In this document: positions 1 through 50,037 of the stretch, piece after piece
How the letters are laid out: every line of letters starts with the position of its first letter
Position numbering within the stretch: the first letter of the stretch is position 1
NCBI GenBank assembly: GCA_026394215.1
Contig: JAPKYR010000198.1
Span: 1-50,037, forward strand
Origin: a bacterium
GTDB lineage: Bacteria; JAJVIF01; JAPKYR01
Length of the DNA stretch: 50,037 nucleotides
Direction of reading: 5' to 3'
Translations under genes and position numbers: made by a program
Notes under the pieces: model-generated
Told to the model about the DNA's origin: nothing
What the model saw: the letters and a program-made list of their open reading frames with translations, nothing else
Database searches by the model: none

Positions 1-402
1 GGGATATTGATCGCCACCCTGCTTTCGGACAGTACTATAGGTGGTCCGGAAATCAACGATCCGCTGAATCCGGACGATCCGGGCGGAACGCAGCAGGGAG
101 GTTCCGATCCGCATATCGGCAATCCCTATGGAACCGGAGGAATAGATCCCGGAACGATTATCAATCTGGACGATACATATGGATGGGTGCTGGTTCCCGG
201 GACCACGGCGGAAGTCATAATGGTCGGGGATAGTAGCGATAACGAAGGCTACAAGGGATTTGAGATCGACCATGTCGGCTATGTTACGGGCACCGACGGA
301 ATCCTAGATTATGTGACCGACTATCAGGAACTCGCATATGGGCAGTATTACGACCGAACGTCGGAAGCTATGAACGCGTTCAGGTCGATTGGAATGGATT
401 AA
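1..402 (+). CDS. 3' end of a gene entering from upstream of the window. It is a paralog of the C-terminal part of the next gene (Gly/Asp/Pro-rich loop plus CUB-like tail). Putative pilus-associated adhesin.
   Basis: The frame is open from nt 1. The loop GGPEINDPLNPDDPGG...DPHIGNP mirrors GGPIINDPFGGGGDPNIGDP of ORF 420..2105. The tail VLVPGTTAEVIMVGDSSDNEGYKGFEIDHVGYV mirrors GDTIVIHFISNNANNTYDSGYRGFSLDRVEV of the same ORF. Confidence 0.5.
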   Translation, partial: GILIATLLSDSTIGGPEINDPLNPDDPGGTQQGGSDPHIGNPYGTGGIDPGTIINLDDTYGWVLVPGTTAEVIMVGDSSDNEGYKGFEIDHVGYVTGTDGILDYVTDYQELAYGQYYDRTSEAMNAFRSIGMD

Positions 403-419
403 AACAGGAATTCAAGGAA

Positions 420-2105
420 ATGAGAAAATTTCCAGCGACATATTCAATCATGCAAGACTTCAAGCAAGACTTTAAGAATAAACAGCTGTTGAGAAATCAG
501 CGCGGCTTGTCGTTACTAGAGGTCCTGTTGTCGTCTGTTGTCCTTGGGGTAGCGATAACGGGATTTCTTATGGCGCTTTCTACCGCAGCGACAACATCGA
601 CTATCGCGCGTAACGAGAGCGAGCTTGTTTATCTTGCAAGCCTGGAATTTGAAACGCTTCAGGGCGCCAGTTTCGAGGACCTTCCGTTTTTCCAGACGGA
701 TGTTCCGGGTAACATTCAGGAAGTACCGGATTATTTCAAGGACATCGCGATCAGCGAAGAAAACGGCGGGAACACGGTGGTCGGAGCGTCGGGAGACCTT
801 CAAACCGCCTATGATACATATTCGAGATATGCGGCTTTTGACGGTAAGCGCGCGAATTTCAACCAGGATGCCACTCCGACAAGGTGGATGGGCGATAAGA
901 ATCTTCTTGCGTGGGATGAAAATAGCGGCGGACCGATTATTAACGATCCGTTCGGCGGGGGCGGCGATCCGAATATCGGCGATCCGGGCGGCGGAGATCC
1001 GAATGGCGGAGATACCGGATTTGCTCCCGATGATTTCCAGTACCTTTTCTGCGCATTCCCGGAATTGACCACAATTTCCAGAATTCTGTATGATAACAGG
1101 TTCAATGTGTCGGAGAAGATGGGAGTCCCGACCGATCATATGGATTATCTCCCGCATCTGGACGACACATGGCAGAGGAATTTCGAGTTTTTCTTTTCCG
1201 ACAGGGTATTGAACTACGGCGATATCTACGACCCGTGGAAGCATGAAAATACTCCGATTTTATTTACAAAAGACCTTGGTTACGGTTCATCGGATATACA
1301 GGTAATTTTCGACAATGCCGTTGAGCCGCTTAAAGCGGGTATTATCGGGGTTGAAGGTATCGACACATATACCGATTTCGATCCTGCGTTCCATTATCCG
1401 TACGTGAGCGAGATCGAAGTTTATGGATTTAATAACGCGACGAATTATGTGGGGTTCTGGGAGACCCGGAGCGGGGAAATGCAGTTTGACAACGTAATCA
1501 TGTATTTTCCGAATTACCTCGATTCGGGATTCGACCTTGCGCGAAGGACTTATATCGACGCCGACAGTTTAGATGCATCGATACGCCAGAGGAAAAATCT
1601 GGTGCATGTCGAGATCGAGTTTTATTCGGCGACAAGTGAGACGAGAAATTCGCAGTGGCAGAGACTGACATGGTGGCAATCGGATGACAGCGAGCTGGCA
1701 AAGTTCAGCACAAGTTTTTACAGGGATGAGCCGACCAGGGTGGATCGTCTGCCGAACCTGAAAGATAAACCGGAACATGAAGTTTATGATAACGACGAAG
1801 ATTTACTTTTCCCGTACACTGTACCCGGCGCGTCTGAGATTCGCGGTCAGTTCGGCGATTTCGATCTGGAGCCGGGTCCTGGAACCGATTATATAACGGT
1901 CGAGGACGGAGATGGAAACGTCTACATGGGGCCCCTCGATGGGAGCACGGGTCTTAACGCATGGACGCCCTGGATTCCGGGAGACACGATCGTTATTCAT
2001 TTCATTTCCAACAACGCAAATAATACATACGATTCGGGATACAGGGGGTTTTCGCTGGATAGAGTGGAAGTCAAGTGGGTAGGGACAGGCGGCAGTACTC
2101 CATAA
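420..2105 (+). CDS. Large (561 aa) prepilin-type protein with a PilV-like class III signal and N-terminal helix, a Gly/Asp/Pro-rich loop and a CUB-like C-terminal module. Putative tip adhesin or minor pilin.
   Basis: The N-terminus ...LLRNQRG|LSLLEVLLSSVVLGVAITGFLMAL has Gly at -1, Glu at +5 and a hydrophobic helix. There is a GGPIINDPFGGGGDPNIGDPGGGDPNGGD loop. The C-terminus is DYITVEDGDGNVYMGPLDGS...GDTIVIHFISNNANNTYDSGYRGFSLDRVEV. Confidence 0.65.
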   Translation: MRKFPATYSIMQDFKQDFKNKQLLRNQRGLSLLEVLLSSVVLGVAITGFLMALSTAATTSTIARNESELVYLASLEFETLQGASFEDLPFFQTDVPGNIQEVPDYFKDIAISEENGGNTVVGASGDLQTAYDTYSRYAAFDGKRANFNQDATPTRWMGDKNLLAWDENSGGPIINDPFGGGGDPNIGDPGGGDPNGGDTGFAPDDFQYLFCAFPELTTISRILYDNRFNVSEKMGVPTDHMDYLPHLDDTWQRNFEFFFSDRVLNYGDIYDPWKHENTPILFTKDLGYGSSDIQVIFDNAVEPLKAGIIGVEGIDTYTDFDPAFHYPYVSEIEVYGFNNATNYVGFWETRSGEMQFDNVIMYFPNYLDSGFDLARRTYIDADSLDASIRQRKNLVHVEIEFYSATSETRNSQWQRLTWWQSDDSELAKFSTSFYRDEPTRVDRLPNLKDKPEHEVYDNDEDLLFPYTVPGASEIRGQFGDFDLEPGPGTDYITVEDGDGNVYMGPLDGSTGLNAWTPWIPGDTIVIHFISNNANNTYDSGYRGFSLDRVEVKWVGTGGSTP

Positions 2106-2117
2106 GCAGAGACACAG

Positions 2118-2774
2118 ATGGTGAACAGGTTTAAAATAAAGAGAAAATTGAGCGAGAAAGGGTTCACCCTGATCGAGGCTCTTGTTGTTGTCGCGCTGAC
2201 GACAATGATCTCTGTCGGGATAATCGCAGCGCTTCTCGAAGGTATGGACACGTTGCATACCATTACAGATACGCAGTCGGTCGAATTCGGACATCAGCGC
2301 GCGATGACGATGTTCACCGACGATGTTCAGGCTGCGAAATGGTTTTACAACGGGACCCAGACTCAGGGAGATGGATCGAATGTACCTCGCGATACTGTGG
2401 CGCCGTTTGAATTGACATTGGGATATCCCGGTTCCGGTGGAGATGAAATCTGGGTCAGATACTCGATTCAGTACGGCGCGTTCACCCGCGAAACGTATCT
2501 GCTGAGGACGGTTATGACGAAAAGCGGGCTGAATCAGGGCTCGACGATTGTTACATCGGGAGTCGCAAATCTGTTTTTTAATTATTTCGATGAAGGCGGA
2601 ACATTTACGGACAAAATCTCTGAGGTCTGGCGTATACAGATGGTTTTAAGCGTCAATTTCGGAGGCACGACGAAGCAGCGTGAGTATGATGTGTCGCTGA
2701 GGAATACGAATGAGGGGGTCGGGGTACCACCGGGAGATTTCGACGATTTTGAAACGCTTTATTTCAAGAAGTAA
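2118..2774 (+). CDS. Minor pilin, PilW/GspJ-like (218 aa).
   Basis: Prepilin motif ...LSEKG|FTLIEALVVVALTTMISVGIIAAL. Its size and position directly after the large prepilin-type gene also fit. It starts 12 nt after the previous stop. Confidence 0.65.
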   Translation: MVNRFKIKRKLSEKGFTLIEALVVVALTTMISVGIIAALLEGMDTLHTITDTQSVEFGHQRAMTMFTDDVQAAKWFYNGTQTQGDGSNVPRDTVAPFELTLGYPGSGGDEIWVRYSIQYGAFTRETYLLRTVMTKSGLNQGSTIVTSGVANLFFNYFDEGGTFTDKISEVWRIQMVLSVNFGGTTKQREYDVSLRNTNEGVGVPPGDFDDFETLYFKK

Positions 2775-2805
2775 GTTTTTAAAAAATCGAAGAAAGACAG
2801 AAATC

Positions 2806-3327
2806 ATGAAGTTTGAAGATTTAAATATTGAGCCTATCGTACTTCCCGAGAGGGAAAGCCAGACCGGATATACGCTTCTGGAGATCCTCGGCGTGACCGT
2901 GCTTGCGGTTATCGTTGTCATGATGGCGCAGGGGATGGTCTCGAGCTATAAGAAGTACTCGGTCGAGGAAATCGCGGTTCAAAGGCTGAAGGAACTTTCC
3001 AAATTCGAACACGAGTATCGATATCTTAACGACCCAACGGTGAATCCGACCAGGGTATACGGGACATTTTTCGATTTGCAGAATGCGGGAATGATATCCG
3101 ATGTATACTCGCAATCGGACGAGAGGCGGCATACTATCGATGCGTACGTCCCGAATTACCGCCTTGAGTTCATGAAGAGCGAGGAGGAATCGGACATTGA
3201 GCCGGACGCGTTTCAATACATGATCATGGCGATCCCGCTGTACAATTCGATGGGATTGAAAACGTTCTACGTACAGGAGGACGGCGAGGTTTATTTCCAG
3301 GATTTCATTTTTCTGCAGCCAAGATAG
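2806..3327 (+). CDS. Type IV pilin-like protein, paralog 1 of 12.
   Basis: I chose ATG 2806 inside ORF 2710..3327 because the upstream part overlaps the previous gene. Motif ...RESQTG|YTLLEILGVTVLAVIVVMMA, conserved helix RLKELSKFEHEY, tail MGLKTFYVQEDGEVY. Confidence 0.8.
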   Translation: MKFEDLNIEPIVLPERESQTGYTLLEILGVTVLAVIVVMMAQGMVSSYKKYSVEEIAVQRLKELSKFEHEYRYLNDPTVNPTRVYGTFFDLQNAGMISDVYSQSDERRHTIDAYVPNYRLEFMKSEEESDIEPDAFQYMIMAIPLYNSMGLKTFYVQEDGEVYFQDFIFLQPR

Positions 3328-3346
3328 GTCCGGAGGATAAATAACG

Positions 3347-3853
3347 TTGATGTTTGGATTAAGAATAAATACAAAACACAGCCAGGCAGGATACACGTTG
3401 ATGGAAGTCCTGATAGTCGCGACGATAATCGGGATCCTGCTGTCTGTCGGGACTGTACAATATCTTGAGGTCAAGCGCCGCGCGAAGGAAAAACTCGCGG
3501 TTTCGAGGCTTGCCCTGCTCGCGACATATGAGCGCATGTATCTAAGAACCTATGGGACCTATGGCGAATGGGACGATCTTCGCGAAGAGGGGTATATCGC
3601 GCAGGATTACAATTATCAGAACGATGATCTGACGCACTACGACCGTCCGGTTTATGTTCCGGAATACACGCTCGAATTTGCTCTCGATGATACCAACGGT
3701 GGATTCAGAATTACAGCGAAGCCGGTGCTTCAACAGGCGCATTTATGGTATCCAAGGTGGGTGATTCTGGGCGGAATTGATGATTTGAGAAGCGTTTATG
3801 TAGAAGAGGATGGAGTCGTGAGGTGGCTTGATTCGGATCGGGCGGTGTATTAG
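3347..3853 (+). CDS. Type IV pilin-like protein, paralog 2 of 12.
   Basis: ...KHSQAG|YTLMEVLIVATIIGILLSVG; tail LRSVYVEEDGVV. Confidence 0.8.
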   Translation: MMFGLRINTKHSQAGYTLMEVLIVATIIGILLSVGTVQYLEVKRRAKEKLAVSRLALLATYERMYLRTYGTYGEWDDLREEGYIAQDYNYQNDDLTHYDRPVYVPEYTLEFALDDTNGGFRITAKPVLQQAHLWYPRWVILGGIDDLRSVYVEEDGVVRWLDSDRAVY

Positions 3854-3869
3854 TTCAAGAGAAAAAGCG

Positions 3870-4388
3870 ATGCAAGAGACAGAGAAACAGAAGGGCTGGA
3901 CGTTAATCGAGATACTGTCAGTATGCTTTATGATCATGATCATTTTGTCATACGCGCTGCCGTCATATATGCAGGCGAGGAGAATTACATACGAGGACAA
4001 TGCAATCGGACGGCTCCAGAGGATTGCTTTCGCGGAGTCGAGATATTATAACGAGTATGGAAGATTTGGAAATTTTACGGAGCTGGTTGAAGCGTCGTAC
4101 ATTCCGAGAGGTTATTCGACCTACTTTGCATTCAGCAAAGACGCCATGTCGGAATCGAGTATTTTACCTTTCATCGACAGGTATTCGCTTTCATTCATGG
4201 TGCCGAATAACGTGAATTCGCTTTATTACAAGGTGGACGCGATACCGATCGGGTACAATAGAATGGGATTAAGGACATTTAACATAAATTTGTTTATCAC
4301 CGGATCGACCACCCCGGATAACATATTGCAGAATCCGCCCGTACGGGAGGGTCTGGAATCCAATGGAAAGATTGTAGTTGAATTTTAA
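3870..4388 (+). CDS. Type IV pilin-like protein, paralog 3 of 12.
   Basis: ATG 3870 inside ORF 3828..4388. MQETEKQKG|WTLIEILSVCFMIMIIL is the shortest leader of the set. Tail MGLRTFNINLF. Confidence 0.8.
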   Translation: MQETEKQKGWTLIEILSVCFMIMIILSYALPSYMQARRITYEDNAIGRLQRIAFAESRYYNEYGRFGNFTELVEASYIPRGYSTYFAFSKDAMSESSILPFIDRYSLSFMVPNNVNSLYYKVDAIPIGYNRMGLRTFNINLFITGSTTPDNILQNPPVREGLESNGKIVVEF

Positions 4389-4407
4389 GCTGTTTGAAGT
4401 GAAAAAA

Positions 4408-4926
4408 ATGGCAGAAGTACAGGATCACATTATGAATGAGTCGCCTGAAAACAGGAAGCCTGAGACGCCTGAAAAGCGTAAACGGGCCGGTTATACGATG
4501 GTCGAGATAATGCTCGCGGTTGGGATGATAGCGATTATTGCGACAATGGCGATTCCGAATCTTCAGCACGCGAGGCAGAACGGGCTTGAAACCGCCGCGA
4601 TACAGGGATTGAAAGAACTATCGGAAGCGGAAGAGATTTACTACGACACTTATGGATTTTACACGGACGGGCACGACCAGGTTCAGGATTTGAGAAGGGT
4701 CGATGCGATTGATTCCAAGGCCTATCATCGTTTGAGTCTCAGAAGGGGAGTATTTATAAAGGGATACTCTGTCCAGTTTTTGAACCTTGGGGAATTTCCC
4801 GAGAATTACTCGATTATCGCGTGGCCGCTCGAGCGCGGGATGGATCTCAAGACATTTATGGTCATCAGCGATGGCCTGGTAAGGGACTACGGGGAGGATC
4901 ATGAAGCTCCGGTAACAATTTATTGA
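4408..4926 (+). CDS. Type IV pilin-like protein, paralog 4 of 12.
   Basis: ATG 4408 (TTG 4378 is an alternative start). ...PEKRKRAG|YTMVEIMLAVGMIAIIATMAIPNL; tail MDLKTFMVISDGLV. Confidence 0.8.
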   Translation: MAEVQDHIMNESPENRKPETPEKRKRAGYTMVEIMLAVGMIAIIATMAIPNLQHARQNGLETAAIQGLKELSEAEEIYYDTYGFYTDGHDQVQDLRRVDAIDSKAYHRLSLRRGVFIKGYSVQFLNLGEFPENYSIIAWPLERGMDLKTFMVISDGLVRDYGEDHEAPVTIY

Positions 4927-4946
4927 AATCAGGCAATTGAAACAGG

Positions 4947-5489
4947 ATGAATGAAATGAGGATAAAAAAATACGGAAGCCAGAAAGGATTTACACTGCTC
5001 GAAGTTTTAGTGGTGGTCGGGATAATCGGGATTTTAACAGTCCTCGCGATTCCGGCCACGCGTAAGGTTGAGAAAGTGGTTATGGAAACCGGATGTATCA
5101 AAGGGCTTCACGTGATCCAGGAAGCGATGGAGATGTATTACCGCGAGACCGGATTCTACCCTGTCCATACTGAAGAGCCGTCGAGATTGTTCTTCCGCGA
5201 AATCGACAGGTATCTTCCGGAAACGTATTACATTCGCCACGCAGAGGATCAGTTTATTCGCGGCTACCGGCTTCTTGCCTACGGAATTCCACCGGAAGGC
5301 CATGGCGGGGAGACATCGACAGGCGGCGGCTTCGGAGGGTTTGGCGGGGGACCAAGCGTGGATCGATGGGGGAGCCATATGTACGTGCTGATGGCGATCC
5401 CGATTCAGAACCATCTGGGGCTGAGGACGTTTTACCTCGATCCAGGCGGAGTAGTAACGACGGACGAAGACAGACGGGAACCGTATTGA
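4947..5489 (+). CDS. Type IV pilin-like protein, paralog 5 of 12.
   Basis: ...YGSQKG|FTLLEVLVVVGIIGILTVLAIP; Gly-rich insert GGETSTGGGFGGFGGGP; tail LGLRTFYLDPGGVV. Confidence 0.85.
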   Translation: MNEMRIKKYGSQKGFTLLEVLVVVGIIGILTVLAIPATRKVEKVVMETGCIKGLHVIQEAMEMYYRETGFYPVHTEEPSRLFFREIDRYLPETYYIRHAEDQFIRGYRLLAYGIPPEGHGGETSTGGGFGGFGGGPSVDRWGSHMYVLMAIPIQNHLGLRTFYLDPGGVVTTDEDRREPY

Positions 5490-5524
5490 TAAATGTAAAT
5501 AAGTAATATTAGCGGAGAAACGCT

Positions 5525-6028
5525 ATGCAAGATGAAATGAAAGAAAAATACCTTGATGATGACACCGGAGAAAATGAAGAGAACTCCGAAGGCAGGGGGT
5601 TTACCCTGCTGGAAATTCTTCTCGTGGTTTCTATCATCACGGTAATAGTGGCGATGGCTCTTCCCCAGTTGAGCGGGGTTAAGAGGTCGGCTTACGAGCT
5701 TGGCGCGATGAAAGCATTAAACGCGCTCGGAACTGCGGAGCTGGCATACAGGAATGAATACAGGCATTTCACGTCGTTCGAAGGTCTCAGGATCAGGGGA
5801 TATGTAAATGAGAGGCTCAGGAAATTCGGGCCCACCGATCGTGAACGGATGGCGAAGCATTATTCTATTAATTACTACGTTATGGATACGTTCAAGAATT
5901 TCACGTACGGTTACCAGTTCATAGCGTTTCCCGATCGCGGTAATTCATATAACCTTCACACGTTCAGGATTTTGACCGACGGCACGGTCGAGCAGTCTAG
6001 CGACGGAGTTTACTGGGTGCCGCGCTGA
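5525..6028 (+). CDS. Type IV pilin-like protein, paralog 6 of 12.
   Basis: ...ENSEGRG|FTLLEILLVVSIITVIVAMALPQL; GGAG just upstream of the ATG; tail YNLHTFRILTDGTV. Confidence 0.85.
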   Translation: MQDEMKEKYLDDDTGENEENSEGRGFTLLEILLVVSIITVIVAMALPQLSGVKRSAYELGAMKALNALGTAELAYRNEYRHFTSFEGLRIRGYVNERLRKFGPTDRERMAKHYSINYYVMDTFKNFTYGYQFIAFPDRGNSYNLHTFRILTDGTVEQSSDGVYWVPR

Positions 6029-6081
6029 TCGTTGAAAGTTGAAGGCGGAACAGACAGGAAAAGTCGATTACAGGTGTAAAT

Positions 6082-6588
6082 ATGGATGAAGAAAAAAGAA
6101 ATCCGGAAGAACAAGAAAAGGAAAAGAAAAAAGACTCGGGCTTTACGCTGGTCGAGGTACTGACGGTTGCGCTGATAATCGCGATGATAGTAACGTTCGG
6201 ATTTGCGTCGTTCAGGAAATCCCGTCAGAGGGCGATTGAAACGCAGGGGATTCATGCGATGAAGGCGCTGGCGTCGGCGATGGAAGCGCATTTCAACGAT
6301 AATGGATTTTATCCTTTGACTTTCTCCGGGCTCCAGCCGACTTATGTAAATCCATACTATGTTTTGTCCGATTCGCCCACCAAGGAACGTTCGGTAGCCT
6401 TCGTCCAGGGATTCACCTGTTTCTGGTATGTTAATCCGCTTAATCCGCAGAGATATTCCATCAGGGCGAAGGGAATCTATCGGCATGACTGGACAATCAG
6501 CGACTGGCTCGAATTGAGAGTGACGGATCGCGGAGTGGTTGAGGGCAGACGATATTCCGCCGGGCGAAGCGAATTCCGTCCGTTGTAA
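6082..6588 (+). CDS. Type IV pilin-like protein, paralog 7 of 12.
   Basis: ...KEKKKDSG|FTLVEVLTVALIIAMIVTFGF; AGGTG upstream of the ATG; tail LELRVTDRGVV. Confidence 0.8.
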   Translation: MDEEKRNPEEQEKEKKKDSGFTLVEVLTVALIIAMIVTFGFASFRKSRQRAIETQGIHAMKALASAMEAHFNDNGFYPLTFSGLQPTYVNPYYVLSDSPTKERSVAFVQGFTCFWYVNPLNPQRYSIRAKGIYRHDWTISDWLELRVTDRGVVEGRRYSAGRSEFRPL

Positions 6589-6669
6589 GGCTGCAATATA
6601 AAAGAACGAAAGAGAATGTAATATAGAGATAGAAGAACAGATCCTGGCAGTACGGGTAGGTTAAAAAAA

Positions 6670-7167
6670 ATGAAATTGACCGAAATAAACACAGAACGCA
6701 GGAGAAAAACCGGAAGGGAAGCCGAAGCCGGTTTCACGCTGATAGAAATGGTCCTGGTGGCGACGCTGATCGCGATCCTGTCCACTATAGCGATAGCGAG
6801 CATGTCGCATGCCAGGTATAAGGCCATGGAATCCGGCGCGGCGCAGGCATTGAAGGCGATAGCCCAGGCTGAAGAGATGTACCTGATGGATAATGGAAAG
6901 TACACGTTCCATTTTTCATCGCTTGTGAACGTCTATCTTCCGCGGGCATACTCGGTGGGCGATCAATATAATGTTTTCGCCAAGAATTATTCGCTCTACT
7001 GGCTGTATTTCGGTCACGGGGGACCAAGACCGCCGATCGCGAATTATTCGGTGCTTGGATACACGGTATTCGCGATGCCTAACGACAGGAATCTGAAAAC
7101 ATTTGTAATCACGGATGACGGCGCAGTACAGGTAGCACATACATTGACAAACTGGTCGCCATATTGA
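6670..7167 (+). CDS. Type IV pilin-like protein, paralog 8 of 12.
   Basis: ...GREAEAG|FTLIEMVLVATLIAILSTIAIAS; tail RNLKTFVITDDGAV. Confidence 0.85.
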   Translation: MKLTEINTERRRKTGREAEAGFTLIEMVLVATLIAILSTIAIASMSHARYKAMESGAAQALKAIAQAEEMYLMDNGKYTFHFSSLVNVYLPRAYSVGDQYNVFAKNYSLYWLYFGHGGPRPPIANYSVLGYTVFAMPNDRNLKTFVITDDGAVQVAHTLTNWSPY

Positions 7168-7192
7168 TGCCGGAAGCCAGGGTGCTGAAACG

Positions 7193-7744
7193 ATGCTGAG
7201 ATTATTCATAAATAAACGGAAAAAACCAAGGGATTGGCGGCCCCGACGAGACCGCGAGTCCGGTTTCACTTTGGTCGAGGTGTTGACGGTCGCGTTTATC
7301 ATCGGGATACTTGCGACGATGGCGGTCGTCAGCATGAGGGGTGGCAAACGCGTGGCGTTCGAGACCAGGGCGATTGCCGCGGTGAAAAATATCGCCGAGA
7401 ACGAGACCATGTTCTATCAGAGGCATTACGGGTTCGGGACATGGAACGAGATGGAATACGAGGGCGACCTGATCGATCCGGGATATGCAAAAGTCGATGA
7501 TATGAATACGCCATACGATACGCCCATAGCAAATTTGTATTCGTGCGTGGTTATCGTGGTGAAACAAAGGCAGACATTCACCGCGGTTGCATATCCAAGG
7601 GCTAACTCGTTGTGGCACATGAGGACGTTTGCGGTTACAAGCGACGGGAGCATAATGAATTCGCAGGATCATGGATGGTTTTTCTCGCTTTTGTCGACAG
7701 TGCATCCGCTGCTCGATTCGGAGCTTGACCCGTTGCCTCATTAA
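7193..7744 (+). CDS. Type IV pilin-like protein, paralog 9 of 12.
   Basis: ...RRDRESG|FTLVEVLTVAFIIGILATMAVVS; tail WHMRTFAVTSDGSI. The equally long antisense ORF 7202..7741 has no such motif. Confidence 0.8.
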   Translation: MLRLFINKRKKPRDWRPRRDRESGFTLVEVLTVAFIIGILATMAVVSMRGGKRVAFETRAIAAVKNIAENETMFYQRHYGFGTWNEMEYEGDLIDPGYAKVDDMNTPYDTPIANLYSCVVIVVKQRQTFTAVAYPRANSLWHMRTFAVTSDGSIMNSQDHGWFFSLLSTVHPLLDSELDPLPH

Positions 7745-7876
7745 TGAAATATTGATTTGATAAAAAATGGACCGGAAGTAAAAATCGGTTCGTAAATATT
7801 TAAAGAAAATAAAAGCTGAAAAAGAGAAAAAGACCGGATACCCGGCGTGAAAACCGGGGTACGGAGGCTAATAAAG

Positions 7877-8314
7877 ATGATGAAACTCTTGAAATCAAGG
7901 GATAACGATACCCGGGGATTTACCCTGATCGAGGTACTGGTGGTGGCGAGCATTATCGGCATACTGGCCGCCATAGCGATTCCGTCCCTGGCGGGGTCCA
8001 AGAAAAGCGCGTATGAGGCGGCATGCCTTAAAGCGCTCAGGAGTATCACGGACGCCGAGGAGATGTTCTACCGTGATAATTACCAGTACACGTCGGACTG
8101 GGGGTCCCTGGATGATTACCTGCCATCGGCATATTCGGGCTGGGAGTACAAAGCGTATTTCATCCAGGGATACTCGATAGCGATGGTGACGTCGCAATCG
8201 TCCCAGAGGTATACATGCTGGGCGATACCGCAGGACGCGGGACGTTTGAGGCTTAATACGTTCGCGATTATGGACGACGCGATACCGCTGAACGCGGACT
8301 TTACGCCGAAATAA
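7877..8314 (+). CDS. Type IV pilin-like protein, paralog 10 of 12.
   Basis: ATG 7877 is preceded by GGAGG at 7863-7867 (GTG 7847 is an alternative start). ...RDNDTRG|FTLIEVLVVASIIGILAAIAIPSL; tail LRLNTFAIMDD. Confidence 0.85.
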   Translation: MMKLLKSRDNDTRGFTLIEVLVVASIIGILAAIAIPSLAGSKKSAYEAACLKALRSITDAEEMFYRDNYQYTSDWGSLDDYLPSAYSGWEYKAYFIQGYSIAMVTSQSSQRYTCWAIPQDAGRLRLNTFAIMDDAIPLNADFTPK

Positions 8315-8336
8315 ACGGGAAGTACGTAAAATTCGT

Positions 8337-8933
8337 ATGACTGACAGGTTAAGAAAACTGGAAAAAGCGCAGAAGGGATACTCCCTTATCGAGATGCTGA
8401 TAGTCACCGCGATGATTGTGATCATGGCTACAATTCCGGTTGCGCTTCTGAGGAAAAGCCGCGAGAAGGTGTTTGAGCTGGACGCGCTAAGGGCGTTGCG
8501 CACGGTGGCGGTTGCATACGAAAATTATTATTCAACACACGATTTTCAATATCCGAACTATCAATCCAGCGGGGCGGTTACGGAAAACAACCAGTTCCAT
8601 AATCCGGAAGCGATCTGGGCCATGCTTAACAGGGAAAATTTGCTCCCTGGAATGTACTCGGGTTTTTACTATGACCGGAAAGACCTGATGGCGCGAGGGT
8701 ATCGATTTTCGATTTTCCCGTCGGATTTCGGGGACAATGTGGAAGCCGGCGCGAAGAATTCGTATGCGTTCGCGATGATCGCGTACGATGGGGGCGTGGG
8801 TCAACGGGACCTTGTAATGGTTCACGGGATGAGGTCTTTCACTACATACCCGACGGCGATTCCGAGGGCAATGGGCGGGATGAACTTAATCAGTACGACA
8901 ATTTTTGCTATGCCGAATCAGTCGGACAGGTAA
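8337..8933 (+). CDS. Type IV pilin-like protein, paralog 11 of 12.
   Basis: ...LEKAQKG|YSLIEMLIVTAMIVIMATIPV; tail HGMRSFTTYP. Confidence 0.8.
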   Translation: MTDRLRKLEKAQKGYSLIEMLIVTAMIVIMATIPVALLRKSREKVFELDALRALRTVAVAYENYYSTHDFQYPNYQSSGAVTENNQFHNPEAIWAMLNRENLLPGMYSGFYYDRKDLMARGYRFSIFPSDFGDNVEAGAKNSYAFAMIAYDGGVGQRDLVMVHGMRSFTTYPTAIPRAMGGMNLISTTIFAMPNQSDR

Positions 8934-8962
8934 AAATTATATATGAATAGAGGATATTAAGT

Positions 8963-9541
8963 TTGATAAAGAAAAAAGGGAACAGCCTATGGTGGCGACG
9001 GGTAGCCGGGTACACAATGGTCGAACTTATGACCGTGTCCGCGATAATTTCTATCCTGGCCGCTATTTCGTTCGCGCTGATATCCCGCATGAGGAGCCAG
9101 GCGATCGAGAGCAAGGCGGTCGCGACTCTGAATGTTGTAGCGACCGGATACGAGATGTACTTCAATCGTTTCAGGGAGTACCCGCAATGGGGGCCGGAGA
9201 GCAGATTCGAAACGCCCCGCGCCTTGTGGAATTTTCTTGCAGAGCAGGAATACATACCGAGGTCATACGTGAATACCCAGTATGACAGCGGGTCGGGATA
9301 TATATTTGGTGTAGCTGAAGATTACGCGATGGAGATACCGATGTACGATTCAACGGATAATACGACGGATCAGAAGTATTCATATTTTGTAGTATTTCAT
9401 CCGTTTAATCTTCAAAGGGATTCGCTCGCAGTAGGGATAAATCCGCCGACAGGGTGGGTGGCGGCGCGTCCGAGAAAGGGGAGCACGAACGGGAATTACA
9501 GATTTTTCAGACTTTACATACCACACCGCGGCGGGGCATGA
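8963..9541 (+). CDS. Type IV pilin-like protein, paralog 12 of 12 (most divergent C-terminus).
   Basis: TTG start. ...WWRRVAG|YTMVELMTVSAIISILAAISFALI; conserved helix ATLNVVATGYEMYFN. Confidence 0.75.
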   Translation: MIKKKGNSLWWRRVAGYTMVELMTVSAIISILAAISFALISRMRSQAIESKAVATLNVVATGYEMYFNRFREYPQWGPESRFETPRALWNFLAEQEYIPRSYVNTQYDSGSGYIFGVAEDYAMEIPMYDSTDNTTDQKYSYFVVFHPFNLQRDSLAVGINPPTGWVAARPRKGSTNGNYRFFRLYIPHRGGA

Positions 9542-9684
9542 GAATAGGGTCGCCTTGATGCGGAGTAATGGGGATAAAGATGGATGTAGGCTCTCAGAGA
9601 CAGACGGATGACAGAAACATACGGAACCGCGGAACCAGTAACAACATTATTGAAATACACCGGGATGGCATTAAGCCAACCAGC

Positions 9685-9713
9685 TTGACTTGTATTTATT
9701 ATTATAGTATTGT
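9685..9713 (+). promoter_or_regulatory. Candidate sigma70-type promoter upstream of pilM.
   Basis: TTGACT (9685-9690), a 17-nt A/T-rich spacer, then TATTGT (9708-9713). It lies inside the 303-nt non-coding gap between the last pilin and pilM. Confidence 0.3.
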
Positions 9714-9844
9714 GCCGTCGAGTGGAGCGGGGCATTGTTGGTCGGTGTGCCGTTTTACATGAAACAGGGTTGAATGTTTTTTATTTTTTGCTGACGAAAG
9801 CCTTGGTCCGATGGACCTGTAAGCTGCGAAAACGAGGATAACTG

Positions 9845-11071
9845 TTGTCACCGTTACCATTATTCAACATTGCGCCGAAGCGTGCCCTTGGGGTTCATGT
9901 CGGTCCTGCGCAGGTGAAGCTGGTCGAGATTGAGAGGGGCAAGCGACCGGCTATCATCAACCTGCTCTGGGAGGAGACTCCACCCGAAGCTTATGTCGGC
10001 AACCGTCTTGAGAACCCGTCGGCATTGGCCTCCACAATCGTGCGGATGCTTCAAAGCCGCAAGATCAAGACAAGGCACATGTTGTCGGCAGTCGATGGGA
10101 GCGAAGTAATCGCCCGCACTATTACTTTGCCGAACATGCCCATCCGCGAGCTTCGGAAAGCGATCCTGTTCGAGACCGAAGCTTCGCTTCCAGCAGGTGC
10201 TGGAGATACGGTGCTTGATTATTCCATTCTGAGAACATTTACTAGTGAAGAAGATAAGTCCGAGAAGGTGGAAGTATTAATCTTATCGGCTCAGAAACAC
10301 CCGCTTGGCCTTATGGTCGAAGCATTTCTCGAAGCCGGGTTGCGTCCCGCCGCACTCGACCTGACCCCGGTCGCTGCTCACAGGGCGGAGAAACGGTCGA
10401 AGGCCATTACGGATCGCGGGAACGAATACATACTTATTACTGTAAACGACAAATGCACCGACCTGTCGATTATTTTCCAGGGTGAGGTCCGGCTTGTTCG
10501 ATCGATCCCGATTGGCAGTGTCGGATTTGTGGATGCGCTCGGCGAGAAACATCTGTTCGATGCCGGGCTGGGTACCAGGCAGAAGGCTCAAACAGAATCA
10601 TTTGGAGACGATACGGATAGCGGTCCGAACGAGGACCTTGGTATAGTCCGTGCCGACGAAGGGGATCTTGAATTCGGGTCGTTCGGCGAGGACCCATTCT
10701 CCGCCGAGCTTTCGGCCCGTGATGAAAAGTTATCCAGAGAATCCGGGTCGGATATCGACGAGCTTGCTAAATTAAATCCGCTGATCACCGAACTTGTCGA
10801 TGAGACCCTGAACACGATCAGGTATGGGCAGTCGTTCGGGACGGAGCGATCTGAGATCGGATTCGGGGTTATTGACGGTTATTATCCGTACGGAGAGCAT
10901 TTCGTAAAGTCCATGTCGGACAAGCTGGGAATACCGGTTGTGCAGGGCGACCCGTTTGCGTCGGTTGATTTGCCGAATGGCGGGTACAGGGAAGAGCTGG
11001 TAAAATATTTCGCCCCGGATTTCAGTGTCGCTGTGGGCCTCGCGCTAAGGGGGATACATCAGTTTGGATAA
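9845..11071 (+). CDS. pilM: Type IV pilus assembly protein PilM (actin-like ATPase fold) with an acidic low-complexity insertion.
   Basis: 408 aa with a TTG start. The N-terminus LGVHVGPAQVKLVEIE... fits the PilM/FtsA-like pattern. Its end overlaps the pilN start by 8 nt, and the gene order is pilM-N-O-(P)-Q. Confidence 0.75.
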   Translation: MSPLPLFNIAPKRALGVHVGPAQVKLVEIERGKRPAIINLLWEETPPEAYVGNRLENPSALASTIVRMLQSRKIKTRHMLSAVDGSEVIARTITLPNMPIRELRKAILFETEASLPAGAGDTVLDYSILRTFTSEEDKSEKVEVLILSAQKHPLGLMVEAFLEAGLRPAALDLTPVAAHRAEKRSKAITDRGNEYILITVNDKCTDLSIIFQGEVRLVRSIPIGSVGFVDALGEKHLFDAGLGTRQKAQTESFGDDTDSGPNEDLGIVRADEGDLEFGSFGEDPFSAELSARDEKLSRESGSDIDELAKLNPLITELVDETLNTIRYGQSFGTERSEIGFGVIDGYYPYGEHFVKSMSDKLGIPVVQGDPFASVDLPNGGYREELVKYFAPDFSVAVGLALRGIHQFG

Positions 11072-11762
11072 AGATAAACTGATCAACCTGCTTCCCGAAG
11101 AGTATCTGCCCGAGCCGGAATTTAAAATATTCCCGATATTTGCCGCGGTGCTTATTATTCTAACGATCCTGTTTGTCTACATGAGCTATCAGAGAGACCA
11201 GAGAATGGTAACCAAGGCGGAAAGAGACTACAAAGAGATCGAAGCAAGAGTGGGCCAGAAACTTACGGATGCAATGCCTTTTCTGGAAATACAGAGAAAC
11301 GCGAGATTTATCAGCAGTTATTTCGGAGTCATCCCGAACATGGTACTCCAGGCTCCCGATTACTGGGAAATATACAATGAGCTTGAAAGGCTTCTGCCGG
11401 AGAGAACATGGATAGCGAACATGGCCTTCAGGGCCGGGGCAATAACCTGGCCGAATCTAACCATTAATTTCCTGTCAAAGGGTTACTCATTTGAAGGGCC
11501 ATTAACGACATACGATAATTTCCTTGGAAAACCGGATGTGCCGACAAGGTTCCGCGGCCTTCAGATGGATGGATACCAGCGTGTCAATGTGGGCCCGGAT
11601 CCCGGCTCAAGTTTCACTTTATTAATGAGAGTTGCTTTTCCGACATCCATGCGGATCGAGGATAAGGGCAAACAGGAAGAAGGGACGGAAACCCAGGGGC
11701 AGGAAAACCAGGATAATCCGGTTAACCCGGAAGGAACGAGCCATGGAGGTGAAACTCCCTAG
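11064..11762 (+). CDS. pilN: Type IV pilus assembly protein PilN.
   Basis: N-terminal INLLPEEY motif (the PilM-binding INLLP signature), then a TM helix FPIFAAVLIILTILFVYM and a coiled-coil-like stretch. Confidence 0.75.
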   Translation: MDKDKLINLLPEEYLPEPEFKIFPIFAAVLIILTILFVYMSYQRDQRMVTKAERDYKEIEARVGQKLTDAMPFLEIQRNARFISSYFGVIPNMVLQAPDYWEIYNELERLLPERTWIANMAFRAGAITWPNLTINFLSKGYSFEGPLTTYDNFLGKPDVPTRFRGLQMDGYQRVNVGPDPGSSFTLLMRVAFPTSMRIEDKGKQEEGTETQGQENQDNPVNPEGTSHGGETP

Positions 11763-12638
11763 GTGAATCCATACGCAAAAATAGCAATCAAGATTGGAAT
11801 AGTGATTGTAATATGCCTGGTTATCATGACCGGTTACCGGGCAATCTGGCATAAGAGTTTTACCGCCAAGCTTGTAAAAGCCAATAAAGATATCGCTGCA
11901 GGCAGGGTAATTGAGGAATCGGTTGATTCGTTGCTGGCATACAACCATCTCCTTCCGCAGATCAGGCAGGTGCAGCTCCAGGATATGCAGACAATTCGAA
12001 ACCTGATCCCGGATGCCGGCGATTTCGTGCTGACCAGTTACCTGAGAAGGATTCATACCCTTATTTCGGATAACCATCTGGAAACCAATGGGATCACGAT
12101 ACGGTCTTCCGCGGCTCTTGGCGGGACAACTTTCGATGAGGCGTTCGCGCAGGATCCAACCAGGCTGATTTCCGACCTGGCGTCATTTACAGGCGCTCTC
12201 GATAATTTTGAGCAGCGGGAAAGCGAGATGAATAATCTGCTGGTCAGTTTCCAGTTCTATAATGCTATTTCGTCAGGATCTGAGAATTTTGCCGCGATCG
12301 CAGGCGGTATCGAAACGCATACATTCAACCTTTCGGTGCGCGGTCCTTATAAAGATATAAAGAAATTTACGTTTGAAGTATTCAATATGAGGCCATTGAC
12401 GGCGCTCACGAATTTCCAGATGTCTCCCCAGGGAGTAGGAATCGGCCCAACGCGCCAGTATGTCGCAAGCTTCAAGCTGGTAACCTATGGCGACGCTAAT
12501 GGCCAGCCTCCGCTTTGGGATGCTTACAGACATGGGCTTATCGGTGGAGCGGATATTACTCTCGCGTCGGATGCAGGCGTTACAGATGAAAGTACCGCAA
12601 GTGAAAGCGGCACGGATGAAAGTGGGAGTGATGGCTGA
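11763..12638 (+). CDS. pilO: PilO-like bitopic inner-membrane pilus alignment protein.
   Basis: The GTG start abuts the pilN stop. It has one TM helix (IAIKIGIVIVICLVIMTGY) followed by a periplasmic domain. The call rests on position and topology, not on a recognised motif. Confidence 0.5.
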   Translation: MNPYAKIAIKIGIVIVICLVIMTGYRAIWHKSFTAKLVKANKDIAAGRVIEESVDSLLAYNHLLPQIRQVQLQDMQTIRNLIPDAGDFVLTSYLRRIHTLISDNHLETNGITIRSSAALGGTTFDEAFAQDPTRLISDLASFTGALDNFEQRESEMNNLLVSFQFYNAISSGSENFAAIAGGIETHTFNLSVRGPYKDIKKFTFEVFNMRPLTALTNFQMSPQGVGIGPTRQYVASFKLVTYGDANGQPPLWDAYRHGLIGGADITLASDAGVTDESTASESGTDESGSDG

Positions 12639-12690
12639 CACGATTACGAGCGGGAGGCAATATTGAAAGCGCCTCCGGACTTAAGGCTCG

Positions 12691-13206
12691 GTGAGAAAGA
12701 TGATGAAGCACAATGACAGAAAACCGGATTATGGAGAAAGGGCGAAAAAGCTCGCGCCATATGCCGTGATTATTCTGGTATTGACGGTGGGAGTTATTCT
12801 TGTTATCCCTCAGTTTGGCGCAGTCAGACCGGTTCAGGCACAGGTGAATCTGGGACAGGTCGGAAACGTGGTAACCGAAACAGTCGGCGAAGCCGCGTCC
12901 GAGACAGCCGGAGAATATGCCCAGACGCAAAATGAAATTGAAAACCCGACACCGCAGCCTGCCGAGAATCAGGAAGAAACAGCACCGTCAGAAATCCCTG
13001 CGACTGAGCCTGTCGCGGTAAATGCTGAAGAAGTAGAACTTAGCGAAGAAGAAGCCCAGGCGATGAGGGAGCAGTTTTATACGTCGTCCGAAGGAATAAG
13101 CGGAAAGCACTTCACGGAACTAAGCGATCCTGAAATCCGCCAGAGCCTGGATGAGGCCTCCATTTCCAAACACAGAAGTATACGGGGTGCCGTCTGGAGA
13201 GAATAA
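12691..13206 (+). CDS. PilP-like protein, N-terminal part (membrane anchor plus Glu/Pro-rich linker). Probably one gene with 13151..13483.
   Basis: TM helix LAPYAVIILVLTVGVILVIPQF followed by an acidic linker. The frame ends inside a 56-nt overlap with the next ORF. Confidence 0.45.
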   Translation: MRKMMKHNDRKPDYGERAKKLAPYAVIILVLTVGVILVIPQFGAVRPVQAQVNLGQVGNVVTETVGEAASETAGEYAQTQNEIENPTPQPAENQEETAPSEIPATEPVAVNAEEVELSEEEAQAMREQFYTSSEGISGKHFTELSDPEIRQSLDEASISKHRSIRGAVWRE

Positions 13207-13483
13207 GGGACCCGATATTACAGCGGAGATGGTCGCGCAGGTGCTCAGGTTGAAAGGTGTACTGGCAGATGGCAACGATTATATCGCGATTATCCTTATT
13301 TTAAACCAGGAAAAAAGATTGAGGGTTGGGGATGAAGTATTTAACAGCGGCCAGCGAAGTTATATTATAACAGAAATTGATATGAGTTCAGTAAAAATAC
13401 AGGCGGCGGACAACAGTGCGGATGTTGGTGTCATACATTTCGGAGCCCGCGCGCAGATCCAGAATTTTTCGATTTCGTATTGA
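13151..13483 (+). CDS. PilP-like protein, C-terminal beta-domain part.
   Basis: RPPFPN... then LKGVLADGNDYIAIILILNQEKRLRVGDEVFNSGQRSYIITEIDMSSVKIQ, which fits the small PilP/GspC-HR beta-domain pattern. There is no signal or anchor of its own and no obvious Shine-Dalgarno before ATG 13151. Confidence 0.45.
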   Translation: MRPPFPNTEVYGVPSGENKGPDITAEMVAQVLRLKGVLADGNDYIAIILILNQEKRLRVGDEVFNSGQRSYIITEIDMSSVKIQAADNSADVGVIHFGARAQIQNFSISY

Positions 13484-13608
13484 TTTGTTTGAAAGAAAGA
13501 AAGAAAGCAGTAATGTTTGAGTATACAGAAGTAAGGTTCGAGTAGTCTATTTCCTTGACTTGCAGATAGTTCGGTGCAAGAAAGTAATCAGGGAGCTAAA
13601 TTCGTCAA

Positions 13609-16600
13609 ATGAGAATCGCGCAACAACCTGGAAGCAATAAGAAAGAAATGAGAAGAGGCTTTGCCTTCCTTCTCGTCCTGCTGTTAATTATTCCCCTGAC
13701 AGTGCTCAGGGCGGAAGAGCCCGCAGGACCTGCCGATGTAAGCACGGCAGATATTGAGGTGACTGCACAAGCTGTGGTAGTCAACCTTGCGGTTTCAAAC
13801 CTTGCAAGCGTGCGGTCATTCAACCTCACATCACCCTCGAGGGTTGTTTTCGATATAGAGGGTGCTGTGCTTACGCTGGCCGATACGGCCACGACATCCT
13901 GGGAGAATCCCATAGATGGAATTGTCAATCTCACGATTACACAATTCTCTATGGAACCTCCGGTAGTCAGGGTGGTCGCCGAAGTATCAAATCCCGCGCT
14001 CCAATCGGATCGATTGACAAGTCCGGATACTGTCAAGCTGGCGATCTTTACCGGCGACAGTCCGCTTGTCGAGTCAGCCGGACCCGGAGCGCCGCCGTCA
14101 AGCCTGATTCCGATAATCGAGAAATTCTGGCATGAGGCGACCGAGACCGGCGAGGATCGGTTTGTGATCGAATTCTCCTTCGGTGTCGTGCTTCCGCAAG
14201 TTAGAATAGAAAGCCCGACAGTGCTTCTTCTCAGGTTCCCGGGGACGGATGTGCTTCTACCGCCCACAACTCCCGATAATTTCGTTACATCTGTCGGTGG
14301 AATTTTAGTTGAACGGATGAGGGCCGAGCGTCTGATGGAATCCGGTCAAAACGTTACGGAAATCCGTCTGACTGTTCCCAATACCAGCGCGATAAGTTAC
14401 ACGCTTGGAACATATGCTGAAGATTCTCTGGAAATGATTATCTCCGGAGAAGCTGTTCCTGAACCGCCGGTAGTAGCCCCAATTGAACCGCCTGTGATAG
14501 AGCCTGTCCAACCCACACGGATCGAGGGTGGCGAGATTATGGTGCTCGCTTCGAGCGAGAATGTTCCGGTTATGCCGGATACGCCAATTCATATCACACG
14601 CGTTCAATTCCAGTCTATAGATTCTGAAACCGATAGGTATTTTATTTATTACGAAGGTGGGGAGCTTGATCCCCATGTACAGAGATTCAATTACCCGACA
14701 AGGGTAGCGGTATATTTCCCGGATGCTGCAGTTGTGCTTCCTGAATCTGCCGAGGGACGTTTCCAGGCCGTGGTTCACGGGGCTGTAACCGATGAGCTTA
14801 AAGTATTCAACCGCGTCATCGAAGACGTCGGGCCTGAAAGCCAGTTTATATTCTACTTCCCGGGCTATGAGCAGGAAAACGTCGGATTTTCGGTCGATTA
14901 TGTCGATCCCGGTCTGATGCACATCGATTTCTACCGCACGTCCGTGCCGATAGATATCGAGTCACCGGTCGAGGTAAATACGAGTATCGATGCCCCGGAA
15001 GCTGTACCTGAAGAGACATTAGCTCCACCGGCTGAGATCGAAGCACCGGCAATCGTTGAAGAACCGGTGATTATTGAGGAGCCTGTAGTTAATGAGACTT
15101 CTGAAACCACTGAAATCGTGAATCCGGTTGTCGAGGATACAACGCCTCCAGAAATAGCGGGAGCGGAACTGCCTTTAATTACTGTCACGCTTGGTGAAGT
15201 CAGCAGCGATACAATTAATTTCCGAATCGAGACAAGCGAGCAGATGCCGACGCCGGAATGGATCGAGTATCATTATCCGGAAAGGCTCGGACTCAGGTTC
15301 CCATACGCTAATATCCATCTCCTTGAAGCCGCTGTGGGAGTCGGATCGTCATACACTCATGTACAGGCAATTCCGCTTGTCCGGGCAATTATGAAAGACC
15401 GCGACAACGAACAGTACACTACGATTATATTTACTCTTGAGGGAGAAATAGAGGAATACACAGGGGACATCAGCCAGGAAGGGAACGCGTATCTGGTTAC
15501 GTTCCATTACAATCCGCTTTCTGAGCAACCGGTGGTAGCGCCAATCGAAGAAGAGATAACTGCACCGGTTGATGAGACAGTACCGGCACCGGTCGAAGAA
15601 GTTCAACCAGAACCGGTCGAAGAAGTCAGTGCTGAGCCTGTCGAGGCGCCATTAGTTATTGGAGAGCCGGAGCCAGTCGAAGCAACATCAATTATATATG
15701 TAACAGCCGGGGATGTAGTTACCGATAACACTGTCACATTCCGGATAGCATCGACAGAATCGCTTCCGATGCCCGAATGGGTTGAGTATCGCTATCCTGA
15801 GAGGCTTGGTTTGAAGTTCCCATATGCTGACGTTCAGTTAATGGACGCCGCGGCGGGAATTATCTCGGCTTATACACATATGCAGGCAGTTCCGCTTGTC
15901 CGCGCGATTCAGAATGATCGTGACGGTGAGCAGAGCACGACCATTGCATGGACCCTTGCGGGTAATATTGAAGAATATGCCCGTGATATCAGTCAGGATG
16001 GGTCGGGCTATCTCGTTACATTTACCTATACTCCTGCACCTGTAGTACCAGAGCCTGTAGAAGCACCGCAACTTGTTCAGTCGGAACCAACATCTGCTGT
16101 AGTTGAGCAGCCGGTAGTAGAAGAAGAGCCTGAAGTTGAAGTACCGGGAGTCCCGGCTGAGCTTGAAATCCCGGCGTTGGAAACTCCCCTGGCGCTTCCG
16201 TTTATCGAAGTCAGCAGCGGCGAGATTGTCGGGGACAAGATAATGTTCCATATCACCACTTCGGAGCTATTTCCTGTGCCGGAGTGGATAGAATATCGGT
16301 ACCCGGATCGTCTTGGCCTCCGGTTCCCGTTATCGGATGTTAAGTTGCTGGGAGAAGAAGACGCATTAACGGTAAATACCGGGTTGGATCTGATTCCGAC
16401 AGTTCGGGCGATCGTGAAAGACCGTACAGATGAGCAGTACACGATAATTACATTCACGCTGGCCGGCTCGCTTGAAGAGTTCAAAGGCGAGACCAACTGG
16501 AATGGCCGCGATATCGATGTAATATTTACTTACAGTCCGGCAATGTCCGAGCCCGAGGCTACGGTCCAGCCGGAAGCTGTAGAAGAGATAGAAGTACATG

Positions 16601-18642
16601 GGATGCCTGAGGCAGTAGATCAGGAGCCTGCGGAAGAAGAAGTAAAGCCGGAAGAACCGCCGATTATTTTCCAGGCTGAAGAACATGTTGCATCTGCAGA
16701 ACCATCAGAGGCTGAACCTGAAGGAGAAGCGGTCGGACCGGTACGGATCGAGCAACCCGCTGAACCTGTCGAAGAACAAGAGGAACTCGGGGCAGAGGTC
16801 GGATCTGAAGGCGGGAATATGGTTCTCCTCGAACCTGACAGGGAAGAGAACGCCCAGGAAATTGGCGGCGCGGTTATTACCGGAATTACTATTGAATCGA
16901 CCGGGTTAGGCGACATTATCCATCTGACATCCGATGGCGCGTTAAGCGGTTGGGAAGTAACCCCAGCGAATTATCCAACCAAACTGGTCGTGAAGATACC
17001 GAATTCGCGACCGGTATTCGCAAACGGCGATCCCGAGAGATACGATGAAAATGTTGAGGGGAACCTTGTCACACAATTCACCGCGAATCCGACGATCAGC
17101 TACGATGTTTCGTTTACGACACTTGTAATATACGCTCATAATACCGAAGACGCATCGATGCTGGACTATGAAGTCCAGGGGGAGAGCGGAGGATTGGCGA
17201 TTGCGGTATTCTCGAAGGGAAGCGAGAGTCCTCTCGTTGCCATGGCGTCTGAAGGCGAACAAACCGTTACGGCTGAGGGCGAAGGCGAGACGCTGGTTCT
17301 TGAAGGCGTCCCTGAGCCGGTCCCGGTTCATCCGGTTGAGGGTATGGAAAATACACAGCCCGAAGCTGTCGATGCGGAGCAGGTCCAGGAGACTGAGCCT
17401 AAGATCAGTATGACGCTGGAAGACGCGAATATTCGCGACGTTCTGCAGATGATTTCGGAACAGGCTCAACTGAATGTATCGATTCATCCGTCGGTACAGG
17501 GTTCGATAACAATCAGCCTGACCGATGTGCCTCTTTCGGATCTTCTGGAGCTATTAGGCGATCAACTTGGATTCACTTATTTCATCAAGAGCGGCGTATA
17601 TATATTCGGCGAAGCCAGGGCGCTTCAGAACATGACCAAGGATTTGTGGCAGCGATGGTATATGCAACTGAGTTATGCGGATCCTGACCAGGTCAGAAAT
17701 CTGTTAACCCAGATGGGCATGCTGTCGCAGCAGCAGATTTCGATTTATCGCGGATCCGCCGGCGGTGGACTCGGCGGCACTAACATCGCGAGCCAGATCA
17801 TGGTTCTTCAGGGTGAACCGAGAGACCTTCAGCGTGCGTACGGTATCATCGCGTCGATCGATCAACCGCCGATGATGGTCCAGGTACATTTCCAGATTTT
17901 GAATACGTCACTGACCGATAACAAGAACTTTGGATTTACATGGAATGCCGGTACAGGCACGGGCACGACAAACCTTCTGTTCACGGAACAACAGTCAATC
18001 AACACGGATATGGGACCGTTCCCGCAAGGTTTCGACCGGCTGCGCAGCAACTCAGCATACAATATCAGTGTTGTTGTCAACTACCTGCTTGAGCAGGGAT
18101 ATGCTGAACTGGTGAATAGCTCGACATTGACAGTAGCTAATAATCAGAACGGCAACTTGTTCGTTGGTGAGACAATACCGTACAGATCGACTTTTCAGGT
18201 CAGCGAACTTGGGCGCGTAACTCAGCGAGTATCGACGCAGTCTGTCGGTTTAACGCTGAATTTCCGGCCTCACGCGAATCCTGACGGGACGGTAACGATG
18301 TACCTGTCGCCTACGAACTCGAATCTTCTTGAGCTTACGGATATCGGACCAAGGACGATCAACCAGAATTTCACAACTACAGTACGGGTTATGAACGATG
18401 AGCCGTTTATTATCGGCGGGTTTATCAGCGACGAGAAGCGCGTTAATTATGACCGCTTCCCCTTCCTGTCGGAACTGCCGTTACTCGGTAATCTTTTCAG
18501 AAACCGCCAGATAACTGATTCCAAGAGCGAGTTAATTTTCGTGATTACTCCTCATATTGTTTACCCGTCGCGGACTCCATTGATGGTCTGGACCGCGGAT
18601 GAACTTGCTACTCCGCTCACGTTCACAGACAGGCCGTATTAG
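13609..18642 (+). CDS. pilQ: Giant type IV pilus secretin PilQ (1677 aa) with about seven AMIN-like modules, N0/N1 domains and a secretin core.
   Basis: Signal peptide ...LLIIPLTVLRA|EEP. AMIN-like signatures: SPSRVVFDIEGA, SPTVLLLRFPGTD, YPTRVAVYFPDAA, YPERLGLRFPYAN, YPERLGLKFPYAD, YPDRLGLRFPLSD, YPTKLVVKIPNSR. N0 domain ISMTLEDANIRDVLQMISEQAQLNVSI. Secretin core ends ...FPFLSELPLLGNLFRNRQITDSKSELIFVITPHIV. Confidence 0.9.
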   Translation: MRIAQQPGSNKKEMRRGFAFLLVLLLIIPLTVLRAEEPAGPADVSTADIEVTAQAVVVNLAVSNLASVRSFNLTSPSRVVFDIEGAVLTLADTATTSWENPIDGIVNLTITQFSMEPPVVRVVAEVSNPALQSDRLTSPDTVKLAIFTGDSPLVESAGPGAPPSSLIPIIEKFWHEATETGEDRFVIEFSFGVVLPQVRIESPTVLLLRFPGTDVLLPPTTPDNFVTSVGGILVERMRAERLMESGQNVTEIRLTVPNTSAISYTLGTYAEDSLEMIISGEAVPEPPVVAPIEPPVIEPVQPTRIEGGEIMVLASSENVPVMPDTPIHITRVQFQSIDSETDRYFIYYEGGELDPHVQRFNYPTRVAVYFPDAAVVLPESAEGRFQAVVHGAVTDELKVFNRVIEDVGPESQFIFYFPGYEQENVGFSVDYVDPGLMHIDFYRTSVPIDIESPVEVNTSIDAPEAVPEETLAPPAEIEAPAIVEEPVIIEEPVVNETSETTEIVNPVVEDTTPPEIAGAELPLITVTLGEVSSDTINFRIETSEQMPTPEWIEYHYPERLGLRFPYANIHLLEAAVGVGSSYTHVQAIPLVRAIMKDRDNEQYTTIIFTLEGEIEEYTGDISQEGNAYLVTFHYNPLSEQPVVAPIEEEITAPVDETVPAPVEEVQPEPVEEVSAEPVEAPLVIGEPEPVEATSIIYVTAGDVVTDNTVTFRIASTESLPMPEWVEYRYPERLGLKFPYADVQLMDAAAGIISAYTHMQAVPLVRAIQNDRDGEQSTTIAWTLAGNIEEYARDISQDGSGYLVTFTYTPAPVVPEPVEAPQLVQSEPTSAVVEQPVVEEEPEVEVPGVPAELEIPALETPLALPFIEVSSGEIVGDKIMFHITTSELFPVPEWIEYRYPDRLGLRFPLSDVKLLGEEDALTVNTGLDLIPTVRAIVKDRTDEQYTIITFTLAGSLEEFKGETNWNGRDIDVIFTYSPAMSEPEATVQPEAVEEIEVHGMPEAVDQEPAEEEVKPEEPPIIFQAEEHVASAEPSEAEPEGEAVGPVRIEQPAEPVEEQEELGAEVGSEGGNMVLLEPDREENAQEIGGAVITGITIESTGLGDIIHLTSDGALSGWEVTPANYPTKLVVKIPNSRPVFANGDPERYDENVEGNLVTQFTANPTISYDVSFTTLVIYAHNTEDASMLDYEVQGESGGLAIAVFSKGSESPLVAMASEGEQTVTAEGEGETLVLEGVPEPVPVHPVEGMENTQPEAVDAEQVQETEPKISMTLEDANIRDVLQMISEQAQLNVSIHPSVQGSITISLTDVPLSDLLELLGDQLGFTYFIKSGVYIFGEARALQNMTKDLWQRWYMQLSYADPDQVRNLLTQMGMLSQQQISIYRGSAGGGLGGTNIASQIMVLQGEPRDLQRAYGIIASIDQPPMMVQVHFQILNTSLTDNKNFGFTWNAGTGTGTTNLLFTEQQSINTDMGPFPQGFDRLRSNSAYNISVVVNYLLEQGYAELVNSSTLTVANNQNGNLFVGETIPYRSTFQVSELGRVTQRVSTQSVGLTLNFRPHANPDGTVTMYLSPTNSNLLELTDIGPRTINQNFTTTVRVMNDEPFIIGGFISDEKRVNYDRFPFLSELPLLGNLFRNRQITDSKSELIFVITPHIVYPSRTPLMVWTADELATPLTFTDRPY
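15178..16539 (+). repeat. Three tandem ~170-aa (510-513 nt) repeat units inside pilQ, each an AMIN-like module plus a Pro/Glu/Val linker.
   Basis: Units start at 15178 (ITVTLGEVSSDTINFRIETSEQMPTPEWIEYHYPERLGLRFPYANIHLL), 15691 (IIYVTAGDVVTDNTVTFRIASTESLPMPEWVEYRYPERLGLKFPYADVQLM) and 16201 (FIEVSSGEIVGDKIMFHITTSELFPVPEWIEYRYPDRLGLRFPLSDVKLL). Confidence 0.85.
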
Positions 18643-18686
18643 AAGAAACTAAGTATATTATTTTGAAATCCTGACTCGACATCGAG

Positions 18687-19265
18687 GTGCAAAAAGTGAA
18701 ATATCAGATAGCAATTTTCGCACTCTTAATAATATTGATACCGTTGTTGACGGGTTGCGAACTTAAACCGGAAGATCATTGGCCGGTGTTAACTGCGGAA
18801 ACAGTCAGCGCAGATTTTACAATTAATGTAACTCTGATTGAAGAACTTGGTATCATTCAGTTTCAGGTGGCGAATGATCATGCTGACCTGGATTTGGATA
18901 TCAGGTCGTACAATGCAAATCAGGGTTGGGATGTGAAAGTGATCCTTCAGAGTATCGACAAGTATTCCACAAATTGGGCCATTCCAACATCGCCGACGTC
19001 ATATGGTGAGTCGCTCCCGATGGATCCAAGCACGACTCGCTTTGAAAATATAATTGGCGAGTATATTGATGGGAAACCGCCGCAAGGTACCTCGCGAATA
19101 AAATTTTCGGTATACCCGGGATGGTTCCCGACCACGTTTGAAGACTGGGTTCAGGGATCGACAATAACAGACTCGTACGTTTACAATTACATGGTAATTA
19201 TAGAAGATATGGATGGCCGGACAGATTCATGGGAGTTCAGCATATCCAGTACTCTGGCTATGTAA
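18687..19265 (+). CDS. Lipoprotein of unknown function immediately downstream of pilQ.
   Basis: GTG start. Signal peptide with lipobox IPLLTG|C. Confidence 0.6.
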   Translation: MQKVKYQIAIFALLIILIPLLTGCELKPEDHWPVLTAETVSADFTINVTLIEELGIIQFQVANDHADLDLDIRSYNANQGWDVKVILQSIDKYSTNWAIPTSPTSYGESLPMDPSTTRFENIIGEYIDGKPPQGTSRIKFSVYPGWFPTTFEDWVQGSTITDSYVYNYMVIIEDMDGRTDSWEFSISSTLAM

Positions 19266-19337
19266 ATTTCCATGAATAAGTTAGATGCCGGACATATAGA
19301 AGTCAGCTTAAAAAAATAGCAGAGGAGATTATTCCCG

Positions 19338-20633
19338 ATGCGATATTCCTTATACCTAGCAATAATCGCCGTGATGTTGTCGCTGATACTTGCGCCACAG
19401 GCGATTGCAGATCAAAGCAAAGACGGCTTTGAGCCTCCTGAAAGAACCGGTCCAGTCGAGAGACCGGTCGAAATCCCTGCCGAGATTGAAGAAAGTCCGG
19501 TGGTGGAAAGTCCCCAATCCAGTGAAATTATTGAGCCCCAGGAATGCGAAAAACTGGAACCCGTTGAAGAAGAATGTCCCCCGGAAGCTACACCTCCGGA
19601 GATAGAAATGAGCTGGTTCAGCAGGCCATGGGATTTCTGGCGGCATATGGACGAGAGATCGCTCGATTACGATGCGATACAATATATGGGTAATGTCCGT
19701 AGGATCGCGATATTACCGTTCGACGATCTGACCACCCCGACAATAGCAGGCCAGACCAAGCTTCAAGAGGCCGGCGGACCGCGACGTCTGGTAGACAACC
19801 TTGCTGCGGAGTTTATGAGATGGGGTTATCTGGTTGTTCCGCCGTCGGATGCCGAAGCCTATCTCAATACATTTATCCAGGGCGATAGCTACCGTCGGGT
19901 GGATTCCGAAGGGAACAATCTGTTCTGGTTCCAGAACATGCCTGATAGGGCAATGAATTTCTATGCAACAAGCGTTCCAGGATTAGCGGAACAGAGAATG
20001 GATAATAACCAGACTAATATATGGTTGTCGCGCGAAGATATCATCTACATCGCTCAAACTCTGGAAGCCGACTGTGTTGTCCGTGGGTTCGTGAATGAAT
20101 ATGCGGTAAGCAGGGATATAGACGCCGACTGGCGCACATTCATCCCGCCGTTTCTCGGGCTCCTTAATCCCGATCGGCGCGTGACAATGGAAGTCGCGTA
20201 TTATCTTTATGATGGCGCGTCGGGAGAATTAATCTGGAACGGGACTGTAGATATCCAGAACGATGCCAACTGGCCGATGTTTACGTCGGATGCTGAACTG
20301 ATCGAGCAAACTGAAGGAGATATGGCCGGACAGGTTACCGGGCATGTGCTTCCGCAATGGATGGATATTGCCATGTGCCATCCGGACTGGGTACCTTTCC
20401 CGATGTGGCAAGAGGGTTTCGACGGATGTATGGGGGGTATGGGTATGGGTATGGGACGACCCGAAGAGCGCCCCGACTGGGTTAACCCGTATCGAATGGG
20501 CTGGCACAATGAGTATTTACGAGACGATGCGAAGGTTGATATTGAGCCGGTTGAGAATCCTCCCGCCAGACCATGGTTCCGCGACCTTGATCGAAGCTAC
20601 AATGGGATTCGGCTGTATCTTGGGGAGAAGTAA
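19338..20633 (+). CDS. Secreted protein of unknown function (431 aa).
   Basis: Signal peptide ...LAPQAIA|DQS and a Pro/Glu-rich linker. The RRIAILPFDDLT segment resembles the start of CsgG/LpoB/DUF799-type periplasmic folds. GGMGMGMG tract near the C-terminus. Confidence 0.5.
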   Translation: MRYSLYLAIIAVMLSLILAPQAIADQSKDGFEPPERTGPVERPVEIPAEIEESPVVESPQSSEIIEPQECEKLEPVEEECPPEATPPEIEMSWFSRPWDFWRHMDERSLDYDAIQYMGNVRRIAILPFDDLTTPTIAGQTKLQEAGGPRRLVDNLAAEFMRWGYLVVPPSDAEAYLNTFIQGDSYRRVDSEGNNLFWFQNMPDRAMNFYATSVPGLAEQRMDNNQTNIWLSREDIIYIAQTLEADCVVRGFVNEYAVSRDIDADWRTFIPPFLGLLNPDRRVTMEVAYYLYDGASGELIWNGTVDIQNDANWPMFTSDAELIEQTEGDMAGQVTGHVLPQWMDIAMCHPDWVPFPMWQEGFDGCMGGMGMGMGRPEERPDWVNPYRMGWHNEYLRDDAKVDIEPVENPPARPWFRDLDRSYNGIRLYLGEK

Positions 20634-20649
20634 ATTCATCGAATATAGT

Positions 20650-20682
20650 TAATTTTGCACCCCCGGGCGTATTTCTCCGGGG
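20650..20682 (+). terminator. Rho-independent terminator-like hairpin.
   Basis: CCCCCGG (20650-20656) pairs with CCGGGGG (20667-20673) around a 10-nt loop, followed by ATTTTATTA. Confidence 0.6.
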
Positions 20683-20710
20683 GATTTTATTATAATTACG
20701 CTGAAAACCG

Positions 20711-21682
20711 ATGCCATCACAGGAACAGGAACAAACAGCTGTCGAGCTCTTAAAGAATCTTATAGGGCGGATGCTTGAAACCGGTGCGAGCGACCTTCAC
20801 TTGCAGGAGGGAGAGCGTCCATTTCTAAGGCTGGTCGCCGGGCTTATCCCGCAATCCGATCTTGAGCCGGTCAGCCGTGAGATGCTCGATGGGGGCCTCG
20901 CGCTTAGTTTCAGGGCGATCCCTGCTAATCCGCCGAGTTTTCATGAGCTCGCCCTGCCTTCCGCGGTGCGTCGATTCGCGAATCTGAAAAGAGGGCTGGT
21001 AATTATCTGCGGACCGACGGGATGCGGGAAGTCCACAACCGCAGCGGCGATCATACATCAGATAAATTCATCGCGCCGGGCGCATATTATCACTATCGAG
21101 GATCCAGTAGAATTCGTCCATAAATCTAAGACAAGTCTTGTGGCACAGAGGGAAGTGGGTCAGCACACCATATCCTTCGCGGACGCGCTTAGAGAAGGCC
21201 TTAGAGAAGACCCAGACGTCCTTCTGGTGGGCGAGATGCGCGATATGGAGACAATCGAGCTTGCGCTTCGCGCAGCCGAGACGGGACACCTTGTTTTTTC
21301 GACCTTGCACACATCGGGCGCAACGGGAAGTATATCGCGAATTATCGACGCGTTTGAGACGGGGGCGAGATCGGTAATCCGTATGCAGTTATCGCTTGTC
21401 CTGATGGGGGTCGTGAGTCAGATTCTTGTCCCGACCAGGGACGGGAAACGTCGTGTGCCGATTTGCGAAATAATGATCCCCAACGATGCCGTCAGGCATC
21501 TTATCAGGGAAAACAAGCTGGAACAGGTATCGAACGTTATTCAATCAGGAACTGAGGAAGGCATGCTGAGTTTCGCGGCTCATATCGCAGAACTTACAAA
21601 AGCGGGCGTGATCGATGCCGCCGGCGGGCTTGAGGCGGTCGGCGAGGGCTGGCGTATCGCGGAGATTTTATTCGGGAGCTGA
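20711..21682 (+). CDS. pilT: PilT-like type IV pilus retraction ATPase (323 aa) with a shortened N-terminal domain.
   Basis: GASDLHL, Walker A GPTGCGKST, ITIEDPVEF, Walker B DVLLVGEMRD, GHLVFSTLHT, and C-terminal AVRHLIRENK (PilT AIRNLIRE-type signature). Confidence 0.85.
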   Translation: MPSQEQEQTAVELLKNLIGRMLETGASDLHLQEGERPFLRLVAGLIPQSDLEPVSREMLDGGLALSFRAIPANPPSFHELALPSAVRRFANLKRGLVIICGPTGCGKSTTAAAIIHQINSSRRAHIITIEDPVEFVHKSKTSLVAQREVGQHTISFADALREGLREDPDVLLVGEMRDMETIELALRAAETGHLVFSTLHTSGATGSISRIIDAFETGARSVIRMQLSLVLMGVVSQILVPTRDGKRRVPICEIMIPNDAVRHLIRENKLEQVSNVIQSGTEEGMLSFAAHIAELTKAGVIDAAGGLEAVGEGWRIAEILFGS

Positions 21683-21818
21683 CGTTTGAATTTAAAATGG
21701 GAAATATGGGGCGTTGTCGCGGTTATCGGCTTTCAGACTATTTTTATGTACGTGGTTTACTACATGACATCGGACATTATTAAAATATACCTGCCAATGT
21801 AGATGAAATAAACAGAAA

Positions 21819-23012
21819 GTGAATTTCCCGGAGCTAAAAGAGAACCTGACAATTGTAATTGCCGATGCGCCCACGCTTCAGGGGATCAGGCAGCGTGTGC
21901 AGCATCTCGCGTTAAGGTTCGCAAAAATCCTCGCGGGTCGAAACGGCAGGCTTCTATATATCGACGAACCGGGAAATATCGTCACCGTATTTTTCTCGCC
22001 TGAAAAACCATTGTGTAATTTATGGAGATGGATGTCAGGTCCGAAAATCGAACCTGAGACACGTATTTGCCGCTTCGTCCCTCCCGCTGGACTGCCGTTT
22101 GCGTATCAGTCAAAGTTTATCAATGCCTGGAATCATGCCGGATACAGGCTTGGACTTGGTCGGAGTTTCAAAAAAAACGATGATCCGGTCGTGCTGATCG
22201 TATGCAATGTACTGGGGCTTGGGTGGCTTGGAAAATTCGGGGAGGATGCCGTTATATACGATTGCGCCGATGAGATCAGTGAATTCAGGCAGGCGAAAAT
22301 AAATCGTGGAGCGGTGCTGAAACAGGAACGCGAGCTTATCGGACGGGTTGATGCGCTTGTGACAACGTCGAAAACGCTGTACGAGTCCAAGTCGAAGTTT
22401 CTGAAGTCTGGCGGCAAAGCGAGGCTTATTCGGAATGCTGCGGAGATCGAGCATTTTCAGAAAGCGTTTGAGCTGAGAGGTTCGCGTCCGGAGGATTTGT
22501 TTCAATTGAAGAAACCCATAGTTGGGTTCTATGGCTTCCTTGCCGAATGGCTCGACTGGCCGTTGATCGAGAAGGTTGTGAAGGATGGAAAGGAATTCGA
22601 TTGGGTATTTATCGGTCCGACGACGCGGAATCTGAGTGATTTGGAAAAGCTGCCGAATTGCCTCATTCTCGGGAAAAAGCCATATGGGTTGCTGCCCGAA
22701 TATCTCGCGAATTTCGCGTGTGCGCATATTCCGTTCGACAGGACGCCTCTGACTGTGCATGTCAATCCGGTAAAGGTTTACGAGTATCTCGCGGGCGGGG
22801 TGCCGGTTGTCGCGACACATCTTCCGGAGCTGGAGGCGTTCGGGGATGTATGCGCTCTCACAAACGATCCTGATGAGTACCTTGAAGAGATACGCAAAGC
22901 GGTGAAGTCCGACAGTCCGGAGAAACGGCAGGCCAGGTTCGAGAGAGTGAAGCGGGAAACATGGGACGCGAGGGTCGAGGAATATTGTAAGTTAATAAAT
23001 GAATTAATTTGA
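21819..23012 (+). CDS. Glycosyltransferase, GT-B fold, TuaH-like (GT4-type).
   Basis: GTG start. N-terminal RQRVQHLALRFA. C-terminal half VGFYGFLAEWLDWPLIEKV...WVFIGP...LILGKKPYGLLPEYLANFACAHIPF...NPVKVYEYLAGGVPVVAT. Confidence 0.7.
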   Translation: MNFPELKENLTIVIADAPTLQGIRQRVQHLALRFAKILAGRNGRLLYIDEPGNIVTVFFSPEKPLCNLWRWMSGPKIEPETRICRFVPPAGLPFAYQSKFINAWNHAGYRLGLGRSFKKNDDPVVLIVCNVLGLGWLGKFGEDAVIYDCADEISEFRQAKINRGAVLKQERELIGRVDALVTTSKTLYESKSKFLKSGGKARLIRNAAEIEHFQKAFELRGSRPEDLFQLKKPIVGFYGFLAEWLDWPLIEKVVKDGKEFDWVFIGPTTRNLSDLEKLPNCLILGKKPYGLLPEYLANFACAHIPFDRTPLTVHVNPVKVYEYLAGGVPVVATHLPELEAFGDVCALTNDPDEYLEEIRKAVKSDSPEKRQARFERVKRETWDARVEEYCKLINELI

Positions 23013-23014
23013 TT

Positions 23015-24313
23015 TTACTTTCGGTGTTTGACATTCAGGGCGAGAGTCTGGATGCCCTTGACCGCATTTTCGTGGATGATGTCGGCTGAGTCGGGATCGC
23101 GCTCGAAAGCATACCTCGATGCCGCGAGGACCATGCGCGGTCGCGCGTTCTTCGGGAATCGCGGATGGTTGCGGGCTAGTTCATGTTCGATCTGAAGAAC
23201 GATCCCGTGCTCTTCGGGCGAATATTTTATGAGTTCGACAAGGAGCTGGTTATTGAGGACGCGCATGTTGCGGTCGAGGACGACATCAAGGACAATATTC
23301 ATCGCCCGGGTAAGTTCGCTTCTTGAGATTCTGAAAAGTTCCTTGTATCCGGCCGACGGGTCGAACCATATATATTCATTTATATTCGGATGAATATCCT
23401 GCCATCGGATATCAAGCTCCGCCGCATCGCCCGCGAAACCGATCCGCCTTAAAATCTCGGTGCAGATACATACGCGGAAATGGCAGACGGGGTGTTTCAT
23501 CATATCCATGCTTTTGACATCCCAGAGGGTGATATGCGCCCCCCCGATATCGGCGGCCACGTCGCATGAGTCCTCCTGCCGGGCCATGACATAGGCGGGT
23601 CCCGCGAAAAGTGTGCCTATGATATCTGCCATAGTCTCGTCGAGCCAGAATGTCCAGATGATTTCCATCAGGGCATTTTTCCTGAGGCCGTACGGGAGGC
23701 GCCCGCCGATGATTTTGAATTTTTCGCCCGACAGCGCGGTTCTGATTTTCCTGCCGAGTTCGCGCTCGTAACCGATTACGTTATCAAAGATATTGTGGCC
23801 GATTTCATGCGGGAGCGCGAGCCAGTTCCATACCGACGTTGTTCCCTTTCGGGGGATCGAGACCAGTGCGATCGGATGCTCGTGGGCATGAGTGTAAGTG
23901 TAGTAATAATCCTCGCTATGTCCGAGAAAAGTAAATGGACGCGCATGCTGGGCATAGCGGCGAAGCATGTCGACAAGGAAAGGGCTATCGAAAAATTCGC
24001 GGTAGTAATCCTCCGCGATTATGTCGGTCAGGGCGAGGACGTCGTTGTAGACTCCCATTTTTCGCTGGGTGATGAGGCTGCGGTAACTCCGCCACAGGTG
24101 AAGATCGTCGTCTTCTACCCCATTTTCCTCGAAGTAGCCCAACACTTCGTCCCAGCTTTTGGAATAGCCGGCGAGAGTTCTGGTCTGCTTGGCGATTTTT
24201 ACCCAGCGTTGCACGTCTTCCAGGTCAGCCTTACTTTCGCGTTCCTGTCCGATTTGCTTCAGCTCGCTGATATCGCCGAGGTGAAATTTCGATAGTCGTG
24301 ATTTGCCGGGCAT
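23015..24313 (-). CDS. Cytoplasmic protein with an HExxH zinc-metallopeptidase-like motif (432 aa); family not recognised.
   Basis: LALPHEIGHNIF, followed 53 residues after the second His by FWLDETMAD (a possible third-ligand Glu, gluzincin-like). No signal peptide. Confidence 0.55.
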   Translation of the reverse strand: MPGKSRLSKFHLGDISELKQIGQERESKADLEDVQRWVKIAKQTRTLAGYSKSWDEVLGYFEENGVEDDDLHLWRSYRSLITQRKMGVYNDVLALTDIIAEDYYREFFDSPFLVDMLRRYAQHARPFTFLGHSEDYYYTYTHAHEHPIALVSIPRKGTTSVWNWLALPHEIGHNIFDNVIGYERELGRKIRTALSGEKFKIIGGRLPYGLRKNALMEIIWTFWLDETMADIIGTLFAGPAYVMARQEDSCDVAADIGGAHITLWDVKSMDMMKHPVCHFRVCICTEILRRIGFAGDAAELDIRWQDIHPNINEYIWFDPSAGYKELFRISRSELTRAMNIVLDVVLDRNMRVLNNQLLVELIKYSPEEHGIVLQIEHELARNHPRFPKNARPRMVLAASRYAFERDPDSADIIHENAVKGIQTLALNVKHRK

Positions 24314-24386
24314 TTTGGTTTTGAAATTCGACAGGTTACAGACTTGTTGTATTTTACTACATATTAGTGTCGGATGGGAATCAATA

Positions 24387-24441
24387 CCTTACCCCCCATC
24401 CCCCTCTCCAAAATTTGGAGAGGGGGCCAGGGGGTGAGGGG
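24387..24441. repeat. Long G/C-rich imperfect palindrome (hairpin) in a divergent intergenic region.
   Basis: Inner perfect 13-bp stem CCCCCTCTCCAAA (24400-24412) / TTTGGAGAGGGGG (24414-24426). The outer arms CCTTACCCCC / GGGGGTGAGG can pair after a 3x3 internal loop. Confidence 0.7.
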
Positions 24442-24498
24442 ATTCGCATATTATGGTAAAATGCTATTTTACGTTTCAACCGCTACGTACCAATAAAG

Positions 24499-25452
24499 GT
24501 GACTATGCTTCCTTCAATCGACCCAACCGAAATTGGATTTGTCCCCGTAACAGGTATTCTGGGGAGTAAAATTTCGTACACGCTTTCCCCCATGCTGCAT
24601 GCCGCTGCCGATAATGCATCGGGACGCATGGTCGATTTCCAGGTTTTCGATGTGCCCCCGTCCGGGCTTGACGGTTGGCTCAAGCAGGTTCTGCTGTTTG
24701 GCGAAGTGATCGGATTCAATGTGACAATCCCGCACAAAGAGGCTATTTTTCATCGGGTGGATGCGTGTCATGAGGAAGCGCGCCAGGTGGGATCGGTGAA
24801 TTGTGTCGGGATTAAGGAAGGCTTTTTAGTCGGCTACAACACCGACCGTCCCGCGCTGGGATCGGTAATCGATTCCGCGCTGAAAGAGAGCAACCTGCCC
24901 AGGGAGGATTGGACCGTAATAATTCTCGGGGCCGGAGGCGCTGCGCGCGCGGCATTGTGGGCTGTGCTCGATCTGAAAATCGCAAAAGAAATATACATTT
25001 CATCGAGAGCCGAAGATCGGAGATTTTTCATGCTTCTGCATGTGCAGGAAGAATGCGACGGGCGTGGGGTGAAACTTATCCAGGCCGACTGGCTCGACTG
25101 GGAAAAATTGGAGATCGGTAAAAACGGAAATCCCACAATGCTTATAAATACAACCCCATTGGGAAGTTCGGATGGAAAGGGAGGGATAAAGCTCCCGAGC
25201 CCGTTTATTCCGAATGAGGTACTATCCAAAATTTCGCTGGTCACGGATTTAGTATATGCGCCGTCCGTTACCGGATTGATGAAAAGTGCGATCAAGGCTG
25301 GGGTTCCGGCGGTCGGGGGGAGCGGGATGCTTATCGAGCAGGCGGTGAGATCGAGGTCGATATGGTTTGGCGAGGGGAAGGAAGAGGATGAGAGGGCTGC
25401 GATGGTCGCGGTGTACTCATCGTACGTATCGAAGCAGACGGAAGAAGGGTAG
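24499..25452 (+). CDS. aroE: Shikimate dehydrogenase.
   Basis: SYTLSPMLHAAA, GFNVTIPHKEA, GSVNCV...GYNTDRPAL, ILGAGGAARAALWAV. GTG 24499 or ATG 24505 could be the start. Confidence 0.85.
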   Translation: MTMLPSIDPTEIGFVPVTGILGSKISYTLSPMLHAAADNASGRMVDFQVFDVPPSGLDGWLKQVLLFGEVIGFNVTIPHKEAIFHRVDACHEEARQVGSVNCVGIKEGFLVGYNTDRPALGSVIDSALKESNLPREDWTVIILGAGGAARAALWAVLDLKIAKEIYISSRAEDRRFFMLLHVQEECDGRGVKLIQADWLDWEKLEIGKNGNPTMLINTTPLGSSDGKGGIKLPSPFIPNEVLSKISLVTDLVYAPSVTGLMKSAIKAGVPAVGGSGMLIEQAVRSRSIWFGEGKEEDERAAMVAVYSSYVSKQTEEG

Positions 25453-25454
25453 CG

Positions 25455-26672
25455 ATGACACTCAGATGGATGACAGCAGGGGAGAGTCACGGGCCCGCGC
25501 TAGTCGGGATAATTTCCGGATTTCCAGCAGGGCTTGAAATCGATTTCGATTTCATAAATTCGGAACTTGCGCGACGTCAGCAGGGTATCGGACGGTCCGA
25601 GCGCCAGCAGATTGAGTCGGATCGGGCGGAAATCATTACCGGAGTACGTAGTGGGGTCACCATCGGAAGCCCGATTGCGATAAGAATCGAAAACCGGGAC
25701 TTTGAGAACTGGCGAGATATTATGTCGGTCGAGTCGGTAGAATATATTAAAGAAATTGCTGGATATACATTTCCGCGGTCAGGGCATGCGGACCTTGCTG
25801 GGATGCTCAAGTGGGGCTTAAATGATGCCAGGAATGTTCTTGAACGCGCAAGCGGGCGCACCACCGCGATGACAGTGGCGATCGGGGCTATCGCGAAATT
25901 ATATTTGATGAAATTCGGCACATATATCAGTAACAGGCTGATCGAGTACGGTCCGGAACTTCTTGTCGTGGATGAAGATAAGCCGTTGAGCAACCGTGAT
26001 ATCGGGGACGGGCAGGAGTGGTTGCAGAATTTTGGAAAATTAAATACAGAGCAGGTCGAGAAAATCACGCGAGTTGTTGAGAATGCGAGGGAAGCGGGCG
26101 ACACGGTTGGCGGTGTGATTCAAGTGGTCGCGGCGGCTGTCCCGCCGGGGCTTGGATCCATTGCAATGCCCGATGAACGTCTCGATGCGCGGCTGGCATT
26201 TGCGGTAATGGGAGTTCCGGGAATTAAGGCAGTGGAAATCGGGGCCGGAATGGATCAGACATACATGGGTGGGAAAGAAGCACATGATGAGTACGCGATC
26301 GCGCACGACCCATTCGCGAAAAAATGGTATTCGAGGATGACAAATCTGGCGGGAGGAATCGAGGGCGGAATTTCGAACGGGGAGCCGATCTGCGTGAAGG
26401 CATGGATGAAGCCGCTTTCCACAGTAAAACCGCCTCTGATGTCGATCGACGTTTCTTCAAGGTCGGCAGTGCAACCTCCAGGTGGGGAGAGGTCGGATGT
26501 GTCGGCGGTGGAATCGGCGGCGGTGGTGCTGGAAGCTGTGGTCGCTCTGGAACTTGCGAAAGCGCATCGGGAGAAATTCGGAGGGGATTCGATGGGGGAT
26601 GTCGAGAGGGCTGTGGAGGGGTATATGGGGTGGATTGAAGGGGTCGCAGGGGAATCGGTGGATGATAATTGA
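25455..26672 (+). CDS. aroC: Chorismate synthase.
   Basis: MTAGESHGPALVGIISGFPAGL...RRQQGIGRSERQQIESDRAEIITGVR. 405 aa. The ATG lies 2 nt after the aroE stop. Confidence 0.9.
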   Translation: MTLRWMTAGESHGPALVGIISGFPAGLEIDFDFINSELARRQQGIGRSERQQIESDRAEIITGVRSGVTIGSPIAIRIENRDFENWRDIMSVESVEYIKEIAGYTFPRSGHADLAGMLKWGLNDARNVLERASGRTTAMTVAIGAIAKLYLMKFGTYISNRLIEYGPELLVVDEDKPLSNRDIGDGQEWLQNFGKLNTEQVEKITRVVENAREAGDTVGGVIQVVAAAVPPGLGSIAMPDERLDARLAFAVMGVPGIKAVEIGAGMDQTYMGGKEAHDEYAIAHDPFAKKWYSRMTNLAGGIEGGISNGEPICVKAWMKPLSTVKPPLMSIDVSSRSAVQPPGGERSDVSAVESAAVVLEAVVALELAKAHREKFGGDSMGDVERAVEGYMGWIEGVAGESVDDN

Positions 26673-26711
26673 ACCGATCCTGAAAATTATTTTATGAGAG
26701 GATGGGTTTAC

Positions 26712-26767
26712 GGGTGCCGACGACAAGCCGTAGCGAAGCGAAGGCTTGTCATGCGCCGGAGTCGCAT
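26712..26767 (-). repeat. REP/MITE-like hairpin element, short form, inverted orientation.
   Basis: GGGTGCCGAC-GACAAGCC-GTAGCGAAGCGAA-GGCTTGTC, followed by a second hairpin ATGCG-CCGGAGT-CGCAT. Its reverse complement aligns with the elements at 49154 and 49594. Confidence 0.7.
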
Positions 26768-26842
26768 GCCACGTAAATTTTCCTGCCTTCTTGATCCAAA
26801 CTGGTGTATATTGATATCATAAGTAACATACGGGATATTAAG

Positions 26843-28333
26843 ATGACATTGCAAAACCCACAGGATAAAGTCACAGTCAAATGCCCTTATTGCCGGGCAA
26901 ATGTGTCGGTCGACTCGGAGGCCATACGCAGGGGATTTCTCTGCGATTCATGCGGCAGAATTGTTAACCTTATGGATTCCGGCGAAACCAAATCCGATGT
27001 AAGTGAAAATAAGAATGAGCCTATCCAGTTTGTTTCCGCTAATTCACCGGTCAGGGTCATTTCGTATGTCGCGATTGCCCTGGTCGCTTTGATTATTATC
27101 GTGTTCGGGATGTCAACGCTGGGAATTATAAAATTATCCGTCGGTCAGCCCCAGGCACCACAGACCAATGTCCCGGTTCAAGCGCAGGGACAACCTCTGC
27201 CTCAACATCGGAATGAAAATACGGGAGGTAATCCATCTCATACACCGCCCGAAAATCAGAATATATCAAGCCCCGATGATCTTGAGTCAGATCCAGATGC
27301 GCCCGTAGTGAAGACTCTTCTTGATTTTATCAATGAAGCGGCATCGAGGCAGGAGGATGAGTCGTCCCTGTCGCTCCAGCTTAACCCGTCCGGTTCCGGG
27401 GAGAACGCAGAATTTATTCCCGAATCGGAAGTTGATTTAATCGCCGGAGTGACAGTGGTACTCCCCAGCGAAAAGTCGATTATGGTCGATGTGCTGAAGA
27501 TTTCCATGTCGGATGAATGGGTCGTTCTCGATGTCCAGGAGAGTTCGGTTGATTTCAGCGGTGAGTGGCAATCGTGGCGGGAGGTAATCGGCGCATCGTA
27601 TCTCTCGACAGAAACCGAAATACTGATGCTTCCTGCGATCGAAATGTGCGAAGGCTGGACCGATGGAACTGCCAGGGCTGGAGGCACGCGCCGTGGGACC
27701 ATAGCGTTTCCGAACAATTTATCGAGTCCCGTTGCTAATATGACCCTAACTTTTGCATACAAACCGGGCCTTCAGGAAGAAGGAAAAGTTGAGATCGAAT
27801 TTTCAATCGATCCGTCGAAGGTTATTGTAAATCCGATGTTCTCGGAATCCGGCGGTGATGGCTCGGAAAATTCAGGGGAAGAAGTCCTCGGCATTATTCA
27901 AGCCGGATTCGAATTGCTGAACCAGGATGATTATCAGGGGGCGATCGATCAGTTCACGCGCGCGATCGATATCGATCCGGCACAGTTCGACGCATGGAAC
28001 GGCAGGGGAATAGCAAAAAACCTGCTTGGAGAAAACCAGGATGCAATTTCCGACCTCAACCAGGCTCTTCAGGTAAATCCCGGAAGCCTGACCACGCAGA
28101 TTAACAGGGCGAAGGTCTATATCGAACTTCAGGACTATACCAATGCTATAGCCGATCTCGACTACGTGATCTCGGTCGATCCGTATATCGCCGAAGCGTA
28201 CTATTATCGCGCGTGGGTTTATTCGGCGCAGGGCGACGACACTAAGGCAGTTACCGAATTGACCCACGCGATTGAAAATGACCACCTATTATTTCGCCCG
28301 CGCGCTAGCGTACGAGAGGCTGGGCCAGAGTGA
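26843..28333 (+). CDS. Zinc-ribbon / single-TM / TPR-repeat protein; the 3' end is probably frameshifted.
   Basis: I prefer ATG 26843 over GTG 26804. CPYC...CDSC zinc ribbon, TM helix VISYVAIALVALIIIVFGMSTLGII, and C-terminal TPR repeats (YQGAIDQFTRAIDIDP..., NQDAISDLNQALQVNP..., YTNAIADLDYVISVDP..., DTKAVTELTHAIEND). Confidence 0.7.
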   Translation: MTLQNPQDKVTVKCPYCRANVSVDSEAIRRGFLCDSCGRIVNLMDSGETKSDVSENKNEPIQFVSANSPVRVISYVAIALVALIIIVFGMSTLGIIKLSVGQPQAPQTNVPVQAQGQPLPQHRNENTGGNPSHTPPENQNISSPDDLESDPDAPVVKTLLDFINEAASRQEDESSLSLQLNPSGSGENAEFIPESEVDLIAGVTVVLPSEKSIMVDVLKISMSDEWVVLDVQESSVDFSGEWQSWREVIGASYLSTETEILMLPAIEMCEGWTDGTARAGGTRRGTIAFPNNLSSPVANMTLTFAYKPGLQEEGKVEIEFSIDPSKVIVNPMFSESGGDGSENSGEEVLGIIQAGFELLNQDDYQGAIDQFTRAIDIDPAQFDAWNGRGIAKNLLGENQDAISDLNQALQVNPGSLTTQINRAKVYIELQDYTNAIADLDYVISVDPYIAEAYYYRAWVYSAQGDDTKAVTELTHAIENDHLLFRPRASVREAGPE

Positions 28334-28410
28334 TGCATCGGCAGCGGATATTCAAAAAGCCGAAGAATTGGGCGGAAACCAGGGCTGAGGTTTTTCCTGT
28401 TATGCGACCC

Positions 28411-28490
28411 GGCGACAAGCACGTGACGCCATGTAGAGTTACTGTAATTGGACCCATTTTTGGGCGTCACTGAGCTTGTCACCGGCACCC
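28411..28490 (+). repeat. REP/MITE-like element, long form (80 nt), copy 1.
   Basis: GGCGACAAGCACGTGACGC - 34 nt - GCGTCACTGAGCTTGTCACCGGCACCC. The arms are almost identical to the copy at 49933..50012. Confidence 0.8.
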
Positions 28491-28524
28491 CATAATAAAT
28501 TTCTAATTAGTGGAAAGAGTCTTT

Positions 28525-31374
28525 TTACTGCCATGTAACGACCCCTGTCGCGGAATCTCCGCCGGCACCGATGTCGTTTATGTTCCATGTCGAATTATCT
28601 CCGCAGCCCTGTGCGGCTTTTCCGGGCATATAAGAATCGGTCCCGCCAAGGTCGAGGAAAACTCCCCACGACCCCCGAGTGCGCCCGTCCGACCAGTTGC
28701 CGTTTCCTATCGATTGCTCGTGGGTGGTCAGATAATTATCGTTTCCGCCATAATCCACAAACACTCCGGTACCGCATTCGTTCCCGGCCCCGAGTGAATG
28801 CGCTGTGGTTGTATACGTATCGTCGCCGCCTTCTTCAAGAAAGAAAGTGTTCGAGAAATCGTGCCCGCCGCCGACTCCAACACCGGTCGTGGCGGTGTAT
28901 GAATCGTTTCCGAATCCCTTATTGATGAAGAACGCCGTGCCGTAGTGAGCTGATGCGCCATAGACATACCAGATTCCGTAGCAGGTGTCGTTTCCACCGT
29001 AGTCCGCGAGAATCCCGGTTCCATACCAGTATGCGCATCCGCCTCCGAAAACGCCGCACGAATATTCGTCATCGCCATCCTTGTCGAAAAGTATCCCCTG
29101 TCCGCCGGATTTCCAGATCGTGTCGTTAGGATAGTCCACGCCGTCATAGCGTATCCCGAATCCCTGTCCCTGGCTCATCGACATGTTATGGTCGGCGGTT
29201 TGCGCACTGGGATAAATAATATTCGTGTCGTTCGCGGTCCAGCGATCGTTGCCCTGGCCGTCGTAAGCGAGACCCCAGCCCTTCACAAACCCGAATCCCT
29301 GCGAGAACGAGTAGCAATCGTACTGGTCGTCGCCCCATTCGTCGATCATGAATCCCAACCCGTGATATCCCGATCCCTGGCCGCAGCCGTCGACATTGTA
29401 TGTGTCGTTCCCGCCGGAATCGAGTAACACGCCGACGCCGAAATTCGCGAATCCCTGCGTGTAGCGATAATTATCGTAAGTGTCGTTTCCGAAAACGTCC
29501 CATAAAATTCCGACCCCGCAACGTCCTGCGCCCTGCGAATAGTTCCAATCGCCCTGATCCTGATAAATATCATTCCCGGCAAGGTCGATGCAGATGGAGA
29601 ATCCGTTCTGTAGAGACGCATTTCCTCCTGCCTGACAGTTGTACGTGTCGTTTCCGCCCGGATCGAGAAGCAAAAGATATTCGTCGGCGGAATGCGTGTC
29701 ATCAAGGCTCGAACCGATTTTCACCATTCCGATCGGGGTATCCCACGACCATGCGGCAGAGGGCTGCGGCACATAATAAAGTCCAAGGTCGCGCATCCCG
29801 TCGATAGCCTGAAGAACCGGACTCGCGGCCTTGTACATGTTCGGATAATCGAAACCGTCCATCGCGTTCAGAACCGCATAATATATCGTGGCCGTATTAT
29901 AGAACCAGTTCGTGCCGCCCTCGAAAATGTAATCAAGATCCTGCGACGAGTACTGCGACAAAGATGTCTGTCTGTACAGATACCCATCCGCGACCGATTT
30001 TAAAATCGCCGCGGTCATATATTGGAGCGTCAGAGGTAATCCCGCGGTCTGGCTCGCGATCGTGCTTTTATCCGACTGCGAAAGGCTCGATCCTGCCGCG
30101 CTGTAAAGGGATTCCATCGCGTCCGCGATCGGGCTGGATGTCGGGATGTAGCTGAAACCTGCTGGCGCAAATGTCTCCCCTAGCTGCTGCGATCCTATCG
30201 TAAGGATATTGTTCAGGTTTGGCGGGTCTGTCTGGATTTCGAGATTATCGAGAAGGTTCATGCAGTATGGCACTGTCTTCAGTGGCTCGCGATGGATAGC
30301 ATCGTAATATGGAAGCCTTGTATCGCCGTAGTTTGTATCCGGAGCGAAATAATTCAGGTCCGTTCCTTCATATTTCATTGTGCTTTTTGTAAGGGCTGCG
30401 CCGGGGTTTCCATTATTCCACTTGTACATTGTCGCAAGGGCGGCTTCGAGCCGATCCTGCGCGAACGCCTTTATTTCGATTTCGACCGGCTCGTAAATCA
30501 TCGGACCTGTCGAGCTTCCAGCCTGAAGCCAGCAGTCATAAAATCCTACTCCAGCACCATAGGAATTCGAAACTGTCGCTTCCCAGAAATCTCCCACCTT
30601 CGTAAGGCTCACTGGCGATGTTGCCCCAAGAGCGCCGAGGTCGAGTTGCACAAACGCTATATCGTTCTGCCAGTCTTTTACTATAACCTGAATTTTTTCG
30701 GAGTAGGACGCGGTGTCCGCAAGGAAATCTATCGGCTTATAAATTTCCATTTCGTATGGTTCTTCGCAGTTGCCGGGAAAACTTGTCTCGAAGGTAAACG
30801 CTATCGAGCCTGCGTCGGGTGGAAGGATCAGACGGTAGGTTGCGATAAAAGTCGTGTGCGCAGCGAAGACACGATTCGAGGTGTCTTTGCTGAACGCCAC
30901 AAACGGATTGCGGTCGTAATCGCCGGGAAGGTCGAAAAGGTCGGTGTAATTGTCGTAATCCAGAAATTCCTGTCCGGGTTTCAGATAAAAAATCCCGCGT
31001 GTGTCGTATGCCGTTACTCCTGTGGGATTTGATATCTCGATCCTCAGGCTTATCAAATTCTGGACCGGATCATAAGTCAGAATATGAAGCTTGAGGCCGT
31101 TCGGGTTAAATGGCGGCAGGATGAATTGAAGAATATCGAAATGGAACTCGACGTCCTTTTTCTGCGCCCATTCGATTTCCAGTGTCTCATAATTGATAGT
31201 CGCTTCATAGACGCCCCAGAAATAATGGCCCGCCATATCGAACGACCTTTCCTGAGGGGTGATATCGACCGGTGGCGCGGCAGGGGAAGTATTTCCGCCA
31301 TGGGAACAACCCATCGATATCGCGGCGAGCATTCCGCCAAGGATAATGATTAATAACCAGGACCGCATTTTCAT
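28525..31374 (-). CDS. Large lipoprotein (~950 aa). The C-terminal ~380 aa consist of about 12 degenerate (G)GNDxY repeats (putative beta-helix or beta-roll).
   Basis: I chose start ATG 31374 (MKMRSWLLIIILGGMLAAISMG|C lipobox). The longer ORF to 31494 adds an implausible N-terminus. Repeats include LDPGGNDTY, IDLAGNDIY, WDVFGNDTY, LDSGGNDTY, IDEWGDDQY, YDGQGNDRW, FDKDGDDEY, ADYGGNDTC, KGFGNDSY, EEGGDDTY, VDYGGNDNY, LDLGGTDSY. Confidence 0.75.
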   Translation of the reverse strand: MKMRSWLLIIILGGMLAAISMGCSHGGNTSPAAPPVDITPQERSFDMAGHYFWGVYEATINYETLEIEWAQKKDVEFHFDILQFILPPFNPNGLKLHILTYDPVQNLISLRIEISNPTGVTAYDTRGIFYLKPGQEFLDYDNYTDLFDLPGDYDRNPFVAFSKDTSNRVFAAHTTFIATYRLILPPDAGSIAFTFETSFPGNCEEPYEMEIYKPIDFLADTASYSEKIQVIVKDWQNDIAFVQLDLGALGATSPVSLTKVGDFWEATVSNSYGAGVGFYDCWLQAGSSTGPMIYEPVEIEIKAFAQDRLEAALATMYKWNNGNPGAALTKSTMKYEGTDLNYFAPDTNYGDTRLPYYDAIHREPLKTVPYCMNLLDNLEIQTDPPNLNNILTIGSQQLGETFAPAGFSYIPTSSPIADAMESLYSAAGSSLSQSDKSTIASQTAGLPLTLQYMTAAILKSVADGYLYRQTSLSQYSSQDLDYIFEGGTNWFYNTATIYYAVLNAMDGFDYPNMYKAASPVLQAIDGMRDLGLYYVPQPSAAWSWDTPIGMVKIGSSLDDTHSADEYLLLLDPGGNDTYNCQAGGNASLQNGFSICIDLAGNDIYQDQGDWNYSQGAGRCGVGILWDVFGNDTYDNYRYTQGFANFGVGVLLDSGGNDTYNVDGCGQGSGYHGLGFMIDEWGDDQYDCYSFSQGFGFVKGWGLAYDGQGNDRWTANDTNIIYPSAQTADHNMSMSQGQGFGIRYDGVDYPNDTIWKSGGQGILFDKDGDDEYSCGVFGGGCAYWYGTGILADYGGNDTCYGIWYVYGASAHYGTAFFINKGFGNDSYTATTGVGVGGGHDFSNTFFLEEGGDDTYTTTAHSLGAGNECGTGVFVDYGGNDNYLTTHEQSIGNGNWSDGRTRGSWGVFLDLGGTDSYMPGKAAQGCGDNSTWNINDIGAGGDSATGVVTWQ

Positions 31375-31589
31375 CACCCGCTTGTGAATTTGTCTGACGG
31401 TATAATAAATAATAAAATAAAAAAAAACGAAGTTGTCAGGTGTACAGAACGTCCGAAATAAGCCCTTTTCCCAAGGCTTTGTAAATGATACCATAAAGTC
31501 CTAAGCAGATAGAAGGTTAACCAATTGACCTGAAAAAATGACGTTTGTAAATTTTGCGAAAAATTATGACTTTCCTAAAATTCCCATCA

Positions 31590-32759
31590 CTATTCAACTT
31601 CATCCCAGTGAGCTTTCATCGCCGGATTGTCCCTGGTCGGCACGATCAGAATAAGTTTCGTACCTTCACCCGATTTTGAACTAATGTCAAACTCCGCGCT
31701 GATATCGGCGGCGCGCTCGCGCATCCCGAGCAAACCGTAAGACGCGTATTTCTTCTGGTCGCTGTTCACATTTTCTATTTCGAAACCGCAGCCGTCATCC
31801 TCGACGATCAGGATTACCTTGTCTTTCAGATATTTCAGATGTATCCATGCGATAGAGCATTTTGAATGTTTTTTGATATTGTTAAGAGCTTCCTGCGCGA
31901 TTCGGAACATGGTCAGGTTGATGAGATTGCCGAGGGGATAAGCCTCACCATCGACAGCAAACCTTATTTCAGGTCCGCTGGAATCTTTCGCGGCGGAAAT
32001 CACACGTTTGATAGTCGCGACCAGCCCGAGGTCCTGAAGCGTCATCGGCCTGAGATCGAAAATAAATCCCCTGATCTCATCAAGAGCGCCCTGCGCGATG
32101 CCTTTCATCTTTGCCAATTCCTTCGGGACCTGGGTCGGGTCTTTCTCGAAAATTTTCGAGAGAATATCCATGCGAAGTACTACGTTGGCGATAGCCTGCG
32201 CGGGTCCGTCATGGATTTCGCGGGCGATGCGCTGCCTCTCAAGCTCCTGAGAACGGATGATCGCCGACGATCCCATCGAGCTTCGCGTTTCGGTTCCGGT
32301 TGACTGATTCGGGATAATCTGCGATTGCGTCTGCTTCTGAACCACATTTTCAGTATGTTTACGGAGTGCGACTTTTACGATATCGAGCGCATTGATAGTA
32401 TTCATCAATCGCTCGCGGAATCCGTTATATACGTCGGCAAGGCGCGAGGTTTGCCTGGGTTGAACGACCTCTTCCTCAACAAGGTCAAGAATCGATATTA
32501 AATTATTCTGTGCCTTGTAAAGATTCGCCTGGCCTTCAGTTGGGTTTCCATTGCTGGATTCAGGGTTGGGAAAATGATCATCAAGGGTAGCGAGAGTATG
32601 CAGAAGCGTCACAAGCTCCTCGACACGGTTGCGTTTGACCACCCCTTCGGCTTCGATCTCGGTGAGCTTATCCTCAACCGATTCGAGGTCCTTTTTAAGG
32701 TCCGACCTCACGCGGTCCAAATGTTGTAAGGCTATTTCACCGGGACTTGTGTTCTGCAT
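31590..32759 (-). CDS. Cytoplasmic DegS-like sensor histidine kinase (HisKA_3 type).
   Basis: H-box REIHDGPAQAIANVVL. HATPase_c boxes EALNNIKKHS, VEDDGCGFEI, YGLLGMRERA. No TM helix, and a coiled-coil-like N-terminus. Confidence 0.8.
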   Translation of the reverse strand: MQNTSPGEIALQHLDRVRSDLKKDLESVEDKLTEIEAEGVVKRNRVEELVTLLHTLATLDDHFPNPESSNGNPTEGQANLYKAQNNLISILDLVEEEVVQPRQTSRLADVYNGFRERLMNTINALDIVKVALRKHTENVVQKQTQSQIIPNQSTGTETRSSMGSSAIIRSQELERQRIAREIHDGPAQAIANVVLRMDILSKIFEKDPTQVPKELAKMKGIAQGALDEIRGFIFDLRPMTLQDLGLVATIKRVISAAKDSSGPEIRFAVDGEAYPLGNLINLTMFRIAQEALNNIKKHSKCSIAWIHLKYLKDKVILIVEDDGCGFEIENVNSDQKKYASYGLLGMRERAADISAEFDISSKSGEGTKLILIVPTRDNPAMKAHWDEVE

Positions 32760-33585
32760 CGTTTAAATCCTCATTATTGTTATAATCTTCCGATCCGTTG
32801 TGGTTCTCTTCAAATCTTTCTATTTCTATCGCGATCCCGTTACCCGGGTCCACTGTCAGAATCACTCCGCCGCAAATCACCGGACCCTTCGCCACCTGGA
32901 ATCGAACCGGCAGGCATGTCAGAAACTTTTTGATGACCTGGCCCGACTCAATTCCGAGAATTCCGTCATGCGGTCCCACCATTCCGATATCGGTCTGGTA
33001 CGCTGTCCCGCCCGGAAGAATCCTCGTGTCAGCGGTAGCGATATGAGTATGTGTTCCAAGAACCGCGGTAACTTTGCCGTCAAGATGAAGCCCCATTGCG
33101 ACACGCTCGCTTGTCGCTTCCGCATGAAAATCAACAATGATAATGGGTGTGATCTTCCGGATTTCAGAAAGGCATTTTTCGGCGGCGGAGAATGGCGAAT
33201 CTATCGGGTCCATGAAAACCTGCCCTTGGAGATTCAACACGCCGACCCTGGCTCCGTCTACCGATTCGATTATGCCCCATCCTTTTCCGGGGATGGAATC
33301 GGGATAATTTGCCGGCCTTATGACATTGCGGAATCGTTCGAACAGCTCCGCATAATCCTTCTGCTTCCAGATATGATTCCCGCTCGTGATAATATCGATC
33401 CCGTAGCTGAACAATTCCTCCGCATTTTTAACAGAGAGACCATTCCCGCCAGACGCGTTCTCTCCATTGGCGAAAATAAAATCGAGCCGGCGGCTTTTTC
33501 GCCAGGTATGGACATGGTCGCGGCACGCGTGGCGTCCCGGACGGCCAACAATATCCCCGAGCATGAGAATTCTGAGCGGTCTCAT
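32737..33585 (-). CDS. ymdB: YmdB-family metallophosphoesterase (2',3'-cyclic-nucleotide phosphodiesterase-like).
   Basis: RILMLGDIVGRPGR, ANGENASGGNGLS, ITSGNHIW, VDFHAEATSE, GTHTHIATAD, MVGPHDGILG. These motifs are collinear with B. subtilis YmdB as I recall it. Confidence 0.9.
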   Translation of the reverse strand: MRPLRILMLGDIVGRPGRHACRDHVHTWRKSRRLDFIFANGENASGGNGLSVKNAEELFSYGIDIITSGNHIWKQKDYAELFERFRNVIRPANYPDSIPGKGWGIIESVDGARVGVLNLQGQVFMDPIDSPFSAAEKCLSEIRKITPIIIVDFHAEATSERVAMGLHLDGKVTAVLGTHTHIATADTRILPGGTAYQTDIGMVGPHDGILGIESGQVIKKFLTCLPVRFQVAKGPVICGGVILTVDPGNGIAIEIERFEENHNGSEDYNNNEDLNDAEHKSR

Positions 33586-34022
33586 TAATAAACCTCTTTC
33601 CTAGTATAGTATCGGCAGAAAATGGTCTTTCTAGTTGAAGGGAATTAAGCAGATTTTATGTAAATTGTTCGCCGAAAGGATCGGAGGCGTGAACGTAAAT
33701 TGCTTCAAAATCCAGTTTCCAAAACTCATCCAATGCTAAAAAAATAAAAACTTTCCCGACAGGCTCGTAAGTGAGCGCTTCCGATACATTCGCAAGATAG
33801 CCAAAAATGTATTTTCCGAACATAATAATAGGGATTGCAGGTAATCCTTAAAAAAGCCATGAAAGGCCTATGGAATGGGAAAGGAGGGGAGATAAACGCA
33901 GGTATTCGGGATTATAAAATCGATTAACGTTTAAATCAGTTTGAGTCTTATAGTTAAAATCCGGGCATGAACAGGCAATAGTAAGCTAGAGGAACACTCG
34001 CGAAGCGGGAGGAATTTCGATA

Positions 34023-35591
34023 ATGATAAAACTCAGAACAATTGCAGTAATTTTTTGGACGGTTCTGATTGTGGGTCTAATATTTACAGGGGCATGCTCT
34101 AATGGCAGTCCGACAATACCTGACCCTACAGGCGTCCAGGGCGATGAACTCGGCGCAACACCAACAGATCCTGATTTGACGGCGCTGATGCTTGGTTACG
34201 AGGCATTAAAAGCCGCTGGCGGAGGGGTCGGCCATGTCGAAGTGACTGACACCGGACTTGCGGTCATCGGGATTTTCGACGCAATGACAGGTCATCCGTT
34301 AAACCAATTATCACGAATAGCACGCGTAACAATCGAGGAAAGTGACGGAACTACCAACACAATCAATATCATTGATAAAGCTATATGGACAATTACTAAT
34401 TATCCGGTCACAGTAACGGCGTATATTCCAGGCTACATTGCCAGAACGATTTTTAAGACCAACGGGAATGTAATTGCAATACCGCTTGCGCTTCTGGAAA
34501 ATTCAATACGACCTGCAACTGTTATTGGGTTTACTTTAGCCTACAACAATGTCGGCGGCATTGGCCAGAACGGACAACCATGGAAGATTTATGCCGCAAC
34601 ATCGCACATCAATCGGGACTGGAAAATATCTTATGGTGGGGGATATTTTACTTCGAGTCCGGTGCTGTCTGCGAACTCACAACAGTCTATTAGCGGGATC
34701 CCGGGCACGGTGTTGTACGCGAATCCACTGCAGAATGTTGGGGCGATGGCATTTATTTACGAATTGGATCCTGATAGCCCGGTGGAATCGGATTTCATTT
34801 TAAGCGGATGCTCATACTCGAATATCGGAAGTCTGGCGAGTGGAGCCGCCGGAGGCTGGGTTTTGAACTTCACTGAAGAAGGGCAGGGCGAGAATTACGG
34901 AACCGGCAATTACAGCTTCACTTATTTGCCAGGACTTGCCCCAACCAGCATCCTCGGCAGATTGTCCCTTTATCCCGGCGGGACGAAGGATGCATCGAGG
35001 GAGTTAATACCTTACTATCCGCAACTTGACGTCAGAGTCCAAGATGAAGGCAGCGGTTATAACGGCACATATGATCTGAATGCATACGCGGATCCTACAT
35101 TTGTCGATCGCGAAGTTATTTACGCGACAATGGCATATTCTGATGGAGTGACTGAAACCCGGTTCGTTCCATGGGATTCTGAAGGAGCCGCGCCGGATAT
35201 TGCTTTCGGCAATCCCGCGGTCATGGATTCATCTCTGTGGACGGTGCTCGATGAGGAAGGCAATCTCAGTTTTGAGTGCGCATGGACAGATGCAACTCCC
35301 GGCGACACGGAGGGGTACCAGGTTTTACAACTTATCACTCAGGCTGACGGGCCAGTCTGGGAAATCTATGTTCCCATGGATGTCCGTGAAATCATCGCTG
35401 ACTTCAAAGTTGGATTGCCGGCCAGCGCGTTGACTGGTACTATCGGCGAGATTCCGATGGTACAGGTCGAGCGCGTCGAAAGTTCCGATATAAGCCTTGA
35501 CGCACTTAATTTCCAGGCGGTTTGGGCTAATTCATCCGCGTGGATTACTTCGGCGCCTATTGAAAGCGATGTTGATAATATGTTTGACTAA
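34023..35591 (+). CDS. Lipoprotein of unknown function (522 aa).
   Basis: Signal peptide with lipobox LIFTGA|C. The segment YPVTVTAYIPGYIARTIF resembles a carboxypeptidase-regulatory-like beta-sandwich. Confidence 0.6.
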   Translation: MIKLRTIAVIFWTVLIVGLIFTGACSNGSPTIPDPTGVQGDELGATPTDPDLTALMLGYEALKAAGGGVGHVEVTDTGLAVIGIFDAMTGHPLNQLSRIARVTIEESDGTTNTINIIDKAIWTITNYPVTVTAYIPGYIARTIFKTNGNVIAIPLALLENSIRPATVIGFTLAYNNVGGIGQNGQPWKIYAATSHINRDWKISYGGGYFTSSPVLSANSQQSISGIPGTVLYANPLQNVGAMAFIYELDPDSPVESDFILSGCSYSNIGSLASGAAGGWVLNFTEEGQGENYGTGNYSFTYLPGLAPTSILGRLSLYPGGTKDASRELIPYYPQLDVRVQDEGSGYNGTYDLNAYADPTFVDREVIYATMAYSDGVTETRFVPWDSEGAAPDIAFGNPAVMDSSLWTVLDEEGNLSFECAWTDATPGDTEGYQVLQLITQADGPVWEIYVPMDVREIIADFKVGLPASALTGTIGEIPMVQVERVESSDISLDALNFQAVWANSSAWITSAPIESDVDNMFD

Positions 35592-35639
35592 TTGACTGAT
35601 TTGTCTTTTGTGATAAATTGAATCGAATTGATAAAAATG

Positions 35640-35664
35640 ACCCCGGAAAAAATCCGGGGTTTTC
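35640..35664. terminator. Bidirectional intrinsic terminator between convergent genes.
   Basis: ACCCCGG (35640-35646) pairs with CCGGGGT (35654-35660) around loop AAAAAAT. It is flanked by an A-run upstream and a T-run downstream. Confidence 0.7.
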
Positions 35665-35684
35665 ACTTTCATTTTTTCAGAAAC

Positions 35685-36278
35685 TCAGATTTTCCTGGAC
35701 CTCTGTTTGAATTCCTCCGGCGATTCATTCGATAGCAGGCTGCGCTCTACCTTGTCGATATACTTATGTCCCTCGCGTTTTGGTTTGATTGCCTCTTCCT
35801 CCTCCTTCGCTTTTTCAATATCGACCTGCGAAGGCAATATAAGTTTCGCAATCAGGTCAGCATCGGTTGAAGTTTCCTGTGTAGCCGCCGGGAGACTTTC
35901 GGAAGGAACTTCAGAAAGGTCGAATAATCTCCCCTGGACAGCCTCCTGAACTTCGGGCTTTGTATCATTGGAAATAGTGTTTCCGGTTTCATCCTCTGCT
36001 TTCTCGCGGGAAGCTTTTTCCTTGAGGATCATGGCTTTCAAATCCTCACGGCTCATATACTCAAACTGGGCAACGGGATTATAGTTCTCTTTCCCATTTT
36101 TAATCTGCTTGTCACGCGAGCCAGCCATTCTGTAATAGTGGCTGAACATAAGGACAAGGAGTCCAATACAGATAAGGACAACCGCGAGGCCGATCTGATT
36201 CGCGATACTGAGGTCTCCGGCCATAGTCCCGGGCTGCAATCCTGACTGGATGAAGGTATAAACGGTTATCGCGTACAT
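35685..36278 (-). CDS. Membrane-anchored protein of unknown function with a charged C-terminal region.
   Basis: TM helix IGLAVVLICIGLLVLMF followed by Lys/Glu-rich sequence. Confidence 0.5.
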   Translation of the reverse strand: MYAITVYTFIQSGLQPGTMAGDLSIANQIGLAVVLICIGLLVLMFSHYYRMAGSRDKQIKNGKENYNPVAQFEYMSREDLKAMILKEKASREKAEDETGNTISNDTKPEVQEAVQGRLFDLSEVPSESLPAATQETSTDADLIAKLILPSQVDIEKAKEEEEAIKPKREGHKYIDKVERSLLSNESPEEFKQRSRKI

Positions 36279-36300
36279 TTTTTAAGTATCCTGACCTGCT

Positions 36301-36594
36301 TTAAAAAGACTCGCCTTCAATAAATCCATCGTCCGATTTTCCGCTTTCCTCCGATTTTATTTCCTTCTCAACTTCCGAGTCCCCGAATCTATCACGTTCA
36401 GCGATTTTTCTTGCCGCCAGAGCCTGCATCTCGAGCCTGAGCTGTTCTTCCCTTGCCTCGCCTGCCGCCGATGATTTCCGGCTGAATTTGCTATGTAAAT
36501 ACAAAAAAAGAAAGACTATTATTGCCAGACCGATAACCGGAATAAGCGACATTTTCAATATTTTTATTATATCAGAATAATTAATCGTCTCCAC
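36301..36594 (-). CDS. Small single-TM protein of unknown function.
   Basis: TM helix LIPVIGLAIIVFLFLYL followed by a charged tail. Its start overlaps the def stop by 14 nt. Confidence 0.5.
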   Translation of the reverse strand: METINYSDIIKILKMSLIPVIGLAIIVFLFLYLHSKFSRKSSAAGEAREEQLRLEMQALAARKIAERDRFGDSEVEKEIKSEESGKSDDGFIEGESF

Positions 36595-37225
36595 CGGTTG
36601 ATTCTCCCGATATGGATGATGTTTGCTCTTCTTCAGATTCTTCGTCGTCGCTTGCCAGCCTGAGAGTCCCCTCTTTTGCGCGATCGGTGAAAAGGATGCC
36701 GTCCAGATGATCTATTTCATGCTGGATACATCGCGCTTCAAGGCCGGTGGCAACTCTCTCGAACTTTTTCATGTCGAGATCGTATGCCTGAAACGTAATT
36801 TTCAAAGCACGCTCGACTTTCGCGAGCCATCCTTCCCGGGACAGACAACCCTCATCATCGATAATTGTCCCTTCTTTGGCGATAATTCGAGGATTTATAC
36901 AGACTGTATATTCGCCTGAATAGACACATTCAACCTCGACGTCCTCATCGGTTTCGGTACCGGGACTGTCGCATGGTCCTGGCGAGTTATTCGTTTCTCC
37001 AGACTCGGGATTTTCGGTATCCTCAAGTATGCGTCTTTCAGGAATTTCATAAATAAAAAAACGTTTAGCTTTTCCCACCTGGATGGCAGCAAGGCCGATA
37101 CCATTTTTCGCGACCATGGCATCGTACATTTCCGCGATCAGGTCGTGCATCTCATCGTCTACATGGGTAACACGTTTACTGGTCTTTCGGAGAAAAAGAT
37201 TCGAATCGTTAAGTATCTCAATCAT
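36581..37225 (-). CDS. def: Peptide deformylase with an internal acidic insertion and an acidic C-terminal tail.
   Basis: Motif 1 GIGLAAIQVG, motif 2 EGCLS, motif 3 QHEIDHLDG. Confidence 0.9.
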   Translation of the reverse strand: MIEILNDSNLFLRKTSKRVTHVDDEMHDLIAEMYDAMVAKNGIGLAAIQVGKAKRFFIYEIPERRILEDTENPESGETNNSPGPCDSPGTETDEDVEVECVYSGEYTVCINPRIIAKEGTIIDDEGCLSREGWLAKVERALKITFQAYDLDMKKFERVATGLEARCIQHEIDHLDGILFTDRAKEGTLRLASDDEESEEEQTSSISGESTGGDD

Positions 37226-37465
37226 AATAATCAGGCAAAAAAATCCCAGGCAACCAATAATGCCATAAGTATTATACCCTATTTGGACGGGGTCTTTAAC
37301 CGCTGAAACAGCCTGCCAGGGATGATTTTATAATTAACGGCTGCTAAACTATTCCGTTTCGCTGCCTTCCGTCGATAATTTAATGAACCGGCACGCATTA
37401 CATTCTGTCAAAAGATGCGAGTGGTCGGACAGTATAGCGAAAGTGAAGGCGGCAAGAGTTTCGGC

Positions 37466-38092
37466 ATGTTCAAACGCCAAAAGCTGATATTCACCGGCTT
37501 ATGGATAATATCGGTGGTCGTTTTTATTGTGACTCCCAGCTGTGCCGGCAGGGCAGGTAAAAGCTTATCCCGCGATACAATGGCGTTCCAACAGGAAACC
37601 GCCCCGGACTCAGGTTTTGCGAGGCCTTCCATTGCGAATTCAACCGCGCAATCGGAGAAGACATTACCGACCCGTGAGCCGTCGGAGCATGATCCGTTCG
37701 GGTATTTTCCGCTCGGGTGGATAAGCGACTGCCCGTTGCACCCGGAATGTTATGTGGGGTACTCCGGAATTTACGGCCAGTCGGGGCTGTACATTGTGAC
37801 ATTAATATCTCAGGATCAGGCTACCGGTCCGGGAGTGCAGAGTTTCCATATCGAATCCCTTGCGGGATGGGATAGCATACAGGTCTCCGAGGGTGATGAG
37901 GATGAAAAGGAAGATGGCACTGAATCGGAAAAACTGACGATAGTCGCGGACAGGCCGGATGCGGAATTGGTTATTATAACGGAGGTTGCGGTACCAGGAT
38001 TTGTCGCGTCACTGGATCACGCTGATTTCTGGTTGAACCTTGTGGGCCCGACCCCTCTTGTCACGCGGTATTTTTACACTCCTTTGAACTAA
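37466..38092 (+). CDS. Lipoprotein of unknown function.
   Basis: ATG 37466 inside ORF 37415..38092. MFKRQKLIFTGLWIISVVVFIVTPS|C lipobox. Confidence 0.55.
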   Translation: MFKRQKLIFTGLWIISVVVFIVTPSCAGRAGKSLSRDTMAFQQETAPDSGFARPSIANSTAQSEKTLPTREPSEHDPFGYFPLGWISDCPLHPECYVGYSGIYGQSGLYIVTLISQDQATGPGVQSFHIESLAGWDSIQVSEGDEDEKEDGTESEKLTIVADRPDAELVIITEVAVPGFVASLDHADFWLNLVGPTPLVTRYFYTPLN

Positions 38093-38226
38093 TTTTCCCG
38101 TTTATACTCCCATAGACTTGGAATCAGACTGACGATTGCAAATCCGGGGCTTGACATTAGCATGCGAATGGCTATCCTGATTTCAGAAGGAGTTCGGGAT
38201 CGTTCCAGAAACCCGGATGATGTTAA

Positions 38227-38850
38227 ATGCGTTCATATTCCATATACATTATTTTTTTACTGCTCGTGATGACGTCGATTGCCTGCGCATCGGTAGCTCC
38301 GAGCGGAAGTGAAAATGCGCAGAACCGGCAGGATGCGGATTCAGGCGCGGTATCGGGCGCATCCCTCGAGATGCCCATGCAGGCCGCGTCCGATGCTGTC
38401 TCGGAATCCGGCGGAGAATCGGAGAACCTTGGAGGGGTCGAAGGTTCTGCGGGGGATGAAAACCCACGCCTGATCCCGACAACCGGCACTATCAGTAACG
38501 ATTCCAGGTCGCCTGAGGATGAAATGATCCCGGACGGCTGGCCTGAATCTGTACCGATCATGGAAGGTTTCAAGGTCAATATCGGGAGCCGTAATCACTC
38601 GATACTGACCATTGTCGCTTATGGAGACAGTACAGTCGATGAAGTAAAGGACTTTTACATGAATCTTCCCGAATGGGAACTTCAGGATGATCCGGAGACA
38701 GTCGAGACGAACGGGGAAGACGGCGGTACGGTTGAAGAGGAAATTTATATTTTCAACAAGGGGTTTGAAATACTGAAGTTCAAGGTGTTTGAAAGCGAAG
38801 GTCAGACAGTGCTGAATCTTATGTACGAGGCTCAGACGCCGCAGGAATAA
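38227..38850 (+). CDS. Acidic lipoprotein of unknown function.
   Basis: Signal peptide IIFLLLVMTSIA|C lipobox, then an Asp/Glu/Ser/Gly-rich linker. Confidence 0.55.
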   Translation: MRSYSIYIIFLLLVMTSIACASVAPSGSENAQNRQDADSGAVSGASLEMPMQAASDAVSESGGESENLGGVEGSAGDENPRLIPTTGTISNDSRSPEDEMIPDGWPESVPIMEGFKVNIGSRNHSILTIVAYGDSTVDEVKDFYMNLPEWELQDDPETVETNGEDGGTVEEEIYIFNKGFEILKFKVFESEGQTVLNLMYEAQTPQE

Positions 38851-38910
38851 TCCTGAAATTAATTCCAATATTGTCGCAGTAGCAAAGGATGCCGGGGTCG
38901 AAAAAAGAAG

Positions 38911-38936
38911 AAGGCCCCTTGGGCAGGGACCTTTTT
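38911..38936 (+). terminator. Weak terminator-like hairpin.
   Basis: AAGGCCCC / GGGACCTT (one C-A mismatch) followed by TTTTT. Confidence 0.35.
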
Positions 38937-39128
38937 CAAGAGGAGGGTGCGAAGACTTTAGCAACCCGATGGTATCTTGTCAAGCATAAAAATTTATATT
39001 AAGAAGTGAACATATTCGATTGCGATAAGGTCCAAATTTTGCGTTATCATCAGTATGGAAAGTTATATTTTTCTTCAAATTTCATTAATAATTCGCGAGG
39101 TTCATCATTCTTAATTTTTTAAAGATAG

Positions 39129-39134
39129 TATAAT
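39129..39134 (+). promoter_or_regulatory. Candidate -10 box upstream of cdaA.
   Basis: A perfect TATAAT lies 38 nt upstream of the cdaA start in an A/T-rich stretch. No convincing -35 box. Confidence 0.3.
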
Positions 39135-39171
39135 GGATATCAGTAACATGGCGTGCTAACGGGGAGTCCTG

Positions 39172-40152
39172 TTGAATTTCTACAAAACGATATCACTCAT
39201 CGATGTACTGGACATACTCGTCCTGGCAACCGTCTTCTACCAGGTCATTCTGATTTTTCAGCGCACTCGCGCAACCCATCTCCTTCTGGGGATTTTTTAC
39301 TTTGCGGTACTGTTTTTCCTCGCATATTACCTCCAGATGACCGCTACTTTCTGGGTTTTTGAAAAATTGGCAAGCCTTTTGGCAATCGCGCTCCTCATTA
39401 TCTTCCAACCCGAGCTGAGGAATTTTTTCGAGCGCGCCGGACGTCGCGGTTTCCTTCTTGCGGCTGCCGCTGGCCCTTCCGGAGATAGGGAGGATGTCGA
39501 GCAGCTTCTGGATACCATCGTTCAGGCTCTGGAGGAAATGAGCGAGGAGCATACGGGGGCATTGATAGTAATCGAACGGGAAATCAGCCTCACGGAATAT
39601 ATTAATACGGGGGAAAGAATAAACGCCGAGGTTTCGAAGGAGCTTTTGAAAAGCATCTTCTATAAGGGAAATCCGCTTCATGACGGCGCTGTGATAATCA
39701 GGGAGGGGCGAATCGCGTCCGCAAGGGCTTTTCTGAAGCTGACAGATTCAAAAGACCTTCCATCGCATCTTGGCACAAGACATCGCGCCGCGATGGGAAT
39801 TACCGAAGCATCCGACGCCATCAGCCTTGTGGCAAGCGAGGAAACCGGGCACCTTTCTCTCTTCCATTCGGGAAAACCCGCATTCAGGCTTACCCCGAAC
39901 ACAATGCGCCTGATGGCGCGGGGGATAATAATTCCCGAGACTGGCCAGGAAACCCCTATTCATCAGTTCCGGCAGGGAATAAACAGATATTTCAAAAAAA
40001 ATCTGACACGGCAGGACAAAGCAAAGTTTCCTGAAAAAAGGGAAAAACCGTTAAGCACGAAGATAAAAATCCCGGTCGAAGACAGAAAAAACGTCGACCC
40101 GGAATCTGATACGGCTATCTCGCCCCCAATAAAAAGGGGTGAGCCGGATTGA
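39172..40152 (+). CDS. cdaA: Diadenylate cyclase CdaA (membrane-bound c-di-AMP synthase).
   Basis: TTG start with a GGGGAG RBS and three N-terminal TM helices. DAC domain: DGAVIIREGRIASARAFL...LGTRHRAAMGITEASDAISLVASEETGHLSL. Confidence 0.9.
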   Translation: MNFYKTISLIDVLDILVLATVFYQVILIFQRTRATHLLLGIFYFAVLFFLAYYLQMTATFWVFEKLASLLAIALLIIFQPELRNFFERAGRRGFLLAAAAGPSGDREDVEQLLDTIVQALEEMSEEHTGALIVIEREISLTEYINTGERINAEVSKELLKSIFYKGNPLHDGAVIIREGRIASARAFLKLTDSKDLPSHLGTRHRAAMGITEASDAISLVASEETGHLSLFHSGKPAFRLTPNTMRLMARGIIIPETGQETPIHQFRQGINRYFKKNLTRQDKAKFPEKREKPLSTKIKIPVEDRKNVDPESDTAISPPIKRGEPD

Positions 40153-41399
40153 CTAATCTGATGCGCCACAATCTGGGGATGAAAATCCTTGCTTTTGTAC
40201 TAGCGGTCACCGCATGGGGGTTCACCCGTATCGCGGATCCTATCGAAGAATGGCAGGTGGTTTTCGATCTCGATGTCCGGTTAAGCGAAGGCTATGCTCT
40301 CGTATCGCGATTTCCAAACGACCGTACAATAACGGGGTACGTGGTCGGCCAGGTGTCGCGCCTTCAAAGAGTCCAGGCGAGCAATCCGCGGGTTGTGCTT
40401 GATGGCCGCGGACTTCTGCCGGGAGAACCGCGCTCCGTCAATCTTCGCCTCGACAGGCGATTTCCCGGTGTTAATATCGAACTCAAGCCATCGACTATTG
40501 ACCTGAAAGTCGATATATATGCGACGTCCACATTCACCCCTGAAGAGATTACGAATGGACGCCTATCGGCAGGTTATTATATTGACTCGCGAAGCGGCCT
40601 GCCTTCGGAAATATCTGTCAGCGGGGCGAAATCGCTTATAGATAACATCAGCAAGGTAATTTATGACTTGAATCTTGCGTCTCTGACCGGATCGACTCAA
40701 ATTTCGGTCGATTTCATGCCGATCGATGCTATCGGTAATGAAATTCCGAATCTTACTCTCACCCCCAAATCGGCGGAAATCGGGATCGGGCTTCAGCCCA
40801 GCCAGGCTTTGAAATCCGTTCCCATTGTGGTTGATTATCAGGGAAATCCGGCGTCCAACTTTGCGTTAACCTCGCTATCGTCGGACCCCTTCCTTGTGGA
40901 AGTTGCCGGACCCGCCGAAGCCCTTTCGGACATTGTCAGCATCCGTACCGAACCCTTAAACCTTACAGGCAAAACATCGTCGTTCGACCAGTCTGTCAGG
41001 CTGATTAACCCGAACGATAAAGTGTCCCTATCGGCGTCTCAGGCGAATGTCCACGTCGAAATCCGGCAGATCGATACGACCCTTATTTTTGAGGAAATAC
41101 TGGTAGAATTAAGGGGGGCGAATCCAAATTATGAATATTCCCTCAATCCGGACCGTGTAGACATTACTATCCGAGGCGGTCTGTCCGGGATTTCGGAAGC
41201 AAGTTCAGACGAGGTGCGCCCAAGAATCGACCTTAGCGGACTTGAGCCCGGCGTTCAGGATGTCCCGGTAACTGTCGCGTTGCCGTCGGGGGTCAGCCTT
41301 GATACGGTGTCCCCGTTGCAGATCGAGGTTACGATAACTGTAAAGGGCGATACGACGGGTGGACAGGATAATCCGACGCCAACTGATGGGACAGGTTGA
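40149..41399 (+). CDS. cdaR: CdaR / YbbR-like regulator of CdaA.
   Basis: The start overlaps the cdaA stop by 4 nt. N-terminal TM helix MKILAFVLAVTAWGF followed by repeated ~90-aa YbbR-like segments. Confidence 0.75.
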   Translation: MTNLMRHNLGMKILAFVLAVTAWGFTRIADPIEEWQVVFDLDVRLSEGYALVSRFPNDRTITGYVVGQVSRLQRVQASNPRVVLDGRGLLPGEPRSVNLRLDRRFPGVNIELKPSTIDLKVDIYATSTFTPEEITNGRLSAGYYIDSRSGLPSEISVSGAKSLIDNISKVIYDLNLASLTGSTQISVDFMPIDAIGNEIPNLTLTPKSAEIGIGLQPSQALKSVPIVVDYQGNPASNFALTSLSSDPFLVEVAGPAEALSDIVSIRTEPLNLTGKTSSFDQSVRLINPNDKVSLSASQANVHVEIRQIDTTLIFEEILVELRGANPNYEYSLNPDRVDITIRGGLSGISEASSDEVRPRIDLSGLEPGVQDVPVTVALPSGVSLDTVSPLQIEVTITVKGDTTGGQDNPTPTDGTG

Positions 41400-41435
41400 T
41401 AGGTTCGGTATTCCAATTTCTACAGTGCTAAAATG

Positions 41436-41786
41436 TTAGTGAGGCAAATAAAAATTAGCGATAACCATAAAAAATAAAGACGCACCTATCATAATCGCTG
41501 GAATAAAACCTACCCATAATACCCATGATCGTTCGCCTTTATCATAAGCGAGAATACTAACAATTAATGCTGAAACAGAAAGGATTATTGCAAGGAATCC
41601 CAACCAGAATCCTATGCCTGACCCGGTATTTTCACTGCTTGTATTGATAATTATATGGATAATAAAAGCGCCATAAATACCTAGCATAAGGAATACAAAA
41701 ATAGTAGCCAGACCCAGCCACATCGCCCACCAGGCTGTTTTTGTTTTTGGCTTCTCCCTGAATTTGCTGATTATTTCTGTTTGCAT
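41436..41786 (-). CDS. Small polytopic membrane protein of unknown function (116 aa).
   Basis: Four hydrophobic helices. The gene is A+T-rich and sits next to the methyltransferase. Confidence 0.5.
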   Translation of the reverse strand: MQTEIISKFREKPKTKTAWWAMWLGLATIFVFLMLGIYGAFIIHIIINTSSENTGSGIGFWLGFLAIILSVSALIVSILAYDKGERSWVLWVGFIPAIMIGASLFFMVIANFYLPH

Positions 41787-41877
41787 AGTTGTTCATTAGC
41801 AATTCATGTGCCGGGATTGTTGACAAATTTATTAATTTCCCAGCAAATGAATTGATGGGCTACTGGCTGGCGGATTA

Positions 41878-43389
41878 TTACTCGCTATATCGCATAGTAG
41901 TGGGAAGTGCCGGTAATTTTCCTTCGAAGTATTCTCCAATTGTGAATATCTGGATTTTAGGAATATCAAATTTGAACAAACCCTCTTTGCCGGTAAATCG
42001 GCCGGCAGAAGCAGCCTCTTTCTTCATTTCCTTTGTATATGATTCCATCACAACAAAGATACCGGCATCGGCTTTTTCACGTTGCAGCGTTCCTTTAAAA
42101 TCCCTGATCATAGCTGAACCTTTATGAGAACCTCCCTTTACCTGAACTAATATTTTTGCATATTTTCCCTTTTCAGTCTGAATCCACCCAAATCCATCGA
42201 CTCCCCTGTCAGCTCCCTTCCGCTCATTTGGAATGATTCCCGGGATTCTGGTTACCGCCCATGCTTCAAACTGCCATGGGTCTCTGCTGAAAAGGTCTTT
42301 CGCTCCGTTAAGGTCTTCCGGCAATCCAAAAATTTTTAATGTGGTCCTGAATGCATCCTTTAGCCTTCGTTCAATAAGACCAATGGCAATATGTGTGATA
42401 TCTATTCCTATCCAGTTCCGGTTGAGTTTCTGAGCGGCATATAAGGCAGTACCGCAACCGCAGAAGGGATCCAGCACAATATCACCTTCGCTTGAACTGG
42501 CGCTTATGATGCGCTCCAGAAGCGCTACAGGTTTCTGCGTCGGATACGGCAGCCTCTCTGAGGCGGCCTGGTTTACTATATTTATATCTATCCACCAGTC
42601 CTCTAATACGACACCTATCTTTTCATCGAGATAATCCCGCACTACAAGCTCAGGCTGTGATTTTTCCAACTCCAAAGGGACGTCTTTCTGCGACCTGACC
42701 GGGCTCCCCGTTATTCCCCGTCCCTCCAGGCGAAACCTTCTGCCTTTTTCGTCTGAGTGCCGATACTTAGCCACCGCCGCATCCGTTAACGGCCTTGTGG
42801 CGTTGCGCCAGTCAAATTTATATTCATCGGTTTTGGTGTAGAAGAGGATTACATCATGCTTTCGGCCAAAGTACTTCTTTGATTGCGGTCTCGACTTATA
42901 ACACCATACAATCTCATTTCTGAACCTGGTTGGCCCGAATATTGAATCAAGTAAAAGCTTAAGATAATGTGATGCAGTTGGATCGCAATGAAGATACATG
43001 CTTCCGGTATTCTTCAGGACTCTATGCAGTTCGATGAACCTTACAGCCATCATTGCCAGGTACGCCATTACATCATTCTCACCCAATGCCTTCCTGAATG
43101 CATCAAGGAGGTTCGCCGACTTACCCCCATTTTTCATTACCAGGCTGTATGCACGTTCAGATTCGTCTCCCCATTGCCATGTATCGTCAAATGCCTGAAT
43201 TTGAGCGCTTGATTTAGCCCCATTACTGGCAAACAGGATGTTATATGGCCGTTTGGAATTGAAGGGCGGGTCAAGATATATCAAATCGATACTCTCATCC
43301 GAAATATACTTTTGAAGCACCTCCAGGTTGTCTCCATAGTAAAGTCGATTATCTAACGATTGTTGTTGCTTTTTTCGTCCATTTGTCAT
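41878..43389 (-). CDS. Beta-class N6A/N4C DNA methyltransferase fused to a C-terminal Mrr-like (PD-(D/E)xK) nuclease domain.
   Basis: Motif IV IYLDPPFNS lies near the N-terminus and motif I VLDPFCGCGTALYAAQKL lies later. The C-terminal FEAWAV...GADRGVDGFGW...ILVQVKGG...IRDFKGTL...GIFVV matches the restriction-endonuclease (Mrr_cat-like) pattern. Confidence 0.75.
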   Translation of the reverse strand: MTNGRKKQQQSLDNRLYYGDNLEVLQKYISDESIDLIYLDPPFNSKRPYNILFASNGAKSSAQIQAFDDTWQWGDESERAYSLVMKNGGKSANLLDAFRKALGENDVMAYLAMMAVRFIELHRVLKNTGSMYLHCDPTASHYLKLLLDSIFGPTRFRNEIVWCYKSRPQSKKYFGRKHDVILFYTKTDEYKFDWRNATRPLTDAAVAKYRHSDEKGRRFRLEGRGITGSPVRSQKDVPLELEKSQPELVVRDYLDEKIGVVLEDWWIDINIVNQAASERLPYPTQKPVALLERIISASSSEGDIVLDPFCGCGTALYAAQKLNRNWIGIDITHIAIGLIERRLKDAFRTTLKIFGLPEDLNGAKDLFSRDPWQFEAWAVTRIPGIIPNERKGADRGVDGFGWIQTEKGKYAKILVQVKGGSHKGSAMIRDFKGTLQREKADAGIFVVMESYTKEMKKEAASAGRFTGKEGLFKFDIPKIQIFTIGEYFEGKLPALPTTMRYSE

Positions 43390-43568
43390 GTATTAATACC
43401 CCAAGTGAGATAGCCAGGCAACATCCCTCACCGAGTCACATGCAAATTATTATATCATAATCCCGGCAAACATAGCCGGGCTGCACCCACCGACGCGCGA
43501 GAATCAGGATAGATATTCGCGATTTTGCTTTCCCATTTATTTTTTCCCACAACCCCTTCCTTTACTGC

Positions 43569-43574
43569 TATAAT
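43569..43574 (+). promoter_or_regulatory. Candidate -10 box upstream of glmM.
   Basis: A perfect TATAAT lies 44 nt upstream of ATG 43618. The -35 region is weak. Confidence 0.3.
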
Positions 43575-43617
43575 GAGGCTCCTGCGACACTTTGAAGCAT
43601 CGCAGGGGGACTTATTA

Positions 43618-44982
43618 ATGGCGCGTTATTTTGGAACTGACGGGATCAGGGGGATTGCCGGAGTCGACCTCACCGCGGAATTTTCGTTTCATCTCGGTGA
43701 GGCCGTCGGTGAACTCATACGCCAAAAGCGGTGGCAAAAGAAAATTATTATCGGGCGCGACAGCCGTATCTCCGGCCCGATGATAGAATCCGCGCTGACA
43801 GCCGGACTGATGGCGTCGGGCATCGACGTTTTCGTTATCGGAATCGCACCCACCCCGGTAATAGCGTACCTTACAAAATACCTCAGCTTTCCTCTCGGAT
43901 GCGTGATATCCGCGAGTCATAATCCTATCGAAGATAACGGCATCAAGTTTTTCGACAGCAGGGGTATGAAAATCGACGATGCCTTACAGGACAAAATCGA
44001 GGCACTTCTGAAACCGGGCGCGTTCAGTCATCCGAAATTATCCGGCATGCAGATTGGCGCGAGACATGAGTGGTCGACAAGGGTCGATGAGTATGTCAGG
44101 TTTTTGAGCGATATCGGGCAGGACAATCTATCCGGAATGAAAATCGTTCTGGACGCGGCATATGGCGCCGGTTACGCGATCGGACCGTCGATTTTCAGGC
44201 TCCTCGGCGCGATGGTGACGCCTCTGAACAGTATCGCGGATGGCGAGCGGATAAATGTCGATTGCGGCGCGACAAATATTAAAATGTGCCGGGACGTAGT
44301 AATGAAATCCGGATCGGTGATGGGAATCGCGCTCGATGGCGACGCGGATCGCGCGATTCTGGTCGATGAAAAAGGAAACATGATCGATGGGGACCAGATG
44401 CTCGCGATGTGGGGCATACATCTTCTTAAAAAAGGCGCGCTGCCGGATAAATCCATCGTCGGGACGGTGCTAAGCAATAAAGGGCTTGAAGTCGCGCTGG
44501 AACAGGCCGGCGGGAAACTCCACCGCGCTCCGGTAGGGGATAAATATGTATTACAGGAAATGCTCTCGAGCGGATCGAGGATCGGCGGCGAGCAGTCGGG
44601 ACATCTTATTTTTCTCGAACATCATACAACCGGCGATGGAATCCTGACTGCGATAATGGTCGGGATTCTGATGCGCGAGACCGGCATGAAACTGTCGGAA
44701 CTCGGCGCGATGATGAAGCGATTCCCGCAGGTACAGTTGAATATCACGGTAAGGGATAAAAAAGCCGCTCTTGAGGACAAGTCGATAAATTCCGGAATTG
44801 AAACTCTCTCGATAGAGATCGAAAAAATTAAAGGACGTCTGCTTGTGAGGCCGTCGGGCACGGAATCGGTCATCAGGATAATGACTGAAGCCCCCGAGGA
44901 ATCCGAGGCGCGGCGGATGGCTGAGCAGGCAATCGCGCTATTTAAAAAACACAGTGAAAACGGTATCGTGACGGAAATCTGA
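43618..44982 (+). CDS. glmM: Phosphoglucosamine mutase.
   Basis: ATG 43618 (MARYFGTDGIRG) follows a GGGGGA RBS. Active-site loop ISASHNPIEDNGIKFF and metal site ALDGDADRAI. The ORF extension to 43525 is not supported. Confidence 0.9.
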   Translation: MARYFGTDGIRGIAGVDLTAEFSFHLGEAVGELIRQKRWQKKIIIGRDSRISGPMIESALTAGLMASGIDVFVIGIAPTPVIAYLTKYLSFPLGCVISASHNPIEDNGIKFFDSRGMKIDDALQDKIEALLKPGAFSHPKLSGMQIGARHEWSTRVDEYVRFLSDIGQDNLSGMKIVLDAAYGAGYAIGPSIFRLLGAMVTPLNSIADGERINVDCGATNIKMCRDVVMKSGSVMGIALDGDADRAILVDEKGNMIDGDQMLAMWGIHLLKKGALPDKSIVGTVLSNKGLEVALEQAGGKLHRAPVGDKYVLQEMLSSGSRIGGEQSGHLIFLEHHTTGDGILTAIMVGILMRETGMKLSELGAMMKRFPQVQLNITVRDKKAALEDKSINSGIETLSIEIEKIKGRLLVRPSGTESVIRIMTEAPEESEARRMAEQAIALFKKHSENGIVTEI

Positions 44983-44985
44983 CGA

Positions 44986-46653
44986 ATGAAGGTTCTGACG
45001 CCGAAAGAGATGCGCGCGGTAGATGATCGTGCGATCAACGAGATGGGGATTCCGGGTCTCCAGTTGATGGAAAACGCGGGACGGTCGGTCGCCGAATGGA
45101 TTATGGAAAATCTTCCGGACACCGACCTTGTCATTGTCCTTGCGGGGAAGGGAAATAACGGCGGGGACGGCCTTGTCGCGGCGAGATATCTTGCCGAGGA
45201 CGGAAGGGACGTCCGTGTTATTCTCATCAGGGACGGAAAGGATCTGTCTCCGGACTGCAAAACCAACCTCGAACTACTCCCATCGGTTATTGATATTACA
45301 ATCGTCGATAATGAAAAAGGCTTGAAATCGGCAATTGCGGAGTTACACGAGCTTGCCGCGCAGAAATCGCCGCTGACATCGGCAATCATTGCAATAGACG
45401 CGCTCCTTGGCACCGGGGCAAGCGGGGTTATCACGGGATTGACGGCCGGTCTTCTCGATGCGGTACGCGCATTCAACTGGCCGGTAGTAGCATGCGATAT
45501 CCCGTCCGGAATCGATGGAAATGACGGTAGCTACCTTGGCGCGGGAATTCCGGCAGTCGCGACAATCACGATGGGGCTTCCGAAAACCGGCCTGTATATC
45601 GGGGCTGGCGTAGAATACTGCGGACATGTTGTTGTCGCCGATATCGGATTTCCTGATGAGGCGACCGCGCCCGCTGTACCGTCGATGGAAACAATCGAGG
45701 GCGTGAAGATCGGGAAACTTTTCGCGGATGATCGAGGACGTCCGGACGAGGTCGCGCTTCATAAAGGGGATTTCGGACGGATTCTCGTCGTTGCGGGGAG
45801 TCGCGGGATGCTTGGCGCGAACGAACTCACAAGCCGCGCCGCTCTCAGAGCGGGTTGCGGACTTGTCGTCGCCGCCGTCCCGGAAAGCGAATATCGGATC
45901 CTCGCATCGCGGACGGGTCCCGAAATTATGACCGCGCCGGTGTTATGCAATGCTGAGCTCGGATGTTTCGCTCCCGACGGTGTGAAGGACCTTGAAAAAT
46001 ATATGGAATGGGCGGACGTGCTCGCGATCGGTCCGGGGTTCAGTGAAAATCCGGACGCTCTCAATTTCGCGAGGAAACTGGTTAAAATATTTCCGGACAC
46101 GCCGGATCATCAGATTGTCGTGGATGCCGATGGATTAAGGGCTTTCATAGACGACCCGTCGCCATTGAGAGGGCGGCATCGCGCGCCGATTCTCACCCCG
46201 CATGCAGGGGAATTCGCAAGGCTCGCAAAGCCTCATAAACTTCCGGACTCGCTTCTGGAAAGGCTTATAGCGTATGCGGAGCTTGCCGATTCGGTAATCG
46301 TTCTGAAAGGCGCGAGAACGCTGGTCGTATCGCCAAGGGAAACGCAGGGGCGCCGAATTTCCGTAAATGTCGAGACCGGCAATGCGGGAATGGCGACTGC
46401 GGGATCGGGCGATGTGCTTACGGGAATTCTCGCGGGACTTGCCGGGCAGCCGACAATCGCGTGGGACCCGTACCGGATCGCGTGTGTCGGGGTTTACCTG
46501 CACGGATTCGCGGGTGATCTCGCGGCGCGAAAAAATAGCAGGCAGGGGATGATCGCGGGCGATATTATCGATAACCTTCCTACGGCGTTCAGGCAGTTTA
46601 AGAAAAAATACGGAAAGCTTCCAAACAATAAAAAGAATGGGAGGCGGAGGTAG
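44986..46653 (+). CDS. nnr: Bifunctional NAD(P)H-hydrate repair enzyme (epimerase plus ADP-dependent dehydratase).
   Basis: YjeF_N pattern VLAGKGNNGGDGLVAARYL. C-terminal kinase-like domain with ATAGSGDVLTGILAGL. Confidence 0.85.
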   Translation: MKVLTPKEMRAVDDRAINEMGIPGLQLMENAGRSVAEWIMENLPDTDLVIVLAGKGNNGGDGLVAARYLAEDGRDVRVILIRDGKDLSPDCKTNLELLPSVIDITIVDNEKGLKSAIAELHELAAQKSPLTSAIIAIDALLGTGASGVITGLTAGLLDAVRAFNWPVVACDIPSGIDGNDGSYLGAGIPAVATITMGLPKTGLYIGAGVEYCGHVVVADIGFPDEATAPAVPSMETIEGVKIGKLFADDRGRPDEVALHKGDFGRILVVAGSRGMLGANELTSRAALRAGCGLVVAAVPESEYRILASRTGPEIMTAPVLCNAELGCFAPDGVKDLEKYMEWADVLAIGPGFSENPDALNFARKLVKIFPDTPDHQIVVDADGLRAFIDDPSPLRGRHRAPILTPHAGEFARLAKPHKLPDSLLERLIAYAELADSVIVLKGARTLVVSPRETQGRRISVNVETGNAGMATAGSGDVLTGILAGLAGQPTIAWDPYRIACVGVYLHGFAGDLAARKNSRQGMIAGDIIDNLPTAFRQFKKKYGKLPNNKKNGRRR

Positions 46654-46654
46654 G

Positions 46655-47782
46655 ATGCCGTTCTCGCGCGCGATCTGGGTCGAGGTCAGCAAAAGTGCGC
46701 TTGCGAATAATATTTCCGAGATACAAAAACGCGCGGGAGATCAGGAAATAATCGCGGTGGTGAAGGCGAACGCGTACGGGCACGGGCTTGTCGGGACGTC
46801 GAAAGCGCTCAAGGAAATCGGGATAAGGGAATTCGCGGTCGCGAGTGTCGGAGAGGGGCTTGAACTACGGCATTCAGGGATCGGACAGCGAAGTTCGAAA
46901 ATTCTCGTGCTCGGATATTCGCTTCCCACGCACGCGGAAGAGGTCATTCGATCCGGATTGTGCCAGACCGTTATTTCCGCGCATGAGATCAGGGCACTCG
47001 CCGACGCCAGCCGGAAACTTGAAAAACCGGCTCACATACAAATCAAAATCGATACCGGCATGCATCGTCTTGGCGCGCCCGCGGGGGATTTCGGACGCCT
47101 TATGGATGCGCTGAAGCATTATCCGTCTGTGAAACTCGACGGAATCTACACGCATTTTTCGTCGGCGGATGAACCCGAAAATCCGATTACGAAAATCCAG
47201 TTCGACACGTTTAAAAAAGCGCTTGCGCCTTACAAACTCCCGAAGCGCGTGAAACTTCACGCGTCGAATTCATCGGCTCTGATAAATTTCCCGCGTTTCA
47301 AACTGGACAAGGTCCGCCCGGGGATCGCGATCTACGGGGAGTACGCATCGCCGAATGTCCCCAAACGACTTAAGCTGATTCCGGCGCTCAGTCTGAAATC
47401 CCGGATAGTTGAAATTAAAACTATAGGCAGCGGGCACGGCGCGGGCTACAATCGCCGGTTTGTAAACGAATCGTCGGTACCGTGCAGGCTGGGGATAATT
47501 CCGGTCGGCTACGCGGACGGTTTCATGACGCGCTCGTCGGGACGCAGGGAGGTCCTTGTCCGCGGACGGCGCTCGCGCGTTATCGGCGCGGTGAGTATGG
47601 ACTTCGCGCACATCCTCCTCCCCGACGACCTCTCGATCGGCGTCGGCGAACCGGTAACGCTGATCGGCTCGGACGGCAAAGACTCAATCACCGCCTCCGA
47701 ACTCGGCGTCGTCCTCGGCACGCACGCGTACGAGGTGCTGTGTCTGATACCGACCAGGATACCGAGGAAGTATGTGGAATGA
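46655..47782 (+). CDS. alr: Alanine racemase.
   Basis: ATG 46655 follows a GGCGGAGG RBS. PLP-lysine motif AVVKANAYGHG, and the length also fits. Confidence 0.9.
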   Translation: MPFSRAIWVEVSKSALANNISEIQKRAGDQEIIAVVKANAYGHGLVGTSKALKEIGIREFAVASVGEGLELRHSGIGQRSSKILVLGYSLPTHAEEVIRSGLCQTVISAHEIRALADASRKLEKPAHIQIKIDTGMHRLGAPAGDFGRLMDALKHYPSVKLDGIYTHFSSADEPENPITKIQFDTFKKALAPYKLPKRVKLHASNSSALINFPRFKLDKVRPGIAIYGEYASPNVPKRLKLIPALSLKSRIVEIKTIGSGHGAGYNRRFVNESSVPCRLGIIPVGYADGFMTRSSGRREVLVRGRRSRVIGAVSMDFAHILLPDDLSIGVGEPVTLIGSDGKDSITASELGVVLGTHAYEVLCLIPTRIPRKYVE

Positions 47783-47812
47783 AGGTGAATTACAAGTCTA
47801 ATTCGGGGATAG

Positions 47813-48325
47813 CTATTTTATTTCTTTGCACCCCTCAATTTTTTCTAACTGGCTACTTTTCGCGTTAAGTTTCTCTAAATCCTTATTATTGGGTCCGAGG
47901 AATCCGACCGACACGGCTTTCTTTCTCAATACCCCCAATGCCTGCCTGACCAGAACCAACGGCATTACAAAGTTCACAATCGGGATCAACCAAAACACAA
48001 ACCACCACCACTCTTTTCTGGGTTTCAATCTCTGCACTAGACCCAAGGTAATACCTTGAACCAAGACCAGCACGAAAAATCCCAAACCTGCAAGAATCCT
48101 TGCCAACAAGTCAAGGGGCTTCGCATACAAGAAGATCTCAGCGCACACAACTTGGAAACTAACAAACACCACACCCCCTGTGATGAGTACCCATTGAAGG
48201 AATACAAGGACTCTCCCAGTCAGGGCTGCTTCCTCATCTGTTAATTCCTGAGCAGCCTTTCCTTTAATGTTAGCCCAGATGACAGCGATAATTCCGAAGA
48301 TAATTATGAGAAACCCTAAATGCAT
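47813..48325 (-). CDS. Polytopic membrane protein of unknown function.
   Basis: Four hydrophobic helices, with a WWWFVFWLIPIVNFVMPLVLV segment. Confidence 0.5.
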   Translation of the reverse strand: MHLGFLIIIFGIIAVIWANIKGKAAQELTDEEAALTGRVLVFLQWVLITGGVVFVSFQVVCAEIFLYAKPLDLLARILAGLGFFVLVLVQGITLGLVQRLKPRKEWWWFVFWLIPIVNFVMPLVLVRQALGVLRKKAVSVGFLGPNNKDLEKLNAKSSQLEKIEGCKEIK

Positions 48326-48515
48326 AATATATTTCCTGCGAAGAGCCCCCCATTAGATTCCCCATTACCCCTAATAGTTTCATCTTTTCCATCATTCTAT
48401 CATACATAAAACTACCATTTATGAGTTCCCTAAATTGGTCAGATACCCATCGCATGAGAATTGCAGACATTATTCGTAGCGGCAAGCGCTGATTCTGCTA
48501 TAATTAGTACTGGCC

Positions 48516-48815
48516 ATGTTAAAAACGCGTGATTACATATTTGAAACGATTGAGCGTAATAAAGAAGCGATCCGCAAGTTCGGCGTGAAGCGTCTGGGAT
48601 TGTTCGGTTCATTCGCGAGGGGTGATCAGAAGGAAACAAGCGACCTCGATTTTCTCGTGGAGTTTGAACACAAAACTTTCGACGCTTATATGGACCTGAA
48701 ATTATTTCTTGAGGATCTCTTCAACTGCCGAATCGATCTCGTCACCACTAGCGCCATTCGTCCCGAGTTGCGGGCCGAAATTCTGGAGGAAGCGGTATAT
48801 GTCCCGCAACTTTGA
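48516..48815 (+). CDS. mntA: MntA-type nucleotidyltransferase antitoxin.
   Basis: [24 protein letters not shown] (GSxxRG...DxD minimal nucleotidyltransferase motif). Confidence 0.85.
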
Positions 48816-49140
48816 GATATATCTACGGGACATGTCAGACTCGGCCCGAAGGATTCAGGCATGGGTCAAGGGCTATTCACAGGAAAAGTTCAGCGCCGAC
48901 AGGAAGACATTCAATGCCGTTATCAGGGAACTTGAAATAATTGGGGAAGCAGCGAAGAAAATTCCTCAGGAAATCCGTGCCAGGCATCCTGAGGTTCCAT
49001 GGCGGAAACTCGCAGGCTTAAGAGACATCCTTATCCACGAATACTTCGGGATTGACTTGGATGTTGTCTGGGACATAATTGTTAATAAAGTCCCCGATTT
49101 AGAGAAGCAGATTCAAATTATTCTGAACGAGATACGGTAG
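48799..49140 (+). CDS. hepT: HepT (DUF86/HEPN) RNase toxin.
   Basis: ATG 48799 overlaps the mntA end by 17 nt. HEPN Rx4-6H motif in [10 protein letters not shown]. Confidence 0.85.
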
Positions 49141-49143
49141 GGG

Positions 49144-49194
49144 CAATCCCCCCAACACGCCTTCGCTAAAGCTTCGGCGTGTTACGATCACCCG
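49144..49194 (+). repeat. REP/MITE-like hairpin element, short form.
   Basis: CAATCC...AACACGCC-TTCGCTAAAGCTTC-GGCGTGTT-ACGATCACCC. Confidence 0.75.
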
Positions 49195-49245
49195 CAAAAA
49201 ACAACGGAAATGAGTTACCTGTCCCCAATTAAAACATTCGCCTGT

Positions 49246-49431
49246 TCAATCGGATCTGTTTCTGCCTATCAGAAGATACAGTATCGCTCCAAGCAGCGGC
49301 AGGACCAGAATGACAAGAATCCAGATTATTGTAGTGGAGCCGGATCGCCGGGATCCCAGGAGGTCCATAATTGCCCAGACCATCAGAATGAGCGTGATGA
49401 GTCCGCCAAGGCTGTAGCTAAATACATACAT
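49246..49431 (-). CDS. Small PLDc_N-type (PLD nuclease N-terminal domain-like) membrane protein.
   Basis: ATG 49431 follows a GGAGGG RBS. WAIMDLL...IIWILVILVLPLLGAILYLLIGR. Confidence 0.65.
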   Translation of the reverse strand: MYVFSYSLGGLITLILMVWAIMDLLGSRRSGSTTIIWILVILVLPLLGAILYLLIGRNRSD

Positions 49432-49585
49432 CGGGGGAAACCCTCCTCTCTTTGTCGCGGCTATATCGCGATTATGTAATAAATTCAATATATTCTATCA
49501 TTTTATCGACTTTAATTTCAAATGAAAAAATGCGGGTGCTGGTGGCAAAGACAACTTGTCGCCGATATACCACAGTCCGGAGGAC

Positions 49586-49633
49586 CAATCCGCGACACGC
49601 CTTCGCTAAAGCTACGGCGTGTCACGGGCACCC
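49586..49633 (+). repeat. REP/MITE-like hairpin element, short form.
   Basis: CAATCC..GACACGCC-TTCGCTAAAGCTAC-GGCGTGTC-ACGGGCACCC. Confidence 0.75.
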
Positions 49634-49641
49634 ACCCGGAT

Positions 49642-49875
49642 TCATTCTATCTCATCGAGCGGCAGAAGCTCATCGAGCGAACAATTCAACGCTTTCGCCA
49701 GCCTTATCAGCACTACGATTGTCGGGACATAACGCTCTTCCTCGATCTCCCTGTAACCCTGTATTGTCAATCCGGAATACCTCGACATTGTCTCCTGCGA
49801 CATCCTCCGTTTTTTTCGAAGGCGTACAAGATTCTGAGCGAGGACAAATTCTATCGGCATTTTTAAGTCATGCAT
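49642..49875 (-). CDS. XRE-family helix-turn-helix transcriptional regulator (about 72-77 aa).
   Basis: LAQNLVRLRKKRRMSQETMSRYSGLTIQGYREIEEERYVPTIVVLIRLAKALNCSLDELL. Start at ATG 49875 or 49860. The ORF extension to 49992 runs into a repeat element. Confidence 0.75.
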   Translation of the reverse strand: MHDLKMPIEFVLAQNLVRLRKKRRMSQETMSRYSGLTIQGYREIEEERYVPTIVVLIRLAKALNCSLDELLPLDEIE

Positions 49876-49932
49876 GAGAAAGGTAATTATACAACGAAAA
49901 GCGGAAGGGGGGGGTGCGGGTAATCCGATATC

Positions 49933-50012
49933 GGCGACAAGCACGTGACGCGGGGATGCGCCAGGAAAATTGTAGCTGGTCACGAGCGTCACTTAGCTTG
50001 TCACCGGCACCC
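49933..50012 (+). repeat. REP/MITE-like element, long form (80 nt), copy 2.
   Basis: GGCGACAAGCACGTGACGC - 34 nt - GCGTCACTTAGCTTGTCACCGGCACCC. Confidence 0.8.
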
Positions 50013-50037
50013 GGAGTCCGAAGCACATTAAAGCAAT

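Follow-up and report, generated by a model that had tools for sequence, protein, structure and literature searches.

Organization and distribution of the locus

The window analysed here spans an entire contig of 50,037 bases, and its positions 1-21682 hold a single co-directional cluster with short or overlapping junctions, whose first gene is already open at the contig start (Table 1). The cluster comprises the tail of a protein of about 870 residues, prepilins of 561 and 218 residues, 12 small prepilins (p1 to p12), PilM, PilN- and PilO-like proteins, a disrupted PilP-like gene, a 1677-aa PilQ-type secretin, a lipoprotein, a secreted FlgT-like protein and PilT. A first-pass annotation had described a 21.7-kb same-strand type IV filament locus, and gene calls, prepilin motifs and HMM searches confirmed that it is real; in the Pfam check, the N_methyl, AMIN and Secretin models all match proteins of the window. 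HMM and PDB sequence searches with PilM, PilQ and PilT support the assignment of this filament to the T4a kind.

Table 1. Features of the cluster and of its immediate downstream flank
Feature	Position	Strand	Evidence or remark
Giant prepilin-like protein of ~870 aa, C-terminal tail of 133 aa	1..402	+	contig begins within gene
561-aa prepilin	420..2105	+	class III signal RG/LSLLE; N_methyl E 3.9e-4, 20.3 bits
218-aa prepilin, minor-pilin-like	2118..2774	+	N_methyl E 2e-5
p1 small prepilin	2806..3327	+	motif TG/YTLLE; ortholog at same position in every locus; mechanical ORF start 2710, Met33 start fits 168-188-aa orthologs
p2 small prepilin	3347..3853	+	N_methyl E 9.9e-7; motif; conserved order
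p3 small prepilin	3870..4388 (ORF from 3828)	+	motif KG/WTLIE; conserved order
p4 small prepilin	4408..4926 (ORF from 4378)	+	N_methyl E 8.2e-5; conserved order
p5 small prepilin	4947..5489	+	N_methyl E 4e-7; conserved order
p6 small prepilin	5525..6028	+	N_methyl E 3.2e-4, 20.6 bits; GspG N-terminus E 2e-7; conserved order
p7 small prepilin	6082..6588	+	N_methyl E 2.2e-5; conserved order
p8 small prepilin	6670..7167	+	N_methyl E 1.3e-4; conserved order
p9 small prepilin	7193..7744	+	N_methyl E 2.7e-7; conserved order
p10 5' leader	7830..7876	+	predicted hairpin, then CGGAGG ribosome-binding site
p10 small prepilin, 145 aa	7877..8314 (ORF from 7847)	+	candidate major pilin
p11 small prepilin	8337..8933	+	N_methyl E 1.1e-4; conserved order
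p12 small prepilin	8963..9541	+	N_methyl E 6e-6; conserved order
Conserved sigma-70-like promoter and short leader upstream of pilM	9684..9795	+	hairpin, T-run
PilM, actin-like cytoplasmic ATPase-fold protein	9845..11071	+	PF11104 E 1.1e-19
PilN-like bitopic inner-membrane protein	11064..11762	+	one TM segment at residues 17-44
PilO-like bitopic inner-membrane protein	11763..12638	+	N-terminal TM segment
PilP-like gene, broken into two ORFs	12691..13483 (12691-13206, 13151-13483)	+	
PilQ-type secretin, 1677 aa	13609..18642	+	seven ~110-aa beta modules, N0, N1, secretin core
192-aa lipoprotein	18687..19265	+	lipobox LLTG/C
431-aa secreted FlgT-like protein	19338..20633	+	signal peptide
PilT retraction ATPase	20711..21682	+	TIGR01420 347.6 bits, above 319.1 cut-off
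GT1-family glycosyltransferase, just outside cluster	21819-23012	+	Glyco_trans_1_4 E 2.7e-5, 24.9 bits, below 27-bit cut-off
432-aa HExxH-motif protein, just outside cluster	23015-24313	-	motif LPHEIGHN

The host clade is small and consists of uncultured bacteria; several of its genomes carry the label Planctomycetota. The earlier suggestion that the locus is lineage-specific was upheld: it is present in only 11 of 185,579 GTDB species genomes, PilM forms about 49 clusters at 90% identity beyond which the next relatives drop from 316 to 103 bits, and the full-length architecture of the 561-aa prepilin, found in this clade only, has about five representatives among 1.84 billion cluster representatives. 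The architecture is kept across about 50 related metagenomic loci, where sequence comparison points to clear purifying selection, and the number of pilins, the prepilin-borne CUB-like module and the multiple modules of the secretin, all singled out in the first pass, are real and conserved in relatives. PilT adjoins the cluster in the shallow branch alone. In L002, L003, L019 and L020, the four relatives compared in full, the glycosyltransferase and the 432-aa protein come after it, and at the deep-branch locus L021, which has no adjacent PilT, a polysaccharide deacetylase comes after the locus. On the upstream side lie a UbiA-family gene and a gene for a protein of about eight TM segments.

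Prepilins and the candidate major pilin

Throughout the clade, the 15 prepilin-type genes keep their number, their order and their one-to-one orthology. The 14 complete prepilins bear a class III signal of the form G(-1)...E(+5), which is present nowhere else in the 50 kb, and 13 of the 15 ORFs match Pfam N_methyl, with the 561-aa prepilin and p6 just under its gathering score of 21.2 bits. The leader peptides had been described as long, and rightly so: at about 9-25 aa, a range that depends on the start codon chosen, they are longer than those of typical type IVa pilins, which have 5-7 aa.

The truncated tail at the contig start is 77% identical to the C-terminus of an 871-aa protein at locus L004. 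Proteins of this ~870-aa family begin with ERGxVLIxVL, without the Glu at +5, as is typical of the pseudopilins GspK and PilX. The first pass had taken this protein for a paralog of the 561-aa prepilin, and the two do resemble each other at the prepilin-type N-terminus and in a C-terminal module that is CUB-like (hhalign E 3.6e-4, probability 37%), but nowhere else. In its AF2 model (mean pLDDT 70), the 561-aa prepilin consists of a helix (residues 32-82) followed by beta domains. Foldseek relates these to the CBM32, fucolectin and F5/8 type C folds (TMt 0.76 for 4zy9) and also to the CUB fold, where MASP-1 CUB2 aligns with a TMt of 0.56 and 24% identity across 100 aa. Because of these fold matches and the N-terminus of the ~870-aa family lacking E5, we propose the 561-aa prepilin, with its predicted CBM32/discoidin-like and CUB-like domains, as a candidate tip adhesin. 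The 218-aa prepilin has a one-to-one ortholog in every related locus; its former label, PilW/GspJ-like, is not demonstrable, since the matches behind it are weak and confined to the N-terminal helix (E about 0.003). Its GspJ and HpsC matches are weak and N-terminal only (E 0.001-0.003), and in the PDB its ortholog profile finds pilin N-terminal helices only.

Judged by sequence, the 12 small prepilins are ancient paralogs: they are 21-45% identical to one another and have one-to-one orthologs in all loci, and best-hit mapping recovers the order p1 to p12 in every array-spanning locus, even where the big prepilin is only 30-35% identical. Among them p10 is, on indirect cues, the best candidate for, and most likely, the major pilin. 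It has the top N_methyl score of the array (35.8 bits) and the strongest GspG N-terminal match (4.1e-11), its ortholog profile matches Geobacter PilA (2e-14), Thermus PilA4 (1.3e-10) and Myxococcus PilA (2.6e-8) in the PDB, and its conservation between branches is the highest of the 12 (55% versus 36-47% for the other small paralogs). Furthermore, the leader hairpin directly before the CGGAGG is predicted to fold in all 12 orthologous leaders, and the CGGAGG itself is kept in 12 of 12 examined.

Pro22, which major pilins typically have, is found in p3-p6 as well as in p10. These major-pilin-type N-terminal helices, the retention under purifying selection of twelve paralogs in a clade-wide fixed order, and the occurrence of Thermus fibres of both kinds, PilA4 and PilA5, in the PDB matches of the p10 profile would also suit a more complex filament, in which the small pilins co-assemble in one heteropolymer or serve as alternative major subunits of different fibres, the latter in line with the first-pass suggestion of several fibres from one machine; Thermus makes wide PilA4 and narrow PilA5 pili with one machine. 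We nevertheless regard this arrangement as unlikely, since p10 alone combines a conserved predicted leader hairpin with a perfect GGAGG and shows the strongest major-pilin similarity, and since characterised T4aP systems have many conserved minor pilins and are not known to build heteropolymers.

Envelope components and retraction motor

PilM scores just under the 133-bit cut-off of TIGR01175 (129.6 bits, E 1.3e-37), and in the PDB it comes closest to Thermus PilM (2ych, E 1.4e-29), with Myxococcus PilM also among its best matches. In the promoter upstream of its gene, TTGACT is followed after 17 nt by a -10-like element inside the conserved ATAGTATTGT (the promoter scan scored TATTGT); CTTGACTTG and TAGTATTGT are identical or near-identical in 8 distinct loci, and the consensus fold of the leader hairpin is weak. 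The pilN-like gene and pilM overlap by 8 nt. Taken alone, the PilN and PilO proteins of the window gave no significant HMM match, and orthologs were needed: 7 of 7 match Pfam PilN (best E 7.8e-5) and 4 of 5 match Pfam PilO (best E 0.0036). The PilP-like protein had no match in HMM or PDB searches and is designated PilP-like from its gene position, N-terminal TM segment and C-terminal beta-rich domain.

The secretin matches PF00263 at residues 1495-1651 (E 6.7e-37) and, more weakly, STN, N0 and Secretin_N models; its best NCBIfam model is PilQ (TIGR02515), below cut-off (146 vs 284 bits), and its core best matches P. aeruginosa PilQ in the PDB, with Vibrio and Myxococcus PilQ also among the best. 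The first pass had counted about seven AMIN-like modules. AF2 indeed predicts seven similar all-beta modules (residues 42-147, 169-280, 327-443, 523-634, 695-807, 865-975 and 1088-1200), joined by low-confidence, Pro/Glu-rich linkers of 20-110 aa, and relatives carry six or seven, each of about 110 aa; Pfam AMIN (PF11741), however, is passed by module 1 alone (residues 51-128, E 2.7e-8), modules 2-7 giving no significant match. By hhalign, modules 2, 3 and 7 are joined at 90-96% probability and modules 4, 5 and 6 at 100%, with weak links between groups (0.2-38%). A Foldseek query with the whole 1,200-aa model, whose matches are not assigned module by module, found the AMIN-bearing M. xanthus PilQ, AmiC and Neisseria PilQ B2 (probability 0.99-1.00). 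In characterised PilQ proteins the AMIN domains attach to peptidoglycan and position the machine (PMC10653833). The notion of a very tall envelope-spanning secretin is unsupported: the extra ~1,200 residues are predicted to form separate modules on linkers, the size of the N0/N1/secretin core is unremarkable, and the model gives no sign that the modules lengthen the conduit.

Directly after the secretin, in the four compared relatives and in L021 alike, comes the lipoprotein, which had no family match and is a candidate pilotin or secretin partner. All five orthologs of the 431-aa protein match Pfam FlgT_M (best E 3.3e-5), making it a candidate for a periplasmic ring around the secretin with a role like that of TsaP. 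In TsaP itself, FlgT-like domains occur together with a LysM domain (bioRxiv 10.1101/2020.05.29.123786). Pfam searches found no LysM in the protein described here. The best PDB match of an intact PilT ortholog is Aquifex PilT (2ewv, E 5.5e-85).

These components bear on whether the locus might instead encode a secretion pseudopilus, T2SS-like or akin to the cyanobacterial Hps system for polysaccharide secretion, with a short piston of many pseudopilins that would drive a polysaccharide or a protein out by way of the secretin. The GspG N-termini matched by the small pilins, the HpsC and GspJ matches of the 218-aa protein, and the conserved glycan-related neighbours (GT1 downstream, the deacetylase at the deep-branch locus, the UbiA-family and ~8-TM proteins upstream) all lend themselves to such a reading, which we nonetheless consider improbable, as the GspG, GspJ and HpsC matches span the shared N-terminal helix alone. 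GspE, GspF, GspC, GspL and GspM homologs were not found in the 419 kb of sequence searched, PilM and PilN stand in place of GspL, the ATPase belongs to the PilT/PilU family with a score over the curated cut-off, and the secretin scores higher as PilQ than as GspD (146 vs 132 bits), its best PDB matches being PilQ. AMIN domains are likewise not present in T2SS secretins (PMC10653833), in contrast to the one on module 1 here.

Two oddities reported earlier, a split pilP and a shortened PilT, do exist in this contig but are not traits of the system. The PilP-like gene lacks about 206 nt, which shifts its frame, and PilT carries a clean 120-nt in-frame deletion that removes 40 aa of its N-terminal domain; both deletions are private to the contig. 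PilP and PilT are intact in the four compared relatives (PilP-like proteins of 329-337 aa), as is the 305-aa PilP-like protein of L021. Given these two losses, the window copy may be defective or the contig misassembled. A decaying, non-functional remnant whose oddities have no functional meaning could also account for both deletions, but is very improbable, given that the other 22 genes are intact, that relatives retain both proteins and the selected architecture, and that the deletions may just as well stem from errors of metagenome assembly.

A working model and comparison with known pili

Our overall reading, which we judge likely as a whole, is that this locus specifies the envelope-spanning components and the filament of a clade-specific T4aP machine that would work as follows. 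A prepilin peptidase encoded elsewhere would cleave the class III leaders, and a PilB/PilC extension motor and platform, likewise encoded elsewhere, would polymerise one small pilin, most likely p10, into the fibre. The ~870-aa prepilin without E5 and the 561-aa and 218-aa prepilins would form a priming or tip complex whose exposed CBM32/discoidin-like and CUB-like domains would bind targets, probably glycans, with the other 11 small pilins as low-abundance minor subunits with non-redundant roles. The fibre would exit through a PilQ channel of ordinary size, anchored and localised on peptidoglycan by six or seven flexibly tethered beta modules, at least one of them a true AMIN domain; the lipoprotein would act as pilotin and the FlgT-like protein as periplasmic ring, and PilT would retract the fibre.

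The model assumes that PilB, PilC and PilD are encoded elsewhere in these genomes. HMM and tblastn searches bore out the first-pass observation that pilB, pilC and a prepilin peptidase are missing from the 50 kb: none occurs in the rest of the window (28 kb) or in the 10 kb on either side of any related locus, and when E. coli HofB, HofC, GspE, GspF and GspO served as tblastn queries, PilT was the only hit in 419 kb. The "non-canonical parts list" read from this absence does not follow, as absence from the neighbourhood is uninformative: in Pseudomonas aeruginosa, too, pilB, pilC and pilD are unlinked from pilMNOPQ. The core of the machine is that of an ordinary T4aP, and its unusual parts are the pilin set, the two giant prepilins with predicted lectin-like domains and the multi-module secretin.

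The locus, its clade and its type IVa identity

The window is an entire 50,037-bp metagenomic contig, and the upstream context was drawn from relatives instead. Every one of the 24 ORFs within positions 1-21682 is encoded on the forward strand, with short or overlapping junctions between them, which bears out the co-directional cluster described in the first-pass annotation. The following gene order is kept throughout the relatives. In its 5' half, a UbiA-family gene and a gene for a ~490-aa, 8-TM protein are followed by a gap, the ~870-aa prepilin-like protein, prepilins of ~550 and ~220 aa (561 and 218 aa in the window) and 12 small prepilins (p1-p12, numbered in array order). In its 3' half, a ~300-nt gap leads into PilM, PilN, PilO, a ~330-aa PilP-like protein, the secretin, a ~190-aa lipoprotein, a ~360-440-aa FlgT-like protein, PilT and a glycosyltransferase. 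In the deep-branching relative L021, the FlgT-like gene is followed by a polysaccharide deacetylase, not by PilT.

The locus is rare, being present in only 11 of 185,579 GTDB species genomes, four of which are labelled Planctomycetota and the rest merely 'bacterium'. Carriers include the assemblies GCA_030614715.1 and GCA_964354375.1 and others of the CBDU*, DAOVJF and JAGGVT series. We found ~49 clusters in the PilM clade (316-859 bits), the next relatives scoring only 103 bits; the named PilM proteins beyond the clade are from Armatimonadetes, actinobacteria and Patescibacteria. Searches recovered 16 full-length relatives of the secretin (1475-1763 aa) and 42 relatives of the 561-aa prepilin. 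When 1.84 billion cluster representatives were scanned in full with HMMER, ~5 full-length representatives of the 561-aa family emerged, the remaining matches being confined to the C-terminal CUB-like module or the pilin helix. Exact-protein look-up gave no match for the 561-aa ORF or for PilT, and found the 218-aa protein only on a 1.3-kb contig. Literature searches uncovered no earlier description of such a locus type, and no Rfam family reached its gathering threshold anywhere in the window.

The conserved core proteins place the machine. PilT exceeds the cut-off of the PilT/PilU-family model TIGR01420 (347.6 versus 319.1 bits), and its closest solved structures are the PilT proteins of Aquifex, Geobacter and Pseudomonas (E 5.5e-85). 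PilM passes the cut-off of PF11104 (E 1.1e-19) and falls slightly under that of TIGR01175 (129.6 versus 133 bits); Thermus PilM (2ych, E 1.4e-29) is its closest solved structure, with Myxococcus PilM second. The secretin carries PF00263 (E 6.7e-37), and its best NCBIfam match is TIGR02515 PilQ, which at 146 bits stays under the cut-off of 284; the closest solved structures of its core are Pseudomonas, Vibrio and Myxococcus PilQ. Since the closest solved relatives of PilT, PilM and the secretin core are all type IVa, the locus is a genuine machine of the type IVa pilus (T4aP) kind, belonging to a small clade of uncultured bacteria. Several peculiarities of the locus are conserved: 15 locked prepilins, the fusion of lectin- and CUB-like domains to prepilins, a secretin of six or seven modules (at least one of them AMIN) and a FlgT-like partner without LysM.

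Two further oddities that the first-pass annotation had taken as traits of the system are lesions of this contig. The shortened PilT results from a clean 40-aa in-frame deletion in the N-terminal domain, its orthologs measuring 350-364 aa, and the split pilP results from a frameshifting deletion, the gene being intact in four shallow-branch relatives (329-337 aa) and in L021 (305 aa). Both deletions are peculiar to the window relative to all compared relatives; the nearest sister contig (PilM 95% identical) stops inside pilO, which places its pilP outside that comparison. They may show that the machine has begun to degenerate in this strain, or they may be errors of metagenome assembly. A near-identical fragment is present in the read set SRR20698647.

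As the first-pass annotation had noted, pilB, pilC and pilD, encoding the extension ATPase, platform protein and prepilin peptidase, do not occur elsewhere in the window, by Pfam on every large ORF. A tblastn search with E. coli HofB, HofC, GspE, GspF and GspO likewise found none in the 419 kb made up of the window plus every fetched locus, a set that takes in 10 kb each side of the cluster in many relatives, and E. coli queries for the type II secretion proteins GspE, GspF, GspC, GspL and GspM recovered only PilT from the same 419 kb, via GspE/HofB. In P. aeruginosa, pilBCD is unlinked from pilMNOPQ. Because such genes are often unlinked in this way and whole MAGs lie beyond the 419 kb, absence near the cluster is uninformative.

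Coordinates of the features discussed in the text (window positions unless stated otherwise)
Feature	Location	Strand	Remark
Hairpin and CGGAGG ribosome-binding site upstream of p10	7830-7876		
p10, major-pilin candidate	7877-8314	+	
pilM promoter and leader	9684-9795		
pilP-like deletion	13100-13210		~206 nt, frameshift
Secretin module M5	15661-16083	+	
pilT deletion	20885-20895		120 nt, in frame
GT1-family glycosyltransferase and 432-aa protein	21819-24313	+ and -	convergent
989-aa predicted lipoprotein/secreted protein	28525-31494	-	no Pfam match
522-aa predicted lipoprotein/secreted protein	34023-35591	+	no Pfam match
cdaA, ybbR, glmM	39172-44982		interrupted
Methylase-endonuclease fusion	41878-43389	-	503 aa
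HepT-like RNase toxin gene	48516-49140	+	PF01934, E 6e-32
UbiA and 8-TM pair, L004	4405-6887 of L004		upstream of the window's start point
UbiA and 8-TM pair, L006	4403-6872 of L006		upstream of the window's start point
UbiA and 8-TM pair, L007	4389-6853 of L007		upstream of the window's start point
Secretin modules M1-M7 (AF2 model)	residues 42-147, 169-280, 327-443, 523-634, 695-807, 865-975, 1088-1200		

The prepilin array and its large prepilins

All 14 complete prepilins (the 561-aa and 218-aa proteins and p1-p12, the latter 145-198 aa long) carry the class III signal with Gly(-1) and Glu(+5), a motif absent from the rest of the window, and their leaders, at about 9-25 aa, exceed those of typical T4a pilins. 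In all loci covering the whole array, best-hit mapping pairs p1-p12 one-to-one with no change of order, even where the big prepilin is just 30-35% identical. Within the window, the 12 share only 21-45% identity with one another. With paralogs this divergent and orthologs locked in order, the array is ancient and fixed and not the product of recent amplification. NCBIfam models for GspH, I, J and K and for FimU and PilV, W and X gave p1-p12 nothing beyond generic matches to the N-terminal helix.

Judged by sequence, p10 is the best candidate for the major pilin. It has the top N_methyl score and the strongest GspG-type match among the pilins, its profile matches three major pilins of known structure (Geobacter PilA, Thermus PilA4 and Myxococcus PilA), and its conservation between branches is the highest of the paralogs (55% versus 36-47%). 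It is also preceded by the longest spacer within the pilin array, where a hairpin followed by the ribosome-binding site is present in 12 of the 12 orthologous leaders examined. The stems differ in sequence among branches, and the covariation test gave the fold no clear backing; the hairpin may act as an mRNA stabiliser or processing site that boosts p10 expression.

In the AF2 model of the 561-aa prepilin, whose mean pLDDT is 70, residues 32-82 form a pilin helix and beta domains come after it. For these domains, Foldseek retrieved folds of the CBM32, F5/8 type C and fucolectin kinds (TMt reaching 0.76) as well as MASP-1 CUB2 (TMt 0.56-0.58, rmsd 3.3-3.5, 24% identity over 100 aa). Pfam CUB has no match in this protein. 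The CUB-like module proposed for a prepilin in the first-pass annotation thus gains tentative support at the level of fold, through the MASP-1 CUB2 match, and a predicted lectin-like domain is newly added to it. The same C-terminal module (profile ~434-530) occurs in 2-14 copies per protein in many very large metagenomic proteins (the longest has 4,807 aa), whose origin is unknown, and is apparently an uncurated repeat family.

Only the last 133 aa of the ~870-aa protein fall within the window. Its prepilin-type N-terminus is without Glu5 in 11 of 11 orthologs; among pseudopilins, it is the tip subunits, GspK and PilX, that typically lack this residue. Searches by Pfam, PDB and tblastn detected no similarity to GspK, and the CUB-like C-terminal module is the sole domain that it has in common with the 561-aa protein. 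In a sequence-profile search against the PDB, the ~870-aa protein was not identified, and the 218-aa prepilin matched pilin helices only. We infer that the three large prepilins would together form a priming or tip complex bearing adhesive domains, probably glycan-binding.

In the relatives, the UbiA-family prenyltransferase and the ~490-aa protein with ~8 TM segments (no Pfam match) always lie 5' of the pilin operon. The pairing recalls the synthesis of a lipid-linked sugar donor coupled to a transferase of the GT-C type, an arrangement known from P. aeruginosa, where TfpW arabinosylates the pilin, and by this analogy may point to pilin glycosylation. Downstream of PilT, the window encodes a GT1-family glycosyltransferase and a protein that has a HEIGH zinc-protease-like motif and no Pfam match; the two are also found 3' of PilT in four relatives and may be part of the system.

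The secretin and its envelope partners

The 1677-aa secretin repeats internally in self-comparison, and the AF2 model of residues 1-1200 contains seven ~110-aa all-beta modules (M1-M7; block pLDDT mostly 70-92) spaced by Pro/Glu-rich linkers of low confidence. The first-pass annotation had counted about seven AMIN-like modules: the seven beta modules stand in the model, whereas Pfam AMIN, run on isolated modules, is significant for M1 only (PF11741, E 2.7e-8, 34.3 bits, above the cut-off of 20.5), M2 reaching E 0.19 and M3-M7 giving no match. In hhalign comparisons, M2, M3 and M7 group at 90-96% probability and M4, M5 and M6 at 100%, with weak links between the groups. Foldseek, queried with the whole model so that matches are not assignable to single modules, retrieved the AMIN-bearing N-terminus of M. 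xanthus PilQ, E. coli AmiC, the Neisseria PilQ B2 domain and chain 4av2_A at probabilities of 0.99-1.00. There are seven modules in the window and its two closest relatives, six in fourteen others and at least five in the deep branch. M5, a recent duplication of M4/M6 type (44-62% identical), is found only in the window and these two closest relatives, indicating that module number is still evolving in the clade.

Downstream of M7 lie N0, N1 and a secretin core of ordinary length. With the modules split by low-confidence linkers and the core region normal-sized, the very tall secretin envisaged in the first-pass annotation is not what the model depicts. In characterised PilQ proteins, which have 0-3 AMIN domains, these domains attach to peptidoglycan and position the machine (PMC10653833). 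Given discrete, linker-joined modules of a kind that binds the wall in characterised PilQ, the extra length in the predicted structure is best taken for a flexible chain of modules of the wall-binding type and not for a taller channel.

The remaining envelope components are more divergent. PilN and PilO each have one N-terminal TM segment, and recurrent ortholog matches to Pfam PilN (seven of seven, best E 7.8e-5) and Pfam PilO (four of five, best E 0.0036), all under the gathering score, lend these identities moderate support. The PilP-like protein (305-337 aa), encoded between PilO and the secretin, has a TM anchor and a C-terminal beta-rich domain and is without an HMM, Pfam or PDB match, so that it is a candidate PilP only by its topology and its place in the cluster. 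A lipobox marks the 192-aa protein, which has no family match and is a candidate pilotin. FlgT_M was matched by five of five orthologs of the 431-aa secreted protein (best E 3.3e-5, under the gathering score), while a sequence-profile search against the PDB did not identify it. TsaP, a peptidoglycan-binding protein that forms a secretin-associated ring in T4aP, combines an N-terminal LysM with FlgT-like domains and resembles the FlgT C-domain (bioRxiv 10.1101/2020.05.29.123786), whereas the 431-aa protein matches the FlgT middle domain. No LysM was detected in the 431-aa protein at E <= 0.01 or in five orthologs, and we therefore rejected its classification as TsaP; as a FlgT-like protein, it may nonetheless act in a TsaP-like manner.

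In the ~300-nt gap between p12 and pilM, a sigma-70-like promoter (CTTGACTTG, about 12 nt, ATAGTATTGT) is strongly conserved and is followed by a ~70-nt leader that ends in a hairpin and T-run, a layout found in eight distinct related loci. The leader has no Rfam match, covariation in its consensus fold is weak, and a generic promoter/terminator scan gave no enrichment over shuffles. It could be a small RNA gene or, for pilMNOPQ, an attenuator or riboswitch-like leader.

Beyond the cluster, the 21.8-50 kb region is housekeeping in character (glycosyltransferase, aroE, aroC, TPR protein, histidine kinase, YmdB, def, cdaA-ybbR-glmM, methylase-endonuclease fusion, alr and HepT), and includes two predicted lipoproteins or secreted proteins. 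The cdaA (DAC domain), ybbR and glmM genes follow an arrangement known classically from Firmicutes, here broken up by the methylase-endonuclease gene and a small opposite-strand ORF; the arrangement is noteworthy in genomes labelled Planctomycetota. By its domains, the interrupting fusion of an N6/N4 DNA methylase with an Mrr-type restriction endonuclease (PF01555 with PF04471/PF22722) looks type IIG-like or defence-related. The HepT-like gene, overlapped at its 5' side by a 99-aa ORF, is probably half of a HepT/MntA toxin-antitoxin pair with it.

A bolder reading of the whole, which we regard as rather improbable, is a compositionally complex filament, in which the majority of the 12 small pilins, if not the whole set, would have structural roles, in one heteropolymeric fibre or in several alternative fibres. 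A lectin/CUB prepilin cap would top the fibre, and the secretin would be anchored to the wall through peptidoglycan-binding-like modules in record number. If true, this would be a hitherto undescribed organisation of a type IV filament. The specific proposal of the first-pass annotation, several fibres through one very tall secretin, is not supported.

Comparison with known type IV pilus systems

Our findings are descriptive and concern uncultured organisms; they neither overturn the T4aP model nor resolve a long-standing question. One of the nearest known systems is the M. xanthus T4aP (PilMNOPQ, TsaP, Tgl and PilBCT; PDB 3jc8/3jc9), which has the same PilM-N-O-P-Q order, if the PilP-like gene is taken as PilP, and a PilQ with several N-terminal AMIN domains that is the top Foldseek match of the window secretin's N-terminus. 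Both systems also include a PilT ATPase, a lipoprotein and a FlgT-like protein, the latter two as (candidate) partners of the secretin. M. xanthus uses a major pilin and four-member minor-pilin sets with PilY1, as against the fixed array of 12 small and three larger prepilins. Unlike M. xanthus TsaP, the FlgT-like protein is without LysM, and the cluster does not include pilB, pilC and pilD, in contrast to M. xanthus. Its PilQ has three AMIN domains (PMC10653833), compared with the six or seven modules here, most of which are too diverged for Pfam.

The competence/twitching pilus of Thermus thermophilus supplies the best solved match for PilM and, in PilA4, one of the best matches for p10; its fibres are built of PilA4 and PilA5. 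It has several pilin paralogs, far fewer than the window cluster, and its ComZ, a pilin-like protein of ~550 aa with a large beta insertion at the tip, is analogous to the 561-aa prepilin, although the latter has predicted CBM32-like and CUB-like domains in place of the beta-solenoid of ComZ. The Thermus secretin is lengthened by stacked N-domain rings and not by AMIN repeats.

In P. aeruginosa, whose PilQ is the best PDB match for the window's secretin core, the T4aP genes lie in separate loci (pilMNOPQ; fimU-pilVWXY1E; pilBCD; pilTU). With extension-motor and peptidase genes unlinked there, a locus without pilBCD is not unusual in itself. P. aeruginosa PilQ has two AMIN domains, the tip adhesin PilY1 is not a pilin, leader peptides are short, and there are five minor pilins compared with 14 here.

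The pilus-like Akkermansia/PVC cluster Amuc_1098-1102 combines PilQ-like and PilM-like genes (PMC4960237) and, should the Planctomycetota label hold, comes from the superphylum of the window clade. The window matches Amuc_1101_fam (E 1.4e-9) and Amuc_1098_fam (E 6.6e-11) weakly in NCBIfam, far under the cut-offs (37 versus 650 and 41 versus 750 bits), and the Akkermansia cluster gives no sign of a comparable pilin array or of AMIN repeats.

If the small pilins are non-redundant, the locus offers a test case for how many distinct subunits a type IV filament uses and for the role of AMIN-repeat number in envelope anchoring, the latter question being keener in an unusual envelope should the Planctomycetota label be right. 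Characterised T4aP systems have one major pilin and four or five core minor pilins. Their secretins carry 0-3 AMIN domains (PMC10653833), whereas this clade keeps 15 order-locked prepilins across deep divergence and has lectin- and CUB-like fusions to prepilins and a PilQ bearing six or seven modules.

Follow-up and report, generated by a model that had tools for sequence, protein, structure and literature searches.

Between positions 2806 and 9541 of the forward strand, the window (the whole 50,037-nucleotide stretch that was analysed) carries twelve intact prepilin genes in tandem, p01 to p12, whose likeliest reading is a fixed, non-redundant multi-subunit set. The DNA comes from an uncultured sediment bacterium of a deep Planctomycetota lineage. 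We put at about even the chance that this stretch encodes, as one operon, the subunits of a divergent type IVa-like machine, with p10 as the shaft pilin and eleven specialised pilins beside it. The locus as a whole consists of the twelve array genes, two further prepilin genes and the 3' end of a gene for a protein of ~870 amino acids, which is cut at the contig end. A motif scan found an unbroken run of 14 prepilin open reading frames here, versus runs of 0–5 in 23 unrelated pilin-containing loci, each of at least 9 kb, and the run is beyond chance.

Start codons were adjusted after the leaders of the orthologs had been compared with one another, and the resulting products of 145–198 amino acids bear out the sequence-only reading, which had described twelve consecutive same-strand pilin genes of this size, each with a prepilin motif and a hydrophobic α1 helix. 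The motif G|(F/Y/W)(T/S)(L/M)(I/L/V/M)E, followed by such a helix, is found in 12/12 array pilins, as are G(-1), F/Y/W1 and Glu5; the peptides quoted in that reading were located in p08 (ALKAIAQAEEMY), p04 (GLKELSEAEEIY) and p10 (ALRSITDAEEMF), and its three DNA strings at 5597, 4986 and 6730. All twelve retain every determinant for prepilin peptidase processing and type IV filament insertion. Nine of the twelve exceed the Pfam N_methyl gathering cut-off and two (p01 and p06) fall below it, while p03 had no N_methyl match in the Pfam search of the twelve pilins, its N-terminus being matched by NCBIfam pilin models. The leaders of the prepilins at the locus are 9–22 residues long and the mature array pilins span 131–184 residues. 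Key α1 residues also vary between copies: Pro22 occurs in five (p03, p04, p05, p06 and p10), and p05 and p10 combine it with Gly14.

The paralogs are deeply diverged, sharing 18–31% identity with p01 and no more than ~38% between any pair of groups, and their all-vs-all similarity matrix shows no periodicity. As had been noted from the letters, synonymous positions differ even in the conserved N-terminal stretch: over the first 29 codons of the twelve paralogs, identical residues share the same codon in only ~40% of cases and no conversion signature was detected, which rules out recent duplication and gene conversion. The array holds no truncated cassettes, every copy being full-length and equipped with a separate start codon, leader and stop. 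A profile of the array family matches the α1 helix in GspG and in T4a pilins of solved structure, and none of the twelve pilins or the upstream genes reached the cut-off of named minor-pilin, PilA or GspH/I/J/K models. The likeliest reading is that the twelve descended from one ancestral pilin and form a single lineage-specific head-domain family.

All genes lie on the forward strand. p01 (2806..3327; dN/dS 0.05) has a ~21-residue leader and a 152-residue mature part with Y1 and E5 and without Pro22, and its orthologs share 57–86% identity. p02 (3350..3853; 0.04) carries Gly14 and a conserved GGAGG Shine-Dalgarno sequence, and its leader is 14 residues from the ATG at 3350 and 12 in most orthologs. 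p03 (3870..4388; 0.06) combines a 9-residue leader with W1, p04 (4432..4926; 0.06) has a charged leader of ~20 residues, and p05 (4947..5489; 0.02) bears a Gly-rich insert in its head. p06 (5537..6028; 0.045), with an acidic leader of ~21 residues, and p07 (6082..6588; 0.03), with a K/E-rich leader of 20, have constant mature lengths (142 residues in 7/7 in-clade genomes and 148 in 6/6 in-clade genomes scored, respectively). p08 (6670..7167; 0.07) has a 21-residue leader and a mature length of 144, and p09 (7193..7744; 0.14) carries Gly14 without Pro22. p11 (8337..8933), one of the two fastest-evolving copies, has a Y-S-L-I-E motif and a 184-residue mature part; its AF2 model (pLDDT 72) gave α1 plus a β-sheet, and its top Foldseek matches were FimA, PilX and PAK pilin, all weak. 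The last gene, p12 (8963..9541; mature length 176; Pfam N_methyl 26.1 bits), starts with TTG in 9/9 genomes, with (A/G)GGATATTAA ahead of the start in 6/9.

A survey of relatives for array size, as the sequence-only reading had proposed, returned twelve genes in 8/8 complete relatives, which comprise MAGs of uncultured Planctomycetota as well as metagenome contigs that are unbinned. The orthologs are 1:1 and colinear in 7/7 relatives with DNA, among them a sister lineage in which PilM identity falls to 47–49%, and the one interruption is a single inserted non-pilin open reading frame in one of the two sister-lineage loci. In a tree of six genomes each of the twelve pilins forms its own monophyletic ortholog group, and no gain, loss or shuffling of copies and no conversion tracts were seen among the relatives compared. 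Purifying selection is strong (pilin dN/dS 0.02–0.14): pilin dN is comparable to or below that of PilM/N/O, pilin divergence resembles that of chorismate synthase encoded on the same contigs, and for most ortholog groups mature length is invariant or within ~3 residues in-clade. The description of the copies as old and maintained, not recent duplicates, thus stands. Given 1:1 orthology, fixed order, low dN/dS and PilM-like divergence, we regard it as excluded, on this comparison, that the copies are decaying, arose by recent duplication or serve as a cassette-type repertoire for variation; the lack of periodicity in the similarity matrix and the loss of no copy in any relative argue against redundancy.

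By several sequence proxies, one of the twelve genes stands out as the foremost candidate for the bulk (major, shaft) subunit. p10 (7877..8314) has a 14-residue leader, combines Gly14 with Pro22 and, at 131 residues, is the shortest mature pilin of the twelve; it has the top N_methyl score of the array (35.8 bits). It is preceded by the array's largest gap (88–132 nt; the others are mostly 12–53 nt, with 81 nt before p08) and by its strongest and best conserved Shine-Dalgarno sequence (GCGGAGG, mean -9.6 kcal/mol in 9 genomes). Its α1N is the most conserved (94% identity in the clade, 82% between clades) with a more variable head, and it is the hub of the paralog similarity matrix, the nearest paralog for 6/11 other copies. 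On these sequence proxies p10 is likely to be the major pilin. An AF2 model shows a pilin fold (pLDDT 86), and its top Foldseek matches are type IV pilins, weak in score (E 0.09 or worse). Against the assignment, p10 comes 13th in a presumed operon of 15 genes and lacks a recognisable promoter of its own, and the true major pilin could be encoded by a different gene outside the window.

Three larger genes precede the array. The first (7..402) has no Pfam match, and the fragment matches the C-terminus of 866–906-residue open reading frames in relatives (43–85% identity). Since the ortholog in one relative (L003) begins with RGGVLVAVLIIATVFAILAYV, a pilin-like hydrophobic helix without Glu5, the ~870-residue protein is a candidate tip or cap subunit. 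The second (420..2105) encodes a 561-residue prepilin-like protein (G|LSLLE; Pfam N_methyl 20.3 bits, slightly under the cut-off) that resembles a large minor-pilin-like subunit; it has orthologs at the equivalent position in all relatives and no sequence match in the PDB. The third (2118..2774) encodes a minor-pilin-like prepilin of 218 residues (G|FTLIE; 24.4 bits) whose 15-residue leader is kept in 8/10 orthologs shown, with weak NCBIfam GspJ/HpsC-type matches confined to the N-terminus.

Downstream, on the same strand, lies pilus machinery. PilM (9845..11071) matches Pfam PilM_2 (E 1e-19), scores 129.6 bits against TIGR01175 (cut-off 133) and shares no more than 32% identity with homologs from outside the clade. 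The PilN and PilO positions are taken by two genes (11064-11762 and 11763-12638), recognised by position and conservation in relatives, that matched no Pfam or NCBIfam family model. They are followed by a giant PilQ-type secretin of 1677 residues (13609..18642; ~1550 in the sister lineage), with Pfam Secretin and AMIN domains, AMIN-like repeats and a best NCBIfam match to TIGR02515 (PilQ) below the cut-off, and by a retraction-type type IVa pilus ATPase of the PilT/PilU family (20711..21682; 347.6 bits against TIGR01420, cut-off 319.1). PilB, PilC and PilD are absent from the window. A conserved σ70-type promoter (9685..9713; TTGACT-17-TATAGT), found at the equivalent place in 8 genomes, is predicted to serve pilM and the genes downstream of it and to delimit the pilin transcription unit at its 3' end. 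In 7 relatives an invariant σ54 promoter (TGGCAT-N5-TTGCA) lies upstream of the 870-residue gene, a site that in the window falls beyond the left end. Within the array itself we found no σ54 or σ70 consensus and, the longer gap before p10 aside, no recognisable internal terminator in the gaps.

From the observed genes, motifs, fold, orthology, selection and promoters we infer a major copy, co-assembly and a role for each copy as follows. Transcription would probably start at the σ54 promoter upstream of the 870-residue gene, with pilMNO-Q transcribed from the separate σ70-type promoter. p10 would supply the abundant shaft subunit, and the other eleven would be specialised, low-abundance pilins co-assembled by the same machine, placed along the shaft or within a tip or priming complex; each would be indispensable and contribute a distinct head domain. 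The ~870-, 561- and 218-residue proteins may form a cap or priming complex. Systems that combine a single shaft pilin with many specialised minor ones have been described before (PMC12075869; 10.64898/2026.02.12.705559 (bioRxiv); PMC10191384). System-specific minor pilins are, however, usually dispensable, and gain and loss would be expected; none is lost here, and obligate stoichiometric assembly therefore fits better than optional accessories.

That constancy also suits an obligate heteropolymer or axially differentiated fibre, akin to the unusually complex heteropolymeric fibre that the sequence-only reading had offered as its other option. In it, several or all of the twelve and the three upstream proteins would take fixed places that cannot be swapped, in a single filament or in a short rod whose composition is defined, comparable to the flagellar axial protein series or to an HIJK-type complex of larger size. 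It is favoured by the strict retention of array size and gene order across very deep divergence, by selection on all copies as strong as on the machinery, by mature lengths that are near-invariant in most ortholog groups and by the assembly-competent Glu5 and residue 1 of every copy, and heteropolymeric shafts exist in S. sanguinis (PMC10628169; PMC6497953). We nevertheless consider it unlikely: heads of such different size and low identity would be hard to fit into a helical shaft with regular mixing, the Shine-Dalgarno sequences are of markedly unequal strength, with one gene standing out, and a limited literature search found no ordered pilin series beyond a 4–5 subunit tip complex.

The same machine could instead build at least two distinct pili from different copies by condition, for instance for motility, adhesion or DNA uptake. 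The distribution of Pro22 and of Gly14 with Pro22 beyond p10 is compatible with such alternative shafts, the Shine-Dalgarno sequences of p02, p07, p08 and p09 are fairly strong too, and precedents are the solved Thermus PilA4/PilA5 filaments (wide and narrow pili) and two specialised cyanobacterial filaments (10.64898/2026.02.12.705559). This, too, we hold to be doubtful, as the mostly short gaps with neither a recognisable promoter nor a terminator leave little room for independent regulation and the retention of all twelve everywhere would go unexplained. Condition-specific use of some copies is possible; the repertoire of alternative major subunits suggested by the sequence-only reading, if taken to mean interchangeable or variable copies, is not supported, given the stable gene set and the heads and α1 residues that differ.

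A type II secretion-like endopilus, a short periplasmic pseudopilus pushing substrates through the giant secretin and not a surface pilus, is improbable. In its favour, the weak N-terminal matches of the array pilins include models for GspG and GspH, no copy has a disulfide-bonded D-region (0–2 Cys, no conserved pair), and JGI names some orthologs 'pseudopilin PulG'; yet the NCBIfam Gsp matches are all N-terminal and far below cut-offs, GspC/L/M and GspE/F are absent from the window, and the neighbours are of T4aP type (PilM, an AMIN-bearing secretin with PilQ as best match), with an ATPase above the curated PilT/PilU cut-off that points to retraction. An antigenic or phase-variation repertoire, or decaying redundant duplicates, resembles the locus only superficially, in having many pilin copies at one place, and is refuted by the comparative data, the copies being full-length, 1:1 orthologous, free of turnover and conversion signatures, and kept at dN/dS well below 1.

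The locus shares with the canonical T4aP of Pseudomonas, Neisseria and Myxococcus (one major pilin, the core minors PilH/I/J/K = FimU/PilV/W/X, and PilY1/PilC) the class III signal peptide, F/Y1, Glu5 and the α1 plus β-sheet fold, the adjoining PilM-N-O, AMIN-bearing secretin and PilT-family ATPase genes, and, in relatives, a σ54-type promoter heading the subunit operon. Canonical T4aP leaders are ~6–7 residues long, whereas those here are 9–22. The locus differs further in its 14 Glu5-bearing prepilins (~5 there), twelve of them of one lineage-specific head-domain family with none reaching an H/I/J/K or PilA cut-off, in the missing D-region disulfide and in a secretin of 1550–1677 residues. 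Neisseria pilE/pilS likewise places several pilin-related sequences in one genome, but the pilS copies are promoterless, 5'-truncated gene-conversion donors, whereas the array copies are complete, ancient and without sign of conversion. PilE1 and PilE2 of S. sanguinis are two recent paralogs of similar size, in contrast to twelve paralogs at 18–38% identity with heads of 131–184 residues in a diderm host with a secretin. The S. sanguinis pair, encoded side by side, shows that the shaft of a T4P may hold more than one major pilin (PMC10628169; PMC6497953). The L003 ~870-residue protein lacks Glu5, as does the cap subunit in PMC10191384. Synechocystis PCC 6803 (PilA1 and ~10 minor pilins; pilA9-pilA11 operon) also runs many pilins on one T4aP machinery, and there and in Thermus thermophilus (PilA4/PilA5) different pilin sets serve to prime or build filaments of distinct function; those pilins belong to six structural families over several loci (10.64898/2026.02.12.705559), not to a single-family tandem array of frozen order. 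The baseline of one major and 4–5 minor pilins assumed in the sequence-only reading agrees with PMC10191384; the Tad-type (T4c) Kil pilus of Myxococcus xanthus, however, combines the major pilin KilP with 14 minor ones, which make up four tips that are interchangeable (PMC12075869). Kil thus resembles our locus in having ~15 pilins per machine, and its minor-pilin paralog expansion is thought to functionalise a common shaft (PMC12075869); its pilins, however, fall into three families (TadE/F/G-like) of four copies each, in four clusters and partly redundant, as opposed to twelve single-family paralogs in one colinear array. Machines with ~15 pilins have therefore already been described, and it is the fixed set of twelve in a row that is larger here than in the pilus systems we found described.

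The window, a complete contig of 50,037 bp, carries at 2806-9541 twelve consecutive plus-strand pilin genes (p01-p12 in gene order, 145–198 aa), an array reported by the sequence-only reading and confirmed here once the start codons had been set by aligning the leader peptides between orthologs; the sequences cited in that reading, peptides as well as three DNA strings, were likewise located in the window. The refined gene starts are 2806, 3350, 3870, 4432, 4947, 5537, 6082, 6670, 7193, 7877, 8337 and 8963. All twelve copies possess Gly at −1, F/Y/W at +1, T/S at +2 and Glu at +5 followed by a hydrophobic helix, and each shows the N-terminus by which type IV pilins are recognized (the leader closes with Gly(−1); F/Y/W/M occupies +1 and Glu +5, and α1N is a hydrophobic stretch of ~20 residues). 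The sole Pfam family matched by these proteins is the N_methyl motif, with nine of the twelve above the gathering cut-off, p01 and p06 under it and p03 without a match; the NCBIfam pilin and pseudopilin models reach just the N-terminal 30–70 residues at scores far below their cut-offs. The paralogs are 18–38% identical to one another, and in the conserved N-terminal stretch the same codon is used at only ~40% of identical residues. A conserved Cys pair is absent from the array pilins, which therefore have no D-region disulfide. T4a pilins have short leaders of fewer than ~10 residues; those of the array, in contrast, span 9–22 residues and are conserved (14 in p10, 9 in p03). The leaders are also highly charged, with a length typical of each ortholog group (that of p06 is acidic, that of p07 K/E-rich). 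In a motif scan, the locus displays an unbroken run of 14 prepilin ORFs, compared to runs of 0–5 in 23 unrelated pilin loci of at least 9 kb retrieved via a generic GFTLLEILL N-terminal pattern.

The AF2 model of p10, calculated from the family alignment (pLDDT 86), contains a 52-residue α1 (H17–68) followed by three strands in a small ß-sheet, and that of p11 is moderately confident (pLDDT 72). The predicted architecture is that of the pilin 'lollipop', in which a long α1 packs on an antiparallel ß-sheet head. The top Foldseek matches in the PDB are pilins (4d40, 6t8s, 4bhr, 3sok, 2ope and 1oqw), although all of them are weak (E 0.09 or worse); the best structural neighbours, again with weak scores, are Shewanella 4d40, C. 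difficile PilA1, Thermus TTHA1221, FimA, PilX and PAK. At the sequence level, similarity to solved pilins (Geobacter PilA-N, Myxococcus PilA, Thermus PilA4 and GspG) is limited to α1. From 1.84 billion representatives, a profile of the head domain alone retrieved just 196. Of the 150 matches listed, ~40 are pilins with a prepilin motif, for the most part orthologous to single array members, and ~70–80 are non-pilins with 2–5 tandem copies of the domain and faint similarity to DUF2950 or ComP_DUS; the others, with one copy each, are unassigned or partial sequences. The tandem-head proteins P0123, P0124, P0131, P0134 and P0142 are 260–865 aa long and have no prepilin N-terminus; they may represent a soluble repeat family that either arose from the pilin head or gave rise to it.

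An exact-sequence search with p08 of the window returned no matches, and relatives were collected with a profile built from the twelve paralogs, which matched only 131 proteins among 5.8 billion clusters. A p01 ortholog is present in eight species-level GTDB genomes; the MAGs of the lineage are uncultured and labelled Planctomycetota at NCBI. Every locus spanning the whole array (L003, L005, L008, L009, L010, L077 and one JGI contig) shares a common layout, namely UbiA, a 490-aa gene, genes of ~870, ~550 and ~220 aa, twelve small pilin genes and PilM, so that the array size noted in the window holds across its relatives, with number and order unchanged. In BLAST searches, each array gene of a relative finds the window paralog at the same position. 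A sister lineage (loci L079 and L080), reached via a second tier of PilM homologs of 44–54% identity, has the same architecture and twelve positional orthologs, each clearly ahead of the next-best paralog; across this deepest sampled split PilM is only 47–49% identical. The one change in array content in any relative is the insertion of a 197-aa ORF, devoid of a pilin motif or similarity to the array, that separates p06 from p07 (L080:5803-6396). Neighbour joining of 72 sequences drawn from six genomes recovers each of the twelve ortholog groups as monophyletic. The distant representatives P0125, P0135 and P0141 lie on contigs shorter than 1.2 kb, with no useful gene context. Because identity outside the clade is at most 32% for PilM and at most 50% for the chorismate synthase of the window, whose matches come from many phyla, the lineage is deep and has no characterized relative.

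The dN/dS ratio of p01–p09 is 0.02–0.14 against the closest relative, L001, the one comparison for which it is given; dS there is ~1–2.7, near saturation, and at or near saturation against all other relatives. Against the more distant relatives, pilin dN (0.07–0.44) is comparable to or below that of PilM/N/O (0.16–0.44). Moreover, p01 and the chorismate synthase encoded on the same contigs have diverged to a similar extent, and in most ortholog groups the mature length is invariant or nearly so (within ~3 residues in-clade). Taken together, these four observations indicate that all twelve pilins are functional and that each is individually constrained. Decay of the copies, recent duplication and variation of the cassette type are thereby excluded. 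The proposal, made from the sequence alone, that the copies are old and maintained is thus borne out by the low dN/dS, the monophyly of every group and the divergent codon usage.

Three larger genes precede the array. Two encode prepilin-like proteins of 561 aa (420-2105) and 218 aa (2118-2774), and of the third, ~870 aa in length, the window holds the last 131 codons (7-402). In the relative L003, the N-terminus of the ~870-aa protein is a pilin-like hydrophobic helix that lacks Glu5; absence of this residue is characteristic of the subunit that caps minor-pilin tip complexes (PMC10191384). None of the three has a family match past the N-terminal pilin motif, and a PDB sequence search with the 561- and 218-aa proteins gave nothing useful. 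The ~870-aa protein (7-402) and the 561-aa prepilin (1800-2105) have a similar C-terminal domain, ending in GY(K/R)GF(E/S)(I/L)D(H/R)V, with no match to a Pfam family. A sigma54-type promoter, to the left of window position 1, is found in L001 (4522-5010), L003 (4499-4996) and five other relatives (alignment A8); its element, TGGCAT-N5-TTGCA (TGATGGCAT-N5-TTGCA), is invariant in these seven and lies ~90–110 nt 5' of the ~870-aa gene. Further 5', the relatives carry an invariant TGGATTTTTTTG and an inverted repeat, TGT(A/T)GCA-N3-4-TGCAACA, that could be a putative enhancer-binding-protein site. Inside the array, searches for sigma54, sigma70 and terminator consensus sequences gave background-level hits, none of which stands out.

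On the 3' side, a sigma70-type promoter (TTGACT-17-TATAGT, 9685-9713), strongly conserved in eight genomes, lies upstream of pilM. Between ~9748 and 9790, the pilM leader contains a hairpin followed by a T-run, attenuator- or terminator-like in appearance; covariation in the hairpin is weak (3/9 pairs), and it has no Rfam match, as is the case for the entire window. A T4aP combines a PilM-N-O-P alignment complex with a PilQ secretin that bears one or more AMIN domains. Here, PilM matches Pfam PilM_2 (E 1e-19) and scores 129.6 bits with TIGR01175 (cut-off 133), whereas the genes at the PilN and PilO positions, 3' of PilM, and at the PilP position are assigned by position, with no family-model match. 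The PilP-position gene (12691-13483) is broken into an ORF at 12691-13206 and another, overlapping it in a different frame, at 13151-13483, and its ortholog in L005 occupies a single frame; the split in this contig arises from a frameshift or else from an assembly error. Next comes a gene for a PilQ-type secretin of 1677 aa (13609-18642; ~1550 aa in the sister lineage) with Pfam Secretin and AMIN domains, whose best NCBIfam model is PilQ, at a score below the cut-off. Besides the single Pfam AMIN match, the protein contains at least four AMIN-like repeats of ~140 aa with the motif PEW(I/V)EYRYPERLGL(R/K)FPYA; no tandem repeat is detected in the gene at the DNA level. Finally, a PilT/PilU-family ATPase (20711-21682) passes the curated cut-off of TIGR01420 (347.6 versus 319.1 bits), providing the PilT-type retraction ATPase expected of a T4aP. 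A type IV pilin is also expected to be cleaved and N-methylated by a PilD-type prepilin peptidase and to polymerize into a filament; neither PilB, PilC nor PilD was found among the window ORFs scanned, which take in part of those beyond ~41.4 kb. The presence of PilM, an AMIN- and Secretin-bearing protein and a PilT/PilU-family ATPase downstream indicates that the machinery adjoining the array is T4aP-like; the remainder of the window is ordinary chromosome (aroE-like, aroC-like, def, cdaA and a histidine kinase).

A number of independent proxies point to p10 as a candidate shaft pilin. It has the highest N_methyl score in the array and the shortest mature protein, with both Gly14 and Pro22; the longest intergenic gap of the array (88–132 nt) precedes it, and its Shine-Dalgarno sequence, GCGGAGG, is the strongest and most uniform (mean −9.6 kcal/mol in nine genomes versus −3 to −8 for the others). 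A conserved α1N with a more variable head is the usual pattern of a shaft subunit; the α1N of p10 is the most conserved of all (94% within the clade and 82% between clades) and its head is more variable. In addition, p10 is the nearest paralog of six of the eleven other array pilins, as expected if these derive from it. Directly 5' of its Shine-Dalgarno sequence (7845-7870), a GC-rich stem-loop, CCCGG...CCGGG, is visible by eye in most of the genomes compared, which comprise the window and eight relatives; it might be a processing or stabilizing element, although RNAalifold does not support it.

In sum, the twelve pilins form a fixed set with a constant gene order and belong to a T4aP-like machine. 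The host is uncultured, and the roles of the copies are predicted from sequence. In the reading we favour, which has an even chance of being correct, p10 would form the shaft, the eleven others would be low-abundance, specialized, assembly-competent subunits, and the three large upstream proteins would constitute a cap or priming complex. That every copy is retained without exception argues against optional accessories and leaves room for an obligate heteropolymeric or axially ordered fibre, an arrangement of low probability; the use of the copies as alternative shaft pilins for distinct fibres is equally probable. We consider doubtful a bolder version in which the fifteen co-oriented genes (the twelve paralogs, the 561- and 218-aa prepilins and a cap protein devoid of Glu5 in relatives) specify a filament or defined-length rod of many distinct subunits in fixed stoichiometry or order, with gene order as assembly order, matched to a long multi-AMIN secretin that spans the planctomycete envelope. 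A T2SS-like endopilus, for which a GspG/H/I/J/K set alongside GspC/D/E/F/L/M would be expected, is quite unlikely: the best pseudopilin match, to GspG, is confined to the N-terminus at 37 bits (cut-off 88.85), and the neighbours are of PilM, PilQ and PilT type. An antigenic- or phase-variation repertoire of the pilE/pilS kind, in which silent, truncated cassettes have conserved DNA blocks in common with an expression locus, is scarcely credible, given complete ORFs in all copies, differing codons at most identical residues and ancient 1:1 orthology.

In published descriptions, type IV filaments have one major pilin, rarely two, together with a handful of minor pilins. Twelve strongly diverged pilins of the same fold, kept in order since before the deepest sampled split, amount to a natural experiment in pilin specialization, which bears on how a machine picks and orders its subunits. 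If the copies were specialized minor pilins, they would offer eleven orthologous series for mapping the determinants of position and abundance; if they co-assembled, they would show how far subunit heterogeneity can go in a type IV filament, and a filament of defined order would parallel, among pili, the rod-hook-filament series of flagella. The locus is also an example of a highly divergent T4aP-type machine (PilM identity of no more than 32% outside the clade, a secretin of 1550–1677 aa) in an uncultured, deep-branching lineage.

The subunit set departs from those of known systems. A canonical T4aP uses five pilins and PilY1 (PMC10191384). The T4aP subunit set comprises one major pilin, the four core minor pilins (H/I/J/K) and PilY1/PilC; here, in contrast, twelve pilins of one family and three large upstream proteins take their place, and no gene reaches the cut-off of the GspH/I/J/K, FimU/PilV/W/X-type or PilA models, which match N-termini only. 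The Tad pilus Kil of Myxococcus has 14 minor pilins and one major pilin, with four partly redundant tips encoded in four clusters (PMC12075869). A comparable scheme of four tips by three families, with periodic L/M/N modules, is rejected for the array: paralog identity shows no excess at gene distances of 3, 4 or 6, and this lack of periodicity sets the array apart from the repeated modules of the four Kil tips. Whereas Kil comprises heterologous minor-pilin modules, the array pilins all belong to one family, centred on p10. No description of such an array was found in the searchable literature, a limited library. Large pilin repertoires, as in Synechocystis and Kil, and the two major pilins of S. 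sanguinis (PMC10628169, PMC6497953) were already known; the novelty lies in twelve paralogs from one lineage-specific pilin family that form a single tandem array, whose gene number and order have stayed constant throughout a deep clade, and in the attachment of such an array to a very divergent machine.
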